UHGV virus genome: UHGV-0017704
Length of the DNA stretch: 38,608 bases
From: a virus
Direction: 5' to 3' (one strand)
In this document: positions 1 through 38,608 of the stretch, piece after piece
How the letters are laid out: each line of letters begins with the position of its first letter
How positions within the stretch are numbered: position 1 is the first letter of the stretch
Translations under genes and position numbers: made by a program
Notes under the pieces: generated by a model
Told to the model about the DNA's origin: nothing
Databases searched by the model: none
What the model saw: only the letters and a program-made list of their open reading frames with translations

Positions 1-1388
1 AAGAAAGAGAACGTAAACAGCAAGAAAGAGAACGTAAACAGCAAGAAAGAGAACGTAAACAGCAAGAAAGAGAAGAGGCTAGACGGAAAAAATTAGAACG
101 TTTAGGAAAGTATAGAACCGAACAAGGGCGATTTTTACATTATTTAGTTGCTGAAGATATGACAAAGGAAAACCCGTGTATAAATGTTAATGGTTCAATT
201 GCTATATGGGACGGATATGCTTATACATTTGATGTATTAGAGTTTGTGAGGACAAGAATTAAAGAATATGACAAGGAAACAACAAAACGCGATAGAATTG
301 AAGTTTATAATACAATAGTTGACAATATCTACGATTATCCTAAATTTACGCAAGTTGATAAATACAGAATTGCATTTGATAATGGCGTATTAAATATTAA
401 TACCTTGGAATTTGAAACGGGAACACATCAAGAATATGCTATTTTAAACCATATTCCACATGAATATATTGAGGGTGTAGAGGAACAAGAGGAAGTTAAA
501 ACGTGGCTGAAGAACCTTGCTGACAATGATGAGAATGTATACAGTTTGCTGTTGCAATTGATTGGATACCCTATGTTGGTAAACTGTAACTTGCGAACAG
601 CCTTTATGCTTATGGGTAAAGCACAAGGCGGTAAAACAAAATTCATGGAACACGTTCAATTTTTATATGGTTCTAAAAATTATACAACGTTTGATATTGA
701 CGAGATTAACGGACGATTTAATAAGGTTCAAACATGCGGGAAGTTGTTTAACTATTCAGATGATATAGATAGCGGTTATATTGAAAAACCGAATTTCTTA
801 AAAAGACTTATCTCGGGTTTATCGTTAATGCAAGTAGAGAAAAAAGGTATTGACGGGTATGGATTGCCATTCTATGCAAAAATTATTATGAGTATGAATG
901 AATTTCCTAAAATTAAATTAGATAGTGATATTACGGCTTGGAAGTCAAGACTTAATATTATTAATTTCAAACATAAGTTCGATAAAAACCCTAGATATGA
1001 CGAATGGGCGAATGAAACGCTACGGAATACCGAAGCTATATCATGGTTAATTACTGAAGCAGTAAAAGCAATTAATAAAGCAGTAGATGACGGACAATTT
1101 TGTTATCTTGATGAAAGCTCGTTTAATAGATTTGTTGAAAATATTAACCCTATTCTAAGTGAGGCAATTGAGAAGAGTATAGACGATTGGAAAGAAGTAT
1201 ATGACGTCAAGAAGTGGTATGATGAACAAAAAGAATTAAATGCGTCAAAAACTTCTTTTAATTCTTTTATGAAAATGTTTAATAGTGTGAGTACAAATAA
1301 AGAAATTTATAAAACAAGGCACACGTCTAAAAAGACAAAAATAACAACGTATGTATATAGAGTTAGAGAGATTAAACAACAACAATAG
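1..1388 (+). CDS. SF3 (P4/D5-type) replicative helicase, 3' part of a gene that wraps across the window ends (5' part at 38452..38608)
   Basis: Frame 0 is open from nt 3 into the listed ORF 159..1388. Walker A motif MLMGKAQGGKT. The N-terminus carries in-frame 21-bp repeats encoding ERERKQQ that continue from the window end. Confidence 0.75.
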   Translation, partial: ERERKQQERERKQQERERKQQEREEARRKKLERLGKYRTEQGRFLHYLVAEDMTKENPCINVNGSIAIWDGYAYTFDVLEFVRTRIKEYDKETTKRDRIEVYNTIVDNIYDYPKFTQVDKYRIAFDNGVLNINTLEFETGTHQEYAILNHIPHEYIEGVEEQEEVKTWLKNLADNDENVYSLLLQLIGYPMLVNCNLRTAFMLMGKAQGGKTKFMEHVQFLYGSKNYTTFDIDEINGRFNKVQTCGKLFNYSDDIDSGYIEKPNFLKRLISGLSLMQVEKKGIDGYGLPFYAKIIMSMNEFPKIKLDSDITAWKSRLNIINFKHKFDKNPRYDEWANETLRNTEAISWLITEAVKAINKAVDDGQFCYLDESSFNRFVENINPILSEAIEKSIDDWKEVYDVKKWYDEQKELNASKTSFNSFMKMFNSVSTNKEIYKTRHTSKKTKITTYVYRVREIKQQQ

Positions 1389-1389
1389 T

Positions 1390-1780
1390 ATTTTTGCTGT
1401 TTTATTTCTAAAAATTATTGAAATTGTTCTAAGGCTTGGAACATCTTGGAACAATTTGGAACGAAGGGAATAACCGATAAGGCTAGTAACTACCTAGGCT
1501 AGCAGTGCTTCTGTAAAAATTGTTCAAAGTTCTAAAACCTTTCTTTCTCAAAAACTGAAGAAATATATATATATATATATATATATATAATAATAAAAAA
1601 TAAAAAATATATATAGAGAAGTAGAAAAGTTTTATATCTTGAAACATTTTAAAAATTGAACAGCAAAACATAGATAATTACTGGTTTTATCGGGGTTTTT
1701 AATTGTTCTAATTGCTGTTATGACTTTAGAACAATTAACTTATCACTTTTATATATTGGACATATTACTATTATTTGGTT
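1390..1780. promoter_or_regulatory. Putative origin of replication (iterons, inverted repeats, AT-rich unwinding element)
   Basis: Three direct TTGGAAC repeats (~1436-1465). Repeated AATTGTTCTAA boxes (~1421, ~1520, ~1693) plus a perfect inverted repeat AATTGTTCTAA..TTAGAACAATT (~1693-1735). (AT)13-14 tract. Non-coding, directly downstream of the helicase gene. Confidence 0.45.
1563..1589. repeat. (AT)n dinucleotide microsatellite, about 13 units
   Basis: Read directly from the sequence. Confidence 0.9.
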
Positions 1781-1820
1781 TATGATGTGGTGTGTATTAA
1801 ATGTTATTAAGGAGGTTTAT

Positions 1821-1988
1821 ATGTACATCAACGACGCATTAAAAGATACATTAAGAGATATGCTACAAGAATCAGACTATTACTTTGTATTAGCAGAAAT
1901 AGAGGACGCTTATGCTTCGGGTTGTCGTGACGGTTATGCTGATTGTTACGATACACAACGGACTCAATTGATTAGAGAGATATATTAA
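1821..1988 (+). CDS. Small hypothetical protein (55 aa)
   Basis: ATG preceded by AAGGAGGT. Same frame as listed ORF 1782..1988. Confidence 0.4.
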   Translation: MYINDALKDTLRDMLQESDYYFVLAEIEDAYASGCRDGYADCYDTQRTQLIREIY

Positions 1989-2107
1989 CTGTACACACAA
2001 TTTAGTTACATTTATGTTTCTTATGATTAATTAATCACGAAAGATATAAAACGAGCTTACAGAGTGAATAAGAGCGTTCTAGGGGTATTGTAGGAGGTTT
2101 ATATACT

Positions 2108-2275
2108 ATGACAAATACAGAATTAAAAGTTGCATGTACAACAGCATTTACTATTTTATTCTTTATGGGCTTCTTTGGTGAGGTTGGTTTATTAACTAGT
2201 TTTGTTGTTACAGTTATTTGGTTTATGATGTGGTGTGTATTAAATGTTATCTTGCACTTTGTACGTACAAAATAG
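2108..2275 (+). CDS. Small hydrophobic membrane protein (55 aa)
   Basis: RBS TAGGAGGT then ATG. Two predicted TM segments. Not in the ORF track because it is shorter than 60 aa. Confidence 0.5.
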   Translation: MTNTELKVACTTAFTILFFMGFFGEVGLLTSFVVTVIWFMMWCVLNVILHFVRTK

Positions 2276-2361
2276 TTATGTTTTTATCTCTAGGTAAAAC
2301 TATAAGCCGAAGATACTAAACAGGGCTTATAGGGCGTTTAAATGAATTATGGAGGTATTAT

Positions 2362-2499
2362 ATGAGTAGGAATAATTTAATTGACATACTAAATTATGCA
2401 CTCAATCAACACGGATTTGTTAGTTTGGTTGATGTGGTACATAATATGATTGAACGCGAATATGACAAGGGATACGATGAGGTAGAATATTATGATTAA
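2362..2499 (+). CDS. Small hypothetical protein (45 aa)
   Basis: RBS GGAGGT then ATG. Stop overlaps the start of the next gene (ATGATTAA). Confidence 0.35.
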   Translation: MSRNNLIDILNYALNQHGFVSLVDVVHNMIEREYDKGYDEVEYYD

Positions 2500-2866
2500 G
2501 TTAGTTAACTGCAAGGCACTGTTTACACAAGATTTTATCAACGATATTAAGAAGAATATTCATAAATATCATCAAGGTTTTATGATTGTTAATGATGAGT
2601 TATATCTTCCAGTTTATACTGTTACTCGATTAGGTTTAGAATATGACAACGATGTAGATACATTTACATTAGCTGACTATAGTGAAGCAACAGCAACAGA
2701 CAATGTATCATGTTTGTTTGGTAATCATGATTATATTAATAACAACGAAGTTATTACATTAGCTGACAATGTGTTAAGGGTTGAACTCAATAAAGTATTT
2801 GAATTAGTGTTAGACTTATGTCATGATAATTATTGGCAAGGGTATAAAGACGGGTTTGAGGCGTAG
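2492..2866 (+). CDS. Hypothetical protein
   Basis: ORF of 124 aa, coupled to the upstream small ORF. Confidence 0.5.
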   Translation: MIKLVNCKALFTQDFINDIKKNIHKYHQGFMIVNDELYLPVYTVTRLGLEYDNDVDTFTLADYSEATATDNVSCLFGNHDYINNNEVITLADNVLRVELNKVFELVLDLCHDNYWQGYKDGFEA

Positions 2867-2919
2867 GGTACTAGGTACGTACTCACATCATACGTTAAAA
2901 CTAAAGTTTGAGGGCTTAT

Positions 2920-3080
2920 CTATCGCGCGAGAAGTATCCCGCCCCTTATATAGCCCCCTATCCCTTTTAATTCACGAATTTCACCCAACGCCCCCTTTAC
3001 TAAACACAATTTTCATATTGTAAATACCACTTTAAATTAATTATAATAAAGTATCATATGAGCATATGCTCATATTATAT
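2920..3080. other. Candidate packaging (cos/pac) region upstream of the small terminase gene
   Basis: Unusually C-rich tract (CCCGCCCCTTATATAGCCCCCTATCCC) in an AT-rich genome, plus a 20-bp perfect palindrome ATATGAGCATATGCTCATAT at 3056..3075. Confidence 0.3.
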
Positions 3081-3133
3081 TCTACAATTAAATTGTGTAC
3101 AATCGTATGAACATTTATTCATATAACAAAATA

Positions 3134-3162
3134 TTGACATTTTATTTACCCAATGATATAAT
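3134..3162 (+). promoter_or_regulatory. Sigma-A promoter TTGACA-17-TATAAT
   Basis: Exact consensus hexamers with a 17-nt spacer. Confidence 0.6.
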
Positions 3163-3181
3163 AAATTACAAAGGAGTAATA

Positions 3182-3274
3182 ATGATAGGGAAAATGTTTG
3201 GAAAATTAACAGTTATTTCTGAATTATCTGAACGAGCAAATGGAGGTGATAAACGTGGGTGTACGATTAAATGA
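3182..3274 (+). pseudogene. N-terminal remnant of an HNH-like homing endonuclease
   Basis: 30-aa ORF MIGKMFGKLTVISELSERANGG.. resembles the conserved N-terminus (G-x-FG-L-TVI) of this endonuclease family. It runs into the small terminase gene in another frame. Confidence 0.3.
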
Positions 3275-3581
3275 AGAACAATTAAAACGTAAACAATGGA
3301 TTATCGAACGTATGGACGATTATAAAGAAATTGACGAGCCACTCGTTGAGGCGTTGGCGTTCGCAATTGATAGACTTGAATATATGGACGAGAGAATTAA
3401 CACAATCCCCGCCATGTTAGATGACCGCCAATTTATGGCAAGTCGCGATAAGTTTGTAAAACAAGTCGAAAGCGGTTTGAAAATGCTAGATATTACGCCT
3501 CAAGCTCGGAACAAAAAAGAGGCTGAAGCGGTTAAACAATTAGAAAATAAAGACCCTTTGGAGGCGTTACTAGATGTATAA
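3255..3581 (+). CDS. terS: Terminase small subunit (P27-like)
   Basis: About 108 aa, GTG start after GGAGGTG, directly upstream of and overlapping the large terminase gene. The ORF track offers an alternative start at 3240. Confidence 0.5.
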   Translation: MGVRLNEEQLKRKQWIIERMDDYKEIDEPLVEALAFAIDRLEYMDERINTIPAMLDDRQFMASRDKFVKQVESGLKMLDITPQARNKKEAEAVKQLENKDPLEALLDV

Positions 3582-5241
3582 AAAAGCCTATGAATATTGT
3601 AAATGGGCAGTGCAATCTGATAACAATAAAGTTCCTAAGTACGTTAAAAAACAGTGTTCACAATTTATAGATATATGGGAAGATAAGGATACTATTTCAA
3701 TAATAGACCACAACAAAGCCAATAAGATTTATAAATTATTACAGCTAATTAACGTACCTAAGGGGGACGGCGTAGGTAAATCAGTTGTAAATAGCCTCAC
3801 GGGCTTTCAATGGTTATTACTCATCGCCCCGTTTTGTGTGGTACATCGAGACGACAACAGCAAGAGAACATATGAGCAGATACTACTAGAAATCGCCCGT
3901 AAAAATGCGAAGTCTTATGTATCCGCCCTTATATGTTTGGTACTTATGATTTTAGAACCTAAATTCTCACGATTTTTTACAGTAGCACCAACTGGAGCGT
4001 TAGCCCGTGAAACATTTAGACAAATGAAAGAGTTTGTCAATACGTCACCCGCCTTAAGTAAACATTTTAAATTAAGGCGTGATAACATTATATGTACGTT
4101 AACAAGCTCGGAATACGTTCCGCTTAACTACAGTACAAGTACACTAGACGGAAAGCTCCCAAATGCTTGGCTTGGCGATGAAGTCGGGGCGTTACCTTGT
4201 AGCTATCCTCTTGACGCCATGCGTTCGGGTAGTGTACTATTAAAAAATAAACTAGGTATTATCATGTCTACAAAATATCCTACAGTTGATAACCCTATGG
4301 AGGCTGAGGTACAATATAGTAAAAACGTATTAGACGGGATAGTTGAGGATACAACTATCTTTTCATTATTGTATGAGCCCGATAAACCTAAAGGAGATTG
4401 GACTACGGATAATAGTATATTGGAACAAGCTAACCCGTTAGCGATTGAAGTACCTGTACTATGGGATAACTTGATTAAAACCCGTACTAAGGCGATTGAG
4501 TTACCCGAAACTAAATCGAATTTTTTAACTAAACATTGTAATATTATATGTAGTGAAACAGGTAACGAAGCATACGTTGATATTCAAGATGTAAAAGCAT
4601 GTGCTACGTCTAAACATATTGACTGGAACGGGCGTGACGTTTACGTTGGACTTGATTTATCAATCTCGGGCGATAACACAAGTGTTAGTATTGCGTGTCG
4701 CGATGACAATGGTAAATTAATTTGTAAACCTATGTGCTTTATTCCTAAAGATAGGAAAGACATAAAATCTAAAAAAGAACGCTGTAATTATGACCAATAT
4801 ATTGAAAATAATCAATGTATTGCATGCGGTAGTGATGTAATCGACTATGCAACAGTAGAAGATTATATTATTAACCTACCACAAACGTTAGGGGTTAACA
4901 TTATTGCAGTAGGATATGATAGGTTTAACGCTATGTCTACAGTGTGTAAACTGGAGGAAGCGGGTATACCATGTATTGAGGTTAAACAGCACTCAAGTGT
5001 ATTGGCTAGTCCTACAAAACTACTTTATGAGGAAATAACTACACATAATTTCATGTATGAAGAAAATGAATTATTTGAAGTTAATTTCGCCAATTGTAAA
5101 GTACAGTATGATACAAATATGAATAGATATGTTCATAAAAAGAAATCTCAACGTAAAGTAGATATGGTTGTAGCAACTTTGGACGCTGTAACCCTGTTGG
5201 AACAAGCGGAATTGCTAGACAGTAACTGGGTATGCGAATAA
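3574..5241 (+). CDS. terL: Terminase large subunit (Terminase_1-like)
   Basis: 555 aa. Walker A-like IARKNAKS. Length and position before the portal gene. Confidence 0.85.
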   Translation: MYKKAYEYCKWAVQSDNNKVPKYVKKQCSQFIDIWEDKDTISIIDHNKANKIYKLLQLINVPKGDGVGKSVVNSLTGFQWLLLIAPFCVVHRDDNSKRTYEQILLEIARKNAKSYVSALICLVLMILEPKFSRFFTVAPTGALARETFRQMKEFVNTSPALSKHFKLRRDNIICTLTSSEYVPLNYSTSTLDGKLPNAWLGDEVGALPCSYPLDAMRSGSVLLKNKLGIIMSTKYPTVDNPMEAEVQYSKNVLDGIVEDTTIFSLLYEPDKPKGDWTTDNSILEQANPLAIEVPVLWDNLIKTRTKAIELPETKSNFLTKHCNIICSETGNEAYVDIQDVKACATSKHIDWNGRDVYVGLDLSISGDNTSVSIACRDDNGKLICKPMCFIPKDRKDIKSKKERCNYDQYIENNQCIACGSDVIDYATVEDYIINLPQTLGVNIIAVGYDRFNAMSTVCKLEEAGIPCIEVKQHSSVLASPTKLLYEEITTHNFMYEENELFEVNFANCKVQYDTNMNRYVHKKKSQRKVDMVVATLDAVTLLEQAELLDSNWVCE

Positions 5242-5244
5242 TAC

Positions 5245-5273
5245 TTGACATATATATTAGTATTTGATATAAT
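5245..5273 (+). promoter_or_regulatory. Consensus sigma-A promoter TTGACA-17-TATAAT immediately after the large terminase stop
   Basis: Exact hexamers at 5245..5250 and 5268..5273. Confidence 0.55.
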
Positions 5274-5376
5274 ATACTTGAACTAAAAAGATAAAACATT
5301 TATTATCTCCGAGCGGTATGCGTGTTAGTCCCCTAACCCGCAACGCTAAAACAAATTACATTTATATATCTTTTTG

Positions 5377-5410
5377 ACCTGTACAAATTTGTACAGGTTT
5401 TTTATTTTTC
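5377..5410 (+). terminator. Rho-independent terminator
   Basis: Palindrome CCTGTACAAATTTGTACAGG followed by a T-run. Confidence 0.7.
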
Positions 5411-5413
5411 TTG

Positions 5414-5442
5414 TTGACATTGTACTAACAATTTGATATAAT
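5414..5442 (+). promoter_or_regulatory. Late-type promoter TTGACA-TTGTACTAACAAT-TATAAT (copy 1 of 4)
   Basis: Exact -35 and -10 hexamers with a 17-nt spacer containing the inverted repeat ATTGT-ACTA-ACAAT. Confidence 0.6.
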
Positions 5443-5465
5443 GTACTCACAAAGGAGGTGATAAA

Positions 5466-5618
5466 ATGAAAGAAATTAAGAACACACGCTTGCAAGTGCG
5501 TTGTACAGCCGAGGAACTAGAAGAGTTTAAAGAGCAAGCTAATGAGAATGGTTTTACAATATCTGATTATATTAGATACTTGATTGAGAATGATGTGAAA
5601 GGAGGTGAAGAATAACAT
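5466..5618 (+). CDS. Ribbon-helix-helix (CopG-like) small DNA-binding protein, 50 aa
   Basis: RBS AGGAGGTG then ATG. Sequence TRLQVRCTAEELEEFKEQANENGFTISDYIRYLI fits a beta-alpha-alpha RHH fold. Missing from the ORF track because it is shorter than 60 aa. Confidence 0.5.
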
Positions 5619-6829
5619 TGTTTGATTGGTTTAAAAGTGAAAATCGAGCAACAGACGCGGAAATTCTTGCAGATGTAGCCGACGGGTTCGCTCCCCTAAC
5701 TGGAACAGCAAAAACACGAGCTGACGCCTTGAGTATTCCAGCAGTTGCTACCGCAGTTGATTGGATAAGCGGGGCTATTAGTGGTTTACCTATCCGAATG
5801 TATAAGAAAACTGATAGCGGTTATCAAGAAGTATTTGACGATTATCGTATTGATTTAGTTAACCAATACAGCGGTAACTGCATGACGGCTAGTGATTTGT
5901 TCAAGAATATCATTACCGACTATCTACTAGACGGGAACGGGTTCGCTTATGTGGTTAAACGAGGGAATAAGATTGAAAAATTGTCTTATATTCCGCCTAC
6001 AAAGCTAACTTATACAGAGTCAGTAGACTGTATCGATAAAGTCTTGAAAGTATGGGTTGACGCTCGCGAAATTCGAGATTATGATTTGTTGCGTATTTGT
6101 AGACATACAAAGAATGGTTTGACTGGTATTGGTTTTGTATCTGACAATCAACTTTTACTATCTACTATTCTTAACTCTTTGGACTACGAAAACAAAACAA
6201 CGTCAAGCGGTGTGCGTCGTGGTTTCTTAAAATCTAAATTCAAATTAGATAAAGGAAAATTAAAATCGTTGAAAGAGGCTTGGCAGAAGTTACGCAATCG
6301 TGATAGCGATGTATTGGTACTTAATGAGGGTATCGAGTTCGAGAACGCTACAAGCACAGCAACTGAAAGCCAGTTGAGTCAGAATAAGGAAATTAATACC
6401 CGTGCCGTACTCACATACTTTGGTTTACCTAGTAATTTTCTAACAAATGCTAACTCAGATAGTTACAAAACTGCTGTTATGATTGCAGTACTACCTATTG
6501 TGGCTCAGTTAGAAAACGCGTTAAATGAGTACTTGTTGTTGGAAAGTGAAAAGGGTAATTTAAAATTCGTTATTGATACTACTTCTCTTATGCGTACTAA
6601 CATTGTTGAACGTTATAACGCCTATAAAGTAGGCGTTGATAGCGGTGTACTCACAATTGATGAAGTTAGACGTCTTGAGTCTTTACCAGTATTAGATTTG
6701 CCATTTGTTAAAATGTCATTAGGCAACGTATTATATAATACCGAAAATGGTAATATTTTCGTTCCAAATACAGGCGTCACAACAGATATGCAAGGAAATA
6801 CTAATACTCAAGAAAATAATGAAAATTAG
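5618..6829 (+). CDS. Portal protein (HK97 family)
   Basis: TTG start after AGGAGGTG. Hallmark ALSIPAVATAVDWISGAISGLPIRMY. Confidence 0.85.
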   Translation: MFDWFKSENRATDAEILADVADGFAPLTGTAKTRADALSIPAVATAVDWISGAISGLPIRMYKKTDSGYQEVFDDYRIDLVNQYSGNCMTASDLFKNIITDYLLDGNGFAYVVKRGNKIEKLSYIPPTKLTYTESVDCIDKVLKVWVDAREIRDYDLLRICRHTKNGLTGIGFVSDNQLLLSTILNSLDYENKTTSSGVRRGFLKSKFKLDKGKLKSLKEAWQKLRNRDSDVLVLNEGIEFENATSTATESQLSQNKEINTRAVLTYFGLPSNFLTNANSDSYKTAVMIAVLPIVAQLENALNEYLLLESEKGNLKFVIDTTSLMRTNIVERYNAYKVGVDSGVLTIDEVRRLESLPVLDLPFVKMSLGNVLYNTENGNIFVPNTGVTTDMQGNTNTQENNEN

Positions 6830-6832
6830 CCG

Positions 6833-6861
6833 TTGACATTGTACTAACAATACTGTATAAT
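6833..6861 (+). promoter_or_regulatory. Late-type promoter (copy 2 of 4)
   Basis: TTGACATTGTACTAACAAT..TATAAT. Confidence 0.6.
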
Positions 6862-6884
6862 AGATATTGTTAGGAGGTGACAAA

Positions 6885-7442
6885 TTGAAAATCGAATTAA
6901 GAAACGGACTAATTCACATTGGCGGTTACGTTAATGCGGTAGAACGTGAAAGCCGTGTTTTACATGATAGTTCGGGCGAGTTTGTAGAAGTAATGAAAGA
7001 GGGCGTATTTAGAAAAGCTCTTGAACGAAACTCAGACGTTGGACTTATGTTTAATCACGTACGTTCTATTGAACCACAAAATATGACTCTAACTGAGGAT
7101 AGTATCGGGTTGAAAATTGACGTAGACGTTACAGACCCCGAAGTAATTCAAAACGCAAAAGACGGAAAACTAACGGGCTTCTCATTTGGCTTCCGTTGTT
7201 TACAGTCTGATTTTGAAGAACGAGACGGGCTTCCACGTTTACGGAATGTTACCGATATTGACTTAATTGAAGTGTCTATCTTGAACTGTACGCCCGCTTA
7301 TCGAGCAACTGAAATTGATACAAGGGGCTTGATTGAACAGCGTGGCGAAGTTAGCGAAGTAGAAATTGACGATACTGAAATTAAAGCTCTTGAACAATTA
7401 AATACTTATAAAGCACATTGGAATTTTATTAAAGGAGAATAA
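6885..7442 (+). CDS. Prohead protease (HK97/S78 family)
   Basis: TTG start after GGAGGTG (the ORF track lists 6867). Motifs MFNH..SFGF typical of prohead proteases. Position between portal and capsid genes. Confidence 0.75.
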   Translation: MKIELRNGLIHIGGYVNAVERESRVLHDSSGEFVEVMKEGVFRKALERNSDVGLMFNHVRSIEPQNMTLTEDSIGLKIDVDVTDPEVIQNAKDGKLTGFSFGFRCLQSDFEERDGLPRLRNVTDIDLIEVSILNCTPAYRATEIDTRGLIEQRGEVSEVEIDDTEIKALEQLNTYKAHWNFIKGE

Positions 7443-7445
7443 TTA

Positions 7446-8594
7446 ATGAATTTAAAAGCTCTTATTGAAAAACGTAATGCACTTGTAGAAGAAATTAACA
7501 AAGTTTTTGAAACAGCAGAAGCCGAAACACGTGCGTTAACGTCTGAAGAACAAGAAACATTTACAGCTAAAACTCAAGAATTGAAAGACCTTGACGCCAC
7601 CATTAAAATGGCGAAAGAGGCTCGTTCCTTGAAAGATATGGATGTACCTCAAGAAGAACGTAAACAAGTAGAAGAAAAAGAAGCTGACGATAAAGCTGAA
7701 GTTCGTGCTTTTGAAACATTTATCCGTGAAAATCGTGCGGGTGAAATGAACATCGGTGACAATGGTGCTGTAATTCCTACTACAATTGCTAACCAAATCT
7801 TAGATACTGTAAAACAAATTGCACCTCTTTATGGCTTGGCTACTAAATTCAACGTAAAAGGTAAATTGGAATTCCCAGTTGCTAAAAACGCAATCACAAC
7901 TGCTTATTCCGAAGAATTTACAGCGTTGACTTCCTCCGCAGTTGGTTTTGATAAACGTACTCTTGACGGCTTCCTTGTTGGTGCATTGTCTAAAGTATCT
8001 GTATCCTTGATTAATAACTCTCAATTTGATATTGTTAATTATGTAATTAACAAAGTTGCTGAGTCTATTGCCTTGTTCTTGGAAAAAGAAATTATCAGCG
8101 GTGCAGGTACTACTAAAATGACTGGCGTATTGGTTGATACTCTTGTTAAAAAAGTAGAAACAGCGGGTGATGTACCTACAGCAGACGAATTTATTGCTGT
8201 ACAAGTTGAAGTTCCTCAAGCATATCAAGCGGGTTGTGCATGGTTAGTATCTAACAAAACATTGTTGGCTATGCGTCAAATGAAAGATACAAACGGACGT
8301 TACTTCTTGCAAAACGATTTGACAAACGGCTTCGGTTATACATTCCTTGGCAAGCCTGTCATGGTATCTGACCAAATGACAGATACAAACGTTGTATATG
8401 GTGACTTCAGCGGTTACTTTGTAAACATTCACGAAAACATTAACATTAAAGTGTTAAATGAAAAATACGCTGATGAACATGCAGTAGGCGTTGTGGCTTG
8501 GCTTGAAGTTGACGGCAAGGTTATAGAAGAGGGTAAACTTGTTAAAACTGTTAAGAAAACAGGTGCTTCCTCTCGTGCGAAAGCAAGTGAATAA
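7446..8594 (+). CDS. Major capsid protein (HK97 fold) with N-terminal coiled-coil delta domain
   Basis: 382 aa. Charged helical N-terminus. Follows the protease gene. Confidence 0.85.
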   Translation: MNLKALIEKRNALVEEINKVFETAEAETRALTSEEQETFTAKTQELKDLDATIKMAKEARSLKDMDVPQEERKQVEEKEADDKAEVRAFETFIRENRAGEMNIGDNGAVIPTTIANQILDTVKQIAPLYGLATKFNVKGKLEFPVAKNAITTAYSEEFTALTSSAVGFDKRTLDGFLVGALSKVSVSLINNSQFDIVNYVINKVAESIALFLEKEIISGAGTTKMTGVLVDTLVKKVETAGDVPTADEFIAVQVEVPQAYQAGCAWLVSNKTLLAMRQMKDTNGRYFLQNDLTNGFGYTFLGKPVMVSDQMTDTNVVYGDFSGYFVNIHENINIKVLNEKYADEHAVGVVAWLEVDGKVIEEGKLVKTVKKTGASSRAKASE

Positions 8595-8609
8595 TTGAAT
8601 AAGTAATTT

Positions 8610-8645
8610 AAGGGGGTAGGGCGAACGCCCCGCCCCTTATTTACT
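8610..8645 (+). terminator. GC-rich hairpin terminator after the capsid gene
   Basis: AAGGGGGTAGGGCGAACGCCCCGCCCCTT followed by ATTT. Confidence 0.55.
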
Positions 8646-8658
8646 ATAAGGAGGGTAA

Positions 8659-8955
8659 ATGAAAGTATCCGAAATTAGTTTAGATACACTGAAACAGTAT
8701 TTACGCGTAGACGGGAATGACGATGATATTCTACTAGGTGCATATCTTGATAGTGCAAAAGAGTATATGATGAGTTATCTCGGATGTACCGAACAAGATT
8801 TAGATAAATATGCTCCCCTTGCAGTTGTTGCCATGGCGATTGTGGCGGACGCTTTTGAAGTTAGACAATTCACATCTAGCACAATCACAAAGAACCCGCT
8901 CATCGAACAAATGCTTGCCATGTACTGTAATAATTTCTTGGAGGCTGACGAATGA
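8659..8955 (+). CDS. Head-tail connector (gp6-like)
   Basis: N-terminus LDTLKQYLRVDGNDDDILL is typical. 98 aa. Confidence 0.7.
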   Translation: MKVSEISLDTLKQYLRVDGNDDDILLGAYLDSAKEYMMSYLGCTEQDLDKYAPLAVVAMAIVADAFEVRQFTSSTITKNPLIEQMLAMYCNNFLEADE

Positions 8956-9302
8956 GATACGTTAAGGACTTGCGATTGACAAGTATGCTTAAGAACCGAC
9001 TTGAAGTATGGGGAATTGCGACAGCAACGGAAAAGAACCGACTTGGGCAATATCCGAAAGAGGAGAAAAAACTGTTTGACGTTTGGGGGGCTATTTTACC
9101 GATGACGGGCGGGTTATTAAGTGGTAGGCAAGCAGATACAACGCTCACGCGTACAACTCACAAGATTGTGACGCGATATACTGCCAAAATTAATTCAAGT
9201 ATGTTCATTATGTATAAGGGTACTCGTTACGATATTCTATACATTCAAGACCCGTATTTAAACGGCGAACGCCTTGAAATATTTTGTGAGGTTGTTATTT
9301 AA
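8952..9302 (+). CDS. Head closure / head-tail joining protein
   Basis: Pattern DVWGAILPMTGG..RYDILYI is characteristic of this family. Confidence 0.7.
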   Translation: MRYVKDLRLTSMLKNRLEVWGIATATEKNRLGQYPKEEKKLFDVWGAILPMTGGLLSGRQADTTLTRTTHKIVTRYTAKINSSMFIMYKGTRYDILYIQDPYLNGERLEIFCEVVI

Positions 9303-9305
9303 CTC

Positions 9306-9334
9306 TTGCAATTGTACTAACACTATGATATAAT
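9306..9334 (+). promoter_or_regulatory. Late-type promoter (copy 3 of 4, TTGCAA variant)
   Basis: TTGCAATTGTACTAACAC..TATAAT. Confidence 0.5.
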
Positions 9335-9362
9335 TAATTGTGTTAGGAGGTGAATTGTATTA

Positions 9363-9809
9363 TTGGTTAGCGTAATTGACGTTATACGAGCGTTAAGTGA
9401 ATTGATTGAAAAAGAGTATCCGAACTATCCAGTTATAGACTATGACGTAGAAGAGAACTTTCCACGCCCGAGTTACTTCATTGAGGTTAACAACGTGCAT
9501 ACAGAATGGGTTGCAACTGACTACGTTCAAGAGTCAAGCGACTTAGAAATTACTTTTTTCGCCGAAGATAGATATTCGGGTTTCTTGGAACTTCTTGACA
9601 TGAAGAACAATTTAACAAAGTTATTCAATGAGCCGTTACAGGTTGGTAATAACTTCTTTGTTACGTTGTTAGAAACTACATCGGAAATTTTCAAGAACGA
9701 TAAAGTACTCACATTTTCATTTACCGCTAACATCGTAAACAAGATTGAGCGTGACGAAACAGACAATTATATGGAAAACTTATTTTATCGGGAGGAGGTT
9801 CACAACTAA
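9363..9809 (+). CDS. Neck / tail completion protein (putative)
   Basis: Sits between the head-closure and sheath genes. TTG start after GGAGGTG. Confidence 0.4.
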   Translation: MVSVIDVIRALSELIEKEYPNYPVIDYDVEENFPRPSYFIEVNNVHTEWVATDYVQESSDLEITFFAEDRYSGFLELLDMKNNLTKLFNEPLQVGNNFFVTLLETTSEIFKNDKVLTFSFTANIVNKIERDETDNYMENLFYREEVHN

Positions 9810-9815
9810 AATGTT

Positions 9816-10421
9816 ATGGGTGCTAAACGTATTCCGACAGGGACAGTCAGAGGGCTTTTAAAAGTCATAAAACATCTACATAATAACATTTATTTATGCG
9901 AATGTATAAAGTGTGGTGCAGTTTATGAAGTTGCTTCTCGCTTATTAAGTCCTAGAGAAATTAGAAATAAATGCGTTCAATGTTCTAATTGTCATATAGG
10001 AATGGAACATCACGGACGAAGCAAGAATTGCCGTCTATATAGAATATGGGTATCTATGAAAAATAGAGAAAATAATCATGACGGAACGCGACCGACTTAT
10101 ACAGGTAAAACGATGTGTGGCGAATGGAAAAATAGTTTTACTAATTTTTATGATTGGGCTATTTCAAATGGTTATAAATCTAATTTAAGCATAGACCGAA
10201 TAGATAATAACAAAGGATACTCGCCAAATAATTGCCGTTGGGCTACTGCTAAACAGCAAGTTATGAATAGAACTAATACTTTACAGATTGCATATAAAGG
10301 TAAAACAAAGCCTCTTATGGAATGGTGTGAGATATTGAACCTTAGTTATAATACAATTTGGACACGCTTGCATAAGTATAATTGGACAGTTGAAAAAGCC
10401 TTTACGAAAGGAGTTAAATAA
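9816..10421 (+). CDS. Free-standing HNH-like homing endonuclease (paralog A, full length)
   Basis: N-terminal Cys cluster (CECIKCG..CVQCSNC) plus conserved core R-x-Y-x-W..MCGEW..F..W..NGY..LSIDRIDNNKGYSPNNCRWAT. Confidence 0.7.
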   Translation: MGAKRIPTGTVRGLLKVIKHLHNNIYLCECIKCGAVYEVASRLLSPREIRNKCVQCSNCHIGMEHHGRSKNCRLYRIWVSMKNRENNHDGTRPTYTGKTMCGEWKNSFTNFYDWAISNGYKSNLSIDRIDNNKGYSPNNCRWATAKQQVMNRTNTLQIAYKGKTKPLMEWCEILNLSYNTIWTRLHKYNWTVEKAFTKGVK

Positions 10422-11521
10422 TGAGTAATATCCGTGTGGATGTACCCTCTATCGATATTGTATTTAAGCAAAAAGCGGTAACAGCTATTTTGCGTTCTGA
10501 ACGTGGTATTTTAGCCGTGTTAGTACAAGACGATAAACAAACCAAGGGCGTAACCCGCTTTACTTATAAACGTGGAACAGACGTAAACAAAACTGATTAT
10601 AGTGACGCTAATTATACAGCAATCAAACGGGCGTTTGATGTGGCTGTAAATAAAGTTCATGTATTCCGATATGCAAGCACAGTAGAATTGGCGGACGTAT
10701 TAAAAGAAGTTGAAAAGGTACGAATTAATTATATTTGTACTAACGTTAAAGCTAACCAACAAGAATTAGCTAACTGGGTACGCCAATATAATAATGACAA
10801 TCAAGGTCATAAAATTGTAGGCGTTGTGGCTAATATCGAAACAGCAGACAGCAAATACATTATTAATCTTAAAGGTACAGGCGGTACTTTAAAAACTGGT
10901 GACGCTGTAACGGCTGAAGATTATTTAATTCGTATTGCGTCTACATTGGCTAACTTGCCTATGAACCGAAGCTTGACATACTATGTGTTTAGTGATTTGC
11001 AATCTTGGGATGACTCCTATATTAATAGTGAAAATTCTATCGGTGTATGGATAACTAAAGGGTTCTTGACTCTTATTAATGATGACGATGAGGTTAAATG
11101 TGGACGAGCTGTAAACAGCTTAGTAACGTTTACTTCTACAGATACGGAAGATATGAGTAACATTATTATTGTTGAGTCTATGAACTTAATTCTTGAAGAT
11201 ATTTATACAACGTTCAAAGATTATTACGTTGGTAAATACAAAAATACCTTGAGTAATCAACGATTATTTATCTCTAGTGTAAACAGTTATTTCCGTACGT
11301 TGCAAGGCGAAGAAATCTTGGATGACGCATACGATAACCATGCAGAAATTGATATTGAAACTCAACGTAACGCATGGACTTCTATTGGTAAAACTGAGGC
11401 GGAAGATTGGACAGATTTGAAAGTACAACAAATGTCTTTCAAAACAAACGTTTATCTTGCAGGTGATGTGAAAATCACAAATTGCATGGAAGATTTACAC
11501 TTTGAAATCGCGTTAGTATAG
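10421..11521 (+). CDS. Contractile tail sheath protein (XkdK-like)
   Basis: 366 aa, directly upstream of the tube gene. PBSX-type gene order. Confidence 0.7.
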   Translation: MSNIRVDVPSIDIVFKQKAVTAILRSERGILAVLVQDDKQTKGVTRFTYKRGTDVNKTDYSDANYTAIKRAFDVAVNKVHVFRYASTVELADVLKEVEKVRINYICTNVKANQQELANWVRQYNNDNQGHKIVGVVANIETADSKYIINLKGTGGTLKTGDAVTAEDYLIRIASTLANLPMNRSLTYYVFSDLQSWDDSYINSENSIGVWITKGFLTLINDDDEVKCGRAVNSLVTFTSTDTEDMSNIIIVESMNLILEDIYTTFKDYYVGKYKNTLSNQRLFISSVNSYFRTLQGEEILDDAYDNHAEIDIETQRNAWTSIGKTEAEDWTDLKVQQMSFKTNVYLAGDVKITNCMEDLHFEIALV

Positions 11522-11532
11522 GGAGGTAAATA

Positions 11533-11955
11533 ATGGATAGTAATAAAATTATCTTGGGTACGTTTGGACGCGTTTTTATTAACAATAAACGTATCGCAAA
11601 TATCAAAAGTTTTGAACTTAAAGCGTCTATGGACTATGAAGAAATTGACGTTAATGGTAACTTAATTAAACAATATAAATACAAAGGTTCTAGCTTGGCG
11701 GGTACTATGGAAGTACATAAGGTTGACAGCTATAATATTAATCTTGTTAAGGACGCAATTAAAACAGGCGTTATGCCCGATATTAAAATTGTAGGTGAGT
11801 TATCTGACCCTAATATTGACGGTGATGAGGCTATTGAAATCACTCCTGTTTATCTTGATGAGGCTACTTTATTAGCTTTCACAAATGGCGAAGTACGCGA
11901 TGAGTCTACGGCGTTCCGTGCGGGCGGTTACAATTATATTAGTACTATTGATTAG
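11533..11955 (+). CDS. Tail tube protein (XkdM-like)
   Basis: 140 aa, follows the sheath gene. Confidence 0.65.
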   Translation: MDSNKIILGTFGRVFINNKRIANIKSFELKASMDYEEIDVNGNLIKQYKYKGSSLAGTMEVHKVDSYNINLVKDAIKTGVMPDIKIVGELSDPNIDGDEAIEITPVYLDEATLLAFTNGEVRDESTAFRAGGYNYISTID

Positions 11956-11961
11956 CGGTAA

Positions 11962-11995
11962 AGGGGGGCGGTAAAACGCCCCTATTACTTTATGT
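11962..11995 (+). terminator. Rho-independent terminator
   Basis: GGGGGGCGGTAAAACGCCCC followed by TATT. Confidence 0.6.
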
Positions 11996-12020
11996 AATAG
12001 TTATTATGCTGTTTTGATAT

Positions 12021-12049
12021 TTGACGAATTACTAGACCTCGTGTATTAT
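12021..12049 (+). promoter_or_regulatory. Early-type promoter TTGACG-17-TG-TATTATAAT
   Basis: Same architecture as the promoters at ~21397, ~33334, ~33813 and ~35123. Confidence 0.5.
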
Positions 12050-12109
12050 AATAGATGTAGGGAGGAAATAAACCTACAGGATATTATTAAACAGAAAGAG
12101 GTAGCAAAA

Positions 12110-12538
12110 ATGAAATATGTAATTTTAAAGAAAATCGATAACGTTTGGTATGCAACAAGAAACAGATATACAGCAAAAGAATTGGAAGTTCTTGTTGATA
12201 AACTATACGATGATGTAGTAGATTTTGAACTCATTAATAATGGTAATTGTCAAGGACTTGATGACGGCGTAATTATCGTTAAAGATGACGGACGAGAACT
12301 AAACAATAACGGCGTATATTTAACTGATGATTTACTTAAAGAAGAAAAAGAAAAATCTAGTCATTTATGGGTGTACGTTGTAACATTTGTATTGTTGTTG
12401 TTCTTTGGTGTGAAAATTACATTAATGTTCGGTGCGTTATATGTAATTTTAAAATTTATCGCAAGTTTTGATAATAACAATAATAAAGATGTACAATCTG
12501 AACTATCGGAAAACCATAAACCAGTTGGGATGATGTAA
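12110..12538 (+). CDS. Membrane protein of unknown function (inserted gene in the tail module)
   Basis: ATG after AAGAGGT. Soluble N-terminal domain of about 100 aa, then two TM helices. Confidence 0.5.
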   Translation: MKYVILKKIDNVWYATRNRYTAKELEVLVDKLYDDVVDFELINNGNCQGLDDGVIIVKDDGRELNNNGVYLTDDLLKEEKEKSSHLWVYVVTFVLLLFFGVKITLMFGALYVILKFIASFDNNNNKDVQSELSENHKPVGMM

Positions 12539-12924
12539 TGGAAATAGATAAATTCATACAGTTTTTAGGAACTATCAAAGACAAAGAAGTTAAAAGGCTA
12601 TGTAAAAAGGCTATGCAAAAAGGACGCAACAAAGCAACGGCTGAGGTACGTAAACAAGCACGAGCAACAGCAAAAAGCCGAAACAATGGGAATGGTACAA
12701 GTTACTTAAAGACTTATAAAGGGGGTAAGATAGTACAAGTTGGCGAAACTTGGAAAACTAGAGCATACAATAAAAATGGTAAAGCTCATTTCTTGGAAAA
12801 ACCTACATTCTCTAAGTATCATAAACAAGGTTTAAACGCGTTTGAGAAGTCACAAGATAAAGCAGATAAAGCCTTTAGAAAAGCTGTTAATGACGCATTT
12901 GACGAGTTAATTAAGAAATTTTAA
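12538..12924 (+). CDS. Lysine-rich basic protein of unknown function
   Basis: 128 aa, overlaps the upstream stop (ATGATG..). Highly basic. Confidence 0.5.
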   Translation: MEIDKFIQFLGTIKDKEVKRLCKKAMQKGRNKATAEVRKQARATAKSRNNGNGTSYLKTYKGGKIVQVGETWKTRAYNKNGKAHFLEKPTFSKYHKQGLNAFEKSQDKADKAFRKAVNDAFDELIKKF

Positions 12925-12936
12925 GGAGATAATAAC

Positions 12937-13293
12937 ATGAACACATTAGAAAAATTATTGAGCCGTTTAGGTAAAGAAAATACAACTTTTGAAGTAAAAT
13001 TGAACGATAATGTTTATCAATGTCATAAAATTCCATTCGGACAGTTGTTGAGCATTGACGAAAACCACGAAACAGATACCGAACTAGGTGCATTCGAACG
13101 TAATCAAGAAGTTATTTATGAGTGCTGTCCTTTATTTGAAAAGGCTTTAGGGACATTAGACCACCACGGAGACCCTTTCAAGGTAGTTGGTAAATTATTA
13201 CAGCCTATGGAAGTATATATGTTTTATGGTGAGATTTTAAATCAGTATGTCAACCAACAAACGAAAGACGTTGAAACAGTAAAAAAGCCTTAA
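12937..13293 (+). CDS. Tail assembly chaperone (XkdN/G-like)
   Basis: 118 aa, immediately upstream of the tape measure gene. Ends in a slippery heptamer. Confidence 0.65.
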   Translation: MNTLEKLLSRLGKENTTFEVKLNDNVYQCHKIPFGQLLSIDENHETDTELGAFERNQEVIYECCPLFEKALGTLDHHGDPFKVVGKLLQPMEVYMFYGEILNQYVNQQTKDVETVKKP

Positions 13294-13430
13294 AGAACGG
13301 CGGTTCAGATGATTTAGTATTATATAAATACTATTTTGATAAAGGACATACGTTCGATGAAATGACTAAATGGACATATGAGGAAAAGACTCTTGCCCTA
13401 GGGTTCTTATTGTATGATTTAAAGGGGTGA
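13281..13430 (+). CDS. -1 programmed frameshift extension of the tail chaperone (GT-like product)
   Basis: Slippery A_AAA_AAG at 13281..13287. The -1 frame stays open for 49 codons and stops 4 nt before the tape measure start. Confidence 0.55.
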   Translation, partial: KKALKNGGSDDLVLYKYYFDKGHTFDEMTKWTYEEKTLALGFLLYDLKG

Positions 13431-13434
13431 TATA

Positions 13435-14904
13435 TTGGCTAAAACAATTGACTTATTAATGTCACTTAAAGACGGAGTGAGTCCTAAATTAGGTAAAATT
13501 AATAACAATCTACAAACTACAAGCGGTAAAGCGAAAGCCCTCGGAAAATCGTTCTTGTCAGTCGGTAACATAATGAAAGGTGCGTTTGTAACTGGTGCAA
13601 TAGCGGGTTTTGTAAAGTCAACAATTGGAGCATATGAAACTCAAATCAAGGCTGAGAAATCTGTAACACGTGCTATTATGGCACAAGGGGCAACAGCACA
13701 ACAGGCGTCACAAGATTTAAAAGAGTGGCAATCTTTCGCAAGTAAACAACAAGATATCACTGCTTTCGGTGATGAGGATACTCTTGCAAATATTAGCGGG
13801 TTAATCTCGCAAGGGTTTGGCAAAAAAGACATTAAAGATATTGTTGCTATGTCACAAGATATAGCACGGAACACGGGTGACAATCAAAAAAATGTAATGG
13901 ACGCCATGAGTGCATATATTAAAACAGGTGCAAGGGCTAAAATTCTAGCAAAACAATATAAATTAAACGCGGACTTGTTAGGTAAAGGTAAAACGGAAAG
14001 CGAACGTTTAGCCGAAGTATGGAAAGCGTTTGAACAATCGGCTAACAAAGGAGCTAGCACGGAATACCTTAAAACATTTGAGGGACAATGTGAGTCACTT
14101 AAAGGGCGTTTGGCTGACCTTAATGAACCAGTCGGACATTTATTTTCAACTCTTATGGGCTATGGTAATGACCCGAACGCCACATTCGTTAGTACATTGG
14201 ATAAAGTAGTAGTTGACGCAACAGCAGATATAGACGCCATGGCGAAAAAAGCCGATGAACTTGGTGGTGGTATTACTGGCGTTGGACTTGCTTGTTTAGA
14301 AGCTCACCCTATCATTACTACGTTAATAGGTGCGGGAGGTGTTGGTAAAGGTATTACTGTTATGGCTGATTTTGCCACGGCTTGCAGTACTGTTAAAAAT
14401 GCTATTAGTGGTGTTACAATTGCGGTAGGTGCTTTAGAAATCGGGTTAGGTGCTTTACTTGGTACTATTGGTGCCGTTGCACTTGCATTAGGTGGTTTAA
14501 TTGCATTAGGGCAAAACTGGAATAGTATGGCTCCAGAAGTGCGAGAACAGTTAAACGAAACTCAACGGGAAGCCAACGGGGTATATCAAGCGAACGAAGC
14601 CATGTATGGTGGTGTAGCAATTCCCGACATGAGCCATTCAAAATATGGCACACATCCAAATGCAACTGGTACAAATTATTTTGCAGGCGGTTTGGCTGAG
14701 ATTGGCGAACATGGCGGGGAAATCTTAAATTTACCAAACGGAACTCAGATTATTCCTAACGATATTTCAAAACGAATGAGTGGAGGCTATACATTCAATT
14801 GTCCAATTACAGTGCAAGGTAACGTCATCGGCAACGAGGACTTCGTAAACTATATTGGACAGGTTATTTCTGATAGGGTTAGCTTGGCTATCTCAAATTG
14901 TTAG
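13435..14904 (+). CDS. Tail tape measure protein
   Basis: 489 aa. Helical N-terminus and Gly/Ala-rich hydrophobic core. TTG start after GGGGTG. Confidence 0.8.
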   Translation: MAKTIDLLMSLKDGVSPKLGKINNNLQTTSGKAKALGKSFLSVGNIMKGAFVTGAIAGFVKSTIGAYETQIKAEKSVTRAIMAQGATAQQASQDLKEWQSFASKQQDITAFGDEDTLANISGLISQGFGKKDIKDIVAMSQDIARNTGDNQKNVMDAMSAYIKTGARAKILAKQYKLNADLLGKGKTESERLAEVWKAFEQSANKGASTEYLKTFEGQCESLKGRLADLNEPVGHLFSTLMGYGNDPNATFVSTLDKVVVDATADIDAMAKKADELGGGITGVGLACLEAHPIITTLIGAGGVGKGITVMADFATACSTVKNAISGVTIAVGALEIGLGALLGTIGAVALALGGLIALGQNWNSMAPEVREQLNETQREANGVYQANEAMYGGVAIPDMSHSKYGTHPNATGTNYFAGGLAEIGEHGGEILNLPNGTQIIPNDISKRMSGGYTFNCPITVQGNVIGNEDFVNYIGQVISDRVSLAISNC

Positions 14905-14924
14905 TACAAAGCATGTAATTTTAT

Positions 14925-14962
14925 AGACGGGTGATATACTTTATTGCCCGTCTTTTATTTTA
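14925..14962 (+). terminator. Terminator after the tape measure gene
   Basis: AGACGGG..CCCGTCT followed by TTTTATTTT. Confidence 0.55.
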
Positions 14963-14988
14963 TATAGTTATGTGAGTACAAAATATAC

Positions 14989-15018
14989 TTGATATTACTA
15001 TATAACCTATGATATAAT
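14989..15018 (+). promoter_or_regulatory. Promoter TTGATA-18-TATAAT
   Basis: Read directly from the sequence. Confidence 0.4.
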
Positions 15019-15046
15019 AATATATGTAGATGAAAGGAGGTATAAA

Positions 15047-15547
15047 ATGAATTTACTTGGACTATTGAGTATCTACAGAAATTTTTTAAGTCGGTATAAT
15101 AGCGGAATTACTAGGGCGGAAATTTGCCTCATGCAAGAGGGTGGCGATAGTGTAACTTTTCCCGTTGTTCCTGCTGACTTGCCCGCGATACAGACGGAAC
15201 AGCACAATGAAACGTTTAACAGCGTGATTGGTGATATTTCAACTATTGGGCTTCTCGGGTTACGTTCTATTAGCTTCGATGATTTACTAGCCCCCGATGA
15301 TAACAGCCGTTACCCTTGGGCGAAAGGCACGAACGGCGGGGACATTATTAACTTTATTAATAAGGCTCGATTAGAGGCTAAGCCTTTTAGATTGGTAATC
15401 ACAAGAGGTGATAATACATATCTCAATATGCTTGCTATCATTAATAACTTTAGTTATTATCTTGATAATACAAACGATTATCATATTAGTATTGAATTTT
15501 CTGAATATAGAACCTATAACCCTACAACAGGGGGACTACAATCATGA
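15047..15547 (+). CDS. Tail/baseplate protein (XkdP position)
   Basis: Position only. Confidence 0.4.
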   Translation: MNLLGLLSIYRNFLSRYNSGITRAEICLMQEGGDSVTFPVVPADLPAIQTEQHNETFNSVIGDISTIGLLGLRSISFDDLLAPDDNSRYPWAKGTNGGDIINFINKARLEAKPFRLVITRGDNTYLNMLAIINNFSYYLDNTNDYHISIEFSEYRTYNPTTGGLQS

Positions 15548-16521
15548 TGAAAGTAATTGTAATTCAAGAGGATAAACAAATAGATATATCCGCGTTTTGT
15601 GGTAATGTAACACGAGCGGACAATATTGATAGTCTTGGCGTTGAGCTTAATTTTGACTTTGTTAACAATCATGTGTACGATAGTTACACTCAGTTTACAA
15701 CGTTGCGTACTGGTAACACAATTTTGTTATATGACGCAGATGAAATGATATTTCAAGGTCAAATAATTACACTATCACGAAACAGCATAAGCAATTATAA
15801 TGTCAAGTGCTTTGATAATGCATTTTATCTAAATAAGAATGAAACTAAAATTCAATTTACGAATTTAGATGTAAAAGCCTGTATCGAAAAACTTTGTAAA
15901 CAAGAATATATTCCATGCAAGGTAGATTGTGATATACCAACTAAGGTAACTAAGATTTATAATGGTGAGAAAATATCGAATATTATCGATGATTTACTCA
16001 AACAAGCAACGAATGATACGGGTTTAAAATATCGCCGTGAGTACAATTACGGAAGTTTGTATGTAAACGCTATGAATAACCTCAAAATGATTTGGAAATC
16101 TAAACCGCTTGTATCTGATTTTAGTTACGATGAGTCTATAGACAATCTAGCAAATAGAGTTGTTGTCATGTCATCATCTGAAAAGAATACAACTGTTTAT
16201 GCTGAGGCTAAAAATGAGCAGTCTATCAAGATGTACGGGCAATATACTCATTACGAAAAAGTAGATGACAAGAAAAAAGCTAAGGCTCAGAATATAGCTG
16301 ATACAAAACTAAAAGAGTTATCGAAAACATTCGAAAAAGCGACTGTTACGTTGTTAGGTGATAACTATGTTAGGGCGGGTAGAATTATCCAATTCGAACA
16401 GCCCGAGATAGGTTTATATGGTAGTTATTTAGTAGAACATTGTACTCACAATTACAATGGCTCACTACATACAATGGAATGCGAAATAATTAAGGAGGAA
16501 GAAAATGCTGAAAGTAAATAA
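15544..16521 (+). CDS. Baseplate hub-like protein (XkdQ position)
   Basis: 325 aa. Position only. Confidence 0.45.
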   Translation: MMKVIVIQEDKQIDISAFCGNVTRADNIDSLGVELNFDFVNNHVYDSYTQFTTLRTGNTILLYDADEMIFQGQIITLSRNSISNYNVKCFDNAFYLNKNETKIQFTNLDVKACIEKLCKQEYIPCKVDCDIPTKVTKIYNGEKISNIIDDLLKQATNDTGLKYRREYNYGSLYVNAMNNLKMIWKSKPLVSDFSYDESIDNLANRVVVMSSSEKNTTVYAEAKNEQSIKMYGQYTHYEKVDDKKKAKAQNIADTKLKELSKTFEKATVTLLGDNYVRAGRIIQFEQPEIGLYGSYLVEHCTHNYNGSLHTMECEIIKEEENAESK

Positions 16522-16801
16522 TGTAATTTATACTACATTGGCTGACTATGTGATGACAGGTGGTATAGTTGAAATTAGCCTTGATACGTTTACAGGCAAC
16601 AAACGCTTTAAACTTCAAACAGATACAGATTGGAAAGATTTAGACGTACAAGAGTTGTGGACGTTCGCCAATAGTGTAAATGAAGATAAATTTAACGTGG
16701 TTAGTATTTTAGATGTGGTTCAATCATTACCGCTCATTAAATCGTATGCACCTGCTACTCATACTTGGAGCAGTGAACCACCTAAGGAGGATAAAGAATA
16801 A
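16505..16801 (+). CDS. Small baseplate protein (XkdR position)
   Basis: Position only. Confidence 0.4.
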   Translation: MLKVNNVIYTTLADYVMTGGIVEISLDTFTGNKRFKLQTDTDWKDLDVQELWTFANSVNEDKFNVVSILDVVQSLPLIKSYAPATHTWSSEPPKEDKE

Positions 16802-17235
16802 TGGCTAGTTTTAAGCATGGTAAAACAGGAAGCCGATTATATGAAGTATGGCACCATATGAAGTCACGCTGTTACTATACAAAAAATAAAAACTATAATG
16901 CTTATGGCGGGCGTGGTATTGCTGTGTGTGACGAGTGGAAAAATGATTTTATGAGCTTTTACAACTGGGCTATGGAGAACGGGTATGATGATACCTTAAC
17001 GATAGACCGAATAGATAATAACAAAGGTTATGAGCCTAGTAATTGCCGTTGGGTTGATATGAAACAGCAATCTAGGAACAGACGAAACACTAGAACTATA
17101 ACTTATAAAGGCGAAACAAAACCCATTTCAGAATGGTGTGAGCTTTTAAACCTCAATTATTATACAGTTATATCTAGGTTAGATAGATTAGGTTGGTCGG
17201 TTGAAAGAACATTGTTGGGGGGTGATGACAATTAG
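16801..17235 (+). CDS. HNH-like homing endonuclease paralog B (lacks the N-terminal Cys-cluster domain)
   Basis: [55 protein letters not shown]. Confidence 0.7.
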   Translation: MASFKHGKTGSRLYEVWHHMKSRCYYTKNKNYNAYGGRGIAVCDEWKNDFMSFYNWAMENGYDDTLTIDRIDNNKGYEPSNCRWVDMKQQSRNRRNTRTITYKGETKPISEWCELLNLNYYTVISRLDRLGWSVERTLLGGDDN

Positions 17236-17656
17236 CGAGTCATGGGAATATGGAATTGCTTCTATGTTCAAAGAACGCGATAACCCTACAAACAAACTGG
17301 GTGCGTGTTTAGGTAAAGTAGAGTCAGTTAGCCCGCCGATTGTATCCATTCAAGACGGGAAATTTATGATACAAGGCGAGCAACTGTATGTATGTAATCA
17401 GATATTGGAACGTGAAACAACTTACAAAAATCATACTGGACAATATCAAGAGTCGGGCAACGCTAGTATATCCTGTCATCCTTGCTCGGGTTCGTTCAGT
17501 AGTAGCGGTACTATCCAAAGTAACGGCTCAATTCACTTGGACGAGGTTTGGCGTGTTGGTGATTTAGTACTAGTCATTCCCGATGAACGCCAACAGCATT
17601 TTTTCATAGTCGACGTGGTACGCTCTGTACTCGGATGTAATTCTCACGCTGAATAG
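17225..17656 (+). CDS. Baseplate protein (putative)
   Basis: ATG after GGGGGTG. The ORF track lists 17201, which overlaps the HNH gene. Confidence 0.4.
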   Translation: MTISESWEYGIASMFKERDNPTNKLGACLGKVESVSPPIVSIQDGKFMIQGEQLYVCNQILERETTYKNHTGQYQESGNASISCHPCSGSFSSSGTIQSNGSIHLDEVWRVGDLVLVIPDERQQHFFIVDVVRSVLGCNSHAE

Positions 17657-17685
17657 TTGACATTGTACTAACAATAATGTATAAT
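17657..17685 (+). promoter_or_regulatory. Late-type promoter (copy 4 of 4)
   Basis: TTGACATTGTACTAACAAT..TATAAT. Confidence 0.6.
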
Positions 17686-17707
17686 TATATGTGTTAGGAG
17701 GTGAAAT

Positions 17708-18118
17708 ATGTTTCCGCAACAGAATTATGATGTAGAACAAGTATTGACTGAAGATACTGAAAGCGGTGAGCGTTCATTGCTGTTCGATTATGAAACAAAT
17801 TCATTCGTAATCAAGAATGGTAACGTACAAGAGGTATCAAGGATTGAACAAGTTAAGCAATGGATAGAGTTATTTATCCGCGTAGAACTTAACAAGTATG
17901 CTATCTATTCCGATAACTTTGGACTAGATTTAAGCAATTTAGTTGGTTATCGGTTACCGCGTTCTGTACAAGTATCTGAGATTATCAGACGTTTACATGA
18001 CGGAATTATTAACGGATGTAAACATGTAACAGCATGCGAAGATTTTTCATTTGATAACGGGAAGTTTTCGTTTACAGTTATTACAGACCTAGGAGAGGAG
18101 GTAAAACTTGAGTATTAA
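17708..18118 (+). CDS. Baseplate wedge protein (gp25/W-like, XkdS-like)
   Basis: 136 aa, upstream of the J-like gene. Confidence 0.5.
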   Translation: MFPQQNYDVEQVLTEDTESGERSLLFDYETNSFVIKNGNVQEVSRIEQVKQWIELFIRVELNKYAIYSDNFGLDLSNLVGYRLPRSVQVSEIIRRLHDGIINGCKHVTACEDFSFDNGKFSFTVITDLGEEVKLEY

Positions 18119-19160
18119 CGATTTACATAATACAATACTCACAAACATTCCTAACGAGTATAATAAATCTGAGGGCTATCCTGTATATGATATTACAAGG
18201 GGCTTCGCGTTCGCTCTTGATGAACTAGACTCTAAGATTGAGGACGTTAAACAGAAACAATCTGTACGCAATCTAAGCGGTCAAGAGTTAGAACAAGTAA
18301 TTGAGGAACGTACAGGCTTAACTCGTAAAACTGGTGTGAAAGCCGTTGGACGTGTTAAGATTGTGAGCGGGCAAGGTACAGTTTTAAAAACTGATTTATT
18401 TGCAACAGAGAATGATATTTATTTTCAATCATTAGAAGCGAAAGACGTAACGGCGGGTGACTACGTACTTGTTGAATGTACAGAGGGCGGACTTGTTGGT
18501 AACGTTGGTACTGGTACAATTACAGTTGTTCCAAAGACTATTACGGGTATTAGTCAAGTTACAAACGATGAGCCTACTACGGGTGGTTATGATACTGAAA
18601 CGGACGCAAGTCTATTAGAGCGTTATTTTGATAGACTACGTAACCCTGTAAACGGAGTTAATGCTAATCAGTACATCACATGGGCTAACTCAGTAGCGGG
18701 CGTTGGTGGTGCTAGATGTATACCTATTTGGAATGGGAAAAATACTGTAAAAGTTATTATTATTGGTAACGACTATAAACCCGCATCTGAAAACGTGGTA
18801 AAACTCGTACAAGACTATATAGACCCTAATAAGAATGGCGACGGCTCGGGCGTTGCTACTATTGGAGCTGTTACAACAGTTGTATCCGCTAAGACTACGC
18901 CTATTAAAGTAACTGTCAAGGGCGTTAAATTTAGTGGTGATGTGAGTACAGTAAAAGCAGAAATCAAAGATACTATTGATAGATATATCAGACAATCTGC
19001 GTTTAATACTGACTATGTATCTATTGCTAAAATCGGGGCTTTAATTATTGATATTGACGGCGTACAAGATTTTACAGAGTTGAAATTGAATGACGCTCAC
19101 GATAGTATTCAAATCGAAAATGACGCATGCGGGGTGTTAAGCGGGGTATGGTATGAATAA
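18108..19160 (+). CDS. Baseplate J-like protein (XkdT-like)
   Basis: 350 aa. Position and size. Confidence 0.65.
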   Translation: MSINDLHNTILTNIPNEYNKSEGYPVYDITRGFAFALDELDSKIEDVKQKQSVRNLSGQELEQVIEERTGLTRKTGVKAVGRVKIVSGQGTVLKTDLFATENDIYFQSLEAKDVTAGDYVLVECTEGGLVGNVGTGTITVVPKTITGISQVTNDEPTTGGYDTETDASLLERYFDRLRNPVNGVNANQYITWANSVAGVGGARCIPIWNGKNTVKVIIIGNDYKPASENVVKLVQDYIDPNKNGDGSGVATIGAVTTVVSAKTTPIKVTVKGVKFSGDVSTVKAEIKDTIDRYIRQSAFNTDYVSIAKIGALIIDIDGVQDFTELKLNDAHDSIQIENDACGVLSGVWYE

Positions 19161-19794
19161 GGCTATTAAATCATTACCTACACTCTATAGAAAAGATAAA
19201 TTTATTAATACGTTATATGACGCGGGTTACGTATGTTATGATACCGAAGATAGTAAAAACAATGATAACTATAATAACATTTTCTTTTCTAAACTTAATG
19301 AATACGGCTGTTTAAACTATGAATATGATTTGGGGCTTGAACCTCTAACAGATATTCAAGATAGACGTAATAAGATTGAAAGTAAATGGAAAGCGTATGA
19401 AAAATGTTCCGTACAATCTTTACAATCATTGGCAAGCCGTTATTTTGATAATGCTGTTAAAGTATCATATAACGGGGACGCGGAAGTAATGTATACCGCT
19501 CGTTTAGGGTTTAAGAACAAATATTCAGATGACACCTATAACGCGTGGTACAAAGATAACGCCGTAGTGTTCCCCGCTCATATGCTTATGACATGGGTTT
19601 ACGAGAAAAATCGTTGGAGAGATTATTTTACAGACCTTAACTGGGGTAAGGCTAAGAATAATTATCAATGGAACACAATCTCAATGACATGGGAAACAGC
19701 AAAAACAACTGACCGAAAAGGTAAATCATGGGAATATATGAATACGAGAACATGGGAGGAAACACTTAACAATGAAATATACTACGAACTATAA
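19153..19794 (+). CDS. Tail protein (XkdU/P2-I-like)
   Basis: Position. Confidence 0.45.
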   Translation: MNKAIKSLPTLYRKDKFINTLYDAGYVCYDTEDSKNNDNYNNIFFSKLNEYGCLNYEYDLGLEPLTDIQDRRNKIESKWKAYEKCSVQSLQSLASRYFDNAVKVSYNGDAEVMYTARLGFKNKYSDDTYNAWYKDNAVVFPAHMLMTWVYEKNRWRDYFTDLNWGKAKNNYQWNTISMTWETAKTTDRKGKSWEYMNTRTWEETLNNEIYYEL

Positions 19795-20341
19795 TTTGTA
19801 TAAGCCCGACTATGAAGATACTATCGACGTTGATTTTCTCAACAAGAACATGGACGTCCTAGACAATCAAATTAACGGGCTTGACTATGTGCAGAATGTG
19901 AGCACATCTGATAATGGTTTAACATTTATCAAACGTAATGGTGATACTATTCCAGTATCATTAAACTATCTTTCAATCACGGGCGGTAACTTAACGGGCG
20001 ATTTGACTATAAAAGGTGACCCGCTATATTACGTTGATGATGTGATTACAGATACTTCTAACCCTAATTACGATTTAAAATCTGTCAAATATAGTGACGG
20101 AACATTAAAAAATGTAGTGACTATTAAACAAAATATAGGGGTTACTACAATTACATTTTTAATACCTTTTAAATCTATTGACGATTTAGAGGCGTATTCC
20201 GCTCGGTTCGCTATTGGTAGCAATAATACAGGTCAAGAAAATATGTACACTATTGCACATTTAACAACAACGTCATTTCAAACAGCCAACGGGGCGAACG
20301 CGTCAAGACAACAAACAACTATCGTGGGGCGTTGGAAATAA
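19772..20341 (+). CDS. Tail fiber / receptor-binding protein (paralog 1)
   Basis: N-terminus NLYKPDYEDTIDVDFLNKNMDVLDNQINGLDYV is shared with 20725..21330. Ends in GRWK. Confidence 0.55.
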   Translation: MKYTTNYNLYKPDYEDTIDVDFLNKNMDVLDNQINGLDYVQNVSTSDNGLTFIKRNGDTIPVSLNYLSITGGNLTGDLTIKGDPLYYVDDVITDTSNPNYDLKSVKYSDGTLKNVVTIKQNIGVTTITFLIPFKSIDDLEAYSARFAIGSNNTGQENMYTIAHLTTTSFQTANGANASRQQTTIVGRWK

Positions 20342-20353
20342 GGAGGAAAATAA

Positions 20354-20725
20354 ATGTTAGGTACTAAAATGTTAAAAAGTGAATTTAATCAAACCGAATA
20401 CGCTAAAATGGCGAACTGGTGCAATAGTCACCAATACAAAACTATCAAGGATATGGGCGATTATTACGAGGTAGTAGACTGTACACCAACGCAAGCGGAA
20501 ATGAACACGGGTAAAAAAGCGGAATTGTTAGTACAATTAAAAGATGTGAACACACAAATTCAAGAATTGGACGTTGCCTCCATGTGTGATAACGGGGACG
20601 ATACAACGGACGTTGTGGTTAATGGCGAACTTGTTACCATGACAGCTGAGGAACTAGACGATTATCATACAAATGTTATGGCGTTACGCACTAACATTTT
20701 ACAGCAAATTAAGGAGTTGAAATAA
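20354..20725 (+). CDS. Hypothetical (fiber assembly?) protein
   Basis: Lies between the two fiber paralogs. Confidence 0.35.
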   Translation: MLGTKMLKSEFNQTEYAKMANWCNSHQYKTIKDMGDYYEVVDCTPTQAEMNTGKKAELLVQLKDVNTQIQELDVASMCDNGDDTTDVVVNGELVTMTAEELDDYHTNVMALRTNILQQIKELK

Positions 20726-21330
20726 TGGCAACTAATACACCTAAGTTAAACCTAGTTAAGCCCGAAATGTCAGACTATGCTGATATTCGTGTACTCAATG
20801 GAAACATGGACATTTTAGACAATGCTATTGGCGGGCTTGATTATGTGAAAGACGTCACAAAATCGGACGAGGGTTTAACGTTTACTAAAAAAGATGATAG
20901 CAAAATTAATGTACCTCTTGACTACATGAAAATTACAGGCGGTAACTTTACGGGAGATATTACTGTACAAGAAAAGCCTGTTATTAGTATCGTTGAAACT
21001 ATTACAAGCGATAACGGGTATGTTATTAAATATTCCAACGGATACATGGAACAGCATTATAAAATCATGGCAACAACACCGCAATTTTACACCCTTAATT
21101 TTTTAGCTCCGTTTTATGATACTAATTACGTTATAAGTACATGTGGCGAAAAACAAGATATTGGAGAGTATGGTTCATTTGTTGATTATGTAGGCGAAAC
21201 GCTTGGGGCTACTCAACCCGATAAGGTACTAACTACAACGTCAATTACTTTATCATATCATTATTCTTGGGCGTTTGGTGCAGTAAATAAACAGAAACTT
21301 ATGGCTAACCTTTGGGGACGTTGGAAGTAA
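20725..21330 (+). CDS. Tail fiber / receptor-binding protein (paralog 2)
   Basis: N-terminus LNLVKPEMSDYADIRVLNGNMDILDNAIGGLDYV. C-terminus GRWK. Confidence 0.55.
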   Translation: MATNTPKLNLVKPEMSDYADIRVLNGNMDILDNAIGGLDYVKDVTKSDEGLTFTKKDDSKINVPLDYMKITGGNFTGDITVQEKPVISIVETITSDNGYVIKYSNGYMEQHYKIMATTPQFYTLNFLAPFYDTNYVISTCGEKQDIGEYGSFVDYVGETLGATQPDKVLTTTSITLSYHYSWAFGAVNKQKLMANLWGRWK

Positions 21331-21335
21331 TTTAT

Positions 21336-21370
21336 AGAGGCGGGAATATTCCCGCCTCTATTACTTTATG
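21336..21370 (+). terminator. Rho-independent terminator
   Basis: Perfect palindrome AGAGGCGGGAATATTCCCGCCTCT followed by ATTACTTTAT. Confidence 0.65.
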
Positions 21371-21396
21371 TAATATTAATTATGCTATTTAAGTAT

Positions 21397-21425
21397 TTGA
21401 CGTATAACGTGACTTGCTGTATTAT
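21397..21425 (+). promoter_or_regulatory. Early-type promoter
   Basis: TTGACG-17-TATTATAAT. The ~100-bp terminator-promoter cassette is homologous to 11960..12055. Confidence 0.5.
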
Positions 21426-21479
21426 AATAAGTGTAAAGGGGAAACGCCCCGAGGTATATTAAAATAGGAGGTAACAATT

Positions 21480-21641
21480 ATGTTATACAATATTTGGTTT
21501 AATGGTAAAATGATTACTAGTGAAGTTAGTTTTATGGACGCTTGCTTATATTTAAGCGAACATTGTTTAATCATAGTGGATGAAGTTGAAGATTTAGAAG
21601 ATGATAACTATACTGTAAATTTATATTGCGTGGAGGCTTAA
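21480..21641 (+). CDS. Small hypothetical protein (53 aa)
   Basis: RBS AGGAGGT then ATG. Confidence 0.3.
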   Translation: MLYNIWFNGKMITSEVSFMDACLYLSEHCLIIVDEVEDLEDDNYTVNLYCVEA

Positions 21642-21642
21642 T

Positions 21643-21897
21643 GTGATTGACTTTGTAGGACTAGACGAGATTAAAATTAATGTAAAACTGGTACATAATA
21701 GTGAGGCTCGTATGAGCCTCACTGAACAATTTGAGCGATTTACCAAAGAGCATGACGGGGAAATGTGGACGAGTATGTTAATCTGTATGCTTTATACAGA
21801 AATGGAGGATACTGCTCGCCGTTATGGGTATAAACTTGTGAGTACAAGAGATACAGATACTCTATATATTAAGGTGGTGCATGATGAAACTCTATAA
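21643..21897 (+). CDS. Hypothetical protein
   Basis: GTG start, coupled to the next gene. Confidence 0.4.
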   Translation: MIDFVGLDEIKINVKLVHNSEARMSLTEQFERFTKEHDGEMWTSMLICMLYTEMEDTARRYGYKLVSTRDTDTLYIKVVHDETL

Positions 21898-23134
21898 ATA
21901 CCAACAAGATATTATAGACAAGTTAAAACCTTATAATAAGTGTGCATTATATTTGGAAGCGGGATGTGGAAAAACGCATACGTCATCATGTAAAGCCGTA
22001 TCGTATAACGTACCTATTATTGTAGTAGCACCTAAAGCGGTTATACCTCAATGGGTGGAACATTTTAAAGACAATCACCCCGAATGGTGGTTGTATGATT
22101 TATCCAATAAACAGCAATTAGCCGACTTTGTAAAATCTAAAGAGCCTAAAAGGTGCGGTATTATTACATACGGGTTAACTTGGAGGCGTCCCGAACTACT
22201 TAAAATGAGTGGATACACTCTTATTCTTGACGAGGCTCATAATATTTGTAGTCCTACATCCAAACAGACAAAGGGCGTTATGAAGTTGAAGTATGATAAT
22301 CTTATTCTACTCACTGGTACGCCAAATGGAGGACGTTACGAAAAACTTTATACGCAAATGAAAATGCTTGGATATAAACCTAACAAAAAGAAGTTTGAAG
22401 ATAGATATTGTAATATGTTCACTATGGAAACAGGCGGGGTAAAATTCAAAGTGCTTTCAAAGTCAAACCCTTATAAAAATATCGATGAGCTTAATACGAT
22501 ATTGAGGGATGACTTGCATTGTGTATTCTTGAAAACGAGTGACGTACACGAGTTACCGCCACAACGTTTTTTGCCTGTTCATATTGCTGTGTCTAAAGAG
22601 TATCAGAAATTTCTTAAAGATGAATATGTAGACCTTGGCGATAGGGAATATATAGCGGGTTCGCCTACTGATAAATTATTGTACTCACGTTATCTATGTG
22701 GGGTTGACAATAAAAACAAGATAGAGGTACTCACAACATTGTTAGAGGGAATAGAAGATAGGGTGATTATATTCTACAACTTCAAAATAGAAAACGATGT
22801 ACTCACAAAATTATGTAAGAAATTAAAAAAACCCGTATTCACGTGTGACGGGGCTGTAAAGCAAATCGATAAATTTAAAAGTATCGATAATTCAGTATTG
22901 TTAGTACAATATCAAGCGGGAGCAACTGGACTCAATCTACAATTCTGTAATAAGGTTATTTATTTCAGTCCTACACTATCATCTAACTTATACGAGCAGT
23001 CTAAGGCAAGGACGTGGCGTATCGGACAAGAGAATAAGTGTACTTATTGGAAATTAAAATGCGGGGTTGAGTACGATATTTACAACGCATTGAACAGCAA
23101 AAATGATTATACGTTGAAATTATTTGAGGGGTAA
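21881..23134 (+). CDS. SNF2-family (DEAH) helicase
   Basis: Motif I EAGCGKTH, motif II LILDEAHN, motif III LLTGTP. C-terminal GATGLNLQ and QSKARTWRIGQ. Confidence 0.8.
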   Translation: MMKLYKYQQDIIDKLKPYNKCALYLEAGCGKTHTSSCKAVSYNVPIIVVAPKAVIPQWVEHFKDNHPEWWLYDLSNKQQLADFVKSKEPKRCGIITYGLTWRRPELLKMSGYTLILDEAHNICSPTSKQTKGVMKLKYDNLILLTGTPNGGRYEKLYTQMKMLGYKPNKKKFEDRYCNMFTMETGGVKFKVLSKSNPYKNIDELNTILRDDLHCVFLKTSDVHELPPQRFLPVHIAVSKEYQKFLKDEYVDLGDREYIAGSPTDKLLYSRYLCGVDNKNKIEVLTTLLEGIEDRVIIFYNFKIENDVLTKLCKKLKKPVFTCDGAVKQIDKFKSIDNSVLLVQYQAGATGLNLQFCNKVIYFSPTLSSNLYEQSKARTWRIGQENKCTYWKLKCGVEYDIYNALNSKNDYTLKLFEG

Positions 23135-23750
23135 TGTGATGATTAGAATTGAGAATTTACAAGTATACGGGTTTGAAAGTGCTATGAGAGGACTAAGAAA
23201 CCCTATGAACTCATGGAGCTTAAATGATACTATAGGGAATAAGATTGGCGATAATGATTTGACGTTATTGAAACGATTATGTAAAGCTGGTTCAGACCAT
23301 AGGAAAGCATTACGTCAAATGTTTATATCGTGTGACATTACAGCACCTTTATATTGGTGGAAAGAGTTTGATACCTATAAAGTAGGTGTCACGTCAAATA
23401 GTCAATCAACTATGCACAAGTTATGTAGTAGAGCGTTGAGCGTACATGATTTTAGTTTTGATGATATGCACGATAACGAATGTATCGTGAATGAAGTCAT
23501 TGACAATCTAAACGCTAGAATTGCTGACTATCAGATGACTAAGAATAAAAATCTATGGAGAACGATTATACAGTTATTACCATGTGCATATAATCAGACG
23601 CGAACAATCACGATGAACTATGAGAACGTACTCAATATGTACTCACAACGTAAATATCATAAGTTATCTGAATGGCGTGAGTTTTGCTATCGGATGTACT
23701 ACCATTTACCATATTTCAAAGTTCTAGTTGACGAGTTAGAAAATAAGTGA
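23124..23750 (+). CDS. ThyX-like (flavin-dependent thymidylate synthase fold) protein with non-canonical active site
   Basis: Recalled alignment to ThyX: ..FISCDITAPLYWW..TSNSQSTMH versus FTF.IEG..HQLVRHRIASYSQQSQRY, and C-terminal LSEWREF versus AQWEIRE. The RHR motif is replaced by TYK. Alternative start at 23139. Confidence 0.45.
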   Translation: MRGNVMIRIENLQVYGFESAMRGLRNPMNSWSLNDTIGNKIGDNDLTLLKRLCKAGSDHRKALRQMFISCDITAPLYWWKEFDTYKVGVTSNSQSTMHKLCSRALSVHDFSFDDMHDNECIVNEVIDNLNARIADYQMTKNKNLWRTIIQLLPCAYNQTRTITMNYENVLNMYSQRKYHKLSEWREFCYRMYYHLPYFKVLVDELENK

Positions 23751-23805
23751 TATAATGTGAGTACGTTATGGAGGTGATAATATAGCAGAAGAGAAACGCT
23801 ATGAA

Positions 23806-24135
23806 ATGAAATTCAGACGTTGGCTTGAAAGTAAAGGAATATATAAAATAGGTACGCCGAAGCAAAAAATAAAAGTACCTCAAATAGGGATATTCATGAA
23901 AAATGCGGGAACACTGTTCAGCACCAACGGGACTCCAGATTATTTACTTGATATTAGAGGGCGGGCTATTTGGTTGGAATTTAAAGCCTCTAAAGGACGC
24001 CCGTCTATCCCTCAAATAAAAATAGTTGACAATATAAACTCATGGGGCGGGGTGGCTAGAATTATATATCCTAAAGATTTTGAGGAAACGTGTAAACTAA
24101 TAGAGGAGGTAATAAATGAGACGGGAGGAGTATGA
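23806..24135 (+). CDS. VRR-NUC domain nuclease
   Basis: GTPDYLLDIRGRAIWLEFKASKGRPSIPQ matches the PD-(D/E)xK VRR-NUC core. Typical partner of SNF2 helicases. Confidence 0.6.
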   Translation: MKFRRWLESKGIYKIGTPKQKIKVPQIGIFMKNAGTLFSTNGTPDYLLDIRGRAIWLEFKASKGRPSIPQIKIVDNINSWGGVARIIYPKDFEETCKLIEEVINETGGV

Positions 24136-24820
24136 GAAGTATTATCGTAGACAGAATTATGTAAAATGCGGTGCTGAATTATATGCTAAATTCTATAGAA
24201 CGTATGATAATATTAAAGCTAGATGTTACAATAAGAATAACCACAAATATAAAAGCTATGGTGCAAAAGGTGTGGTAATGTGTGACGAGTGGTTACAATC
24301 ACGTGAAGCGTTTATAAAGTGGTGTGATGAACATTGTAAAGATATTACATTAAGTATAGAACGTATAAATGTTAATGGGAACTATGAGCCGAGTAATTGC
24401 ACTTGGATAACCATGAAACAGCAAGCGAAAAACAGACGAGACTCAATAAAAGTAAATTATTATGGTACTGAATATTGTTTACGCGATTTATGTTCTAAAT
24501 TAGGATATAATCATAATGAATACAAGCGAATACATGCGAGAATTGCATATGAAAACTGGGATGTTTATAAGGCAATTGAAACGCCTATAAATCATAACGA
24601 TAATAAATCAAAATATTTAAAACCCTCATACACCTATAAAGGTTATACAAATAGTTTAAGACAAATATGTAAACATTTCAACTTAAATTATGGGGCTATT
24701 AAATATCGTGTAATTAGTGGAATGTCAGTAAAGGACGCTTGTGATAAAGGTACAGAAAAGCCATACACATATGTTAAGCGTGTATCTAATTTAGGAGGGA
24801 AACATTTTGACAAACATTGA
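24116..24820 (+). CDS. HNH-like homing endonuclease paralog C (divergent, long C-terminal domain)
   Basis: [42 protein letters not shown]. Confidence 0.6.
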   Translation: MRREEYEKYYRRQNYVKCGAELYAKFYRTYDNIKARCYNKNNHKYKSYGAKGVVMCDEWLQSREAFIKWCDEHCKDITLSIERINVNGNYEPSNCTWITMKQQAKNRRDSIKVNYYGTEYCLRDLCSKLGYNHNEYKRIHARIAYENWDVYKAIETPINHNDNKSKYLKPSYTYKGYTNSLRQICKHFNLNYGAIKYRVISGMSVKDACDKGTEKPYTYVKRVSNLGGKHFDKH

Positions 24821-25384
24821 ACGATTTGAAAGCCTGTTAAGAGAAACGGGTAAAGATAACATTGAAAACCTTATTCAATATTATAGGGATAGTGATTTTT
24901 ATACTGCATGGGCTAGTAGCAGTTATCACTTGAATATGGACGGAGGCTTATTACAGCATAGTTTGAATGTATGTGATTATGCGTTAAAATTATGGGAAAG
25001 TTTTAAATCTAACGTGAGCCGTGAAAGCGTAATTTTTTGTGCATTGACGCATGATACTCTGGCAAGTGCGGGTTGAAAGGTGATGAATATTACGTTCCTA
25101 ATACCTTAAAAAGCGGGAACATTAGCGGTACTAAACCGATTAAGATAAACCCTAAATTGCGTATTAAAAATCACGCTATGCGGTCAGTATTAACTTTATC
25201 GAAATATGTCGATATGACAGAGGACGAAAAAGTATGTATTATTAATCATGACGGGTTTTATCAAGCAGAAAATAGACAGGCTATGCTTGATATATTTGAG
25301 TTGCTCTACATCGTACATAGTGCGGACTTGTACGTAGCTCGTTTTGTAGAGCCTGTTAAATCATATAAGAAAGGAGATATTTAA
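24807..25384 (+). pseudogene. HD-domain phosphohydrolase split by a -1 frameshift at ~25073
   Basis: ORF 24807..25076 carries H (LLQHSLNV) and HD (ALTHD). ORF 25073..25384 carries the downstream H..HD..D motifs (NHAMRS, IINHDG, VHSADL). The frames differ by -1 and overlap by 4 nt. Confidence 0.45.
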
Positions 25385-25848
25385 TGTCAGTACATTCTAA
25401 ACTAAAGGAAATTCAAAAAAAATTGAAAGCCCCTAAAAATCAGAAAAACACATTTGGTGGTTATAAATATCGAAATTGTGAGGACATTTTAGAGGCTGTG
25501 AAGCCGTTACTCTATGAAAATAATTGCACATTAACTATCACGGATGAAGTAGTAGCTGTTATTGACAGCGTATATGTACAGGCTACTGCTACATTGACAG
25601 ATTGTGAAAGCGGTGAGGGCGTTACAGCTACCGCATACGCAAGGGAACAAGAAACAGCAAAAGGGGCAACAGCACCTCAATTAACTGGAGCTTGTAGTAG
25701 TTATGCTAGGAAGTATGCGTTGAACGGGTTATTCTGTATTGACGATACCAAAGACGCTGACGCTACTAATACGGGTGATGAACCTCAACAAGCACCGAAA
25801 AGACGCTCACGCCGTAAAATTGCGGTTGACGAAACGTGTCCATTCTGA
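25384..25848 (+). CDS. Erf-family single-strand annealing protein
   Basis: KNQKNTFGGYKYRNCEDILEAVKPLL and C-terminal SSYARKYALNGLFCIDD are typical of Erf. Confidence 0.6.
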   Translation: MSVHSKLKEIQKKLKAPKNQKNTFGGYKYRNCEDILEAVKPLLYENNCTLTITDEVVAVIDSVYVQATATLTDCESGEGVTATAYAREQETAKGATAPQLTGACSSYARKYALNGLFCIDDTKDADATNTGDEPQQAPKRRSRRKIAVDETCPF

Positions 25849-25896
25849 TATAATATAGTTATTCTAATTTAATTGTTTGACGTAGGAGGTAATAAT

Positions 25897-26358
25897 ATGT
25901 CATTTGAAAATTTTAATATGGACTTTGAACAATATAAATCTGATATTGCTGAGATTCAACAGCAAGAAAAACCAAAAAAAGAATATAAAGACCCTACGGA
26001 CGGGACGTATACGTGTGATATTGTATCTTTGGAATTAGGTACTAACAAAGCGGGTGATAAGCTCATGTTAAAGGGTAGTTTCAAAATCACCGACGGCGAA
26101 TTTATGAACTCTCGTTTATGGGTAAACAAATGTATCCGAGGGACAAAAAATGACGCTTTCAGCTTAAAAATGGCGTTGGAATTTTTAAATAGCCTAGGAG
26201 CGGAACAAGTCGCAGAATATGTCGGAGATTTTGACGATTTACAAAAACAAATAGAAATTATTTATGCAGATGTTAGAAACTGTACATTTATCGTAAAAAA
26301 ACATACAAATGAAAACGGGTTCTCCAATTTGTATATTGAAGATGTTTATGATAATTAA
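25897..26358 (+). CDS. Hypothetical protein (possible ssDNA-binding partner of Erf)
   Basis: ATG after TAGGAGGT. The ORF track lists 25873. Confidence 0.4.
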   Translation: MSFENFNMDFEQYKSDIAEIQQQEKPKKEYKDPTDGTYTCDIVSLELGTNKAGDKLMLKGSFKITDGEFMNSRLWVNKCIRGTKNDAFSLKMALEFLNSLGAEQVAEYVGDFDDLQKQIEIIYADVRNCTFIVKKHTNENGFSNLYIEDVYDN

Positions 26359-26367
26359 TTATAAACT

Positions 26368-26402
26368 AGGGCGTTAATATTGACGCCCTATATCTTTTAT
26401 TT
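26368..26402 (+). terminator. Rho-independent terminator
   Basis: AGGGCGTTAATATTGACGCCCT followed by a T-run. Confidence 0.65.
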
Positions 26403-26426
26403 TAAAGTTAACGAGGTGGTAAGGGT

Positions 26427-27035
26427 ATGCTAAACAAAAAAGAAAATCAAAATGCTAGAAAATACGAGATAGGTTATGACTCAAACAGTAGATTATATTG
26501 TACATATAAGAATATGAAGCGTAGATGTTATGACACAAAAATTCCAAAGTATAAAAGTTATGGCGGGCGTGGAATTGCTGTATGCAATGAGTGGCGTAAT
26601 AGTTATCTAGCTTTTAAAGAATGGGCTATAAATAACGGGTACAACGATATGTTAACCCTAGACCGCATAGACGTTAACGGAAATTATGAGCCTAATAATT
26701 GTAGGTGGATAACAAAACTAGAGCAAAGGTGGAATAGAACAGATACAGTATATGTAACATATAAAGGAAAACAATATTGTATATCTTATATCTTACGTGA
26801 GCTTGGGCTATTAAGTCATATGTCATCAATTAAAAAACGTATAAAAAACGGGATGAGTTTTGACGAAGCAGTAACAAAACCATTTGACAGACGTATGCTA
26901 ATAGAATATAACGGGGTAATAAAATCTATAGACGAATGGGCTAATTTTTATGGAATTAAAAAACACACTCTATATAAAAGATTGACCAAAATGAAATTAT
27001 CATTTGAAGAGGCAATAAAATATAAGAAAAGTTGA
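26427..27035 (+). CDS. HNH-like homing endonuclease paralog D
   Basis: RLYCTYKNMKRRCYD..YGGRGIAVCNEW..LTLDRIDVNGNYEPNNCRWIT. Confidence 0.7.
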   Translation: MLNKKENQNARKYEIGYDSNSRLYCTYKNMKRRCYDTKIPKYKSYGGRGIAVCNEWRNSYLAFKEWAINNGYNDMLTLDRIDVNGNYEPNNCRWITKLEQRWNRTDTVYVTYKGKQYCISYILRELGLLSHMSSIKKRIKNGMSFDEAVTKPFDRRMLIEYNGVIKSIDEWANFYGIKKHTLYKRLTKMKLSFEEAIKYKKS

Positions 27036-27045
27036 ATCTAACACT

Positions 27046-27106
27046 TTACAAATTAGGATATTTGGTGTATTCTAATTATAGAAGATAAAGTTACTTATGG
27101 AGGTAA
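27046..27106 (+). repeat. 61-bp regulatory cassette (putative promoter plus RBS), copy 1, identical to 36793..36853
   Basis: TTACAAATTAGGATATTTGGTGTATTCTAATTATAGAAGATAAAGTTACTTATGGAGGTAA, 61/61 identical. Confidence 0.8.
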
Positions 27107-27111
27107 TAAAA

Positions 27112-27291
27112 ATGACAACTTATGATTTACATGAATTAGCAATTAAAAAAGTGATTGAGTTAGGTTTAACTAAAGAAGATGTAATCAAACTAACAGGGTT
27201 ATCAAATTCAACCATATCAAAATTCATGAAAGGTAAAATGGTAGAGGGTAGTATCTGTAAAATTTATGACAAAGTTATGGCGGTGAAATAA
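27112..27291 (+). CDS. Small XRE/Cro-like HTH protein (60 aa)
   Basis: LTKEDVIKLTGLSNSTISKFMKG helix-turn-helix. The ORF track lists 27097. Confidence 0.5.
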   Translation: MTTYDLHELAIKKVIELGLTKEDVIKLTGLSNSTISKFMKGKMVEGSICKIYDKVMAVK

Positions 27292-27292
27292 T

Positions 27293-27685
27293 ATGAAATG
27301 GTTTAAAGAATACAATGCTAACCCCTACGGGGAAAATATCGATGATTGTGTAATTAGGGCAATAAGCGTTGCACTTGACATTAATTACTGGGACGTGTTC
27401 GATGAATTATGTGAGTACGCGGGAGATAATCGTGAACCAAATCAATGTAACGTATTTTTGCCGTGGCTCATTAAACAAGGTTATGAGGTTAGGGAGGTAA
27501 CTGAAAAGCTCACGTTATCTAAGTTTTTAAATAACCTACATAAATGCGATAATGTGGAAGATGTTAATATGTTATGCATGGTTAACGGACACCTAACAGT
27601 AATAAAGAATGGTTATTGTTTAGATACATGGGACGCGGGGCGATATAAATTGAATTTCATTATCATTAAGGATGTAGAGTATTAA
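27293..27685 (+). CDS. Hypothetical protein with a possible papain/C39-like Cys..His arrangement
   Basis: NIDDCVIRAISVAL near the N-terminus and VNGHLTVIKNGYCLDTWD near the C-terminus. Weak. Confidence 0.3.
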   Translation: MKWFKEYNANPYGENIDDCVIRAISVALDINYWDVFDELCEYAGDNREPNQCNVFLPWLIKQGYEVREVTEKLTLSKFLNNLHKCDNVEDVNMLCMVNGHLTVIKNGYCLDTWDAGRYKLNFIIIKDVEY

Positions 27686-27738
27686 TGAGTAAAAAGAAAT
27701 ACACTGTCATGCGGTAGTAGGATAGGAGGTAAATCTAA

Positions 27739-29472
27739 TTGATAGTATTTGATTTTGAAGTTTTTCGATATGATTTTCTTTTTGTATCACTAGACTTGGA
27801 AAGTGAACAATATACCATTATCGGAAACGATAGACAACAAATGATAGATTTTTACGAGCAAAATAAGCAAGATATTTGGATAGGTTATAACTGTAAAAAC
27901 TATGATAAATATATCCTACAGGCTATTATAGAGGGTATTAACCCGAAACTAGTCAACGATTATATTATTGGTGGTGGTAATGGTTGGCAACTGTTCGATA
28001 AGAAACTAGATATAAACTTATATGACTGCATGATTATGGGGAAGAGCCTAAAACAATTAGAGTCTTATTTTGGTGTAGATATTCGGGAAACAGAAATTAA
28101 CTTCAATATTGATAGACCATTGACAGCAAAAGAGCGAGTGTCTAATATCGAATATTGTAAATCTGACGTGTATAATACCGCGTTGGTATTCATGTATAAT
28201 AAACAGGAATTTGAGGCTCAGTTAGGTCTAATCAAATTATCGGGAGGTAGTTTACAAGATTTATCTAAAACCAAAGCTCAATTATCCGCGAAGATATTAG
28301 AGGCTAAACCACTACCCGTAAAAATGTTACGGGAAGAGTGGCAATTTGAGTATAACCAATGTGTAAAGGACTATGACTACAAGCATAAAGATGTATTGAA
28401 ATTTTTCGATAGTCTACGAGAAACTAAAGACCCTAAATCAAAATACGAATGTGAATTGTATGGTGTACCTCATACGTTCGCCCTAGGGGGTTTACATGGT
28501 GCAGTACCTAATTACATTCATACTATTAATGAACGTGAGTACATCGTTCATATTGACGTTGCCTCATATTATCCGCATATTATGACTGAATGGGGCTTCT
28601 TGACTCGTGCTGTTCCGAGTATTCAGAAATTTAAGGATATTATGGAATTACGCTTAAAATACAAAAAAGAAAAGAACCCTTTACAAGCACCGCTTAAAAT
28701 CTGTATTAATGGTTCATACGGACAAAGCGGGGCAGGTAAACAATTAGATGACGGAAGTTATAAGATACTATCCAATATGTTTGACCCTCGCCGTATGCGT
28801 GAGGTGTGTATCAACGGGCAATTAATGTTATTACAATTGATAGAAGATTTAGAACAATTTGATTTGATACAATCTAATACAGACGGGCTAGTATATCGGA
28901 TACCAATAGAACGTATGAACGAGGTTAAATCGATAGTTAAATTATGGGAACGTAGAACCAAAATGACAATGGAATTTGACTATACAACGTTTATTGCTCA
29001 ACGCGATGTTAACAATTATGTCGCTGTGTTTGATAATGGGAAGATAGAACGTAAAGGCGGGGCGGTGAAAGAGTCTAAGCCTTGTGATTATGACTTGCCA
29101 GTAGTTAAGGACGCCGTAGTTGAATACTTCGTACATGGTATTCCAGTAGAGGAATATATCAATAGTATTAATGAGTTAGCTCCTTTTATGAAAACATATA
29201 AGCTCAGAGGTTCGTATTTACGGGCGTTGCATGGTGATGAGGAACAACAAGGAAAAGTATTCCGCGTATTCGCAAGCCGTATCAGAAAAGACGGCTGTCT
29301 ATACAAACAAAAAGACGGTAAGAATAAAGAGAAATTTGCGGGCTGTCCCGAACGTTGCAAGATTGTGAATAGTGATATACGGGAGCTTGCTGTTCCCTCA
29401 TGGTTAGACCGAAATTGGTATATTGAAATGGCTAACAAGGAGATAAGTAAATTTACAAAAAGTAATACATGA
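27739..29472 (+). CDS. Family-B DNA polymerase with 3'-5' exonuclease (compact, 577 aa)
   Basis: Exo I FDFEVF, Exo II YNCKNYDKYIL, Exo III YCKSDVY. Motif A DVASYYPHIM, motif B KICINGSYGQ, motif C NTDGL. TTG start after AGGAGGT. Confidence 0.7.
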   Translation: MIVFDFEVFRYDFLFVSLDLESEQYTIIGNDRQQMIDFYEQNKQDIWIGYNCKNYDKYILQAIIEGINPKLVNDYIIGGGNGWQLFDKKLDINLYDCMIMGKSLKQLESYFGVDIRETEINFNIDRPLTAKERVSNIEYCKSDVYNTALVFMYNKQEFEAQLGLIKLSGGSLQDLSKTKAQLSAKILEAKPLPVKMLREEWQFEYNQCVKDYDYKHKDVLKFFDSLRETKDPKSKYECELYGVPHTFALGGLHGAVPNYIHTINEREYIVHIDVASYYPHIMTEWGFLTRAVPSIQKFKDIMELRLKYKKEKNPLQAPLKICINGSYGQSGAGKQLDDGSYKILSNMFDPRRMREVCINGQLMLLQLIEDLEQFDLIQSNTDGLVYRIPIERMNEVKSIVKLWERRTKMTMEFDYTTFIAQRDVNNYVAVFDNGKIERKGGAVKESKPCDYDLPVVKDAVVEYFVHGIPVEEYINSINELAPFMKTYKLRGSYLRALHGDEEQQGKVFRVFASRIRKDGCLYKQKDGKNKEKFAGCPERCKIVNSDIRELAVPSWLDRNWYIEMANKEISKFTKSNT

Positions 29473-29537
29473 TATGCGTTTTATATATTTGATTTTGTGA
29501 GTACATCGTAGTACAATTAAATCATAGGAGGTACAAA

Positions 29538-29918
29538 GTGACTAGACGAGTTAAAACTATTAACTATTATACTAACGAAACTATTAAAGAATATGCTAAT
29601 GCACAATATGCGTCAATGGATACAGGGGACAGCGTTCCCCGTATCTTGAACCAATGTAACAGACGAGGAGGAACACAAGCACCACAACAAGATTATTATT
29701 ATCGTTGGTCAGATGATACACCAACACCACATAAGATTGTACAGATTTACGATTTAGATTTTGAATTAATTGGTGAGTACATCAGCATTCAAGAGGCGTA
29801 TAAAGCTACGTCAATCAGACGCGAAAGTATCTATAAACAGCTAGACAATAAGTTACCGCTTAAAGAGCGGAAGAGTCCTAGCTCGGGTTTATATTTCAAA
29901 TGGCGGTGTGTGGAATGA
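29538..29918 (+). CDS. NUMOD1-like DNA-binding protein (homing-endonuclease accessory domain)
   Basis: IVQIYDLDFELIGEYISIQEAYKATSIRRESIYKQL matches the HTH domain of homing endonucleases. GTG start. Confidence 0.4.
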   Translation: MTRRVKTINYYTNETIKEYANAQYASMDTGDSVPRILNQCNRRGGTQAPQQDYYYRWSDDTPTPHKIVQIYDLDFELIGEYISIQEAYKATSIRRESIYKQLDNKLPLKERKSPSSGLYFKWRCVE

Positions 29919-30135
29919 GTAAAAAAATTAAACTTAATCGGTAACCAATTCGGGAAATTAACTGTTATTAAATATGCAGGGACTAAAAATAATAGAACAG
30001 CGTGGTTATAAAGATAACTTAACAATTGACAGAATTAACAATGACGGAAACTACGAACCTAGTAATTGCCGTTGGACTACCATGAAACAACAAGCGAGAA
30101 ACAAGAGAAATATTACGAGAAAAGAGGTATTATAA
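29917..30135 (+). pseudogene. Decayed HNH-like homing endonuclease (internal deletion and stops)
   Basis: MSKKIKLNR* then [22 protein letters not shown] then [31 protein letters not shown]. The N- and C-terminal family motifs are present, but the middle is missing. Confidence 0.55.
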
Positions 30136-30137
30136 AA

Positions 30138-30299
30138 GTGCAGTATATAAAAGATTGTTTATCAAGAAATATGAGTTTAAGAGATATTGAGAAAAAGTAT
30201 CATGTTACTGATGTATTAGGTGAGTATAGAAAACATAAACAAATGTACTCACAAGAATGTATTGACCGCATTATGGAGGAGGTTTACTATGACGCTTAA
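30138..30299 (+). CDS. Small hypothetical protein (possible HTH)
   Basis: GTG after AAGAGGT. Same frame as listed ORF 30066..30299. Confidence 0.3.
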   Translation: MQYIKDCLSRNMSLRDIEKKYHVTDVLGEYRKHKQMYSQECIDRIMEEVYYDA

Positions 30300-30540
30300 A
30301 GAATGTATTGACAGCTTATACGAACTGGAAGCAATTTGGGAAAGTGGTAATCAAAACAGCTTGCATTTTTGCCGTTACATGGGGCAAGCCCTAGAGGAAT
30401 TATCTTGGGAGTTTATCATGCAAGATGACGATATTCCCGCCGATATTGAACAGTTATATAATATGTTAGAAGATGACGTTTTTGATTGTTACAAACATGC
30501 TAGGGAGGAGTTTAACAATGTGGCTAGAAGTAACGGATGA
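30289..30540 (+). CDS. Small acidic protein
   Basis: ATG at 30289. Many Asp/Glu residues. Confidence 0.4.
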   Translation: MTLKECIDSLYELEAIWESGNQNSLHFCRYMGQALEELSWEFIMQDDDIPADIEQLYNMLEDDVFDCYKHAREEFNNVARSNG

Positions 30541-30829
30541 TGATAAAATTATTTACGGGTTATATGCGGGTGAACTACTACCAAACGTGGATATGTTAGA
30601 CGGCGTACGAATTACTTGTGATAACGAAGTAGGCTTTCAAGACCAAACTGATATACTCGTAACGCTTAACTCTATCCATAATAGACGCCTACGCGTTTGT
30701 TTGGAAACTGATATTCCATTCAAGGACTTGACGCCAATTGTACGCCATTATATTGACAATTATTATAATACCAATACAAATGAATGTAAAGAAAAAAGCG
30801 AGGTATGGACAAATGTTCTCAGTGAGTAG
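30518..30829 (+). CDS. Hypothetical protein
   Basis: ATG after GGGAGGAG. Confidence 0.4.
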   Translation: MWLEVTDDDKIIYGLYAGELLPNVDMLDGVRITCDNEVGFQDQTDILVTLNSIHNRRLRVCLETDIPFKDLTPIVRHYIDNYYNTNTNECKEKSEVWTNVLSE

Positions 30830-31151
30830 CAATATGCGAATAGGTCATAGAGTGGAAAAGGCGTATGATATTAATAACCCGCCTTTTACTCTTATGAGGG
30901 TACCAAAGGTTGACAATGGTCTATTAATCGAAACAGATTGCGATAACATTATTGTGAGTACAGATACAAGATTATTAACCGCCCGTGGTATTTGGAAGCA
31001 AGCTGACAAATTACAGCAAGGTGAGTTACTTAAAACAGTATCTTGTAATGCTAAAATCACAAGGCTTATATCATGTAGACAACCAATTGAAATGTTCTAT
31101 GCTTGTAATAGTGATAGATTTTGTGTTAACGGGTTTTTTATTGACGGATAA
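30813..31151 (+). CDS. Hypothetical protein, possible Hint-like N-terminal region
   Basis: CDNIIVSTDTRLLTARGIWKQADKLQQGELLKT resembles a Hint-domain N-terminus. Weak. Confidence 0.3.
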   Translation: MFSVSSNMRIGHRVEKAYDINNPPFTLMRVPKVDNGLLIETDCDNIIVSTDTRLLTARGIWKQADKLQQGELLKTVSCNAKITRLISCRQPIEMFYACNSDRFCVNGFFIDG

Positions 31152-31191
31152 CAAATAAAATGGTATAATAAGGTGTAAAGGAGGTGATATA

Positions 31192-31815
31192 ATGGGACAT
31201 TGTACATGCGGTTGTCATTGCTGTTCCGATAATGCGGAGCGTATCGTTATTGATGTGAGCGCTTGGCAAGAGGGCATTAACATGAGTCAAGTAAAAGCTG
31301 AGGGCGTATACGGAGTTATCATAAAGCTAGGTGAAAACTACCGAGAAACAGAAACAGCAAGAACACAAATTTTTGAGGCGTTAGACGCGGGCTTAAAAGT
31401 TGGTGTGTATTATTACAGTCATGCGATGAGTGTTGAAGAGGCTAAATCTGAGGGTGAATGGTTTAATAGTAAACTAGCTGAAATTGGTTTGGTTGACTAT
31501 CATCTACAATTAGGAGCATGGTTCGATTGTGAACATAGACCATTCTTGGACAACGCTAATATGCAAGAAGTAACTGACGCAATTATGGCGTTTATCCGTG
31601 AAATTAAAAATATTCATTGCGTAGGCGTGTATGGTAGCTATTCCATGTTATGGGATGAAACATATATGTTATCACAACACGCGGATATTCCAGTATGGTC
31701 GGCTCAATATAACGATACAGACGATTATGCACCATATCATAATAAGATGTGGCAATTTACTGATAGTTATGATTGTGCTGGCTTTAAGGTTGACGCCAAT
31801 AAATTATATTATTAA
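31192..31815 (+). CDS. Endolysin, GH25 muramidase catalytic domain only, with Cys-rich N-terminus
   Basis: IDVSAWQEGI..GVIIKLGEN..YYYSHA..end WQFTDS..KVDANKLY are GH25 hallmarks. N-terminus MGHCTCGCHCCS. Confidence 0.75.
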   Translation: MGHCTCGCHCCSDNAERIVIDVSAWQEGINMSQVKAEGVYGVIIKLGENYRETETARTQIFEALDAGLKVGVYYYSHAMSVEEAKSEGEWFNSKLAEIGLVDYHLQLGAWFDCEHRPFLDNANMQEVTDAIMAFIREIKNIHCVGVYGSYSMLWDETYMLSQHADIPVWSAQYNDTDDYAPYHNKMWQFTDSYDCAGFKVDANKLYY

Positions 31816-31830
31816 GGAGGTGACTTATTA

Positions 31831-32034
31831 ATGTGGGTTAAAATTCGTACTATTTTAGTAGCGGTGCTTCTTAATGAAGTAACGTTGAAAGCGTTGGCAA
31901 GCGGTGCGGGCTTGAAAGATGAACAAGCCGACGCTGTGAGCGGTGCTATCATGGACGTAAAAGCATTTATTGATACCAAAGATAAACGCTACATTAATCA
32001 AGCTATTGATAAAATGCAAACGCTTATCAAATAG
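31831..32034 (+). CDS. Small protein with one TM helix
   Basis: RBS AGGAGGTG. Lies between the lysin and holin genes. Confidence 0.4.
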   Translation: MWVKIRTILVAVLLNEVTLKALASGAGLKDEQADAVSGAIMDVKAFIDTKDKRYINQAIDKMQTLIK

Positions 32035-32086
32035 CGTGGAGGTGGTCTAACTATCTCGGTTGTGATATTCCGTTAACATATCATAT

Positions 32087-32114
32087 AGCGGGGTTCATCC
32101 CCGCTATTTTATTA
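32087..32114 (+). terminator. Terminator hairpin
   Basis: AGCGGGGTTCATCCCCGCT followed by ATTTTATT. Confidence 0.55.
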
Positions 32115-32128
32115 TAAGGAGTGAATTT

Positions 32129-32545
32129 ATGAACCATGGAGAGGTTTGTCAAGTTGGGATAAGCGTACTAATATCATTCTTGAGTTACTGCTTTGGTGTG
32201 GTTACGCCAGTGCTTGAAATGCTATTGTGGTGTATTACCCTTGACATTTTTATTGGAGTATTAGCCTCATTCGTTAACCCGAGATTATATTTTAACAGTC
32301 GGAAAATGTTTAAAGGAATTGTAAAAAAGATTGTGCTGTTGTCTATTGTTGCATTTAGTAAACACTTAGACATTATGATGAATACAGACATCATCTATAC
32401 TACTACATGTTATTTCTTTATAATTAATGAGGGTTTGAGCTGTTTAGAAAACGCGGGAAAGTGTGGCTTGAAATTACCAAAGATTATAGAAAACAGCTTA
32501 GACCAATTGAAAGGACTGACAAATAATGAGAATGAGAATCGTTAA
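32129..32545 (+). CDS. Holin (phage_holin_4_1 / phi-LC3 / TcdE-like family)
   Basis: LDIFIGVL..KGIVKKIVLLSIV..FIINEGLSCLENAGKCGLKLPK matches the family core. Three TM segments. Confidence 0.75.
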   Translation: MNHGEVCQVGISVLISFLSYCFGVVTPVLEMLLWCITLDIFIGVLASFVNPRLYFNSRKMFKGIVKKIVLLSIVAFSKHLDIMMNTDIIYTTTCYFFIINEGLSCLENAGKCGLKLPKIIENSLDQLKGLTNNENENR

Positions 32546-32687
32546 AAATATATTAGCGTTTTTAGGTTTTGTGTTCACAATGTATTGTATTGTAGCATTA
32601 CCTCATATGGTAAAATGGCTAGTGAGTATGTATGTATTATATTTAGTTGCTATCTGGTTAGGAGCACCGCATAACGATGAGCCGTAA
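32526..32687 (+). CDS. Small membrane protein (53 aa)
   Basis: Two TM segments. Overlaps the holin gene end. Confidence 0.3.
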   Translation: MRMRIVKNILAFLGFVFTMYCIVALPHMVKWLVSMYVLYLVAIWLGAPHNDEP

Positions 32688-33048
32688 AATTATTTGCCCT
32701 AGATGTGGCAAAATTACAGAAGTTGGACATGATTGCCCGAATAAATATAAGGATACACGCAAAAAAGAACAGTTACAGGGGAGCCGTTGGCAACGTATCC
32801 GCGACGAGGTTCGTAGGCGTGACGGATGTTGTGTGTTGTGTTGGTTGAATGGTGAGTACAGCAAGGGAAACCACGTTCACCATATCATTGAGCGTCAAAC
32901 AGACAGTTCAGACGATAACGTGTATAATGTTAATAAATGTGTATTCTTATGTGAGGACTGTCATCACAAAGTACACCAAACACAATCAGAATGGACTAAA
33001 TATATTGATGTGTTCACAAAATACGTAGAAGCAAGGAAACATGAATAA
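32677..33048 (+). CDS. HNH endonuclease (classical Zn-finger HNH)
   Basis: CPRCG..GCCVLCW..HVHHI..N..LCEDCHHKVH. Confidence 0.7.
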   Translation: MSRKIICPRCGKITEVGHDCPNKYKDTRKKEQLQGSRWQRIRDEVRRRDGCCVLCWLNGEYSKGNHVHHIIERQTDSSDDNVYNVNKCVFLCEDCHHKVHQTQSEWTKYIDVFTKYVEARKHE

Positions 33049-33289
33049 TTTTAGACAAAGCTATGCATGGAAACGAAAACGCTCGGAGATAAAAGAATTA
33101 TATAATGGCAAGTGTGCCGTGTGTGGCAGTACTGAGAAGTGCGAAGCTCATCATATAATCTCATTATCGGTATTGCCACAATTACGACTGGACAATGATA
33201 ACTTGATACTGCTTTGTAGCCACTGTCACAAATTGGTGCACAACGGCTTAATATCATCGACAAACTTAATGCATAAAGTAAAGAGGTAA
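33041..33289 (+). CDS. HNH endonuclease (second, adjacent)
   Basis: CAVCGS..AHHIISL..DNLILLCSHCHKLVH. Confidence 0.65.
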   Translation: MNNFRQSYAWKRKRSEIKELYNGKCAVCGSTEKCEAHHIISLSVLPQLRLDNDNLILLCSHCHKLVHNGLISSTNLMHKVKR

Positions 33290-33320
33290 GGTCATTATGA
33301 CCTTGCCTCATTTTTATTAT
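33278..33320 (+). terminator. Terminator
   Basis: AAGGTCATTATGACCTT followed by GCCTCATTTTTATT. Confidence 0.5.
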
Positions 33321-33333
33321 GCGTTTTAAGTAT

Positions 33334-33362
33334 TAGACATATTATATAGGGTGTGTTATTAT
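33334..33362 (+). promoter_or_regulatory. Early-type promoter AAGTATTAGACA-17-TATTATAAT
   Basis: Belongs to the shared promoter family. Confidence 0.5.
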
Positions 33363-33400
33363 AATAGTGAAGAGGGAACAAGATAATATGGAGGTACAAA

Positions 33401-33604
33401 ATGATTAACAAAAAACTTAAACACTATGAAGCAACTTGGAACGGCGTTATTATTAATGAGTTTGATAACTATAGTCAATTCTTTAATTGGCTTATGAAAG
33501 TTGATTGTTGGGGCGTGCGTGACTTTGGTGGTGATACTGGTATTATATTAGTAGAACCAATTAATAAAGCATACTTGCAAAAATTGAATATCATAAATGA
33601 CTAA
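33401..33604 (+). CDS. Hypothetical protein
   Basis: 67-aa ORF after a promoter. Confidence 0.4.
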   Translation: MINKKLKHYEATWNGVIINEFDNYSQFFNWLMKVDCWGVRDFGGDTGIILVEPINKAYLQKLNIIND

Positions 33605-33611
33605 TAAGTAT

Positions 33612-33640
33612 TAGACAAGTTTTACAAGATGATGTATGCA
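33612..33640 (+). promoter_or_regulatory. Early-type promoter
   Basis: AAGTATTAGACAAGTTTTACAAGATGATGTAT, a 32-mer identical to the one at 33807. Confidence 0.45.
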
Positions 33641-33654
33641 AGGAGGCTACTAAT

Positions 33655-33783
33655 ATGAAAAGTTTAACATTGATTTTAGCATTGACATTACCTATCATAT
33701 GGGGACTTGATTTGACAATCTGTAACGTCTTTATTGCTGTTGCACTTTGGGGTGTTGAGGTGGCTAAATGGTTGAATGATTAA
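33655..33783 (+). CDS. Small hydrophobic protein (42 aa)
   Basis: RBS AAGGAGG then ATG. Two hydrophobic segments. Confidence 0.35.
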   Translation: MKSLTLILALTLPIIWGLDLTICNVFIAVALWGVEVAKWLND

Positions 33784-33812
33784 AAGTTATAGTAATTATG
33801 TAATTTAAGTAT

Positions 33813-33841
33813 TAGACAAGTTTTACAAGATGATGTATTAT
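33813..33841 (+). promoter_or_regulatory. Early-type promoter
   Basis: TAGACA-17-TATTATAAT. Confidence 0.5.
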
Positions 33842-33885
33842 AATTATAGACGCTGAGTTAAGTTATTACATGGAGGTAATTAAAA

Positions 33886-34320
33886 ATGAAAAACGTAAAA
33901 ACATTAACAGCAACAATTCTTATCGGTATGGGTTTATTAATGGGTGGTTGTGGTAGTAACCAACAAACAGCAATGCAAGCTCAGACAACAACACAAACTC
34001 AAACAGTACAACAAACTGAGGGAATTAGCCTAGCAAAAGCCCTTGACCTAGCTAAAAAAGGACAATTCACACCGCAAAAAGTAAAATTCGAAGCGATGAT
34101 TACGGACAAGGTATTTGGCGATGAACCCGAAATTATTGTTCAACATTGGATAAAAATGGGTGATTTGCATAAACCTGTTAACATTCATATTACAGACCCT
34201 CAAATTATCAAAAATGTAGCTAAAATGCAAGAAGAGCGTAAAAATAATTATGTACAGGGTACTGGAACAATTGACGCAACTGAAATTATTTTCAATCAAT
34301 GGAGCGTAGAGGTGAAATAA
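33886..34320 (+). CDS. Lipoprotein (signal peptide plus lipobox LLMGGC), candidate superinfection-exclusion protein
   Basis: MKNVKTLTATILIGMGLLMGGCGS, then a Q/T-rich linker and a globular domain. Confidence 0.6.
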   Translation: MKNVKTLTATILIGMGLLMGGCGSNQQTAMQAQTTTQTQTVQQTEGISLAKALDLAKKGQFTPQKVKFEAMITDKVFGDEPEIIVQHWIKMGDLHKPVNIHITDPQIIKNVAKMQEERKNNYVQGTGTIDATEIIFNQWSVEVK

Positions 34321-34422
34321 TGAGAAAACAACAACTAAGGAAAATTGCTAAATGCAAAAACTATTATGTATCTGATAGGGCGTATGTAGCAATTTTGTAT
34401 ATCGCATGGAGGAAATACTGTA

Positions 34423-34989
34423 ATGAAAAAAATCGTATGTACTAACAATGAGGACTTTTATAACTATCTACAAAATAAAGGCTGTAAAGCTGTTATGTAT
34501 TATCGACCAATTGACGGGCTTTTGAATATTTGGTTCCCGTGTACTCACAATATCACGATATGCGGTAACCGATATAACCAACAACGGATAGAGTCGGGAG
34601 AAATGAAACGGGAATTTGAGGAGCTTAAAAAGCTAGTAGAAACACCTAATACAATTGTCATCACACCAGTTACATTGTTTAATGGCTGTCTACATAACCA
34701 AATCTACCCCGAAAGCATGAGCAACGTACGCCGTCAACGTATTCATACGGCGTCACTAGGTGAGCTAGTATATCCTCACTGGGTGCATATCTACGGGGCG
34801 AAACTGGAACCACTACCACCAATTGAGATAAAACAAGAGTACGTTTATTATGGTGACGGAAAACGCCAACAAGATTTATATTGGAATGTATTCTATAACA
34901 AGTGTTCCAAAGAGGAACGCCGTAAAAAACGTCATATTCCCGAGTATGCTTTATTTAGTCAATTATATAAACAGGTGATTAACAAATGA
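34423..34989 (+). CDS. Hypothetical protein (188 aa)
   Basis: ORF after GGAGG. No recognisable motifs. Confidence 0.5.
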   Translation: MKKIVCTNNEDFYNYLQNKGCKAVMYYRPIDGLLNIWFPCTHNITICGNRYNQQRIESGEMKREFEELKKLVETPNTIVITPVTLFNGCLHNQIYPESMSNVRRQRIHTASLGELVYPHWVHIYGAKLEPLPPIEIKQEYVYYGDGKRQQDLYWNVFYNKCSKEERRKKRHIPEYALFSQLYKQVINK

Positions 34990-35122
34990 AACGATTAGAA
35001 CCAAATCAAGTAGTAATGATTGAGGCTTTATATTATGACTATGAAATATATCGATGAATTATGTGAGTACAATTTCAAACAAGGTATGACTTTAACGAAT
35101 ACCAATAATGATAATTAAGTAT

Positions 35123-35151
35123 TAGACAAATTACAGTATATCCTGTATTAT
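35123..35151 (+). promoter_or_regulatory. Early-type promoter
   Basis: AAGTATTAGACA-17-TATTATAATAAG. Confidence 0.5.
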
Positions 35152-35204
35152 AATAAGTGAGGAGAGGTAATGAACCTCAGTTATTATAAAGGAGATACGA
35201 AAAT

Positions 35205-35367
35205 GATTAGAACTACAAAACAATTACAAGCACAATTAAAAGACGGCTACACAATCAAGAATTATGGTTACAAAGTAACAGGAACAGAAACTTGTATCGT
35301 TAGCCCTACAGGTAGAAAAAGTAGCTTGGAAAGTTGGTACAGTGGCAAGCCTAGTGAAACAAGCTGA
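35205..35367 (+). CDS. Small hypothetical protein
   Basis: ATG after AAGGAGATACGAAA, the same 17-mer RBS context as the ORF at 35695. The ORF track lists 35170. Confidence 0.35.
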
Positions 35368-35399
35368 GAAATTAGGTTTATTAAAATAGGAGGTATAAA

Positions 35400-35465
35400 A
35401 TGGCGTTATTAGTAATTATAGTAATTATGGTTTTAGGCTATTTCTGCCTTAAGGACGGCGTATAA
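35400..35465 (+). CDS. Tiny hydrophobic peptide (21 aa)
   Basis: AATAGGAGGT then ATG. MALLVIIVIMVLGYFCLKDGV. Confidence 0.3.
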   Translation: MALLVIIVIMVLGYFCLKDGV

Positions 35466-35574
35466 TGTGGCGGGCTAGGGTAAGAACGCGCAAGATGAAA
35501 CTTATTGCATGTGGTGTGAGTACAATATACGTTATAGAAATGTTAACATGTATTTATTTAGGAGGTTGACAATT

Positions 35575-35682
35575 ATGGAACAATTTATTGAAGCATTACC
35601 TGCGTTTGGAATTTGTTTAGGTTTATGGGTTATCGGGTTTATGTTACTAGACCCTAAAGCGTGGTTACGATTGTTTAAATAA
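35575..35682 (+). CDS. Tiny hydrophobic peptide (35 aa)
   Basis: TTAGGAGGT then ATG. One TM helix. Confidence 0.3.
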   Translation: MEQFIEALPAFGICLGLWVIGFMLLDPKAWLRLFK

Positions 35683-35694
35683 GGAGATACGAAA

Positions 35695-35778
35695 ATGAAA
35701 AACGATAAAGTGCAAGCTATGATTATTGGTGTATGCTGTTACCTAGCAATGGCGTTAATTACATGGGCGTTATATTAG
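35695..35778 (+). CDS. Tiny hydrophobic peptide (27 aa)
   Basis: AAGGAGAT then ATG. MKNDKVQAMIIGVCCYLAMALITWALY. Confidence 0.3.
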   Translation: MKNDKVQAMIIGVCCYLAMALITWALY

Positions 35779-35786
35779 GAGGTTAT

Positions 35787-36332
35787 ATGTTTAAGACAGG
35801 TGATTTAGTATGCGATAAACGGCGTACCATAGTAGGCGTTATTGGTGAGATTAAGCACCAAAGGGCAACAATTACAGTATTATGGAATAAGCCTCCCGAG
35901 GCTCAAGGCTGTAAAATAGTTATATTGCATTGCGATAACATTGAGCTATTACCACAGGGAACACGGGTTACTAAGCATTTTAAAGGCGGTATAACAGATA
36001 CTATCTTATATAACTATTATGATAGTAGCACGGGTTTAATTAAAGATGTTACTGGTAATAATTTTACAGCATGGAACCTAGACGGGACTTGTGATTTGGA
36101 ATTTGAATTTGTTGACGATGTGAGTACAAAGAATAACAAACAATATACAACGCTTGATATTGAACCATGGGACATTATGCAAGCAGATTTCACACGAGAA
36201 GAGTTTGTCGGGTTTTTGAAAGGAAATATCATTAAATATTGTTTGAGAAAAAAGGGTTCTGATTTACAAGATTTTGAAAAAATTGAACATTATGCTAAGA
36301 AGTTACAAGAGGTTTTAAAGAATGAAAATTAA
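35787..36332 (+). CDS. Protein with a C-terminal DUF3310-like domain
   Basis: C-terminus YTTLDIEPWDIMQ..FVGFLKGNIIKYCLRKKG..EHYAKKL. Confidence 0.5.
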   Translation: MFKTGDLVCDKRRTIVGVIGEIKHQRATITVLWNKPPEAQGCKIVILHCDNIELLPQGTRVTKHFKGGITDTILYNYYDSSTGLIKDVTGNNFTAWNLDGTCDLEFEFVDDVSTKNNKQYTTLDIEPWDIMQADFTREEFVGFLKGNIIKYCLRKKGSDLQDFEKIEHYAKKLQEVLKNEN

Positions 36333-36747
36333 ACTAATTAATAATGATAATAATTGTATTCCAACGAAAGCTCACGTAACGGACGCGGGCTATGATTTGC
36401 GGGCGAGCCGTTGTATGAGCGTATTCCCTAGAGATACGGAATTTATTCCAACTGGTGTATGTGTGGACATTCCAGTTGGATATGTGGGGTTGCTGTTCCC
36501 TCGTAGTAGTATCAGTAAAACACCTCTACGAATGGCTAACAGCGTTGGCGTTATAGACGCGGGTTATAAGGGTGAAATTAAAGTACCATTATTTAATACT
36601 GATGAAGTTGAAATTATAGATATTGACAAATACGATAGAATTGCTCAACTCGTCATTGTTCCATGTATGGACTTTGAACTAGAAGTTGCGGACGATTTAG
36701 GAAATTCCGAGCGTGGTACGGGTGGCTTTGGTAGTACAGGTAAATAA
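36322..36747 (+). CDS. dut: dUTP diphosphatase (trimeric dUTPase)
   Basis: Five canonical motifs: AGYDL, PRSS, GVIDAGYKGE, RIAQL, RGTGGFGSTG. Confidence 0.9.
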   Translation: MKIKLINNDNNCIPTKAHVTDAGYDLRASRCMSVFPRDTEFIPTGVCVDIPVGYVGLLFPRSSISKTPLRMANSVGVIDAGYKGEIKVPLFNTDEVEIIDIDKYDRIAQLVIVPCMDFELEVADDLGNSERGTGGFGSTGK

Positions 36748-36762
36748 GTTAATTATTACATA

Positions 36763-36795
36763 AGAGCATACTAAGTATGCTCTTTTTGTATTTTA
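36763..36795 (+). terminator. Rho-independent terminator
   Basis: AGAGCATACTAAGTATGCTCT followed by TTTTGTATTTT. Confidence 0.65.
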
Positions 36796-36853
36796 CAAAT
36801 TAGGATATTTGGTGTATTCTAATTATAGAAGATAAAGTTACTTATGGAGGTAA
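36793..36853 (+). repeat. 61-bp regulatory cassette, copy 2 (identical to 27046..27106)
   Basis: Exact identity. Confidence 0.8.
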
Positions 36854-36859
36854 ACAAAA

Positions 36860-37042
36860 ATGACTAGAACACAAGCGTTAGAAGATTTATTTTTTGCAGT
36901 TAAAACTCACTTGATGAAACGTGTAGAACGTGAAACAGCTGTATGGGTTGCCACTAACGTAACAGTTAGAGTAGAACAAAACAGCAAGATGACAATTGAT
37001 GATATTAAAAAATTACGTGATGACTTTATTATGAGAGGTTAA
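36860..37042 (+). CDS. Hypothetical 60-aa protein
   Basis: Downstream of the cassette. Confidence 0.45.
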   Translation: MTRTQALEDLFFAVKTHLMKRVERETAVWVATNVTVRVEQNSKMTIDDIKKLRDDFIMRG

Positions 37043-37044
37043 TT

Positions 37045-37299
37045 ATGTTAAATGATTTCACAATTAATTATAGAGGGGTACAAATTGCCCCTCAGCTAAG
37101 ACATGACGTACAATGTGATGTATTATGTTATGACTACTACGATAAGCACGTAGAGGTAACATTTGATTATATGATGTATGATAGTTCGGTTAAAATGGAG
37201 TATATCGAAAATATTAAATATGTAGCCGAACAGGGTTTAAATGAGTTGCGTGAGCGAGATATAAACGATTGGTATAACAGCATGGTAGGAGGTGTATAA
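37045..37299 (+). CDS. Hypothetical protein
   Basis: 84-aa ORF. Confidence 0.45.
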   Translation: MLNDFTINYRGVQIAPQLRHDVQCDVLCYDYYDKHVEVTFDYMMYDSSVKMEYIENIKYVAEQGLNELRERDINDWYNSMVGGV

Positions 37300-38035
37300 T
37301 ATGAATACAAAATTTTATAAAGGATATACAGAGTTACGGAATAAAGTACCTACATCAAAACGCAAGAGCCGTATTATAAAGTCCGAGTGGCAAGAGGTTG
37401 GCGGGTTTATTGGTGATGAATATGTACTTGTTGATATTGACGATAAAGTAAACGCTGATTTGTTTTTTAATGTGTGTATTAACTGGGACATTAAATGTCA
37501 TGTGACTGAGTCGCGTCATGGAATACACGCCATTTTTAGAAAACCAACGGAACAACTTGCGTATGGTAACAGAAAAGAAACGTTGACGGGTGTGATTTGT
37601 GATTACAAATGTTCCAATAACAAGGGTTATGAACGTATCATAATTGACGGCGAACCGCTACCAGTTATTTATGGGTGTGATGAACCCGACGTTCTACCGT
37701 GGTTGCTGTTTCCGTTCGGACGTCATAGAAATTTACAGCAAATACAAGAGGGGGACGGGCGTCATAATATATTGTTAGGTTTATCGAACGTATACGCTAT
37801 GTATGAGAATGACCCTAGTAAAATATTATATGCAGTTAACTGGGTTAATGAAAATGTGTTCACACAAGCACGGGAAGCGGTCAATATTCGTATGTGTGAC
37901 GTACAAGATAGTATCAGATATATGAGTAAAAGCTATACAGATACAGAATTTTATAATATCATTAAAGACGTCGATAAGAATAAACTTATTAAATTGTGTG
38001 TACAATATGGGTTAATTAAGGAGGCTAATAAATGA
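37292..38035 (+). CDS. Primase-polymerase (AEP family prim-pol domain)
   Basis: Motif I VLVDIDD, motif II SRHGIHAIF (sxxGxHxxF). No helicase domain. An SF3 helicase is encoded separately downstream. Confidence 0.65.
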   Translation: MYNMNTKFYKGYTELRNKVPTSKRKSRIIKSEWQEVGGFIGDEYVLVDIDDKVNADLFFNVCINWDIKCHVTESRHGIHAIFRKPTEQLAYGNRKETLTGVICDYKCSNNKGYERIIIDGEPLPVIYGCDEPDVLPWLLFPFGRHRNLQQIQEGDGRHNILLGLSNVYAMYENDPSKILYAVNWVNENVFTQAREAVNIRMCDVQDSIRYMSKSYTDTEFYNIIKDVDKNKLIKLCVQYGLIKEANK

Positions 38036-38211
38036 GGGAATTTATAGAGTACGCATTTTATGGTGACGTGGTTGGCAAATCTGTAAAACAGGTAAAACAG
38101 TTATATAATATATATTGTAAACTGTTTGTATGTGATGAGGTTGACAATATAGAGAATAGAATTTGCAATGAGTATGGGTTATTTATTGAGAAAGGATATT
38201 TTATAAAATGA
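38032..38211 (+). CDS. Small hypothetical protein (59 aa)
   Basis: ATG overlaps the upstream stop. Confidence 0.3.
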   Translation: MREFIEYAFYGDVVGKSVKQVKQLYNIYCKLFVCDEVDNIENRICNEYGLFIEKGYFIK

Positions 38212-38459
38212 AATTATATTTAAAATATGGGCAAGTGGTTGAATTAGGAAATGTACTCAGAATTAGATATGAGGGAGGTCACGAGGTTAAACCCTTTAAA
38301 TATAGTAATAATTGTGATGAGGTGTATGGTGTACCCGATAAATATTGTAGGTCTGAAGATGAACAGATGATTGAATTTTATAATGATAAGAATGAAGTAT
38401 TTCAATGTTACGAGTATGACGTAATTGGTGTATTGGAGGAAAGACCTAAAAATGATTAA
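38208..38459 (+). CDS. Hypothetical protein
   Basis: 83-aa ORF. Confidence 0.4.
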   Translation: MKLYLKYGQVVELGNVLRIRYEGGHEVKPFKYSNNCDEVYGVPDKYCRSEDEQMIEFYNDKNEVFQCYEYDVIGVLEERPKND

Positions 38460-38608
38460 TATTAAAATTGAATTGAAGAAGTTAAGAGATACAGGTGAGT
38501 ACTCACCTAACCAACTAAAAGAAATTAAAGAACAATGGGAATATGAAAATGAGGTAGAAAAAGAAAAAGAAAGAGAACGTAAACAGCAAGAAAGAGAACG
38601 TAAACAGC
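38452..38608 (+). CDS. 5' part of the SF3 helicase gene (continues at 1..1388 across the circular junction)
   Basis: ATG at 38452 overlaps the upstream stop. The frame is open to the window end, with (ERERKQQ)n repeats in phase with the window start. Confidence 0.6.
   Translation, partial: MINIKIELKKLRDTGEYSPNQLKEIKEQWEYENEVEKEKERERKQQERERKQ

Follow-up and report, generated by a model that had tools for sequence, protein, structure and literature searches.

Dispersed TGT-N4-ACA boxes in a phage genome and the ribbon-helix-helix protein that probably recognizes them

Arc and Mnt of the Salmonella phage P22 and CopG of plasmid pMV158 are autoregulated repressors that act over promoter elements, and Arc and CopG each bind cooperatively to a single operator composed of adjacent subsites. 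NikA of plasmid R64 binds one oriT site and assists nicking by the relaxase. For KorB-OB of RK2, omega of pSM19035, MatP-matS of E. coli and the C1 operators of phage P1, many dispersed short (pseudo)palindromic sites exist per small protein, located partly within promoters and partly at a great distance from them. MatP and omega contain ribbon-helix-helix (RHH) domains, the proteins of this group have extra domains (ParB/CTPase, coiled-coil tetramerization) or use tandem-heptad binding, and their sites number from 12 to ~23 per replicon or macrodomain. In Cluster A mycobacteriophages such as L5 and Bxb1, tens of repressor sites, the stoperators, are distributed genome-wide; a few are true operators inside promoters, the majority is not promoter-associated, and each lineage has its own consensus, which co-evolves with the immunity repressor (PMC6550527). 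[quoted passage not shown]

Here, a window of 38,608 nucleotides, i.e., the whole analyzed stretch of the viral genome UHGV-0017704, was examined for a dispersed octamer. A sequence-only reading had listed 16 copies of GTGAGTAC on the plus strand and 13 on the minus strand, and all 29 coordinates and strands were exact on recount. Its estimate of about one copy by chance was borne out as well, with dinucleotide shuffles giving 0.91 expected copies (maximum 4) and Markov models of order 1–3 giving 0.8–1.5. Shuffles that preserve the codons, either by permuting codons or by exchanging synonymous codons within genes, resulted in means of 5.6 and 7.1 copies (maximum 14), of which ~5 are intergenic sites left unshuffled; these nulls stay well below 29, so that the comparable count which was to refute the enrichment claim was not obtained. 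The peptides encoded under the copies (VST, xEY, VLT, CTH and YS) are as described, no copy occupies the frame that reads TGA, and the flank bias is real, with 16 copies of TGTGAGTACA compared to 0.09 expected. The proposal that selection acts on the DNA and not on a peptide likewise holds, as the octamer is spread over several reading frames and both strands, survives synonymous shuffles and is conserved far above background. In relatives with 78% DNA identity, 16 of 27 sites are exactly conserved compared to 17.5% of background 8-nt windows (p = 1.4e-6), showing that the boxes are under purifying selection.

Two features had been overlooked. A second variant, GTTAGTAC, is enriched with 14 copies compared to 1.7 expected, and both variants together make up 43 sites, 21 on the plus and 22 on the minus strand, corresponding to ~1 per kb over 38.6 kb. 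Moreover, non-coding DNA harbors 10 of the 43 sites, and several of these occupy fixed places within promoters. GTGAGTAC and GTTAGTAC are best read as the 8-bp core of a 10–14 bp box, (A)(T)TGT-[G/T]AGT-ACA(A)(T), and represent a single class of site; between relatives, a G variant may stand where the other has a T variant and vice versa, and all box variants share the frame TGT-N4-ACA. In contig 127852, a 37.7-kb relative with 42 boxes, promoter site 17665 carries the asymmetric core inverted at the same position, while the ATTGT...ACAAT arms are retained, and sister lineages use the perfect palindrome TGTTGCAACA at identical promoter positions. Related lineages without GTGAGTAC carry their own box, GTGAACAC, GTTACAAC or GTTGCAAC, at matching promoter positions and again at a density of ~1 per kb. 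A minor box, TGTGAACACA, is present in four copies compared to 0.09 expected (20545–20554, plus; 32570–32579, 33009–33018 and 37855–37864, minus) and is the main box of lineage L046/L047. Partner boxes next to the boxes are not enriched (56 observed compared to ~55 in the null).

Several boxes sit in the spacer or at +1 of predicted consensus sigma-A-type promoters of structural-gene operons. In four promoters, all on the plus strand, the box lies 2 nt past the −35 hexamer: the consensus promoter TTGACA-17-TATAAT of the RHH-portal operon (5414–5442), a consensus promoter of the protease/capsid genes (6833–6861), the promoter TTGCAA-17-TATAAT of the tail-terminator gene (9306–9334) and a consensus promoter of the baseplate genes (17657–17685). 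These spacer boxes are GTTAGTAC sites on the minus strand at 5422–5429 (replaced by a G-type box in contig 127852), 6841–6848 and 9314–9321 (both conserved) and 17665–17672 (the core inverted in contig 127852). Directly behind the −10 element a GTGAGTAC box is found at the 5414 promoter (5443–5450, minus, at +1) and at the promoter TTGACG-17-TATAAT of the VRR-NUC gene (23728–23756, plus; box at 23757–23764, plus). The 5414 promoter is the only one with two boxes, and the RHH gene lies directly behind it. At a further promoter-like site (14989–15018, plus), the conserved intergenic GTGAGTAC box at 14972–14979 (plus) lies 10 nt upstream of the −35 hexamer. Over 16 genomes, 54 of 228 promoter-like sites bear the box of their own lineage, whereas 0.07–0.39 are expected per locus.

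Further GTGAGTAC boxes on the plus strand are located in the primase gene (1287–1294; L053 has a T-type box in this position), at 16037–16044 (conserved), 18942–18949 and 27411–27418 (both conserved in L001 and contig 127852), 21838–21845, in the DNA polymerase gene (28535–28542) and at 29773–29780 (both conserved in L001), in front of the NUMOD1 gene (29497–29504, intergenic, conserved), at 30954–30961, in an HNH gene (32852–32859), at 35063–35070 (intergenic, conserved in L001), 35516–35523 and 36120–36127. On the minus strand they are found at 2879–2886, in the portal gene (6407–6414 and 6647–6654, the latter conserved in contig 127852), at 9705–9712, 16442–16449 (conserved), in the helicase gene cluster (22681–22688 and 22727–22734, both conserved), in the helicase gene itself (22799–22806; T-type in contig 127852 and rewritten in place to GTTACAAC/GTTGCAAC in L015/L017), and at 23639–23646, 30245–30252 (conserved in contig 127852) and 34541–34548. 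Two overlapping boxes form the perfect palindrome GTGAGTACTCAC at 38495–38506. The GTTAGTAC boxes outside the promoter spacers lie in the sheath gene (10519–10526, plus; 10737–10744, minus, conserved in contig 127852 and L053), at 14188–14195 (plus), at a gene end (14900–14907, plus, conserved), at 20527–20534 (plus, conserved in contig 127852) and 21226–21233 (minus), in the helicase gene cluster (22900–22907, plus, conserved), the portal gene (6594–6601, minus, conserved in L053) and the SSB gene (26039–26046, minus), and at 34439–34446 (minus, conserved in L001).

The box is probably recognized by a phage-encoded dimeric DNA-binding protein, for which the best candidate is a 49-aa RHH protein encoded at 5466–5615 (plus); all enriched genomes carry its gene in the interval from terL to portal. 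Its Pfam match is NikA-like (PF21983, 36.7 bits compared to a cutoff of 27), the only curated family whose threshold is passed, and its PDB sequence matches are NikA (2ba3, the best) and Arc, with R8, Q10 and R12 aligning to Q9, N11 and R13 of Arc. An AF2 model searched with Foldseek gave Arc and a CopG-DNA complex as the best structural matches, suggesting an Arc/CopG fold, and MatP is among the fold matches. In 18 of 18 genomes, two of them mosaics, the class of the N-terminal arm and beta-strand agrees with that of the box; as the genomes are related, they do not represent 18 independent events. In these mosaics, L046 and L054, the capsid genes are of one class while the box class follows the RHH arm or strand. 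L052 has RHH helices from another class, and its boxes go with the arm and strand, but the RHH strand and the genome background stay coupled in this genome. In the genomes compared, each rewritten TGT-N4-ACA core class goes with a particular RHH arm and beta-strand. Protein and box are linked by correlation, in the form of covariation across related genomes. Moreover, known RHH repressors usually require at least two adjacent boxes for stable binding, and the isolated boxes lacking enriched partners count against the RHH protein as reader.

Alternatively, the boxes might be read by another sequence-specific protein, either of the phage or a host regulator differing between the hosts of the lineages, in which case linkage and common descent would account for the RHH covariation. 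Dyad arms and a position in promoter spacers indicate a protein site without naming the protein, the genomes are phylogenetically related, L052 fails to decouple the strand from the background, and isolated boxes are unusual for RHH proteins. Nevertheless such a reader appears unlikely, since both mosaics track the RHH arm or strand and not the capsid/portal background, distant relatives without the RHH gene show no box enrichment, and one metagenome sample harbors three box classes together. The only classical HTH candidate (27097–27291) was rejected, as it is missing in the 37.7-kb relative and its recognition helix does not track the box class; the shared genes yielded no further DNA-binding domain. 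Strand-specific nicking or base modification, e.g., with a NikA-like accessory protein guiding a phage HNH endonuclease, could draw on the NikA match of the RHH protein and on about seven HNH or homing-endonuclease-like ORFs in the genome, and nicks at short consensus sites are present in some phages. It is improbable, since sister lineages have palindromic boxes, in which both strands would be cut, the HNH genes vary in place and number among relatives like mobile homing genes, no methyltransferase was found within the window, and a fixed promoter-spacer position is expected of regulation and not of nicking.

The proposal of a replication-oriented signal (a Chi-like, KOPS, primase, helicase or translocase site oriented relative to the origin or the genome ends) had been based on orientation clusters, and these are correct as a literal description: five consecutive minus sites lie at 2.9–9.7 kb, and 12 of 15 sites are plus after 23.7 kb. 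In addition, the L001 replication module contains 14 plus and 2 minus sites. However, the order does not differ significantly from random (two-breakpoint permutation p = 0.19, runs test p = 0.13) and is mixed in contig 127852. A polar signal is also at odds with the core inverted in place, the palindromic sister boxes, the fixed promoter position and the different boxes used by close relatives within one sample; it was already disfavored and is highly improbable. Still less credible is a host DNA-uptake sequence or other host-genome signature passively carried by the phage. Uptake sequences do occur in both orientations and within genes, as do these sites, and distant relatives occur in Negativicutes genomes, but the prophage-like relatives from Negativicutes genomes show no such enrichment. 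Uptake, nicking and modification, which had all been offered, fail to explain the promoter-spacer position, the lineage-specific rewriting of the boxes and the covariation with a phage DNA-binding protein.

The best reading is that the RHH protein acts as an autoregulated repressor of late promoters, with ~36–40 further, mostly intragenic boxes. An RHH dimer would insert its beta-ribbon into the major groove of a single box, and binding to a spacer or +1 box would block RNA polymerase, so that the structural promoters and the synthesis of the RHH protein itself would be repressed. For temporal control, however, it is an odd arrangement to express the repressor from a late promoter, which counts against this. 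For the ~36 isolated intragenic boxes, orientation would be irrelevant and position free over long evolutionary times, and they might act via occupancy alone, because the RHH protein has nothing beyond its DNA-binding fold. Provided that the RHH-operator reading is right, a titrating sink for the repressor is tentatively preferred, at somewhat below even chances; such a sink would make the free repressor, and hence also structural-gene output, dependent on phage genome copy number. Weak roadblocks or silencing on the one hand, and DNA organization on the other, are each rather doubtful.

As in Cluster A, sites are dispersed over the phage genome, a few of them in promoters, and the lineage-specific consensus tracks the reader, so that the system appears to resemble mycobacteriophage stoperators while differing in reader, symmetry and orientation. 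Unlike stoperators, the sites have an 8-bp core with palindromic arms, occur 21 times in plus and 22 times in minus orientation and lie mostly within genes; a 49-aa RHH protein instead of a two-domain HTH repressor is the candidate reader, and neither an integrase nor a lysogeny module was found in this phage. Compared to NikA, which shares the family match and the best PDB sequence match, the phage has neither relaxase nor oriT, and its RHH gene lies between terL and portal. The group of KorB, omega, MatP and C1 is similar in that a single small protein serves dispersed short sites inside and outside promoters, but the density of 1 per kb is far higher here and the RHH protein has no extra domains. 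Finally, the protein is most similar to the minimal RHH repressors of ~45–53 aa, Arc, Mnt and CopG, by its best structural and PDB-sequence matches, and its variable residues correspond in the alignment to the strand residues with which Arc contacts bases, whereas the single operator of Arc and CopG contrasts with 43 isolated boxes without partner boxes.

It was found that the octamer GTGAGTAC (G variant, core GAGT) occurs 29 times in the window, with 16 copies on the + and 13 on the − strand, in exact agreement with the count and the positions that the sequence-only reading had obtained by eye. This compares to 0.91 copies from dinucleotide shuffles (maximum 4) and 0.8–1.5 copies expected under Markov models of order 1–3. 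Among all 8-mers the octamer ranks second by raw count and first if adjusted for composition, and its extended form TGTGAGTACA is present in 16 copies compared to 0.09 expected. The enrichment also survives the codon-preserving shuffle, i.e., the refuting check that the sequence-only reading had proposed for its own claim: the 29 observed copies stand against a mean of 5.6 if codons are permuted within genes and of 7.1 (maximum 14) if only synonymous codons are exchanged, and about five of these null copies are intergenic sites left untouched by the shuffling. The different reading frames and encoded peptides are likewise as claimed, and the frame containing TGA is never used. The feature is real, and selection acting at the DNA level is supported. 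Moreover, a second variant, GTTAGTAC (T variant, core TAGT), is enriched with 14 copies compared to 1.7 expected, and the frame TGT-N4-ACA as a whole is over-represented in the window (54 occurrences, 16.7 expected). Both variants together, referred to as boxes, amount to 43 in the window, six of them within or abutting promoters; ten of the 43 are non-coding, compared to 9% non-coding DNA (p = 0.004).

In intergenic DNA the T variant occupies a fixed place within consensus promoters of structural operons. The promoters starting at 5414, 6833 and 17657 carry it in the spacer in the arrangement TTGACA-tt-GTACTAAC-aat..tga-TATAAT and the promoter at 9306, with TTGCAA as −35 element, contains it in the same arrangement, while a G-variant box immediately follows the −10 element of the promoters 5414 and 23728. 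Core and flanks read ATTGT-[G/T]AGT-ACAAT, i.e., an asymmetric centre enclosed by palindromic arms. Across 16 genomes or loci the box of the respective lineage was found at 54 of 228 promoter-like sites of the + strand, mostly 2 nt after the −35 element, at a chance expectation of 0.07–0.39 per locus; box promoters recur before the genes for the ribbon-helix-helix (RHH) protein and the portal, the protease, the tail terminator and the baseplate. The densest cluster, four boxes in 227 bp at 22681–22907, is located within the helicase gene and shows no obvious promoter; all four boxes are kept in contig 127852, a relative of 37.7 kb with 42 boxes, and one is rewritten in place in the group-B phages. 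Hidden promoters at the intragenic boxes were rejected since −35 and −10 elements are absent from their flanks. Neither cooperative tandem boxes at helical spacing (56 partner boxes, about 55 expected) nor a regular spacing (CV 0.91 compared to 0.96 for random placement) could be confirmed.

In relatives of approximately 78% DNA identity, 16 of 27 boxes are conserved exactly compared to 17.5% of the background 8-nt windows (p = 1.4e-6), and in the relative L001 this holds for 7 of 12 boxes compared to 24.6% of the background (p = 0.013). In relatives with sheath proteins of about 70% identity GTGAGTAC is absent, and GTTACAAC (13–16 copies per 18–20 kb compared to about 1.5 expected) or the palindrome TGTTGCAACA is present instead. 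These boxes occupy the same promoter spacers, e.g., TTTACA-at-TGTTGCAACA-cgtga-TATAAT, and in the lineage of L046 and L047 the box GTGAACAC, with 12 copies compared to 0.35 expected, is likewise found in the spacer. The frame TGT-N4-ACA is common to the boxes of all lineages, including GTTGCAAC, and in sister lineages the box is a perfect palindrome. The density is about one box per kb in every lineage, and comparable enrichment was not seen in unrelated contigs and distant relatives. Intragenic boxes keep their positions between near relatives; conservation of these positions across deep classes was rejected, as 0 of 11 coincide, with the exception of the helicase site at 22799, which is rewritten in place.

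The sequence-only reading had explained the octamer as a replication-oriented signal, Chi-like or a primase, helicase or translocase site, with a polarity that flips around a putative origin. The order of orientations does not differ from random (permutation p = 0.19, runs test p = 0.13), and it is also mixed in the 37.7-kb relative. Of the 43 boxes 21 are on the + and 22 on the − strand, though every gene is on the + strand. Furthermore, the G and the T variant exchange in place between relatives at 5422 and 22799, and at promoter 17657 a relative of about 78% identity carries an inverted centre between conserved arms. The conserved placing in promoters, the variant exchange, the inversion and the random orientation fit a protein reading both halves of a dyad and argue, as do the palindromic boxes of relatives, against a polar signal of the Chi, KOPS or primase type. 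Host uptake and nicking by a phage endonuclease, put forward as alternatives, are not supported any more than the Chi and replication interpretations. The window does encode about seven HNH or homing-endonuclease-like ORFs, including those at 9816–10421, 16801–17235, 24116–24820, 26427–27035, 29974–30135 and 32677–33289, and they sit at different places in close relatives, suggesting mobile homing genes. A modification target, also considered before, is disfavoured, as no methyltransferase domain was found in the window and the site is about 30-fold enriched and not avoided.

A candidate for the protein reading the boxes is encoded by the ORF 5466–5615 (+), which follows directly behind the only two-box promoter as first gene of the portal-protease-capsid operon. 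Its product of 49 aa matches the NikA-like Pfam family PF21983 with 36.7 bits (cutoff 27; E = 4.9e-9), a family that is also annotated on most of 128 homologues, and stays below threshold for the Pfam families RHH_1, RHH_5, CopG_antitoxin, ParG and MatP_C. The family profile matches the solved structures of NikA and of the P22 Arc repressor. In the AF2 model (pLDDT 84) residues 1–14 are extended and followed by helices 15–27 and 32–46, the strand forming only in the dimer. All top Foldseek matches of the model are RHH proteins, with Arc at a TM score of 0.71–0.83, an rmsd of about 1 Å and a probability of 0.99, and likewise the CopG-DNA complex at a probability of 0.99. By the match to a curated family model and the predicted strand-helix-helix topology, the protein is assigned to the RHH superfamily. 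In the profile alignment R8, Q/A10 and R12 correspond to Gln9, Asn11 and Arg13 of Arc, the base-contacting strand residues of the Arc-operator structure. This alignment and the covariation described below lend indirect support to an obligate dimer that would contact bases of the major groove through a two-stranded antiparallel ribbon. The family comprises at least 128 members, nearly all on contigs of 35–40 kb, and the gene lies between terL and the portal gene in every context examined. The invariant C-terminal KGGEE was dismissed as an interaction motif because it encodes the Shine-Dalgarno sequence of the portal gene. Two further proteins were rejected as readers. The HTH_3 protein at 27097–27291, the only classical HTH protein of the window, is missing from the complete contig 127852 with its 42 boxes, and its recognition helix fails to track the box class, with orthologues in both motif groups. 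Within the regions compared, the NUMOD1 protein at 29538–29918 occurs in the GTGAGTAC group only and therefore cannot explain the homologous boxes of other lineages.

The dominant core follows the N-terminal arm and strand of the RHH protein in 18 of 18 genomes, which are related and thus do not represent 18 independent trials. Five box classes are distinguished: x-T-R-(L/I/A)-Q-V-R goes with the core GAGT, with TAGT as minor form; N-V-R-L-Q-V-R with TAGT only; E-V-R-T-Q-V-R with GAAC; (L/M)-T-K-R-(I/V)-A-F-R with TACA; and E-K, T-N or T-H before R-(I/V)-A-F-R with TGCA. In two mosaic genomes the boxes go with the RHH arm or strand: L046 has the GAAC box and a capsid protein 95–96% identical to that of GAGT-class phages, and L054 has the TGCA box and capsid and portal proteins nearest to those of TACA-class phages (capsid 84–87% compared to 63–64% for other TGCA-class phages). 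In L052 the RHH helices are of the TGCA class while arm, strand and boxes are of the TACA class. Its flanking genes are also of the TACA class, so that it was discarded as a control separating strand from genome background; the one thing it shows is that the helices do not determine the box. The four distant relatives that span the terL-portal junction (L010, L036–L038) have neither the RHH gene nor the enrichment.

The virus is a small myovirus of 35% G+C with its own replication genes and all genes on the + strand. It encodes a D5-type primase, SNF2 helicase, VRR-NUC, ERF, SSB, DNA polymerase and dUTPase as well as terminase, portal, S78 protease, capsid, sheath, baseplate, GH25 lysin and holin; a methyltransferase domain, an integrase and a CI-type repressor were not found in the window. 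A 24-nt tandem coding repeat (KERERKQQ) at 1–80 and 38560–38608 joins the last ORF to the primase ORF at 159–1388. The last ORF runs off the end within this repeat, which resumes at position 1, and the window thus probably represents a complete genome, circularly closed or permuted, with the primase as one long or split gene across its ends. An identical RHH protein and the same gene order were found on an ENA contig of 38,678 bp. Megablast against phage genomes gave no match and no close cultured phage; the polymerase reaches 43% identity with its counterparts in Bacillus and Paenibacillus phages, and the sheath shares 40% of its residues with a Fusobacterium phage sheath. The polymerase match in L001 extends over 2.5 kb for 572 aa, which indicates an insertion in that gene. 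Judged by sample names, the close family derives from human-gut metagenomes. Distant prophage-like relatives occur in genomes of Negativicutes, the leading host candidates, and their contigs show no box enrichment.

Several other elements were observed. A second dispersed octamer, AACAGCAA, is present in 30 copies compared to about 2 expected (21 +, 9 −; sites include 16, 37, 58, 546, 1394, 1659, 1712, 3856 and 38582), with no extended consensus; four of these copies fall into the KERERKQQ repeat and three into the putative origin region. Enrichment of this octamer was likewise seen in contig 127852 (27 copies), L001 and L046–L048, whereas it is nearly absent from L006, L015 and L051 (0–2 copies), and found four times in L043 and seven times in L017. 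The AT-rich, non-coding region 1389–1781 behind the primase gene has TTGGAAC iterons together with a (TA)12 run and could plausibly be a replication origin, in line with the assumption of the sequence-only reading. Between terL and the RHH promoter a perfect consensus promoter (5245–5273) precedes an ORF-free stretch of about 100 nt and then a strong terminator (5376–5399) conserved in relatives. For the RNA of 5245–5405 an unusually stable fold was obtained (−32 kcal/mol, z = −5.5), and we regard it as a candidate small RNA; Rfam scans, including this RNA, and tRNA scans gave no matches. Three repeated regulatory cassettes are free of boxes, suggesting several promoter classes: TAAGTATTAGACA...TATTATAAT in four copies at 33290–35170, a repeat of about 60 bp with TTTACAAATTAGGATATTTGGTGTATTCTAAT in two copies at 27036–27096 and 36790–36859, and a terminator followed by ATTACTTTATGTAATA...TATTTGAC at 11956–12013 and 21331–21400, also found in L015. 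In the prophage-like Veillonellaceae MAG contig L038, in which the RHH gene is absent, CCGCATCA occurs 15 times compared to 0.5 expected, 14 times on one strand; this polar octamer is a phenomenon distinct from the boxes. The top 8-mer of L007 results from a GCATTA hexamer tandem repeat of about 13 copies at 6016–6090 in a structural-region ORF and is unrelated to the boxes. L046, of the GAAC class, carries at 197–883 a gene with a weak EcoRI_methylase match that has no counterpart in the window.

A conserved box class, its position in late promoters, the co-varying RHH gene and the roughly constant box density can be regarded as established. The best explanation, which we hold to be probable, is that the boxes form a genome-wide operator set for a phage RHH repressor. 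One RHH dimer would bind one box, and if this box is located in the spacer or at +1 the bound protein would hinder RNA polymerase. In these promoters the sigma-A consensus and the 17-bp spacing are already present, so that binding could only hinder the polymerase, and the RHH protein would repress the structural operons together with its own synthesis. The approximately 36 other boxes are isolated, randomly spaced and orientation-independent. Since the RHH protein consists of the DNA-binding fold alone, these boxes should act only by occupancy. They might be weak roadblocks or serve DNA organization, both of which are possible; we favour a titrating sink that would couple free repressor, and thereby late-operon output, to genome copy number. 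More speculative, and in our estimate rather unlikely, is the wider proposal that the intragenic boxes are decoys by which the phage counts its own genomes and that box and strand diversify to insulate the repressor pools of co-infecting relatives. The RHH protein would be the first product of a consensus late promoter under its own repression. With every further genome copy about 40 binding sites would be added, and repressor as well as portal, protease and capsid mRNA, being on the same transcripts, would have to keep pace with the number of genomes. If box and strand diversify rapidly, co-infecting relatives would be insulated from each other's repressors, similar to the immunity groups of temperate phages.

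If the operator reading is true, widespread human-gut myoviruses of about 38 kb run their structural genes with an RHH repressor of 45–58 aa, the box of which is maintained at a density of about 1 per kb; some of the at least 128 RHH variants occur in about 100–200 assemblies. The five box classes together with arm and strand changes of one or two residues would represent a ready-made specificity code in the smallest known DNA-reading fold, and the box is a simple typing marker for these phages. Furthermore, the case cautions against automatically reading a strongly enriched phage k-mer as a Chi, uptake or restriction signal.

A literature search did not retrieve a prior description of such an RHH/box system. 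The closest known logic is the repressor/stoperator system of Cluster A mycobacteriophages, for which 20–30 repressor sites, a few of them in promoters, and a lineage-specific consensus tracking the repressor were described (PMC6550527). The 43 dispersed boxes, compared to 20–30 or more stoperators, resemble this system in that a few lie within or next to promoters and in that the consensus differs by lineage and tracks the candidate reader. However, stoperators have 13–14 bp without dyad symmetry and are co-oriented with transcription, whereas here an 8-bp core lies in palindromic TGT...ACA arms, with 21 boxes on the + and 22 on the − strand and one inverted in place. Moreover, stoperators are bound by a monomeric HTH immunity repressor of temperate phages, whereas the candidate reader here is an RHH protein and no integrase was found in the window. 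If true, the boxes would be the first genome-wide set of stoperator-like sites that we could trace outside actinobacteriophages, with a different fold of the reader, no dependence on orientation and an occurrence in phages that lack a lysogeny module. Among known proteins the RHH protein is most closely related to Arc, CopG and NikA, each of which acts at a single composite operator. KorB, omega, MatP and P1 C1 are global regulators with dispersed sites and represent analogues of the RHH system, not its relatives.

Follow-up and report, generated by a model that had tools for sequence, protein, structure and literature searches.

Positions 1421-1746 of the window, i.e. the whole stretch of 38,608 nucleotides that was analyzed, very probably constitute the replication origin of a phage, built on the Rep-iteron design of the SaPI/PICI type. 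The first-pass annotation had seen in this region the layout of an origin, with iterons and an unwinding element beside the initiator gene, and this view is backed by homology and by the comparison with relatives presented below.

The genomic context of the region was established. The final 42 nt of the window are identical to its initial 42 nt and both ends sit within one 21-nt coding tandem repeat, so that the window corresponds to a single circular assembly of about 38.57 kb. The + strand carries all sizeable ORFs, and the genes around the origin are distributed as follows:

38452..38608, + strand: Rep/helicase gene, 5' part, with its ATG at 38452; it crosses the circular junction
1..1388, + strand: remainder of the Rep/helicase gene (about 500 aa in total)
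3240-5241: small and large terminase genes
up to about 30 kb: portal and structural genes
31-32.5 kb: GH25 lysin and holin genes
from about 32.6 kb: early region (HNH nucleases, DUF3310 protein, dUTPase, primase, helicase)
37292..38035, + strand: primase gene (247 aa), upstream of the helicase gene, with a match to the PHROG primase family

Searches in near and distant modes gave no DNA similarity to deposited phages for the region, and relatives of the helicase are absent from 185,579 species genomes, whether searched with the single protein or with a profile. The nearest large terminases are those of Lactobacillus delbrueckii cos phages (49.6%). The element is an uncultured phage with a low-GC host, and apparently not a prophage. 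Since the last position of the helicase ORF is 1388 and the next plausible gene, preceded by AGGAGG, begins at 1821, the gap following the helicase stop codon spans 1389-1820. The gap is indeed AT-rich, as first described (24.8% GC, compared to 35.4% for the genome), and its length is 432 bp instead of the ~390 bp given initially. Two ORFs in the gap, 1351-1473 (+) and 1483-1671 (-), were not retained as genes: they are low-complexity read-through of the repeats and are unconserved in relatives. No match to Rfam families or tRNAs was found in the origin region.

The elements identified in and around the proposed origin are the following:

1421..1746, no strand: proposed origin as a whole, a two-fold symmetric array of ~326 bp centred on 1583.5
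1394..1401 (- strand), 1659-1666 (+ strand) and 1712-1719 (- strand): AACAGCAA boxes, which flank the origin and are conserved in relatives
1422..1462, no strand: left outer iteron cluster, with GTTCTAA at 1426-1432 pointing leftward and three TTGGAAC pointing rightward
1474..1496, + strand: near-palindromic scaffold element, left copy, CCGATAAGGCTAGTAACTACCTA, conserved across lineages with different iterons
1518..1535, no strand: inner-left iteron pair, GTTCAAA at 1522-1528 and GTTCTAA at 1529-1535, both leftward
1558..1657, no strand: predicted DNA unwinding element, with (AT)13.5 and A-rich AATAAAA repeats
1615..1629, + strand: conserved scaffold box AGAGAAGTAGAAAAG, bordering the AT tract on its right
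1639..1662, no strand: inner-right degenerate iterons, TTGAAAC at 1639-1645 and TTGAACA at 1656-1662, both rightward
1671..1693, - strand: near-palindromic scaffold element, right inverted copy, TAGATAATTACTGGTTTTATCGG
1699..1738, no strand: outer-right iteron pair, a perfect inverted repeat made of TTAATTGTTCTAA, 14 nt and TTAGAACAATTAA
1757..1786, + strand: promoter-like site (TGGACA, 18 nt, TATGAT) of the phage's TATTAGACA early-promoter family

The three TTGGAAC direct repeats noticed in the first reading are present at 1436, 1446 and 1456, with an exact 10-bp phasing. The boxes reported beside them were also located: exact copies of AATTGTTCTAA are at 1422(+), 1701(+) and 1726(-), and the perfect inverted pair has arms of 13 nt each (1699-1711 and 1726-1738) with a 14-nt gap. 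TTGGAAC and AATTGTTCTAA had been taken for separate elements. They are a single motif, TTRGAAC(AATT), found on opposite strands, and not two families. AATTGTTCCAA, which is the reverse complement of TTGGAACAATT, occurs at 1446(-), and AATTGTTCYAA is found exactly at 1422(+), 1446(-), 1701(+) and 1726(-), with a one-mismatch copy at 1518. The iteron core is here of 7 nt, extended to 11 nt. In total, seven exact TTRGAAC and three degenerate copies (1522, 1639 and 1656) are present in 1426-1732. With TTRGAAC noted ">", their order is < >>> (1426-1462), << (1522-1535), the AT tract, >> (1639-1662, degenerate) and <> (1705-1732), i.e. six iterons to the left of the AT tract and four to its right, the inner-right degenerate pair mirroring the inner-left pair. 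The first iteron box starts at 1422, 34 nt past the helicase stop codon. Genome-wide there is only this one iteron cluster: 7 of the 25 TTRGAAC sites of the window lie within 1426-1732, where 0.18 are expected, and five of the six exact AATTGTTCYAA sites are in the array region. The associated Poisson probability (p ~1e-9), like clustering p values in general here, is optimistic because the motif was defined on the very sequences in which it was later counted; independent support for the iterons comes from the relatives.

The centre of the array was then characterized for stability and symmetry. The (AT)13-14 tract mentioned initially was located as (AT)13.5 at 1563-1589, and the A-rich AATAAAA repeats are at 1592-1609, the tract and the A-rich repeats together taking up 1558-1620. 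The segment 1558-1657 has the lowest duplex stability of the whole genome (nearest-neighbour calculation, windows of 30, 60, 100 and 200 bp, z 3.9-4.8). An ungapped mirror scan of the whole genome, in which the central 60 bp were left out, places the strongest dyad axis at 1583.5, within the (AT)n tract, with 51% complementarity compared to 26.7 ± 3.9% (z 6.3). This one mirror axis is common to the inner sets, to the outer sets and to the two copies of the 23-nt near-palindrome, which are mutually inverted and stand between the outer and the inner iteron sets.

The locus was also compared with its relatives. The helicase family has 63 close members in metagenomes; about 35 loci were retrieved and about 30 relatives were compared, L006/L020 being excluded as its contig is rearranged past the first iteron. 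A common scaffold is present 3' of the helicase gene in every locus with enough downstream sequence, the helicases being 41-88% identical. In it, an outer cluster of repeats is followed by the near-palindrome, by two inner repeats and by a (TA)n/A-rich tract; next come a conserved AGAGAAGTRGAAAA box, further inner repeats, the conserved AACAGCAAAA...GATAATNACTGG element and, last, an outer pair of repeats. In two loci (L007 and L025) one additional ORF is present between the helicase gene and the origin region. The repeats themselves differ: at least 12 cores were found across lineages, e.g. GTGC, GTCC, GGATAA, GCATGA, GCGTAC, TGCGCA and GTGAGTAA, and these are over-represented in the origin region of every locus. 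The repeats are distributed as follows:

window, L017 and L018: TTRGAAC
L009: TTGAACA
L010: GGACAA
L023: TTAGGACT
L008 and L014-16: TTGCAC
L013: GTGAGTAA
L011: AGGATAAAA
L012 and L019: TGCATAC
L004: GGGACA/GTGACAC
L002, L003, L029, L031 and L034: GCATGAA
L007 and L027: TGTGCAA
L024, L026 and L033: GCGTAC
L028, L030 and L035: TGCGCA / GCGCGCA

The inner-left repeats occupy shared columns in all nine aligned sequences and read GTTC, GTGC, GTCC, ATCC, GTCAC, CATGC or TGCAC. Iteron orientation maps are identical across the relatives examined, and 10 of 14 relatives have the strongest dyad axis of their whole locus inside the AT tract. That all repeat copies change in concert on a scaffold that is kept is a prediction of co-evolution with a sequence-specific binding protein. 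At a shorter distance, in two independent assemblies of the window's phage the origin departs from that of the window only by an (AT)n shorter by 9 nt and by one T-to-C change, which affects the degenerate R/Y base of one box; another contig of this phage, the third, breaks within (AT)n.

The protein encoded immediately upstream was examined as the candidate initiator. Its domain order is a coiled (ERERKQQ)n N-terminus, D5_N, a DUF5906 SF3 ATPase and a C-terminal winged-helix-like domain, D5_N and DUF5906 being its Pfam matches. A PDB search with a profile of 30 members of the family gave a sole match, SaPI5 PriRep5 (7OLA/7OM0, E=7.7e-24); the alignment with 7OLA takes in all three parts (N-terminal domain, ATPase, C-terminal domain) and stops at most 27 residues from the C-terminus. 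The AF2 model of the helicase (pLDDT 79) has a C-terminal helix-helix-beta-hairpin, shaped like a winged helix, and its top Foldseek match is 7ola_A, over all 409 columns (TM 0.63), the next-best being the poxvirus D5/E5 helicases. As judged from the profile match and from the predicted fold, the helicase is a SaPI-Rep-type SF3 initiator-helicase, homologous to SaPI5 PriRep. The primase matches the N-terminal 190 positions of the PHROG primase family, of which the helicase matches the middle part; pri and rep are therefore separate genes here.

Which domain of the helicase reads the iterons was considered. The first-pass annotation had assigned this role to the N-terminal domain, an assignment less favoured by the divergence pattern, by the fold and by the SaPI literature (PMC9371898). 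In all comparisons conservation is highest in the ATPase and lowest in the C-terminal domain (residues 365-500). Between the helicases of the window and of L013, whose iterons are entirely different, identity is 91% (N-terminal domain), 98% (ATPase) and 73% (C-terminal domain). Helicase pairs more than 80% identical in the C-terminal domain have iterons one base apart. Identity in this domain is an imperfect predictor of the iteron class, some pairs of the same class being only 57-65% identical there, and when a simple residue-to-base code relating iterons to the C-terminal wing was sought, none was evident. Among relatives the iteron sequence varies together with Rep, a correlation that suggests matched Rep-ori specificity. 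The pattern of C-terminal divergence fits the SaPI rule of a C-terminal winged-helix reader and argues, as a correlation only, against an N-terminal one. The iteron reader is likely the C-terminal winged helix.

From homology and from the comparison with relatives, the following mechanism can be proposed. Rep, produced from the adjacent upstream gene, would act as a self-loading SF3 initiator-helicase, its C-terminal winged helix recognizing the TTRGAAC iterons in two mirror-image sets around the (AT)13.5/A-rich tract. Binding on both sides would distort and melt the AT tract, and two Rep hexamers would be loaded in opposite orientations without a separate loader. The separate primase would then lay the first primers and a host polymerase would elongate them, so that replication would start bidirectionally; concatemers would be cut later at cos, ~1.3 kb downstream.

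Besides the iterons, the scaffold contains boxes whose sequence is conserved between lineages. The near-palindromic elements and the AACAGCAA boxes probably bind a partner that is itself lineage-invariant, i.e. a conserved part of Rep, the primase or a host protein. Genome-wide, AACAGCAA has 30 copies for 1.6 expected and is enriched in all relatives, and GTGAGTAC has 29 copies for 0.9 expected; both octamers are dispersed, at about one copy per 1.3 kb each. These observations lead to a more speculative scheme, to which we give a low probability, in which recognition has two components: the variable C-terminal domain of Rep would read the iterons of each lineage, a conserved factor would read the invariant boxes, and the dispersed octamers would be replication signals. 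The invariant boxes may in that case be the near-palindrome pair (1474-1496 and 1671-1693) together with AACAGCAA, read for instance by the primase or by a host protein, and the AACAGCAA and GTGAGTAC octamers may be priming or loading sites of the same system. The iteron of L013, a close relative, GTGAGTAA, matches the dispersed octamer at 7 of 8 bases, which supports this scheme. If it holds, the family supplies at least 12 naturally orthogonal Rep-origin pairs on one scaffold.

Strand composition was less instructive. A polarity flip of GTGAGTAC near the gap had been put forward in support of the origin, a support that is lost since the strand segregation of this octamer is compatible with permutation (p=0.12). 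The switch lies between 1287 and 2879 and brackets both the origin and cos, and the polarity is convergent, i.e. the opposite of that of a leading-strand motif at a bidirectional origin. Every window shows a positive raw GC skew, with a monotonic cumulative curve. The skew analysis initially suggested as a check was run: the detrended extremes are at 2875 (maximum) and 22993 (minimum), away from the origin. They mark the boundary of early and late genes and cos, and reflect early versus late composition on one coding strand. By the refuting condition suggested with that check, a skew minimum lying elsewhere, the origin would fail, but the condition is not valid for a genome of this kind: GC skew is uninformative here, neither for nor against the origin, because the genes are co-oriented in a small one-direction genome.

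Other functions of the gap were weighed. The repeats could be operators at which a regulator controls the promoter at 1757-1786, the gap being then a regulatory region and not an origin. This promoter-like site borders the array on the right and is distinct from it; its -35 region, TATTGGACA, belongs to a family with four copies in the early region, it is directed at the small genes of 1821-2866, away from the origin, and it stands where the replication genes give way to those that precede the packaging module. Inverted repeats adjacent to promoters are typical operators, and an early-family promoter is found 18 bp to the right of the perfect inverted pair; part of the array, the outer-right pair, could therefore also, or instead, be an operator. 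However most repeats are 100-330 bp upstream of the promoter and flank (AT)n, no regulator gene is adjacent, and the repeat type tracks the C-terminal domain of the helicase. Moreover some relatives have the full array without the promoter, as in L009 where a ribosome-binding site directly follows the last iteron, and the same arrangement is found 3' of rep in a SaPI-like island. We consider a purely regulatory role improbable. A dual role, in which Rep acting at its origin also regulates the promoter, could exist.

Plasmid iteron clusters can also serve copy-number control, incompatibility or partition, and by analogy the iterons might form a handcuffing or centromere-like site of this kind, with initiation taking place elsewhere. 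The analogy finds no echo in the gene content, as ParA/ParB-type and integrase genes are lacking among the scanned proteins. The cluster is moreover the sole one in the genome and includes the weakest duplex and the strongest dyad genome-wide, so that a mere control or partition site is to be regarded as very unlikely.

The position of the gap, between the replication module and the terminase genes, would suit a packaging site (cos or pac), and some contigs of relatives (L012, L019 and L040) break inside it. Yet where contigs break within the origin they do so in the (AT)n microsatellite, at which assemblies typically fail, and independent contigs of nine relatives end in or just past a C-rich element homologous to window 2937-3000, located 1.2-1.4 kb farther downstream and adjoining the small terminase gene. 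The cos site is therefore there and not in the gap, for which a packaging function is extremely improbable. As for a chance pile-up of short repeats in a functionless AT-rich spacer, short repeats are common in AT-rich DNA and most of the 87 inverted pairs are trivial, but the clustering of the motif far exceeds expectation and the layout is kept while the repeats turn over concertedly in about 30 relatives, which leaves this explanation a negligible probability.

The replication origin proposed here allows a confident annotation in an uncultured phage family without DNA match to deposited phages, and it indicates that the SaPI-type design of self-loading helicase and origin exists in complete phages too, besides satellites. 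The design is already known and finding it will not surprise specialists; the switches of iteron specificity are unusually clear. The relatives form a natural series, with one scaffold, at least 12 iteron sequences and helicases whose differences lie mostly in the C-terminal domain. It could serve to study how winged-helix DNA specificity changes, or to build orthogonal replicons.

The origin was finally compared with known systems. Two types of origin were discarded. A DnaA-dependent, oriC-like origin is not indicated, as 1389-1820 contains no DnaA box (TTATCCACA) with at most one mismatch; genome-wide there are 8 such boxes for 15.8 expected. A lambda-type origin, with iterons within the initiator gene, does not correspond either, the array being entirely non-coding and 3' of the helicase stop codon. 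In SV40 large T antigen and papillomavirus E1, which are SF3 self-initiators of eukaryotic viruses, dyad-arranged sites stand beside an AT-rich tract and two hexamers load for bidirectional unwinding; their origin-binding domain is unrelated and N-terminal to the helicase, so that the resemblance with the window is mechanistic only. The alpha protein of phage P4 is composed of an SF3 helicase and a C-terminal origin-binding domain which reads short repeated boxes; its chain also includes the primase, and P4 requires two separated cis sites, ori and crr, whereas the genome studied here has one iteron cluster. No P4 structure was among the PDB matches of the sequence search. Dairy phages of streptococci and lactococci such as Sfi21, cos siphophages of low-GC Gram-positive hosts, have a repeat-rich non-coding origin region 3' of their P4-type primase/helicase gene; the window shows no sequence similarity to these or to other deposited phages.

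The closest systems are the SaPI replicons. SaPI Rep is both helicase and initiator (PMC9371898, citing Ubeda 2007 and 2012), and its C-terminal winged-helix domain recognizes penta- or hexanucleotide iterons (PMC9371898). The SaPI ori consists of 6-12 iterons directly 3' of rep, with an AT-rich region near the centre and at least two iterons per side in opposite directions; Rep binds and melts it independently of ATP, and two hexamers are thought to self-load flanking the AT region (PMC9371898). Each sequence-level hallmark of SaPI origins described in PMC9371898 was found in the window. The window shares with the replicons of SaPI1, SaPIbov1 and SaPI5 a homologous SF3 Rep, an ori directly 3' of rep, two iteron sets flanking an AT-rich centre, two or more iterons per side being in opposite directions, relatives which differ in iteron specificity, and a primase encoded upstream; as in most SaPIs, pri and rep are separate genes. 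Some differences were observed. The iteron core is of 7 nt, compared to the 5-6 nt quoted for SaPI (PMC9371898). Rep is only ~20% identical to PriRep5, and the origin contains in addition conserved non-iteron boxes, namely the near-palindrome pair and AACAGCAA. We know of no counterpart for these boxes. The window is moreover a complete cos-type phage of ~38.5 kb with structural and lysis genes, and not an integrated satellite; its assignment as a SaPI/PICI element, a small satellite without virion genes of its own that a helper phage mobilises, was rejected in view of its circularity, of its terminase, portal, structural, lysin and holin genes, and of the lack of relatives in the 185,579 species genomes. 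The replicon type is that of SaPI and the element that carries it is a phage.

A control outside the phage family is the SaPI-like Staphylococcus epidermidis island PI-Sepi-HH2 (MT880871, where the proteins are annotated as hypothetical). Its helicase is ~30% identical to that of the window, its primase is fused to the helicase, and its putative origin has repeats of a different sequence, ATAAGACA, which follow the pri-rep fusion. These repeats are arranged as < >>>> .. << [(TA)n] > .. <>, i.e. in the order and orientation seen in the window. The arrangement being shared by PI-Sepi-HH2, it belongs to the whole Rep family.

The sequence around the proposed replication origin (1421-1746), which lies directly 3' of the SaPI-Rep-type initiator-helicase gene, reads differently in some of the metagenomic loci of relatives carrying a homologous helicase (loci with L numbers). 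In L007 (4270-4764) and L025, which represent one lineage, an additional ORF of 164 aa separates the helicase gene from the origin, and the origin array is intact 3' of this ORF. In L006 / L020 (CYGL01000112.1) normal origin sequence follows the helicase stop only as far as the first iteron (aaaattgtttggaacaatttcaaaatc), beyond which the genes are in inverted orientation: either the assembly is chimeric here or the contig has been rearranged, with the breakpoint falling inside the origin. The (TA)n tract behaves as a microsatellite and as a weak point for assembly. The contigs of L012, L019 and L040 end within or immediately before it, and its length varies between assemblies of one phage (L039 2560-2590).

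The elements found beside the origin and in the early region are the following (window coordinates unless a locus is named):

1-74 and 38567-38608: 21-nt tandem repeat encoding (ERERKQQ)n within the coiled N-terminus of the helicase
33331, 33609, 33810, 35120 (and 1754): promoter-like family, AAGTATTAGACA ... TATAAT
1771-1808 and 2213-2250: direct repeat of ~38 nt
1821-2499; L001 5584-6290; L002 6049-6440: small paralogous proteins with a common (D/E)GY..GY.D motif
2293-2345 (weaker copy 2045-2100); L001 6040-6095: repeated intergenic element upstream of small genes
2937-3000: C-rich element (tatcccgccccttatatagccccctatccc...) upstream of the small terminase gene

The copy number of the helicase repeat differs among relatives; the window assembly is cut within this repeat, with a terminal overlap of 42 nt. 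The promoter-like sites are near-identical and stand upstream of small early genes. The -10 region of the promoter-like site at the right edge of the origin (1757-1786) is overlapped by the ~38-nt direct repeat, which corresponds to the 3' end of a small membrane-protein gene (2108-2275) duplicated immediately 5' of the gene whose start is at 1821, and which looks like a recombination scar. In the window as in relatives, the (D/E)GY..GY.D paralogues are encoded between the origin and the putative cos site; searches of Pfam and PHROG gave no match for them. The intergenic element at 2293-2345 contains a perfect 9-bp stem (CTATAAGCC ... GGCTTATAG), is found again in relatives, and may be an RNA or a terminator-like hairpin.

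The C-rich element is probably the cos site, because the contigs of nine relatives terminate in or right after its homologue. It is adjoined by the maximum of the detrended GC skew (2875) and by a conserved copy (2879) of one of two octamers that are dispersed over the genome:

1287 (+), 2879 (-), 5443 (-), 38495 (+): example copies of GTGAGTAC
1394 (-), 1659 (+), 1712 (-): copies of AACAGCAA in the origin

Genome-wide, the window contains 30 copies of AACAGCAA (21 of them on the + strand) versus 1.6 expected. This octamer is about tenfold enriched across all relatives (0.48 per kb), irrespective of iteron type, and the copies flanking the origin sit at conserved positions. GTGAGTAC occurs 29 times in the window versus 0.9 expected, on both strands and within genes, mostly as T-GTGAGTAC-A. 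Some relatives are likewise rich in it (L001 has 8 copies, L013 4 and L010 3), and some lack it.

The iterons vary among relatives. In the TTGCAC-iteron origins of L008 (4500-4545) and L014 (2560-2620), one TTGGAAC or GAACA-type box is retained at an iteron position; these lone boxes may be fossils of a recent switch in specificity. L013, whose helicase is 88% identical to that of the window, carries a different iteron:

L013 2525-2700: origin with iteron GTGAGTAA / TTACTCAC

This iteron is identical to GTGAGTAC at 7 of 8 bases, a match improbable by chance (~0.003, a rough estimate assuming ~14 iteron types). Candidate roles for GTGAGTAC include a priming site, a protein-binding site and a Chi-like site.

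Follow-up and report, generated by a model that had tools for sequence, protein, structure and literature searches.

Small regulatory RNAs of the Firmicutes, such as RsaE/RoxS, the Rsa RNAs and S. aureus RNAIII, have their own promoter, an intrinsic terminator and a structured body, and direct an unpaired CUCC/UCCC-type motif against GGAG(G) ribosome sites. In the CopG system of pMV158/pLS1, a small ribbon-helix-helix (RHH) protein is encoded behind a promoter with a palindromic site and is coupled to the next gene, a replication initiator, while the antisense RNA II is a full countertranscript of the operon's ribosome site. Phages also make short RNAs, among them sar of P22, c4 of P1 and P7, CI of P4 and OOP of lambda. 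These are strongly expressed and silence particular phage genes through base pairing; they are antisense RNAs or are processed from leaders, and they serve temperate-phage immunity. Morons, as described by Hendrix, are promoter-gene-terminator units placed between genes that phages otherwise conserve, and their cargo is a lysogenic-conversion protein. Two cis-acting arrangements are also relevant, the preQ1-I aptamer, in which a short hairpin in a 5' UTR is followed by an A-rich tail, and the PR'-tR' unit of lambda with Q. Here we compare with these systems a predicted small RNA, which we call Y, encoded between the large terminase (TerL) and portal genes of a phage.

The window, by which we mean the whole 38,608-nt stretch analysed (UHGV virus genome UHGV-0017704), is a complete, circularly assembled phage genome with the same 21-nt repeat at both ends. 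Its phage genes all lie on the + strand, its G+C content is about 35%, and it encodes a D5-like primase, DNA polymerase, helicase, dUTPase, several HNH endonucleases, a holin, a GH25 lysin and an HK97-type head module. No integrase or repressor module was found among the phage proteins scanned, and the clade of ~37-39 kb phages to which it belongs is probably virulent. A DNA similarity search against GenBank phages gave no match to the window. The closest TerL proteins in sequenced genomes are about 50% identical and come from assorted Bacillota and other MAGs. From the style of its promoters and ribosome sites, the clade probably infects Bacillota.

A sequence-only reading of this genome had proposed that an orphan promoter-terminator unit between the large terminase and portal genes is a candidate small RNA. 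It described a perfect promoter 4 nt past the TerL stop, a strong terminator downstream, a second late promoter at 5414 ahead of the RHH and portal genes, and an enclosed segment with no RBS-led ORF, the sole ATG ORF (5318, 19 codons) having no Shine-Dalgarno (SD) sequence. Each of these elements is present (Table 1), and the candidate itself gains from comparison: the unit recurs in about 20 related contigs, with two covarying helices and a motif under purifying selection. Perfect TTGACA-N17-TATAAT promoters number 5 in the window against 0.03 expected, and 0/100 shuffles reach 5. The Y promoter does not contain TGTACTAACA, a motif of neighbouring late promoters. The terminator, directly 3' of the closing helix of the RNA, has a G+C-containing 9-bp stem, ACCUGUACA/UGUACAGGU, around an AAUU loop (AATT in the DNA), and terminator stems covary among relatives. 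Downstream, the Shine-Dalgarno sequence of the portal gene is formed by the C-terminal KGGE codons of the RHH gene. We also considered that the segment might be coding and rejected this: the 19-codon ORF sits in an insertion specific to the window and is not conserved, and no small ORF is common to the relatives. Y has its own promoter and intrinsic terminator and no credible ORF, as trans-acting sRNAs do. We infer transcription from this anatomy, and 5245-5409 is very probably a genuine structured small-RNA gene. The transcript is of the order that had been suggested, although its predicted length is nearer 125 nt than 130 nt.

Table 1. Features of the Y RNA locus and its surroundings in the window
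Feature	Position	Strand	Remarks
Large terminase (TerL) ORF	3574-5241	+	stop TAA 5239-5241; Pfam TerL domains in homologues
Y RNA promoter, sigma-70 extended -10	5245-5273	+	TTGACA 5245-5250, 17-nt spacer, TG 5265-5266, TATAAT 5268-5273; equivalent promoter in all relatives
Predicted transcript, Y RNA	5280-5405	+	~125 nt; start placed 7-8 nt past -10; 3' end in U-tract
P1 closing helix, 5' strand UAAAAAGAUA	5284-5293	+	pairs with 5367-5376
Unpaired motif CAUUUAUUAUCUCCGAG, internal loop	5297-5313	+	kept across subgroup (group A)
Apical element P2	5312-5347	+	outer stem AGCG 5312-5315 / CGCU 5344-5347
Window-specific G/C-rich insertion in P2 loop	5316-5343	+	28 nt
Inner hairpin GUUAG-UCCC-CUAAC in P2 insertion	5324-5337	+	
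A-rich tail and internal loop 3' arm	5348-5366	+	AAAAC 5348-5352
P1 closing helix, 3' strand UAUCUUUUUG	5367-5376	+	
Intrinsic terminator	5377-5409	+	stem 5377-5385/5390-5398, U-tract 5399-5409
Second perfect promoter TTGACA-17-TATAAT	5414-5442	+	starts 5 nt past U-tract
TGTACTAACA in second promoter's spacer	5421-5430	+	
Second motif copy TGTACTCACA	5442-5451	+	
RHH ribosome site GGAGGUGAUAAA	5454-5465	+	
RHH gene, 49 aa ribbon-helix-helix	5466-5615	+	Pfam NikA-like 4.9e-9, RHH_1, RHH_5; PHROG transcriptional repressor
Portal gene	5618-6829	+	

The 131-nt transcript folds at -32 kcal/mol, compared with -15.3 +/- 3.0 kcal/mol for dinucleotide shuffles (z = -5.5, 0/200). When homologues were folded singly, P1, P2 and the terminator were found in 16/17. 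P1 has the consensus AAAAGAYN with NRUCUUUU and starts at or a few nt from the predicted 5' end; judged by the promoter-to-P1 distance, that end falls inside P1 in most members. Two A/U-rich arms of ~18-22 nt each separate P1 from P2, AAAAC or AAAC stands directly 3' of P2 in nearly all homologues, and the terminator begins 0-2 nt past P1. P1 is A-U rich and weak and its strands are 60-80 nt apart, yet they covary. Its variants among relatives are GAUA/UAUC, GACA/UGUC, GACU/AGUC and GAGU/ACUC, with covariation at pairs 7 and 8. The outer stem of P2 is AGCG/CGCU (AGCGU/ACGCU), AGUGU/ACACU, AGCGG/CCGUU (with a G-U pair) or AACGC/GCGUU in group A, the subgroup of the window, and UCCG/CGGA, CUAG/CUAG or CCCA/UGGG in the two other subgroups, B and C; UCCU/AGGA also occurs among the homologues. 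Counted on helix-strand constructs that were chosen by eye and are biased towards pairing, helix cells are paired in 95% of cases versus 77% in column shuffles (0/500) and 41-66% with slid partners, and both sides have changed in 7/12 helix pairs. An unbiased run of RNAalifold on a MAFFT alignment of group A independently recovered P2 and the terminator with covarying pairs and missed P1, because its 3' strand was misaligned. On groups B and C the same procedure left P1 and P2 out of register, with length shifts of 1-2 nt. G-U pairs in P2 of L165 and in P1 of L312 point to an RNA on the + strand. Comparison of fold and covariance across related phages, the check suggested with the original proposal, has thus given a shared fold with compensatory changes in two helices. 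In such a fold P1 would lock or sequester the 5' end of the RNA, and P1 and P2 would frame a large A/U-rich internal loop. An alternative hairpin, GAUAA/UUAUC, that would compete with P1 as a conserved switch was rejected, being lost in L334, L336, L167 and L318.

The Y family falls into three subgroups. Group A consists of the window, L306, L165, L001, L307, L166, L334 and L336. In groups B and C one finds P1, P2, the tail and the terminator again, without the group-A motif. In the window's subgroup, CAUUUAUUAUCUCCGA is an invariant unpaired motif of 14-17 nt, and UUUAUUAUCUCCGA, unpaired in the 5' arm, is invariant in the 8 distinct group-A sequences. The motif is complementary to GGAGAUAAUAAAUG, that is, to a Shine-Dalgarno sequence, spacer and AUG. 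Over their first 30 nt, the group-A RNAs share 81-97% identity with the window, versus 53-66% at third-codon positions of TerL (its last 450 nt). Purifying selection on the unpaired motif in group A is therefore well supported. The G/C-rich core behaves differently. The sequence-only reading had singled it out, and it is indeed there and unique in the window (36 nt, 5311-5346), but no part of the RNA is less conserved. Most of it is the 28-nt insertion in the P2 loop, found in the window only. In L306, whose TerL is 92% identical and which is the closest relative, the loop at that place measures 10 nt, loop lengths among close relatives run from 4 to 28 nt, and the insertion is absent from all relatives, as is the core from IMG/VR. 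The functional-looking parts would thus be the A/U-rich flanks, the UUAUCUCCG motif and the closing helix, and not the G/C core.

ENA, Logan and other metagenome assemblies contain many TerL homologues with 61-92% identity. Where the DNA downstream of such a TerL gene could be read, the TerL stop is followed by a promoter (1-5 nt further on), an RNA of ~95-125 nt and a terminator. Next come a second promoter, whose spacer is palindromic, and the RHH and portal genes. About 20 distinct contigs from IMG/VR, ENA, Logan and metagenome collections have the unit at the TerL/RHH-portal junction; the loci with this arrangement are L001-L004, L162-L169, L306-L320 and L334-L338, with about 20 distinct versions. 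The RHH gene is always linked to Y (homologue alignment, n = 12). A descriptor scan of about 350 loci and the window found the unit at this junction only, one per genome. Loose sequence patterns for Y in IMG/VR gave mostly chance matches. Of 79 relatives in IMG/VR that are more distant (TerL ~50% identical), 59 have a portal ORF beginning <=35 nt from the TerL stop, which makes the RNA and RHH genes an inserted cassette. L170, with a TerL 65% identical, has no cassette. In L004, TerL is only 51% identical to that of the window and the RNA and RHH genes are nearly those of L003, so the cassette travels with the portal side. We put at about even the chance that Y is the founding example of an uncatalogued RNA family confined to the ~37-39 kb phage clade, a judgement made jointly with that on the explanation of Y as a whole given below.

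The pairing of Y with the ribosome sites of the phage was also considered. Positions 5299-5310 can form 12 contiguous pairs (2 G-U) with the RHH ribosome site at 5454-5465. The best of 70 sites is the SD-to-AUG region (24105-24118) of HNH gene 24116, with 14 pairs to 5297-5310 at -18.7 kcal/mol, and 5300-5310 forms 11 Watson-Crick pairs with the site (12925-12935) of tail-assembly-chaperone gene 12937. The RHH site ranks only 8th of the 70 ribosome sites of the window. In L339, of which 15 kb was examined, the orthologous RHH, 12937-like chaperone and 12538-like sites rank 2nd-4th of 23. The anti-SD motif complements a generic Firmicute-type ribosome site, and many sites match. Genome-wide, the complementarity of Y is no better than that of shuffled RNA (score 33 vs shuffle mean 30, maximum 38). 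Groups B and C lack the anti-SD motif, and their pairing with the RHH site is at chance (z -2.2 to +1.9, no trend). The function of the conserved core, P1, P2 and AAAAC, is therefore not explained by an antisense mechanism. A 13-nt perfect complement at 33080-33092 (~0.05 expected) was considered as a specific target in an HNH gene and is taken as chance, because L001's contig lacks that gene and L327 has not retained the site.

A second small RNA bears on the same ribosome site. In sister phages (L312-L320, L330/331, L343/344), a further unit, X, lies between TerL and Y, so that these phages have three tandem promoter-terminator units. X consists of a promoter, ~12 unpaired nt GUACCUCCGUCG and a terminator, giving a ~45-nt RNA that pairs over 8-11 nt with the RHH ribosome site; among 22-23 sites this one comes first for X, with a lead of 3 kcal/mol. 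The X-bearing phages are precisely those in which the RHH ribosome site reads GGAGGUAC, GGGGGUAC or GGAGGUGC, and in others it reads GGAGGUGA. The group-A motif AUCUCCGAGCG resembles the X seed. X may thus be counted as independent support for the view that Y is an antisense RNA directed at the RHH gene. The complementarity of the motif to SD-to-AUG, together with the preference of X for the RHH site, is the reason why Y is proposed as a trans repressor of the RHH-portal operon.

A dispersed DNA motif is a further character of these genomes. TGTACT[AC]ACA occurs 25 times in the window, on both strands, versus 0.31 expected. It is found in four late promoters (5414, 6833, 9306 and 17657) and also inside genes. 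The most over-represented 10-mers in related phages are analogous, being TGTACTAACA in L339 (group A), TGTTACAACA in group B and TGTTGCAACA in group C; since the 10-mer differs by group, the motif changes with RHH type. L345, a more distant phage, has no such over-represented motif.

In the mechanism that we propose, host sigma-A polymerase would transcribe Y from its consensus promoter, and the transcript would end at its own intrinsic terminator. Y and the gene for the small RHH DNA-binding protein would form a cassette between the large terminase and portal genes. Y would act in trans, its internal-loop motif CAUUUAUUAUCUCCGA pairing with ribosome-binding regions of phage mRNAs and lowering their translation. 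The first candidate target would be the RHH-portal operon directly downstream, and the tail-assembly-chaperone gene (12937) and others would be further candidates. Taken as a whole, the explanation of Y as an independent ~125-nt sRNA gene that forms a cassette with RHH and represses translation in trans is evenly balanced in our judgement. The antisense mechanism taken by itself is held more tentatively, at somewhat below even. The group-specific motif suggests that the RHH protein may bind it genome-wide, and RHH dosage control could then matter. It is possible that these elements form a compact dosage circuit, similar to the copy control of plasmids and lodged in the structural operon, in which Y (with X in the sister phages) sets the translation of RHH and the coupled portal gene and RHH binds the genome-wide motif, but we regard this extended form as rather unlikely.

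Other explanations of the locus have to be weighed against trans repression. The scaffold of P1, hairpin-AAAAC and A/U loop might bind a host or phage protein. A Cas protein would be one candidate, with Y serving as an RNA anti-CRISPR or mimicking a solitary repeat, and RNA chaperones and nucleases would be others; the anti-SD motif of group A would then be incidental. We find this unlikely, though it would suit a core common to three groups that have no antisense motif in common, the very strong constitutive promoter predicted for the unit, and its moron-like insertion behaviour. The order of a hairpin and then (ACU)AAAAC may also recall the hairpin-plus-handle layout of several CRISPR repeats. 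However, the hairpin drifts by compensation and its loop varies from 4 to 28 nt, which is unexpected for a mimic of one fixed repeat, and among close relatives the repeat-like sequence itself is not conserved, as it would be in an RNA anti-CRISPR (Racr). Within group A only the unpaired anti-SD motif is invariant, IMG/VR contains no copy of the G/C core, and Rfam gives no match. It is less probable still, and very doubtful to us, that the locus has no RNA function, the terminator simply ending the TerS-TerL operon, the promoter being one of many and the fold reflecting A/T-rich sequence or DNA palindromes. The genome does have many consensus promoters and a dispersed palindromic motif, apical hairpins resembling that motif occur in L306 (CGTACTAACA) and L307 (TGTTAGTATAACA), and P1 is a weak helix, rich in A-U pairs. 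Chance or DNA-level palindromes would not lead one to expect covariation between P1 strands so far apart, G-U pairs that are strand-specific, an unpaired 5' part far more conserved than the adjoining synonymous sites, or a 5' end placed inside P1 in most members. The unit has also been kept while TerL diverged to 51% identity (L004).

A cis-acting role is likewise improbable in our estimate. Here the RNA would modify its own polymerase, like the put RNA of HK022 or the lambda PR'-tR' unit with Q, or would sense a ligand as a riboswitch, and readthrough from 5245 would enter the RHH-portal-head operon. The unit lies directly upstream of the structural genes in the same orientation, its order of promoter, structured RNA and terminator resembles such units, and the hairpin with its A-rich tail (AAAAC..CUAAC in group B) superficially recalls preQ1-I. 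Against this, a consensus promoter follows the U-tract in the window and each relative likewise has a separate promoter after its terminator, so readthrough is not needed. Phages with X and Y have several such units in tandem, no antiterminator pairing with the terminator stem is apparent, and the unit stands downstream of TerS and TerL, themselves late genes. Unlike in the PR'-tR' arrangement, TerS and TerL are upstream of the unit and a perfect promoter separates its terminator from the late genes. A preQ1-I-like pseudoknot, suspected from GUUA/UAAC in group B, was rejected: across 17 homologues, the loop is as complementary to shuffled tails as to the real one (combined p = 0.9). Placement of Y as a preQ1-I 5' leader fails as well, with a terminator separate from P1 and a new promoter after it in all members; the RNA lies outside a 5' UTR, and no PreQ1 or other riboswitch model matches at E <= 10 (171-351 nt).

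The search of known families was made more widely. Rfam 15, which includes PreQ1, C4 antisense RNA, phage pRNA and RsaE, gave no match in the window at gathering thresholds. At E <= 10, over 5150-5500, 12 relatives and L162:4690-4860 (segments of 171-351 nt), hits were at chance level only, scoring <= 24.5 bits where 42-125 would be required. No tRNA or tmRNA genes were found, and a literature search found no description of such an element.

Returning to Y as a trans-acting repressor, its anatomy is that of the Firmicute sRNAs, and its unpaired anti-SD motif recalls theirs; the Y RNA of the window has a second UCCC-type motif in the loop at 5329-5332. In contrast to RsaE/RoxS, RNAIII and the Rsa RNAs, Y shows no sequence or covariance-model similarity to them, is encoded in a phage structural block, and has relatives in groups B and C that are free of the motif. 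The likeness to CopG and RNA II lies in an RHH protein of ~45-57 aa behind a promoter with a palindromic site (equivalent palindromes occur in relatives, and binding is putative), in the coupling of RHH to the next gene, and in one or two tiny terminator-ended RNAs complementary to the operon's ribosome site. Unlike RNA II, Y and X lie upstream on the same strand and would pair partially (8-14 bp) and in trans, and Y is not a countertranscript of the target ribosome site. The gene that would be controlled is portal rather than a replication initiator, and binding of RHH to the motif is predicted. Y resembles sar, c4, CI and OOP as a short phage RNA predicted to repress by pairing, and the immI region of P22, with the RHH proteins Arc and Mnt, also joins RHH repressors and a small RNA within the late region. 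It differs from these immunity RNAs of temperate phages in coming from a phage with no integrase or repressor module among the proteins scanned, and in giving no match to the Rfam C4 model. Like morons, the unit brings a promoter and a terminator with it and sits exactly where, in most relatives, one gene runs straight into the next, but its cargo is a non-coding RNA and a regulator translationally coupled to portal. We would class Y as a new family of phage-encoded regulatory small RNA, outside the known systems by sequence or model.

Comparative evidence is available for few sRNAs of virulent phages that infect Gram-positive or gut bacteria. Y has such evidence in helices that covary, in an unpaired motif under selection and in a defined partner in the genome, namely the RHH gene and the dispersed DNA motif that goes with it. 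If borne out, Y would represent a new RNA family and a tractable case in which an RNA tunes low-copy virion components or a phage regulator, and its consensus promoter, 5'-locked scaffold and terminator would be usable parts. Were the dosage circuit also to prove true, Y would have under its control a factor that binds DNA across the genome and directs late transcription or the handling of DNA in these phages.

The last codons of the RHH gene, which encodes a ribbon-helix-helix protein of 49 aa, (AAAGGAGGTGA) are at the same time the Shine-Dalgarno sequence of the portal gene, and every RHH protein, in the window (5600-5620) and in all homologues, therefore ends in KGGE or KGGD. The RHH stop and the portal start are 0-5 nt apart or overlap, implying that the two genes are translationally coupled. 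In relatives of the phage, the ribosome site of the RHH gene is also the predicted partner of X, a second tiny transcription unit between the large terminase gene (TerL) and the Y RNA, the structured small RNA predicted upstream of the RHH gene. X, which the window lacks, consists of a promoter followed by GUACCUCCGUCG and a G+C-rich terminator, with a predicted RNA of about 45 nt. A duplex of 8-11 nt is predicted between its seed and the RHH ribosome site, which ranks first of the 22-23 sites for that seed.

The two best complements in the window of the conserved unpaired motif of the Y RNA both belong to HNH endonuclease genes, one inside the gene at 33041-33289 and the other over the ribosome site of that at 24116-24820. 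The former is a perfect match, and it is not conserved in the relative L327. These complements are therefore probably due to chance.

Comparison of two relatives, L003 and L004 (IMGVR_UViG_3300045988_093169), suggests that the TerL/RNA junction is a recombination boundary. TerL is 71% identical to that of the window in L003 and 51% in L004, but the Y RNA and the RHH gene are nearly identical between the two. The terminator loop of group C Y RNAs holds an operator-like palindrome, CTTGTTATAACAAA; in L318, this palindrome is instead on an extra hairpin after the Y RNA terminator. A second palindrome, TTGTTACAACAAAA, occurs in group B, approximately 25 nt upstream of the -35 element of the RHH promoter.

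Both ends of the window (1-75 and 38555-38608) carry tandem 21-nt repeats, AAGAAAGAGAACGTAAACAGC, from which it follows that the contig is a circular assembly; the repeats fall within an ORF that spans the contig junction. A candidate cos/pac region is the non-coding stretch of 373 nt (2867-3239) upstream of the small terminase gene, which contains C-rich runs (CCCGCCCC, GCCCCC and CGCCCCC) and a perfect palindrome of 20 bp (3056-3075). A direct repeat of about 52 nt, TTTACAAATTAGGATATTTGGTGTATTCTAATTATAGAAGATAAAGTTACTT, is found at approximately 27045-27096 and 36795-36846, each copy directly upstream of a gene starting ATGGAGGTAA.

Five perfect TTGACA-N17-TATAAT promoters are distributed across the packaging, head and tail region, three of which have an identical 19 nt, TTGACATTGTACTAACAAT, in common. 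The same spacer motif is present in a sixth promoter. At least four copies of a distinct promoter-like repeat, AAGTATTAGACA-N17-TATTATAAT, are present in the other half of the genome.

Coordinates of features in the window and, where an L-number is given, in related phages
Feature	Coordinates	Strand
Perfect promoters	3134-3162, 5245-5273, 5414-5442, 6833-6861, 17657-17685	
Sixth promoter (TTGCAA...)	9306-9334	
Regions with the promoter-like element	33290-33400, 33605-33885, 34990-35169	
TGTACT[AC]ACA, examples	5421-5430, 5442-5451, 6840-6849, 9313-9322, 17664-17673	+
TGTACT[AC]ACA, examples	14899-14908, 20526-20535, 22899-22908	-
13-nt perfect motif complement	33080-33092	
14-bp motif complement	24105-24118	
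X unit	L312:2277-2360, L313:3280-3345, L316:3190-3250, L318:1582-1670, L343:2230-2300	
Group C palindrome regions	L312:2465-2500, L313:3445-3480, L318:1830-1870	

The 10-mer TGTACT[AC]ACA occurs 25 times in the window, on both strands, against 0.31 copies expected, and is placed within genes as well as at late promoters. The top 10-mer of related phages differs by RHH group, being TGTTACAACA for L340-L342 and TGTTGCAACA for L343 and L344; no comparable over-represented 10-mer was found in L345. TGTACT[AC]ACA is probably the binding site of the RHH protein or of some other phage DNA-binding protein.
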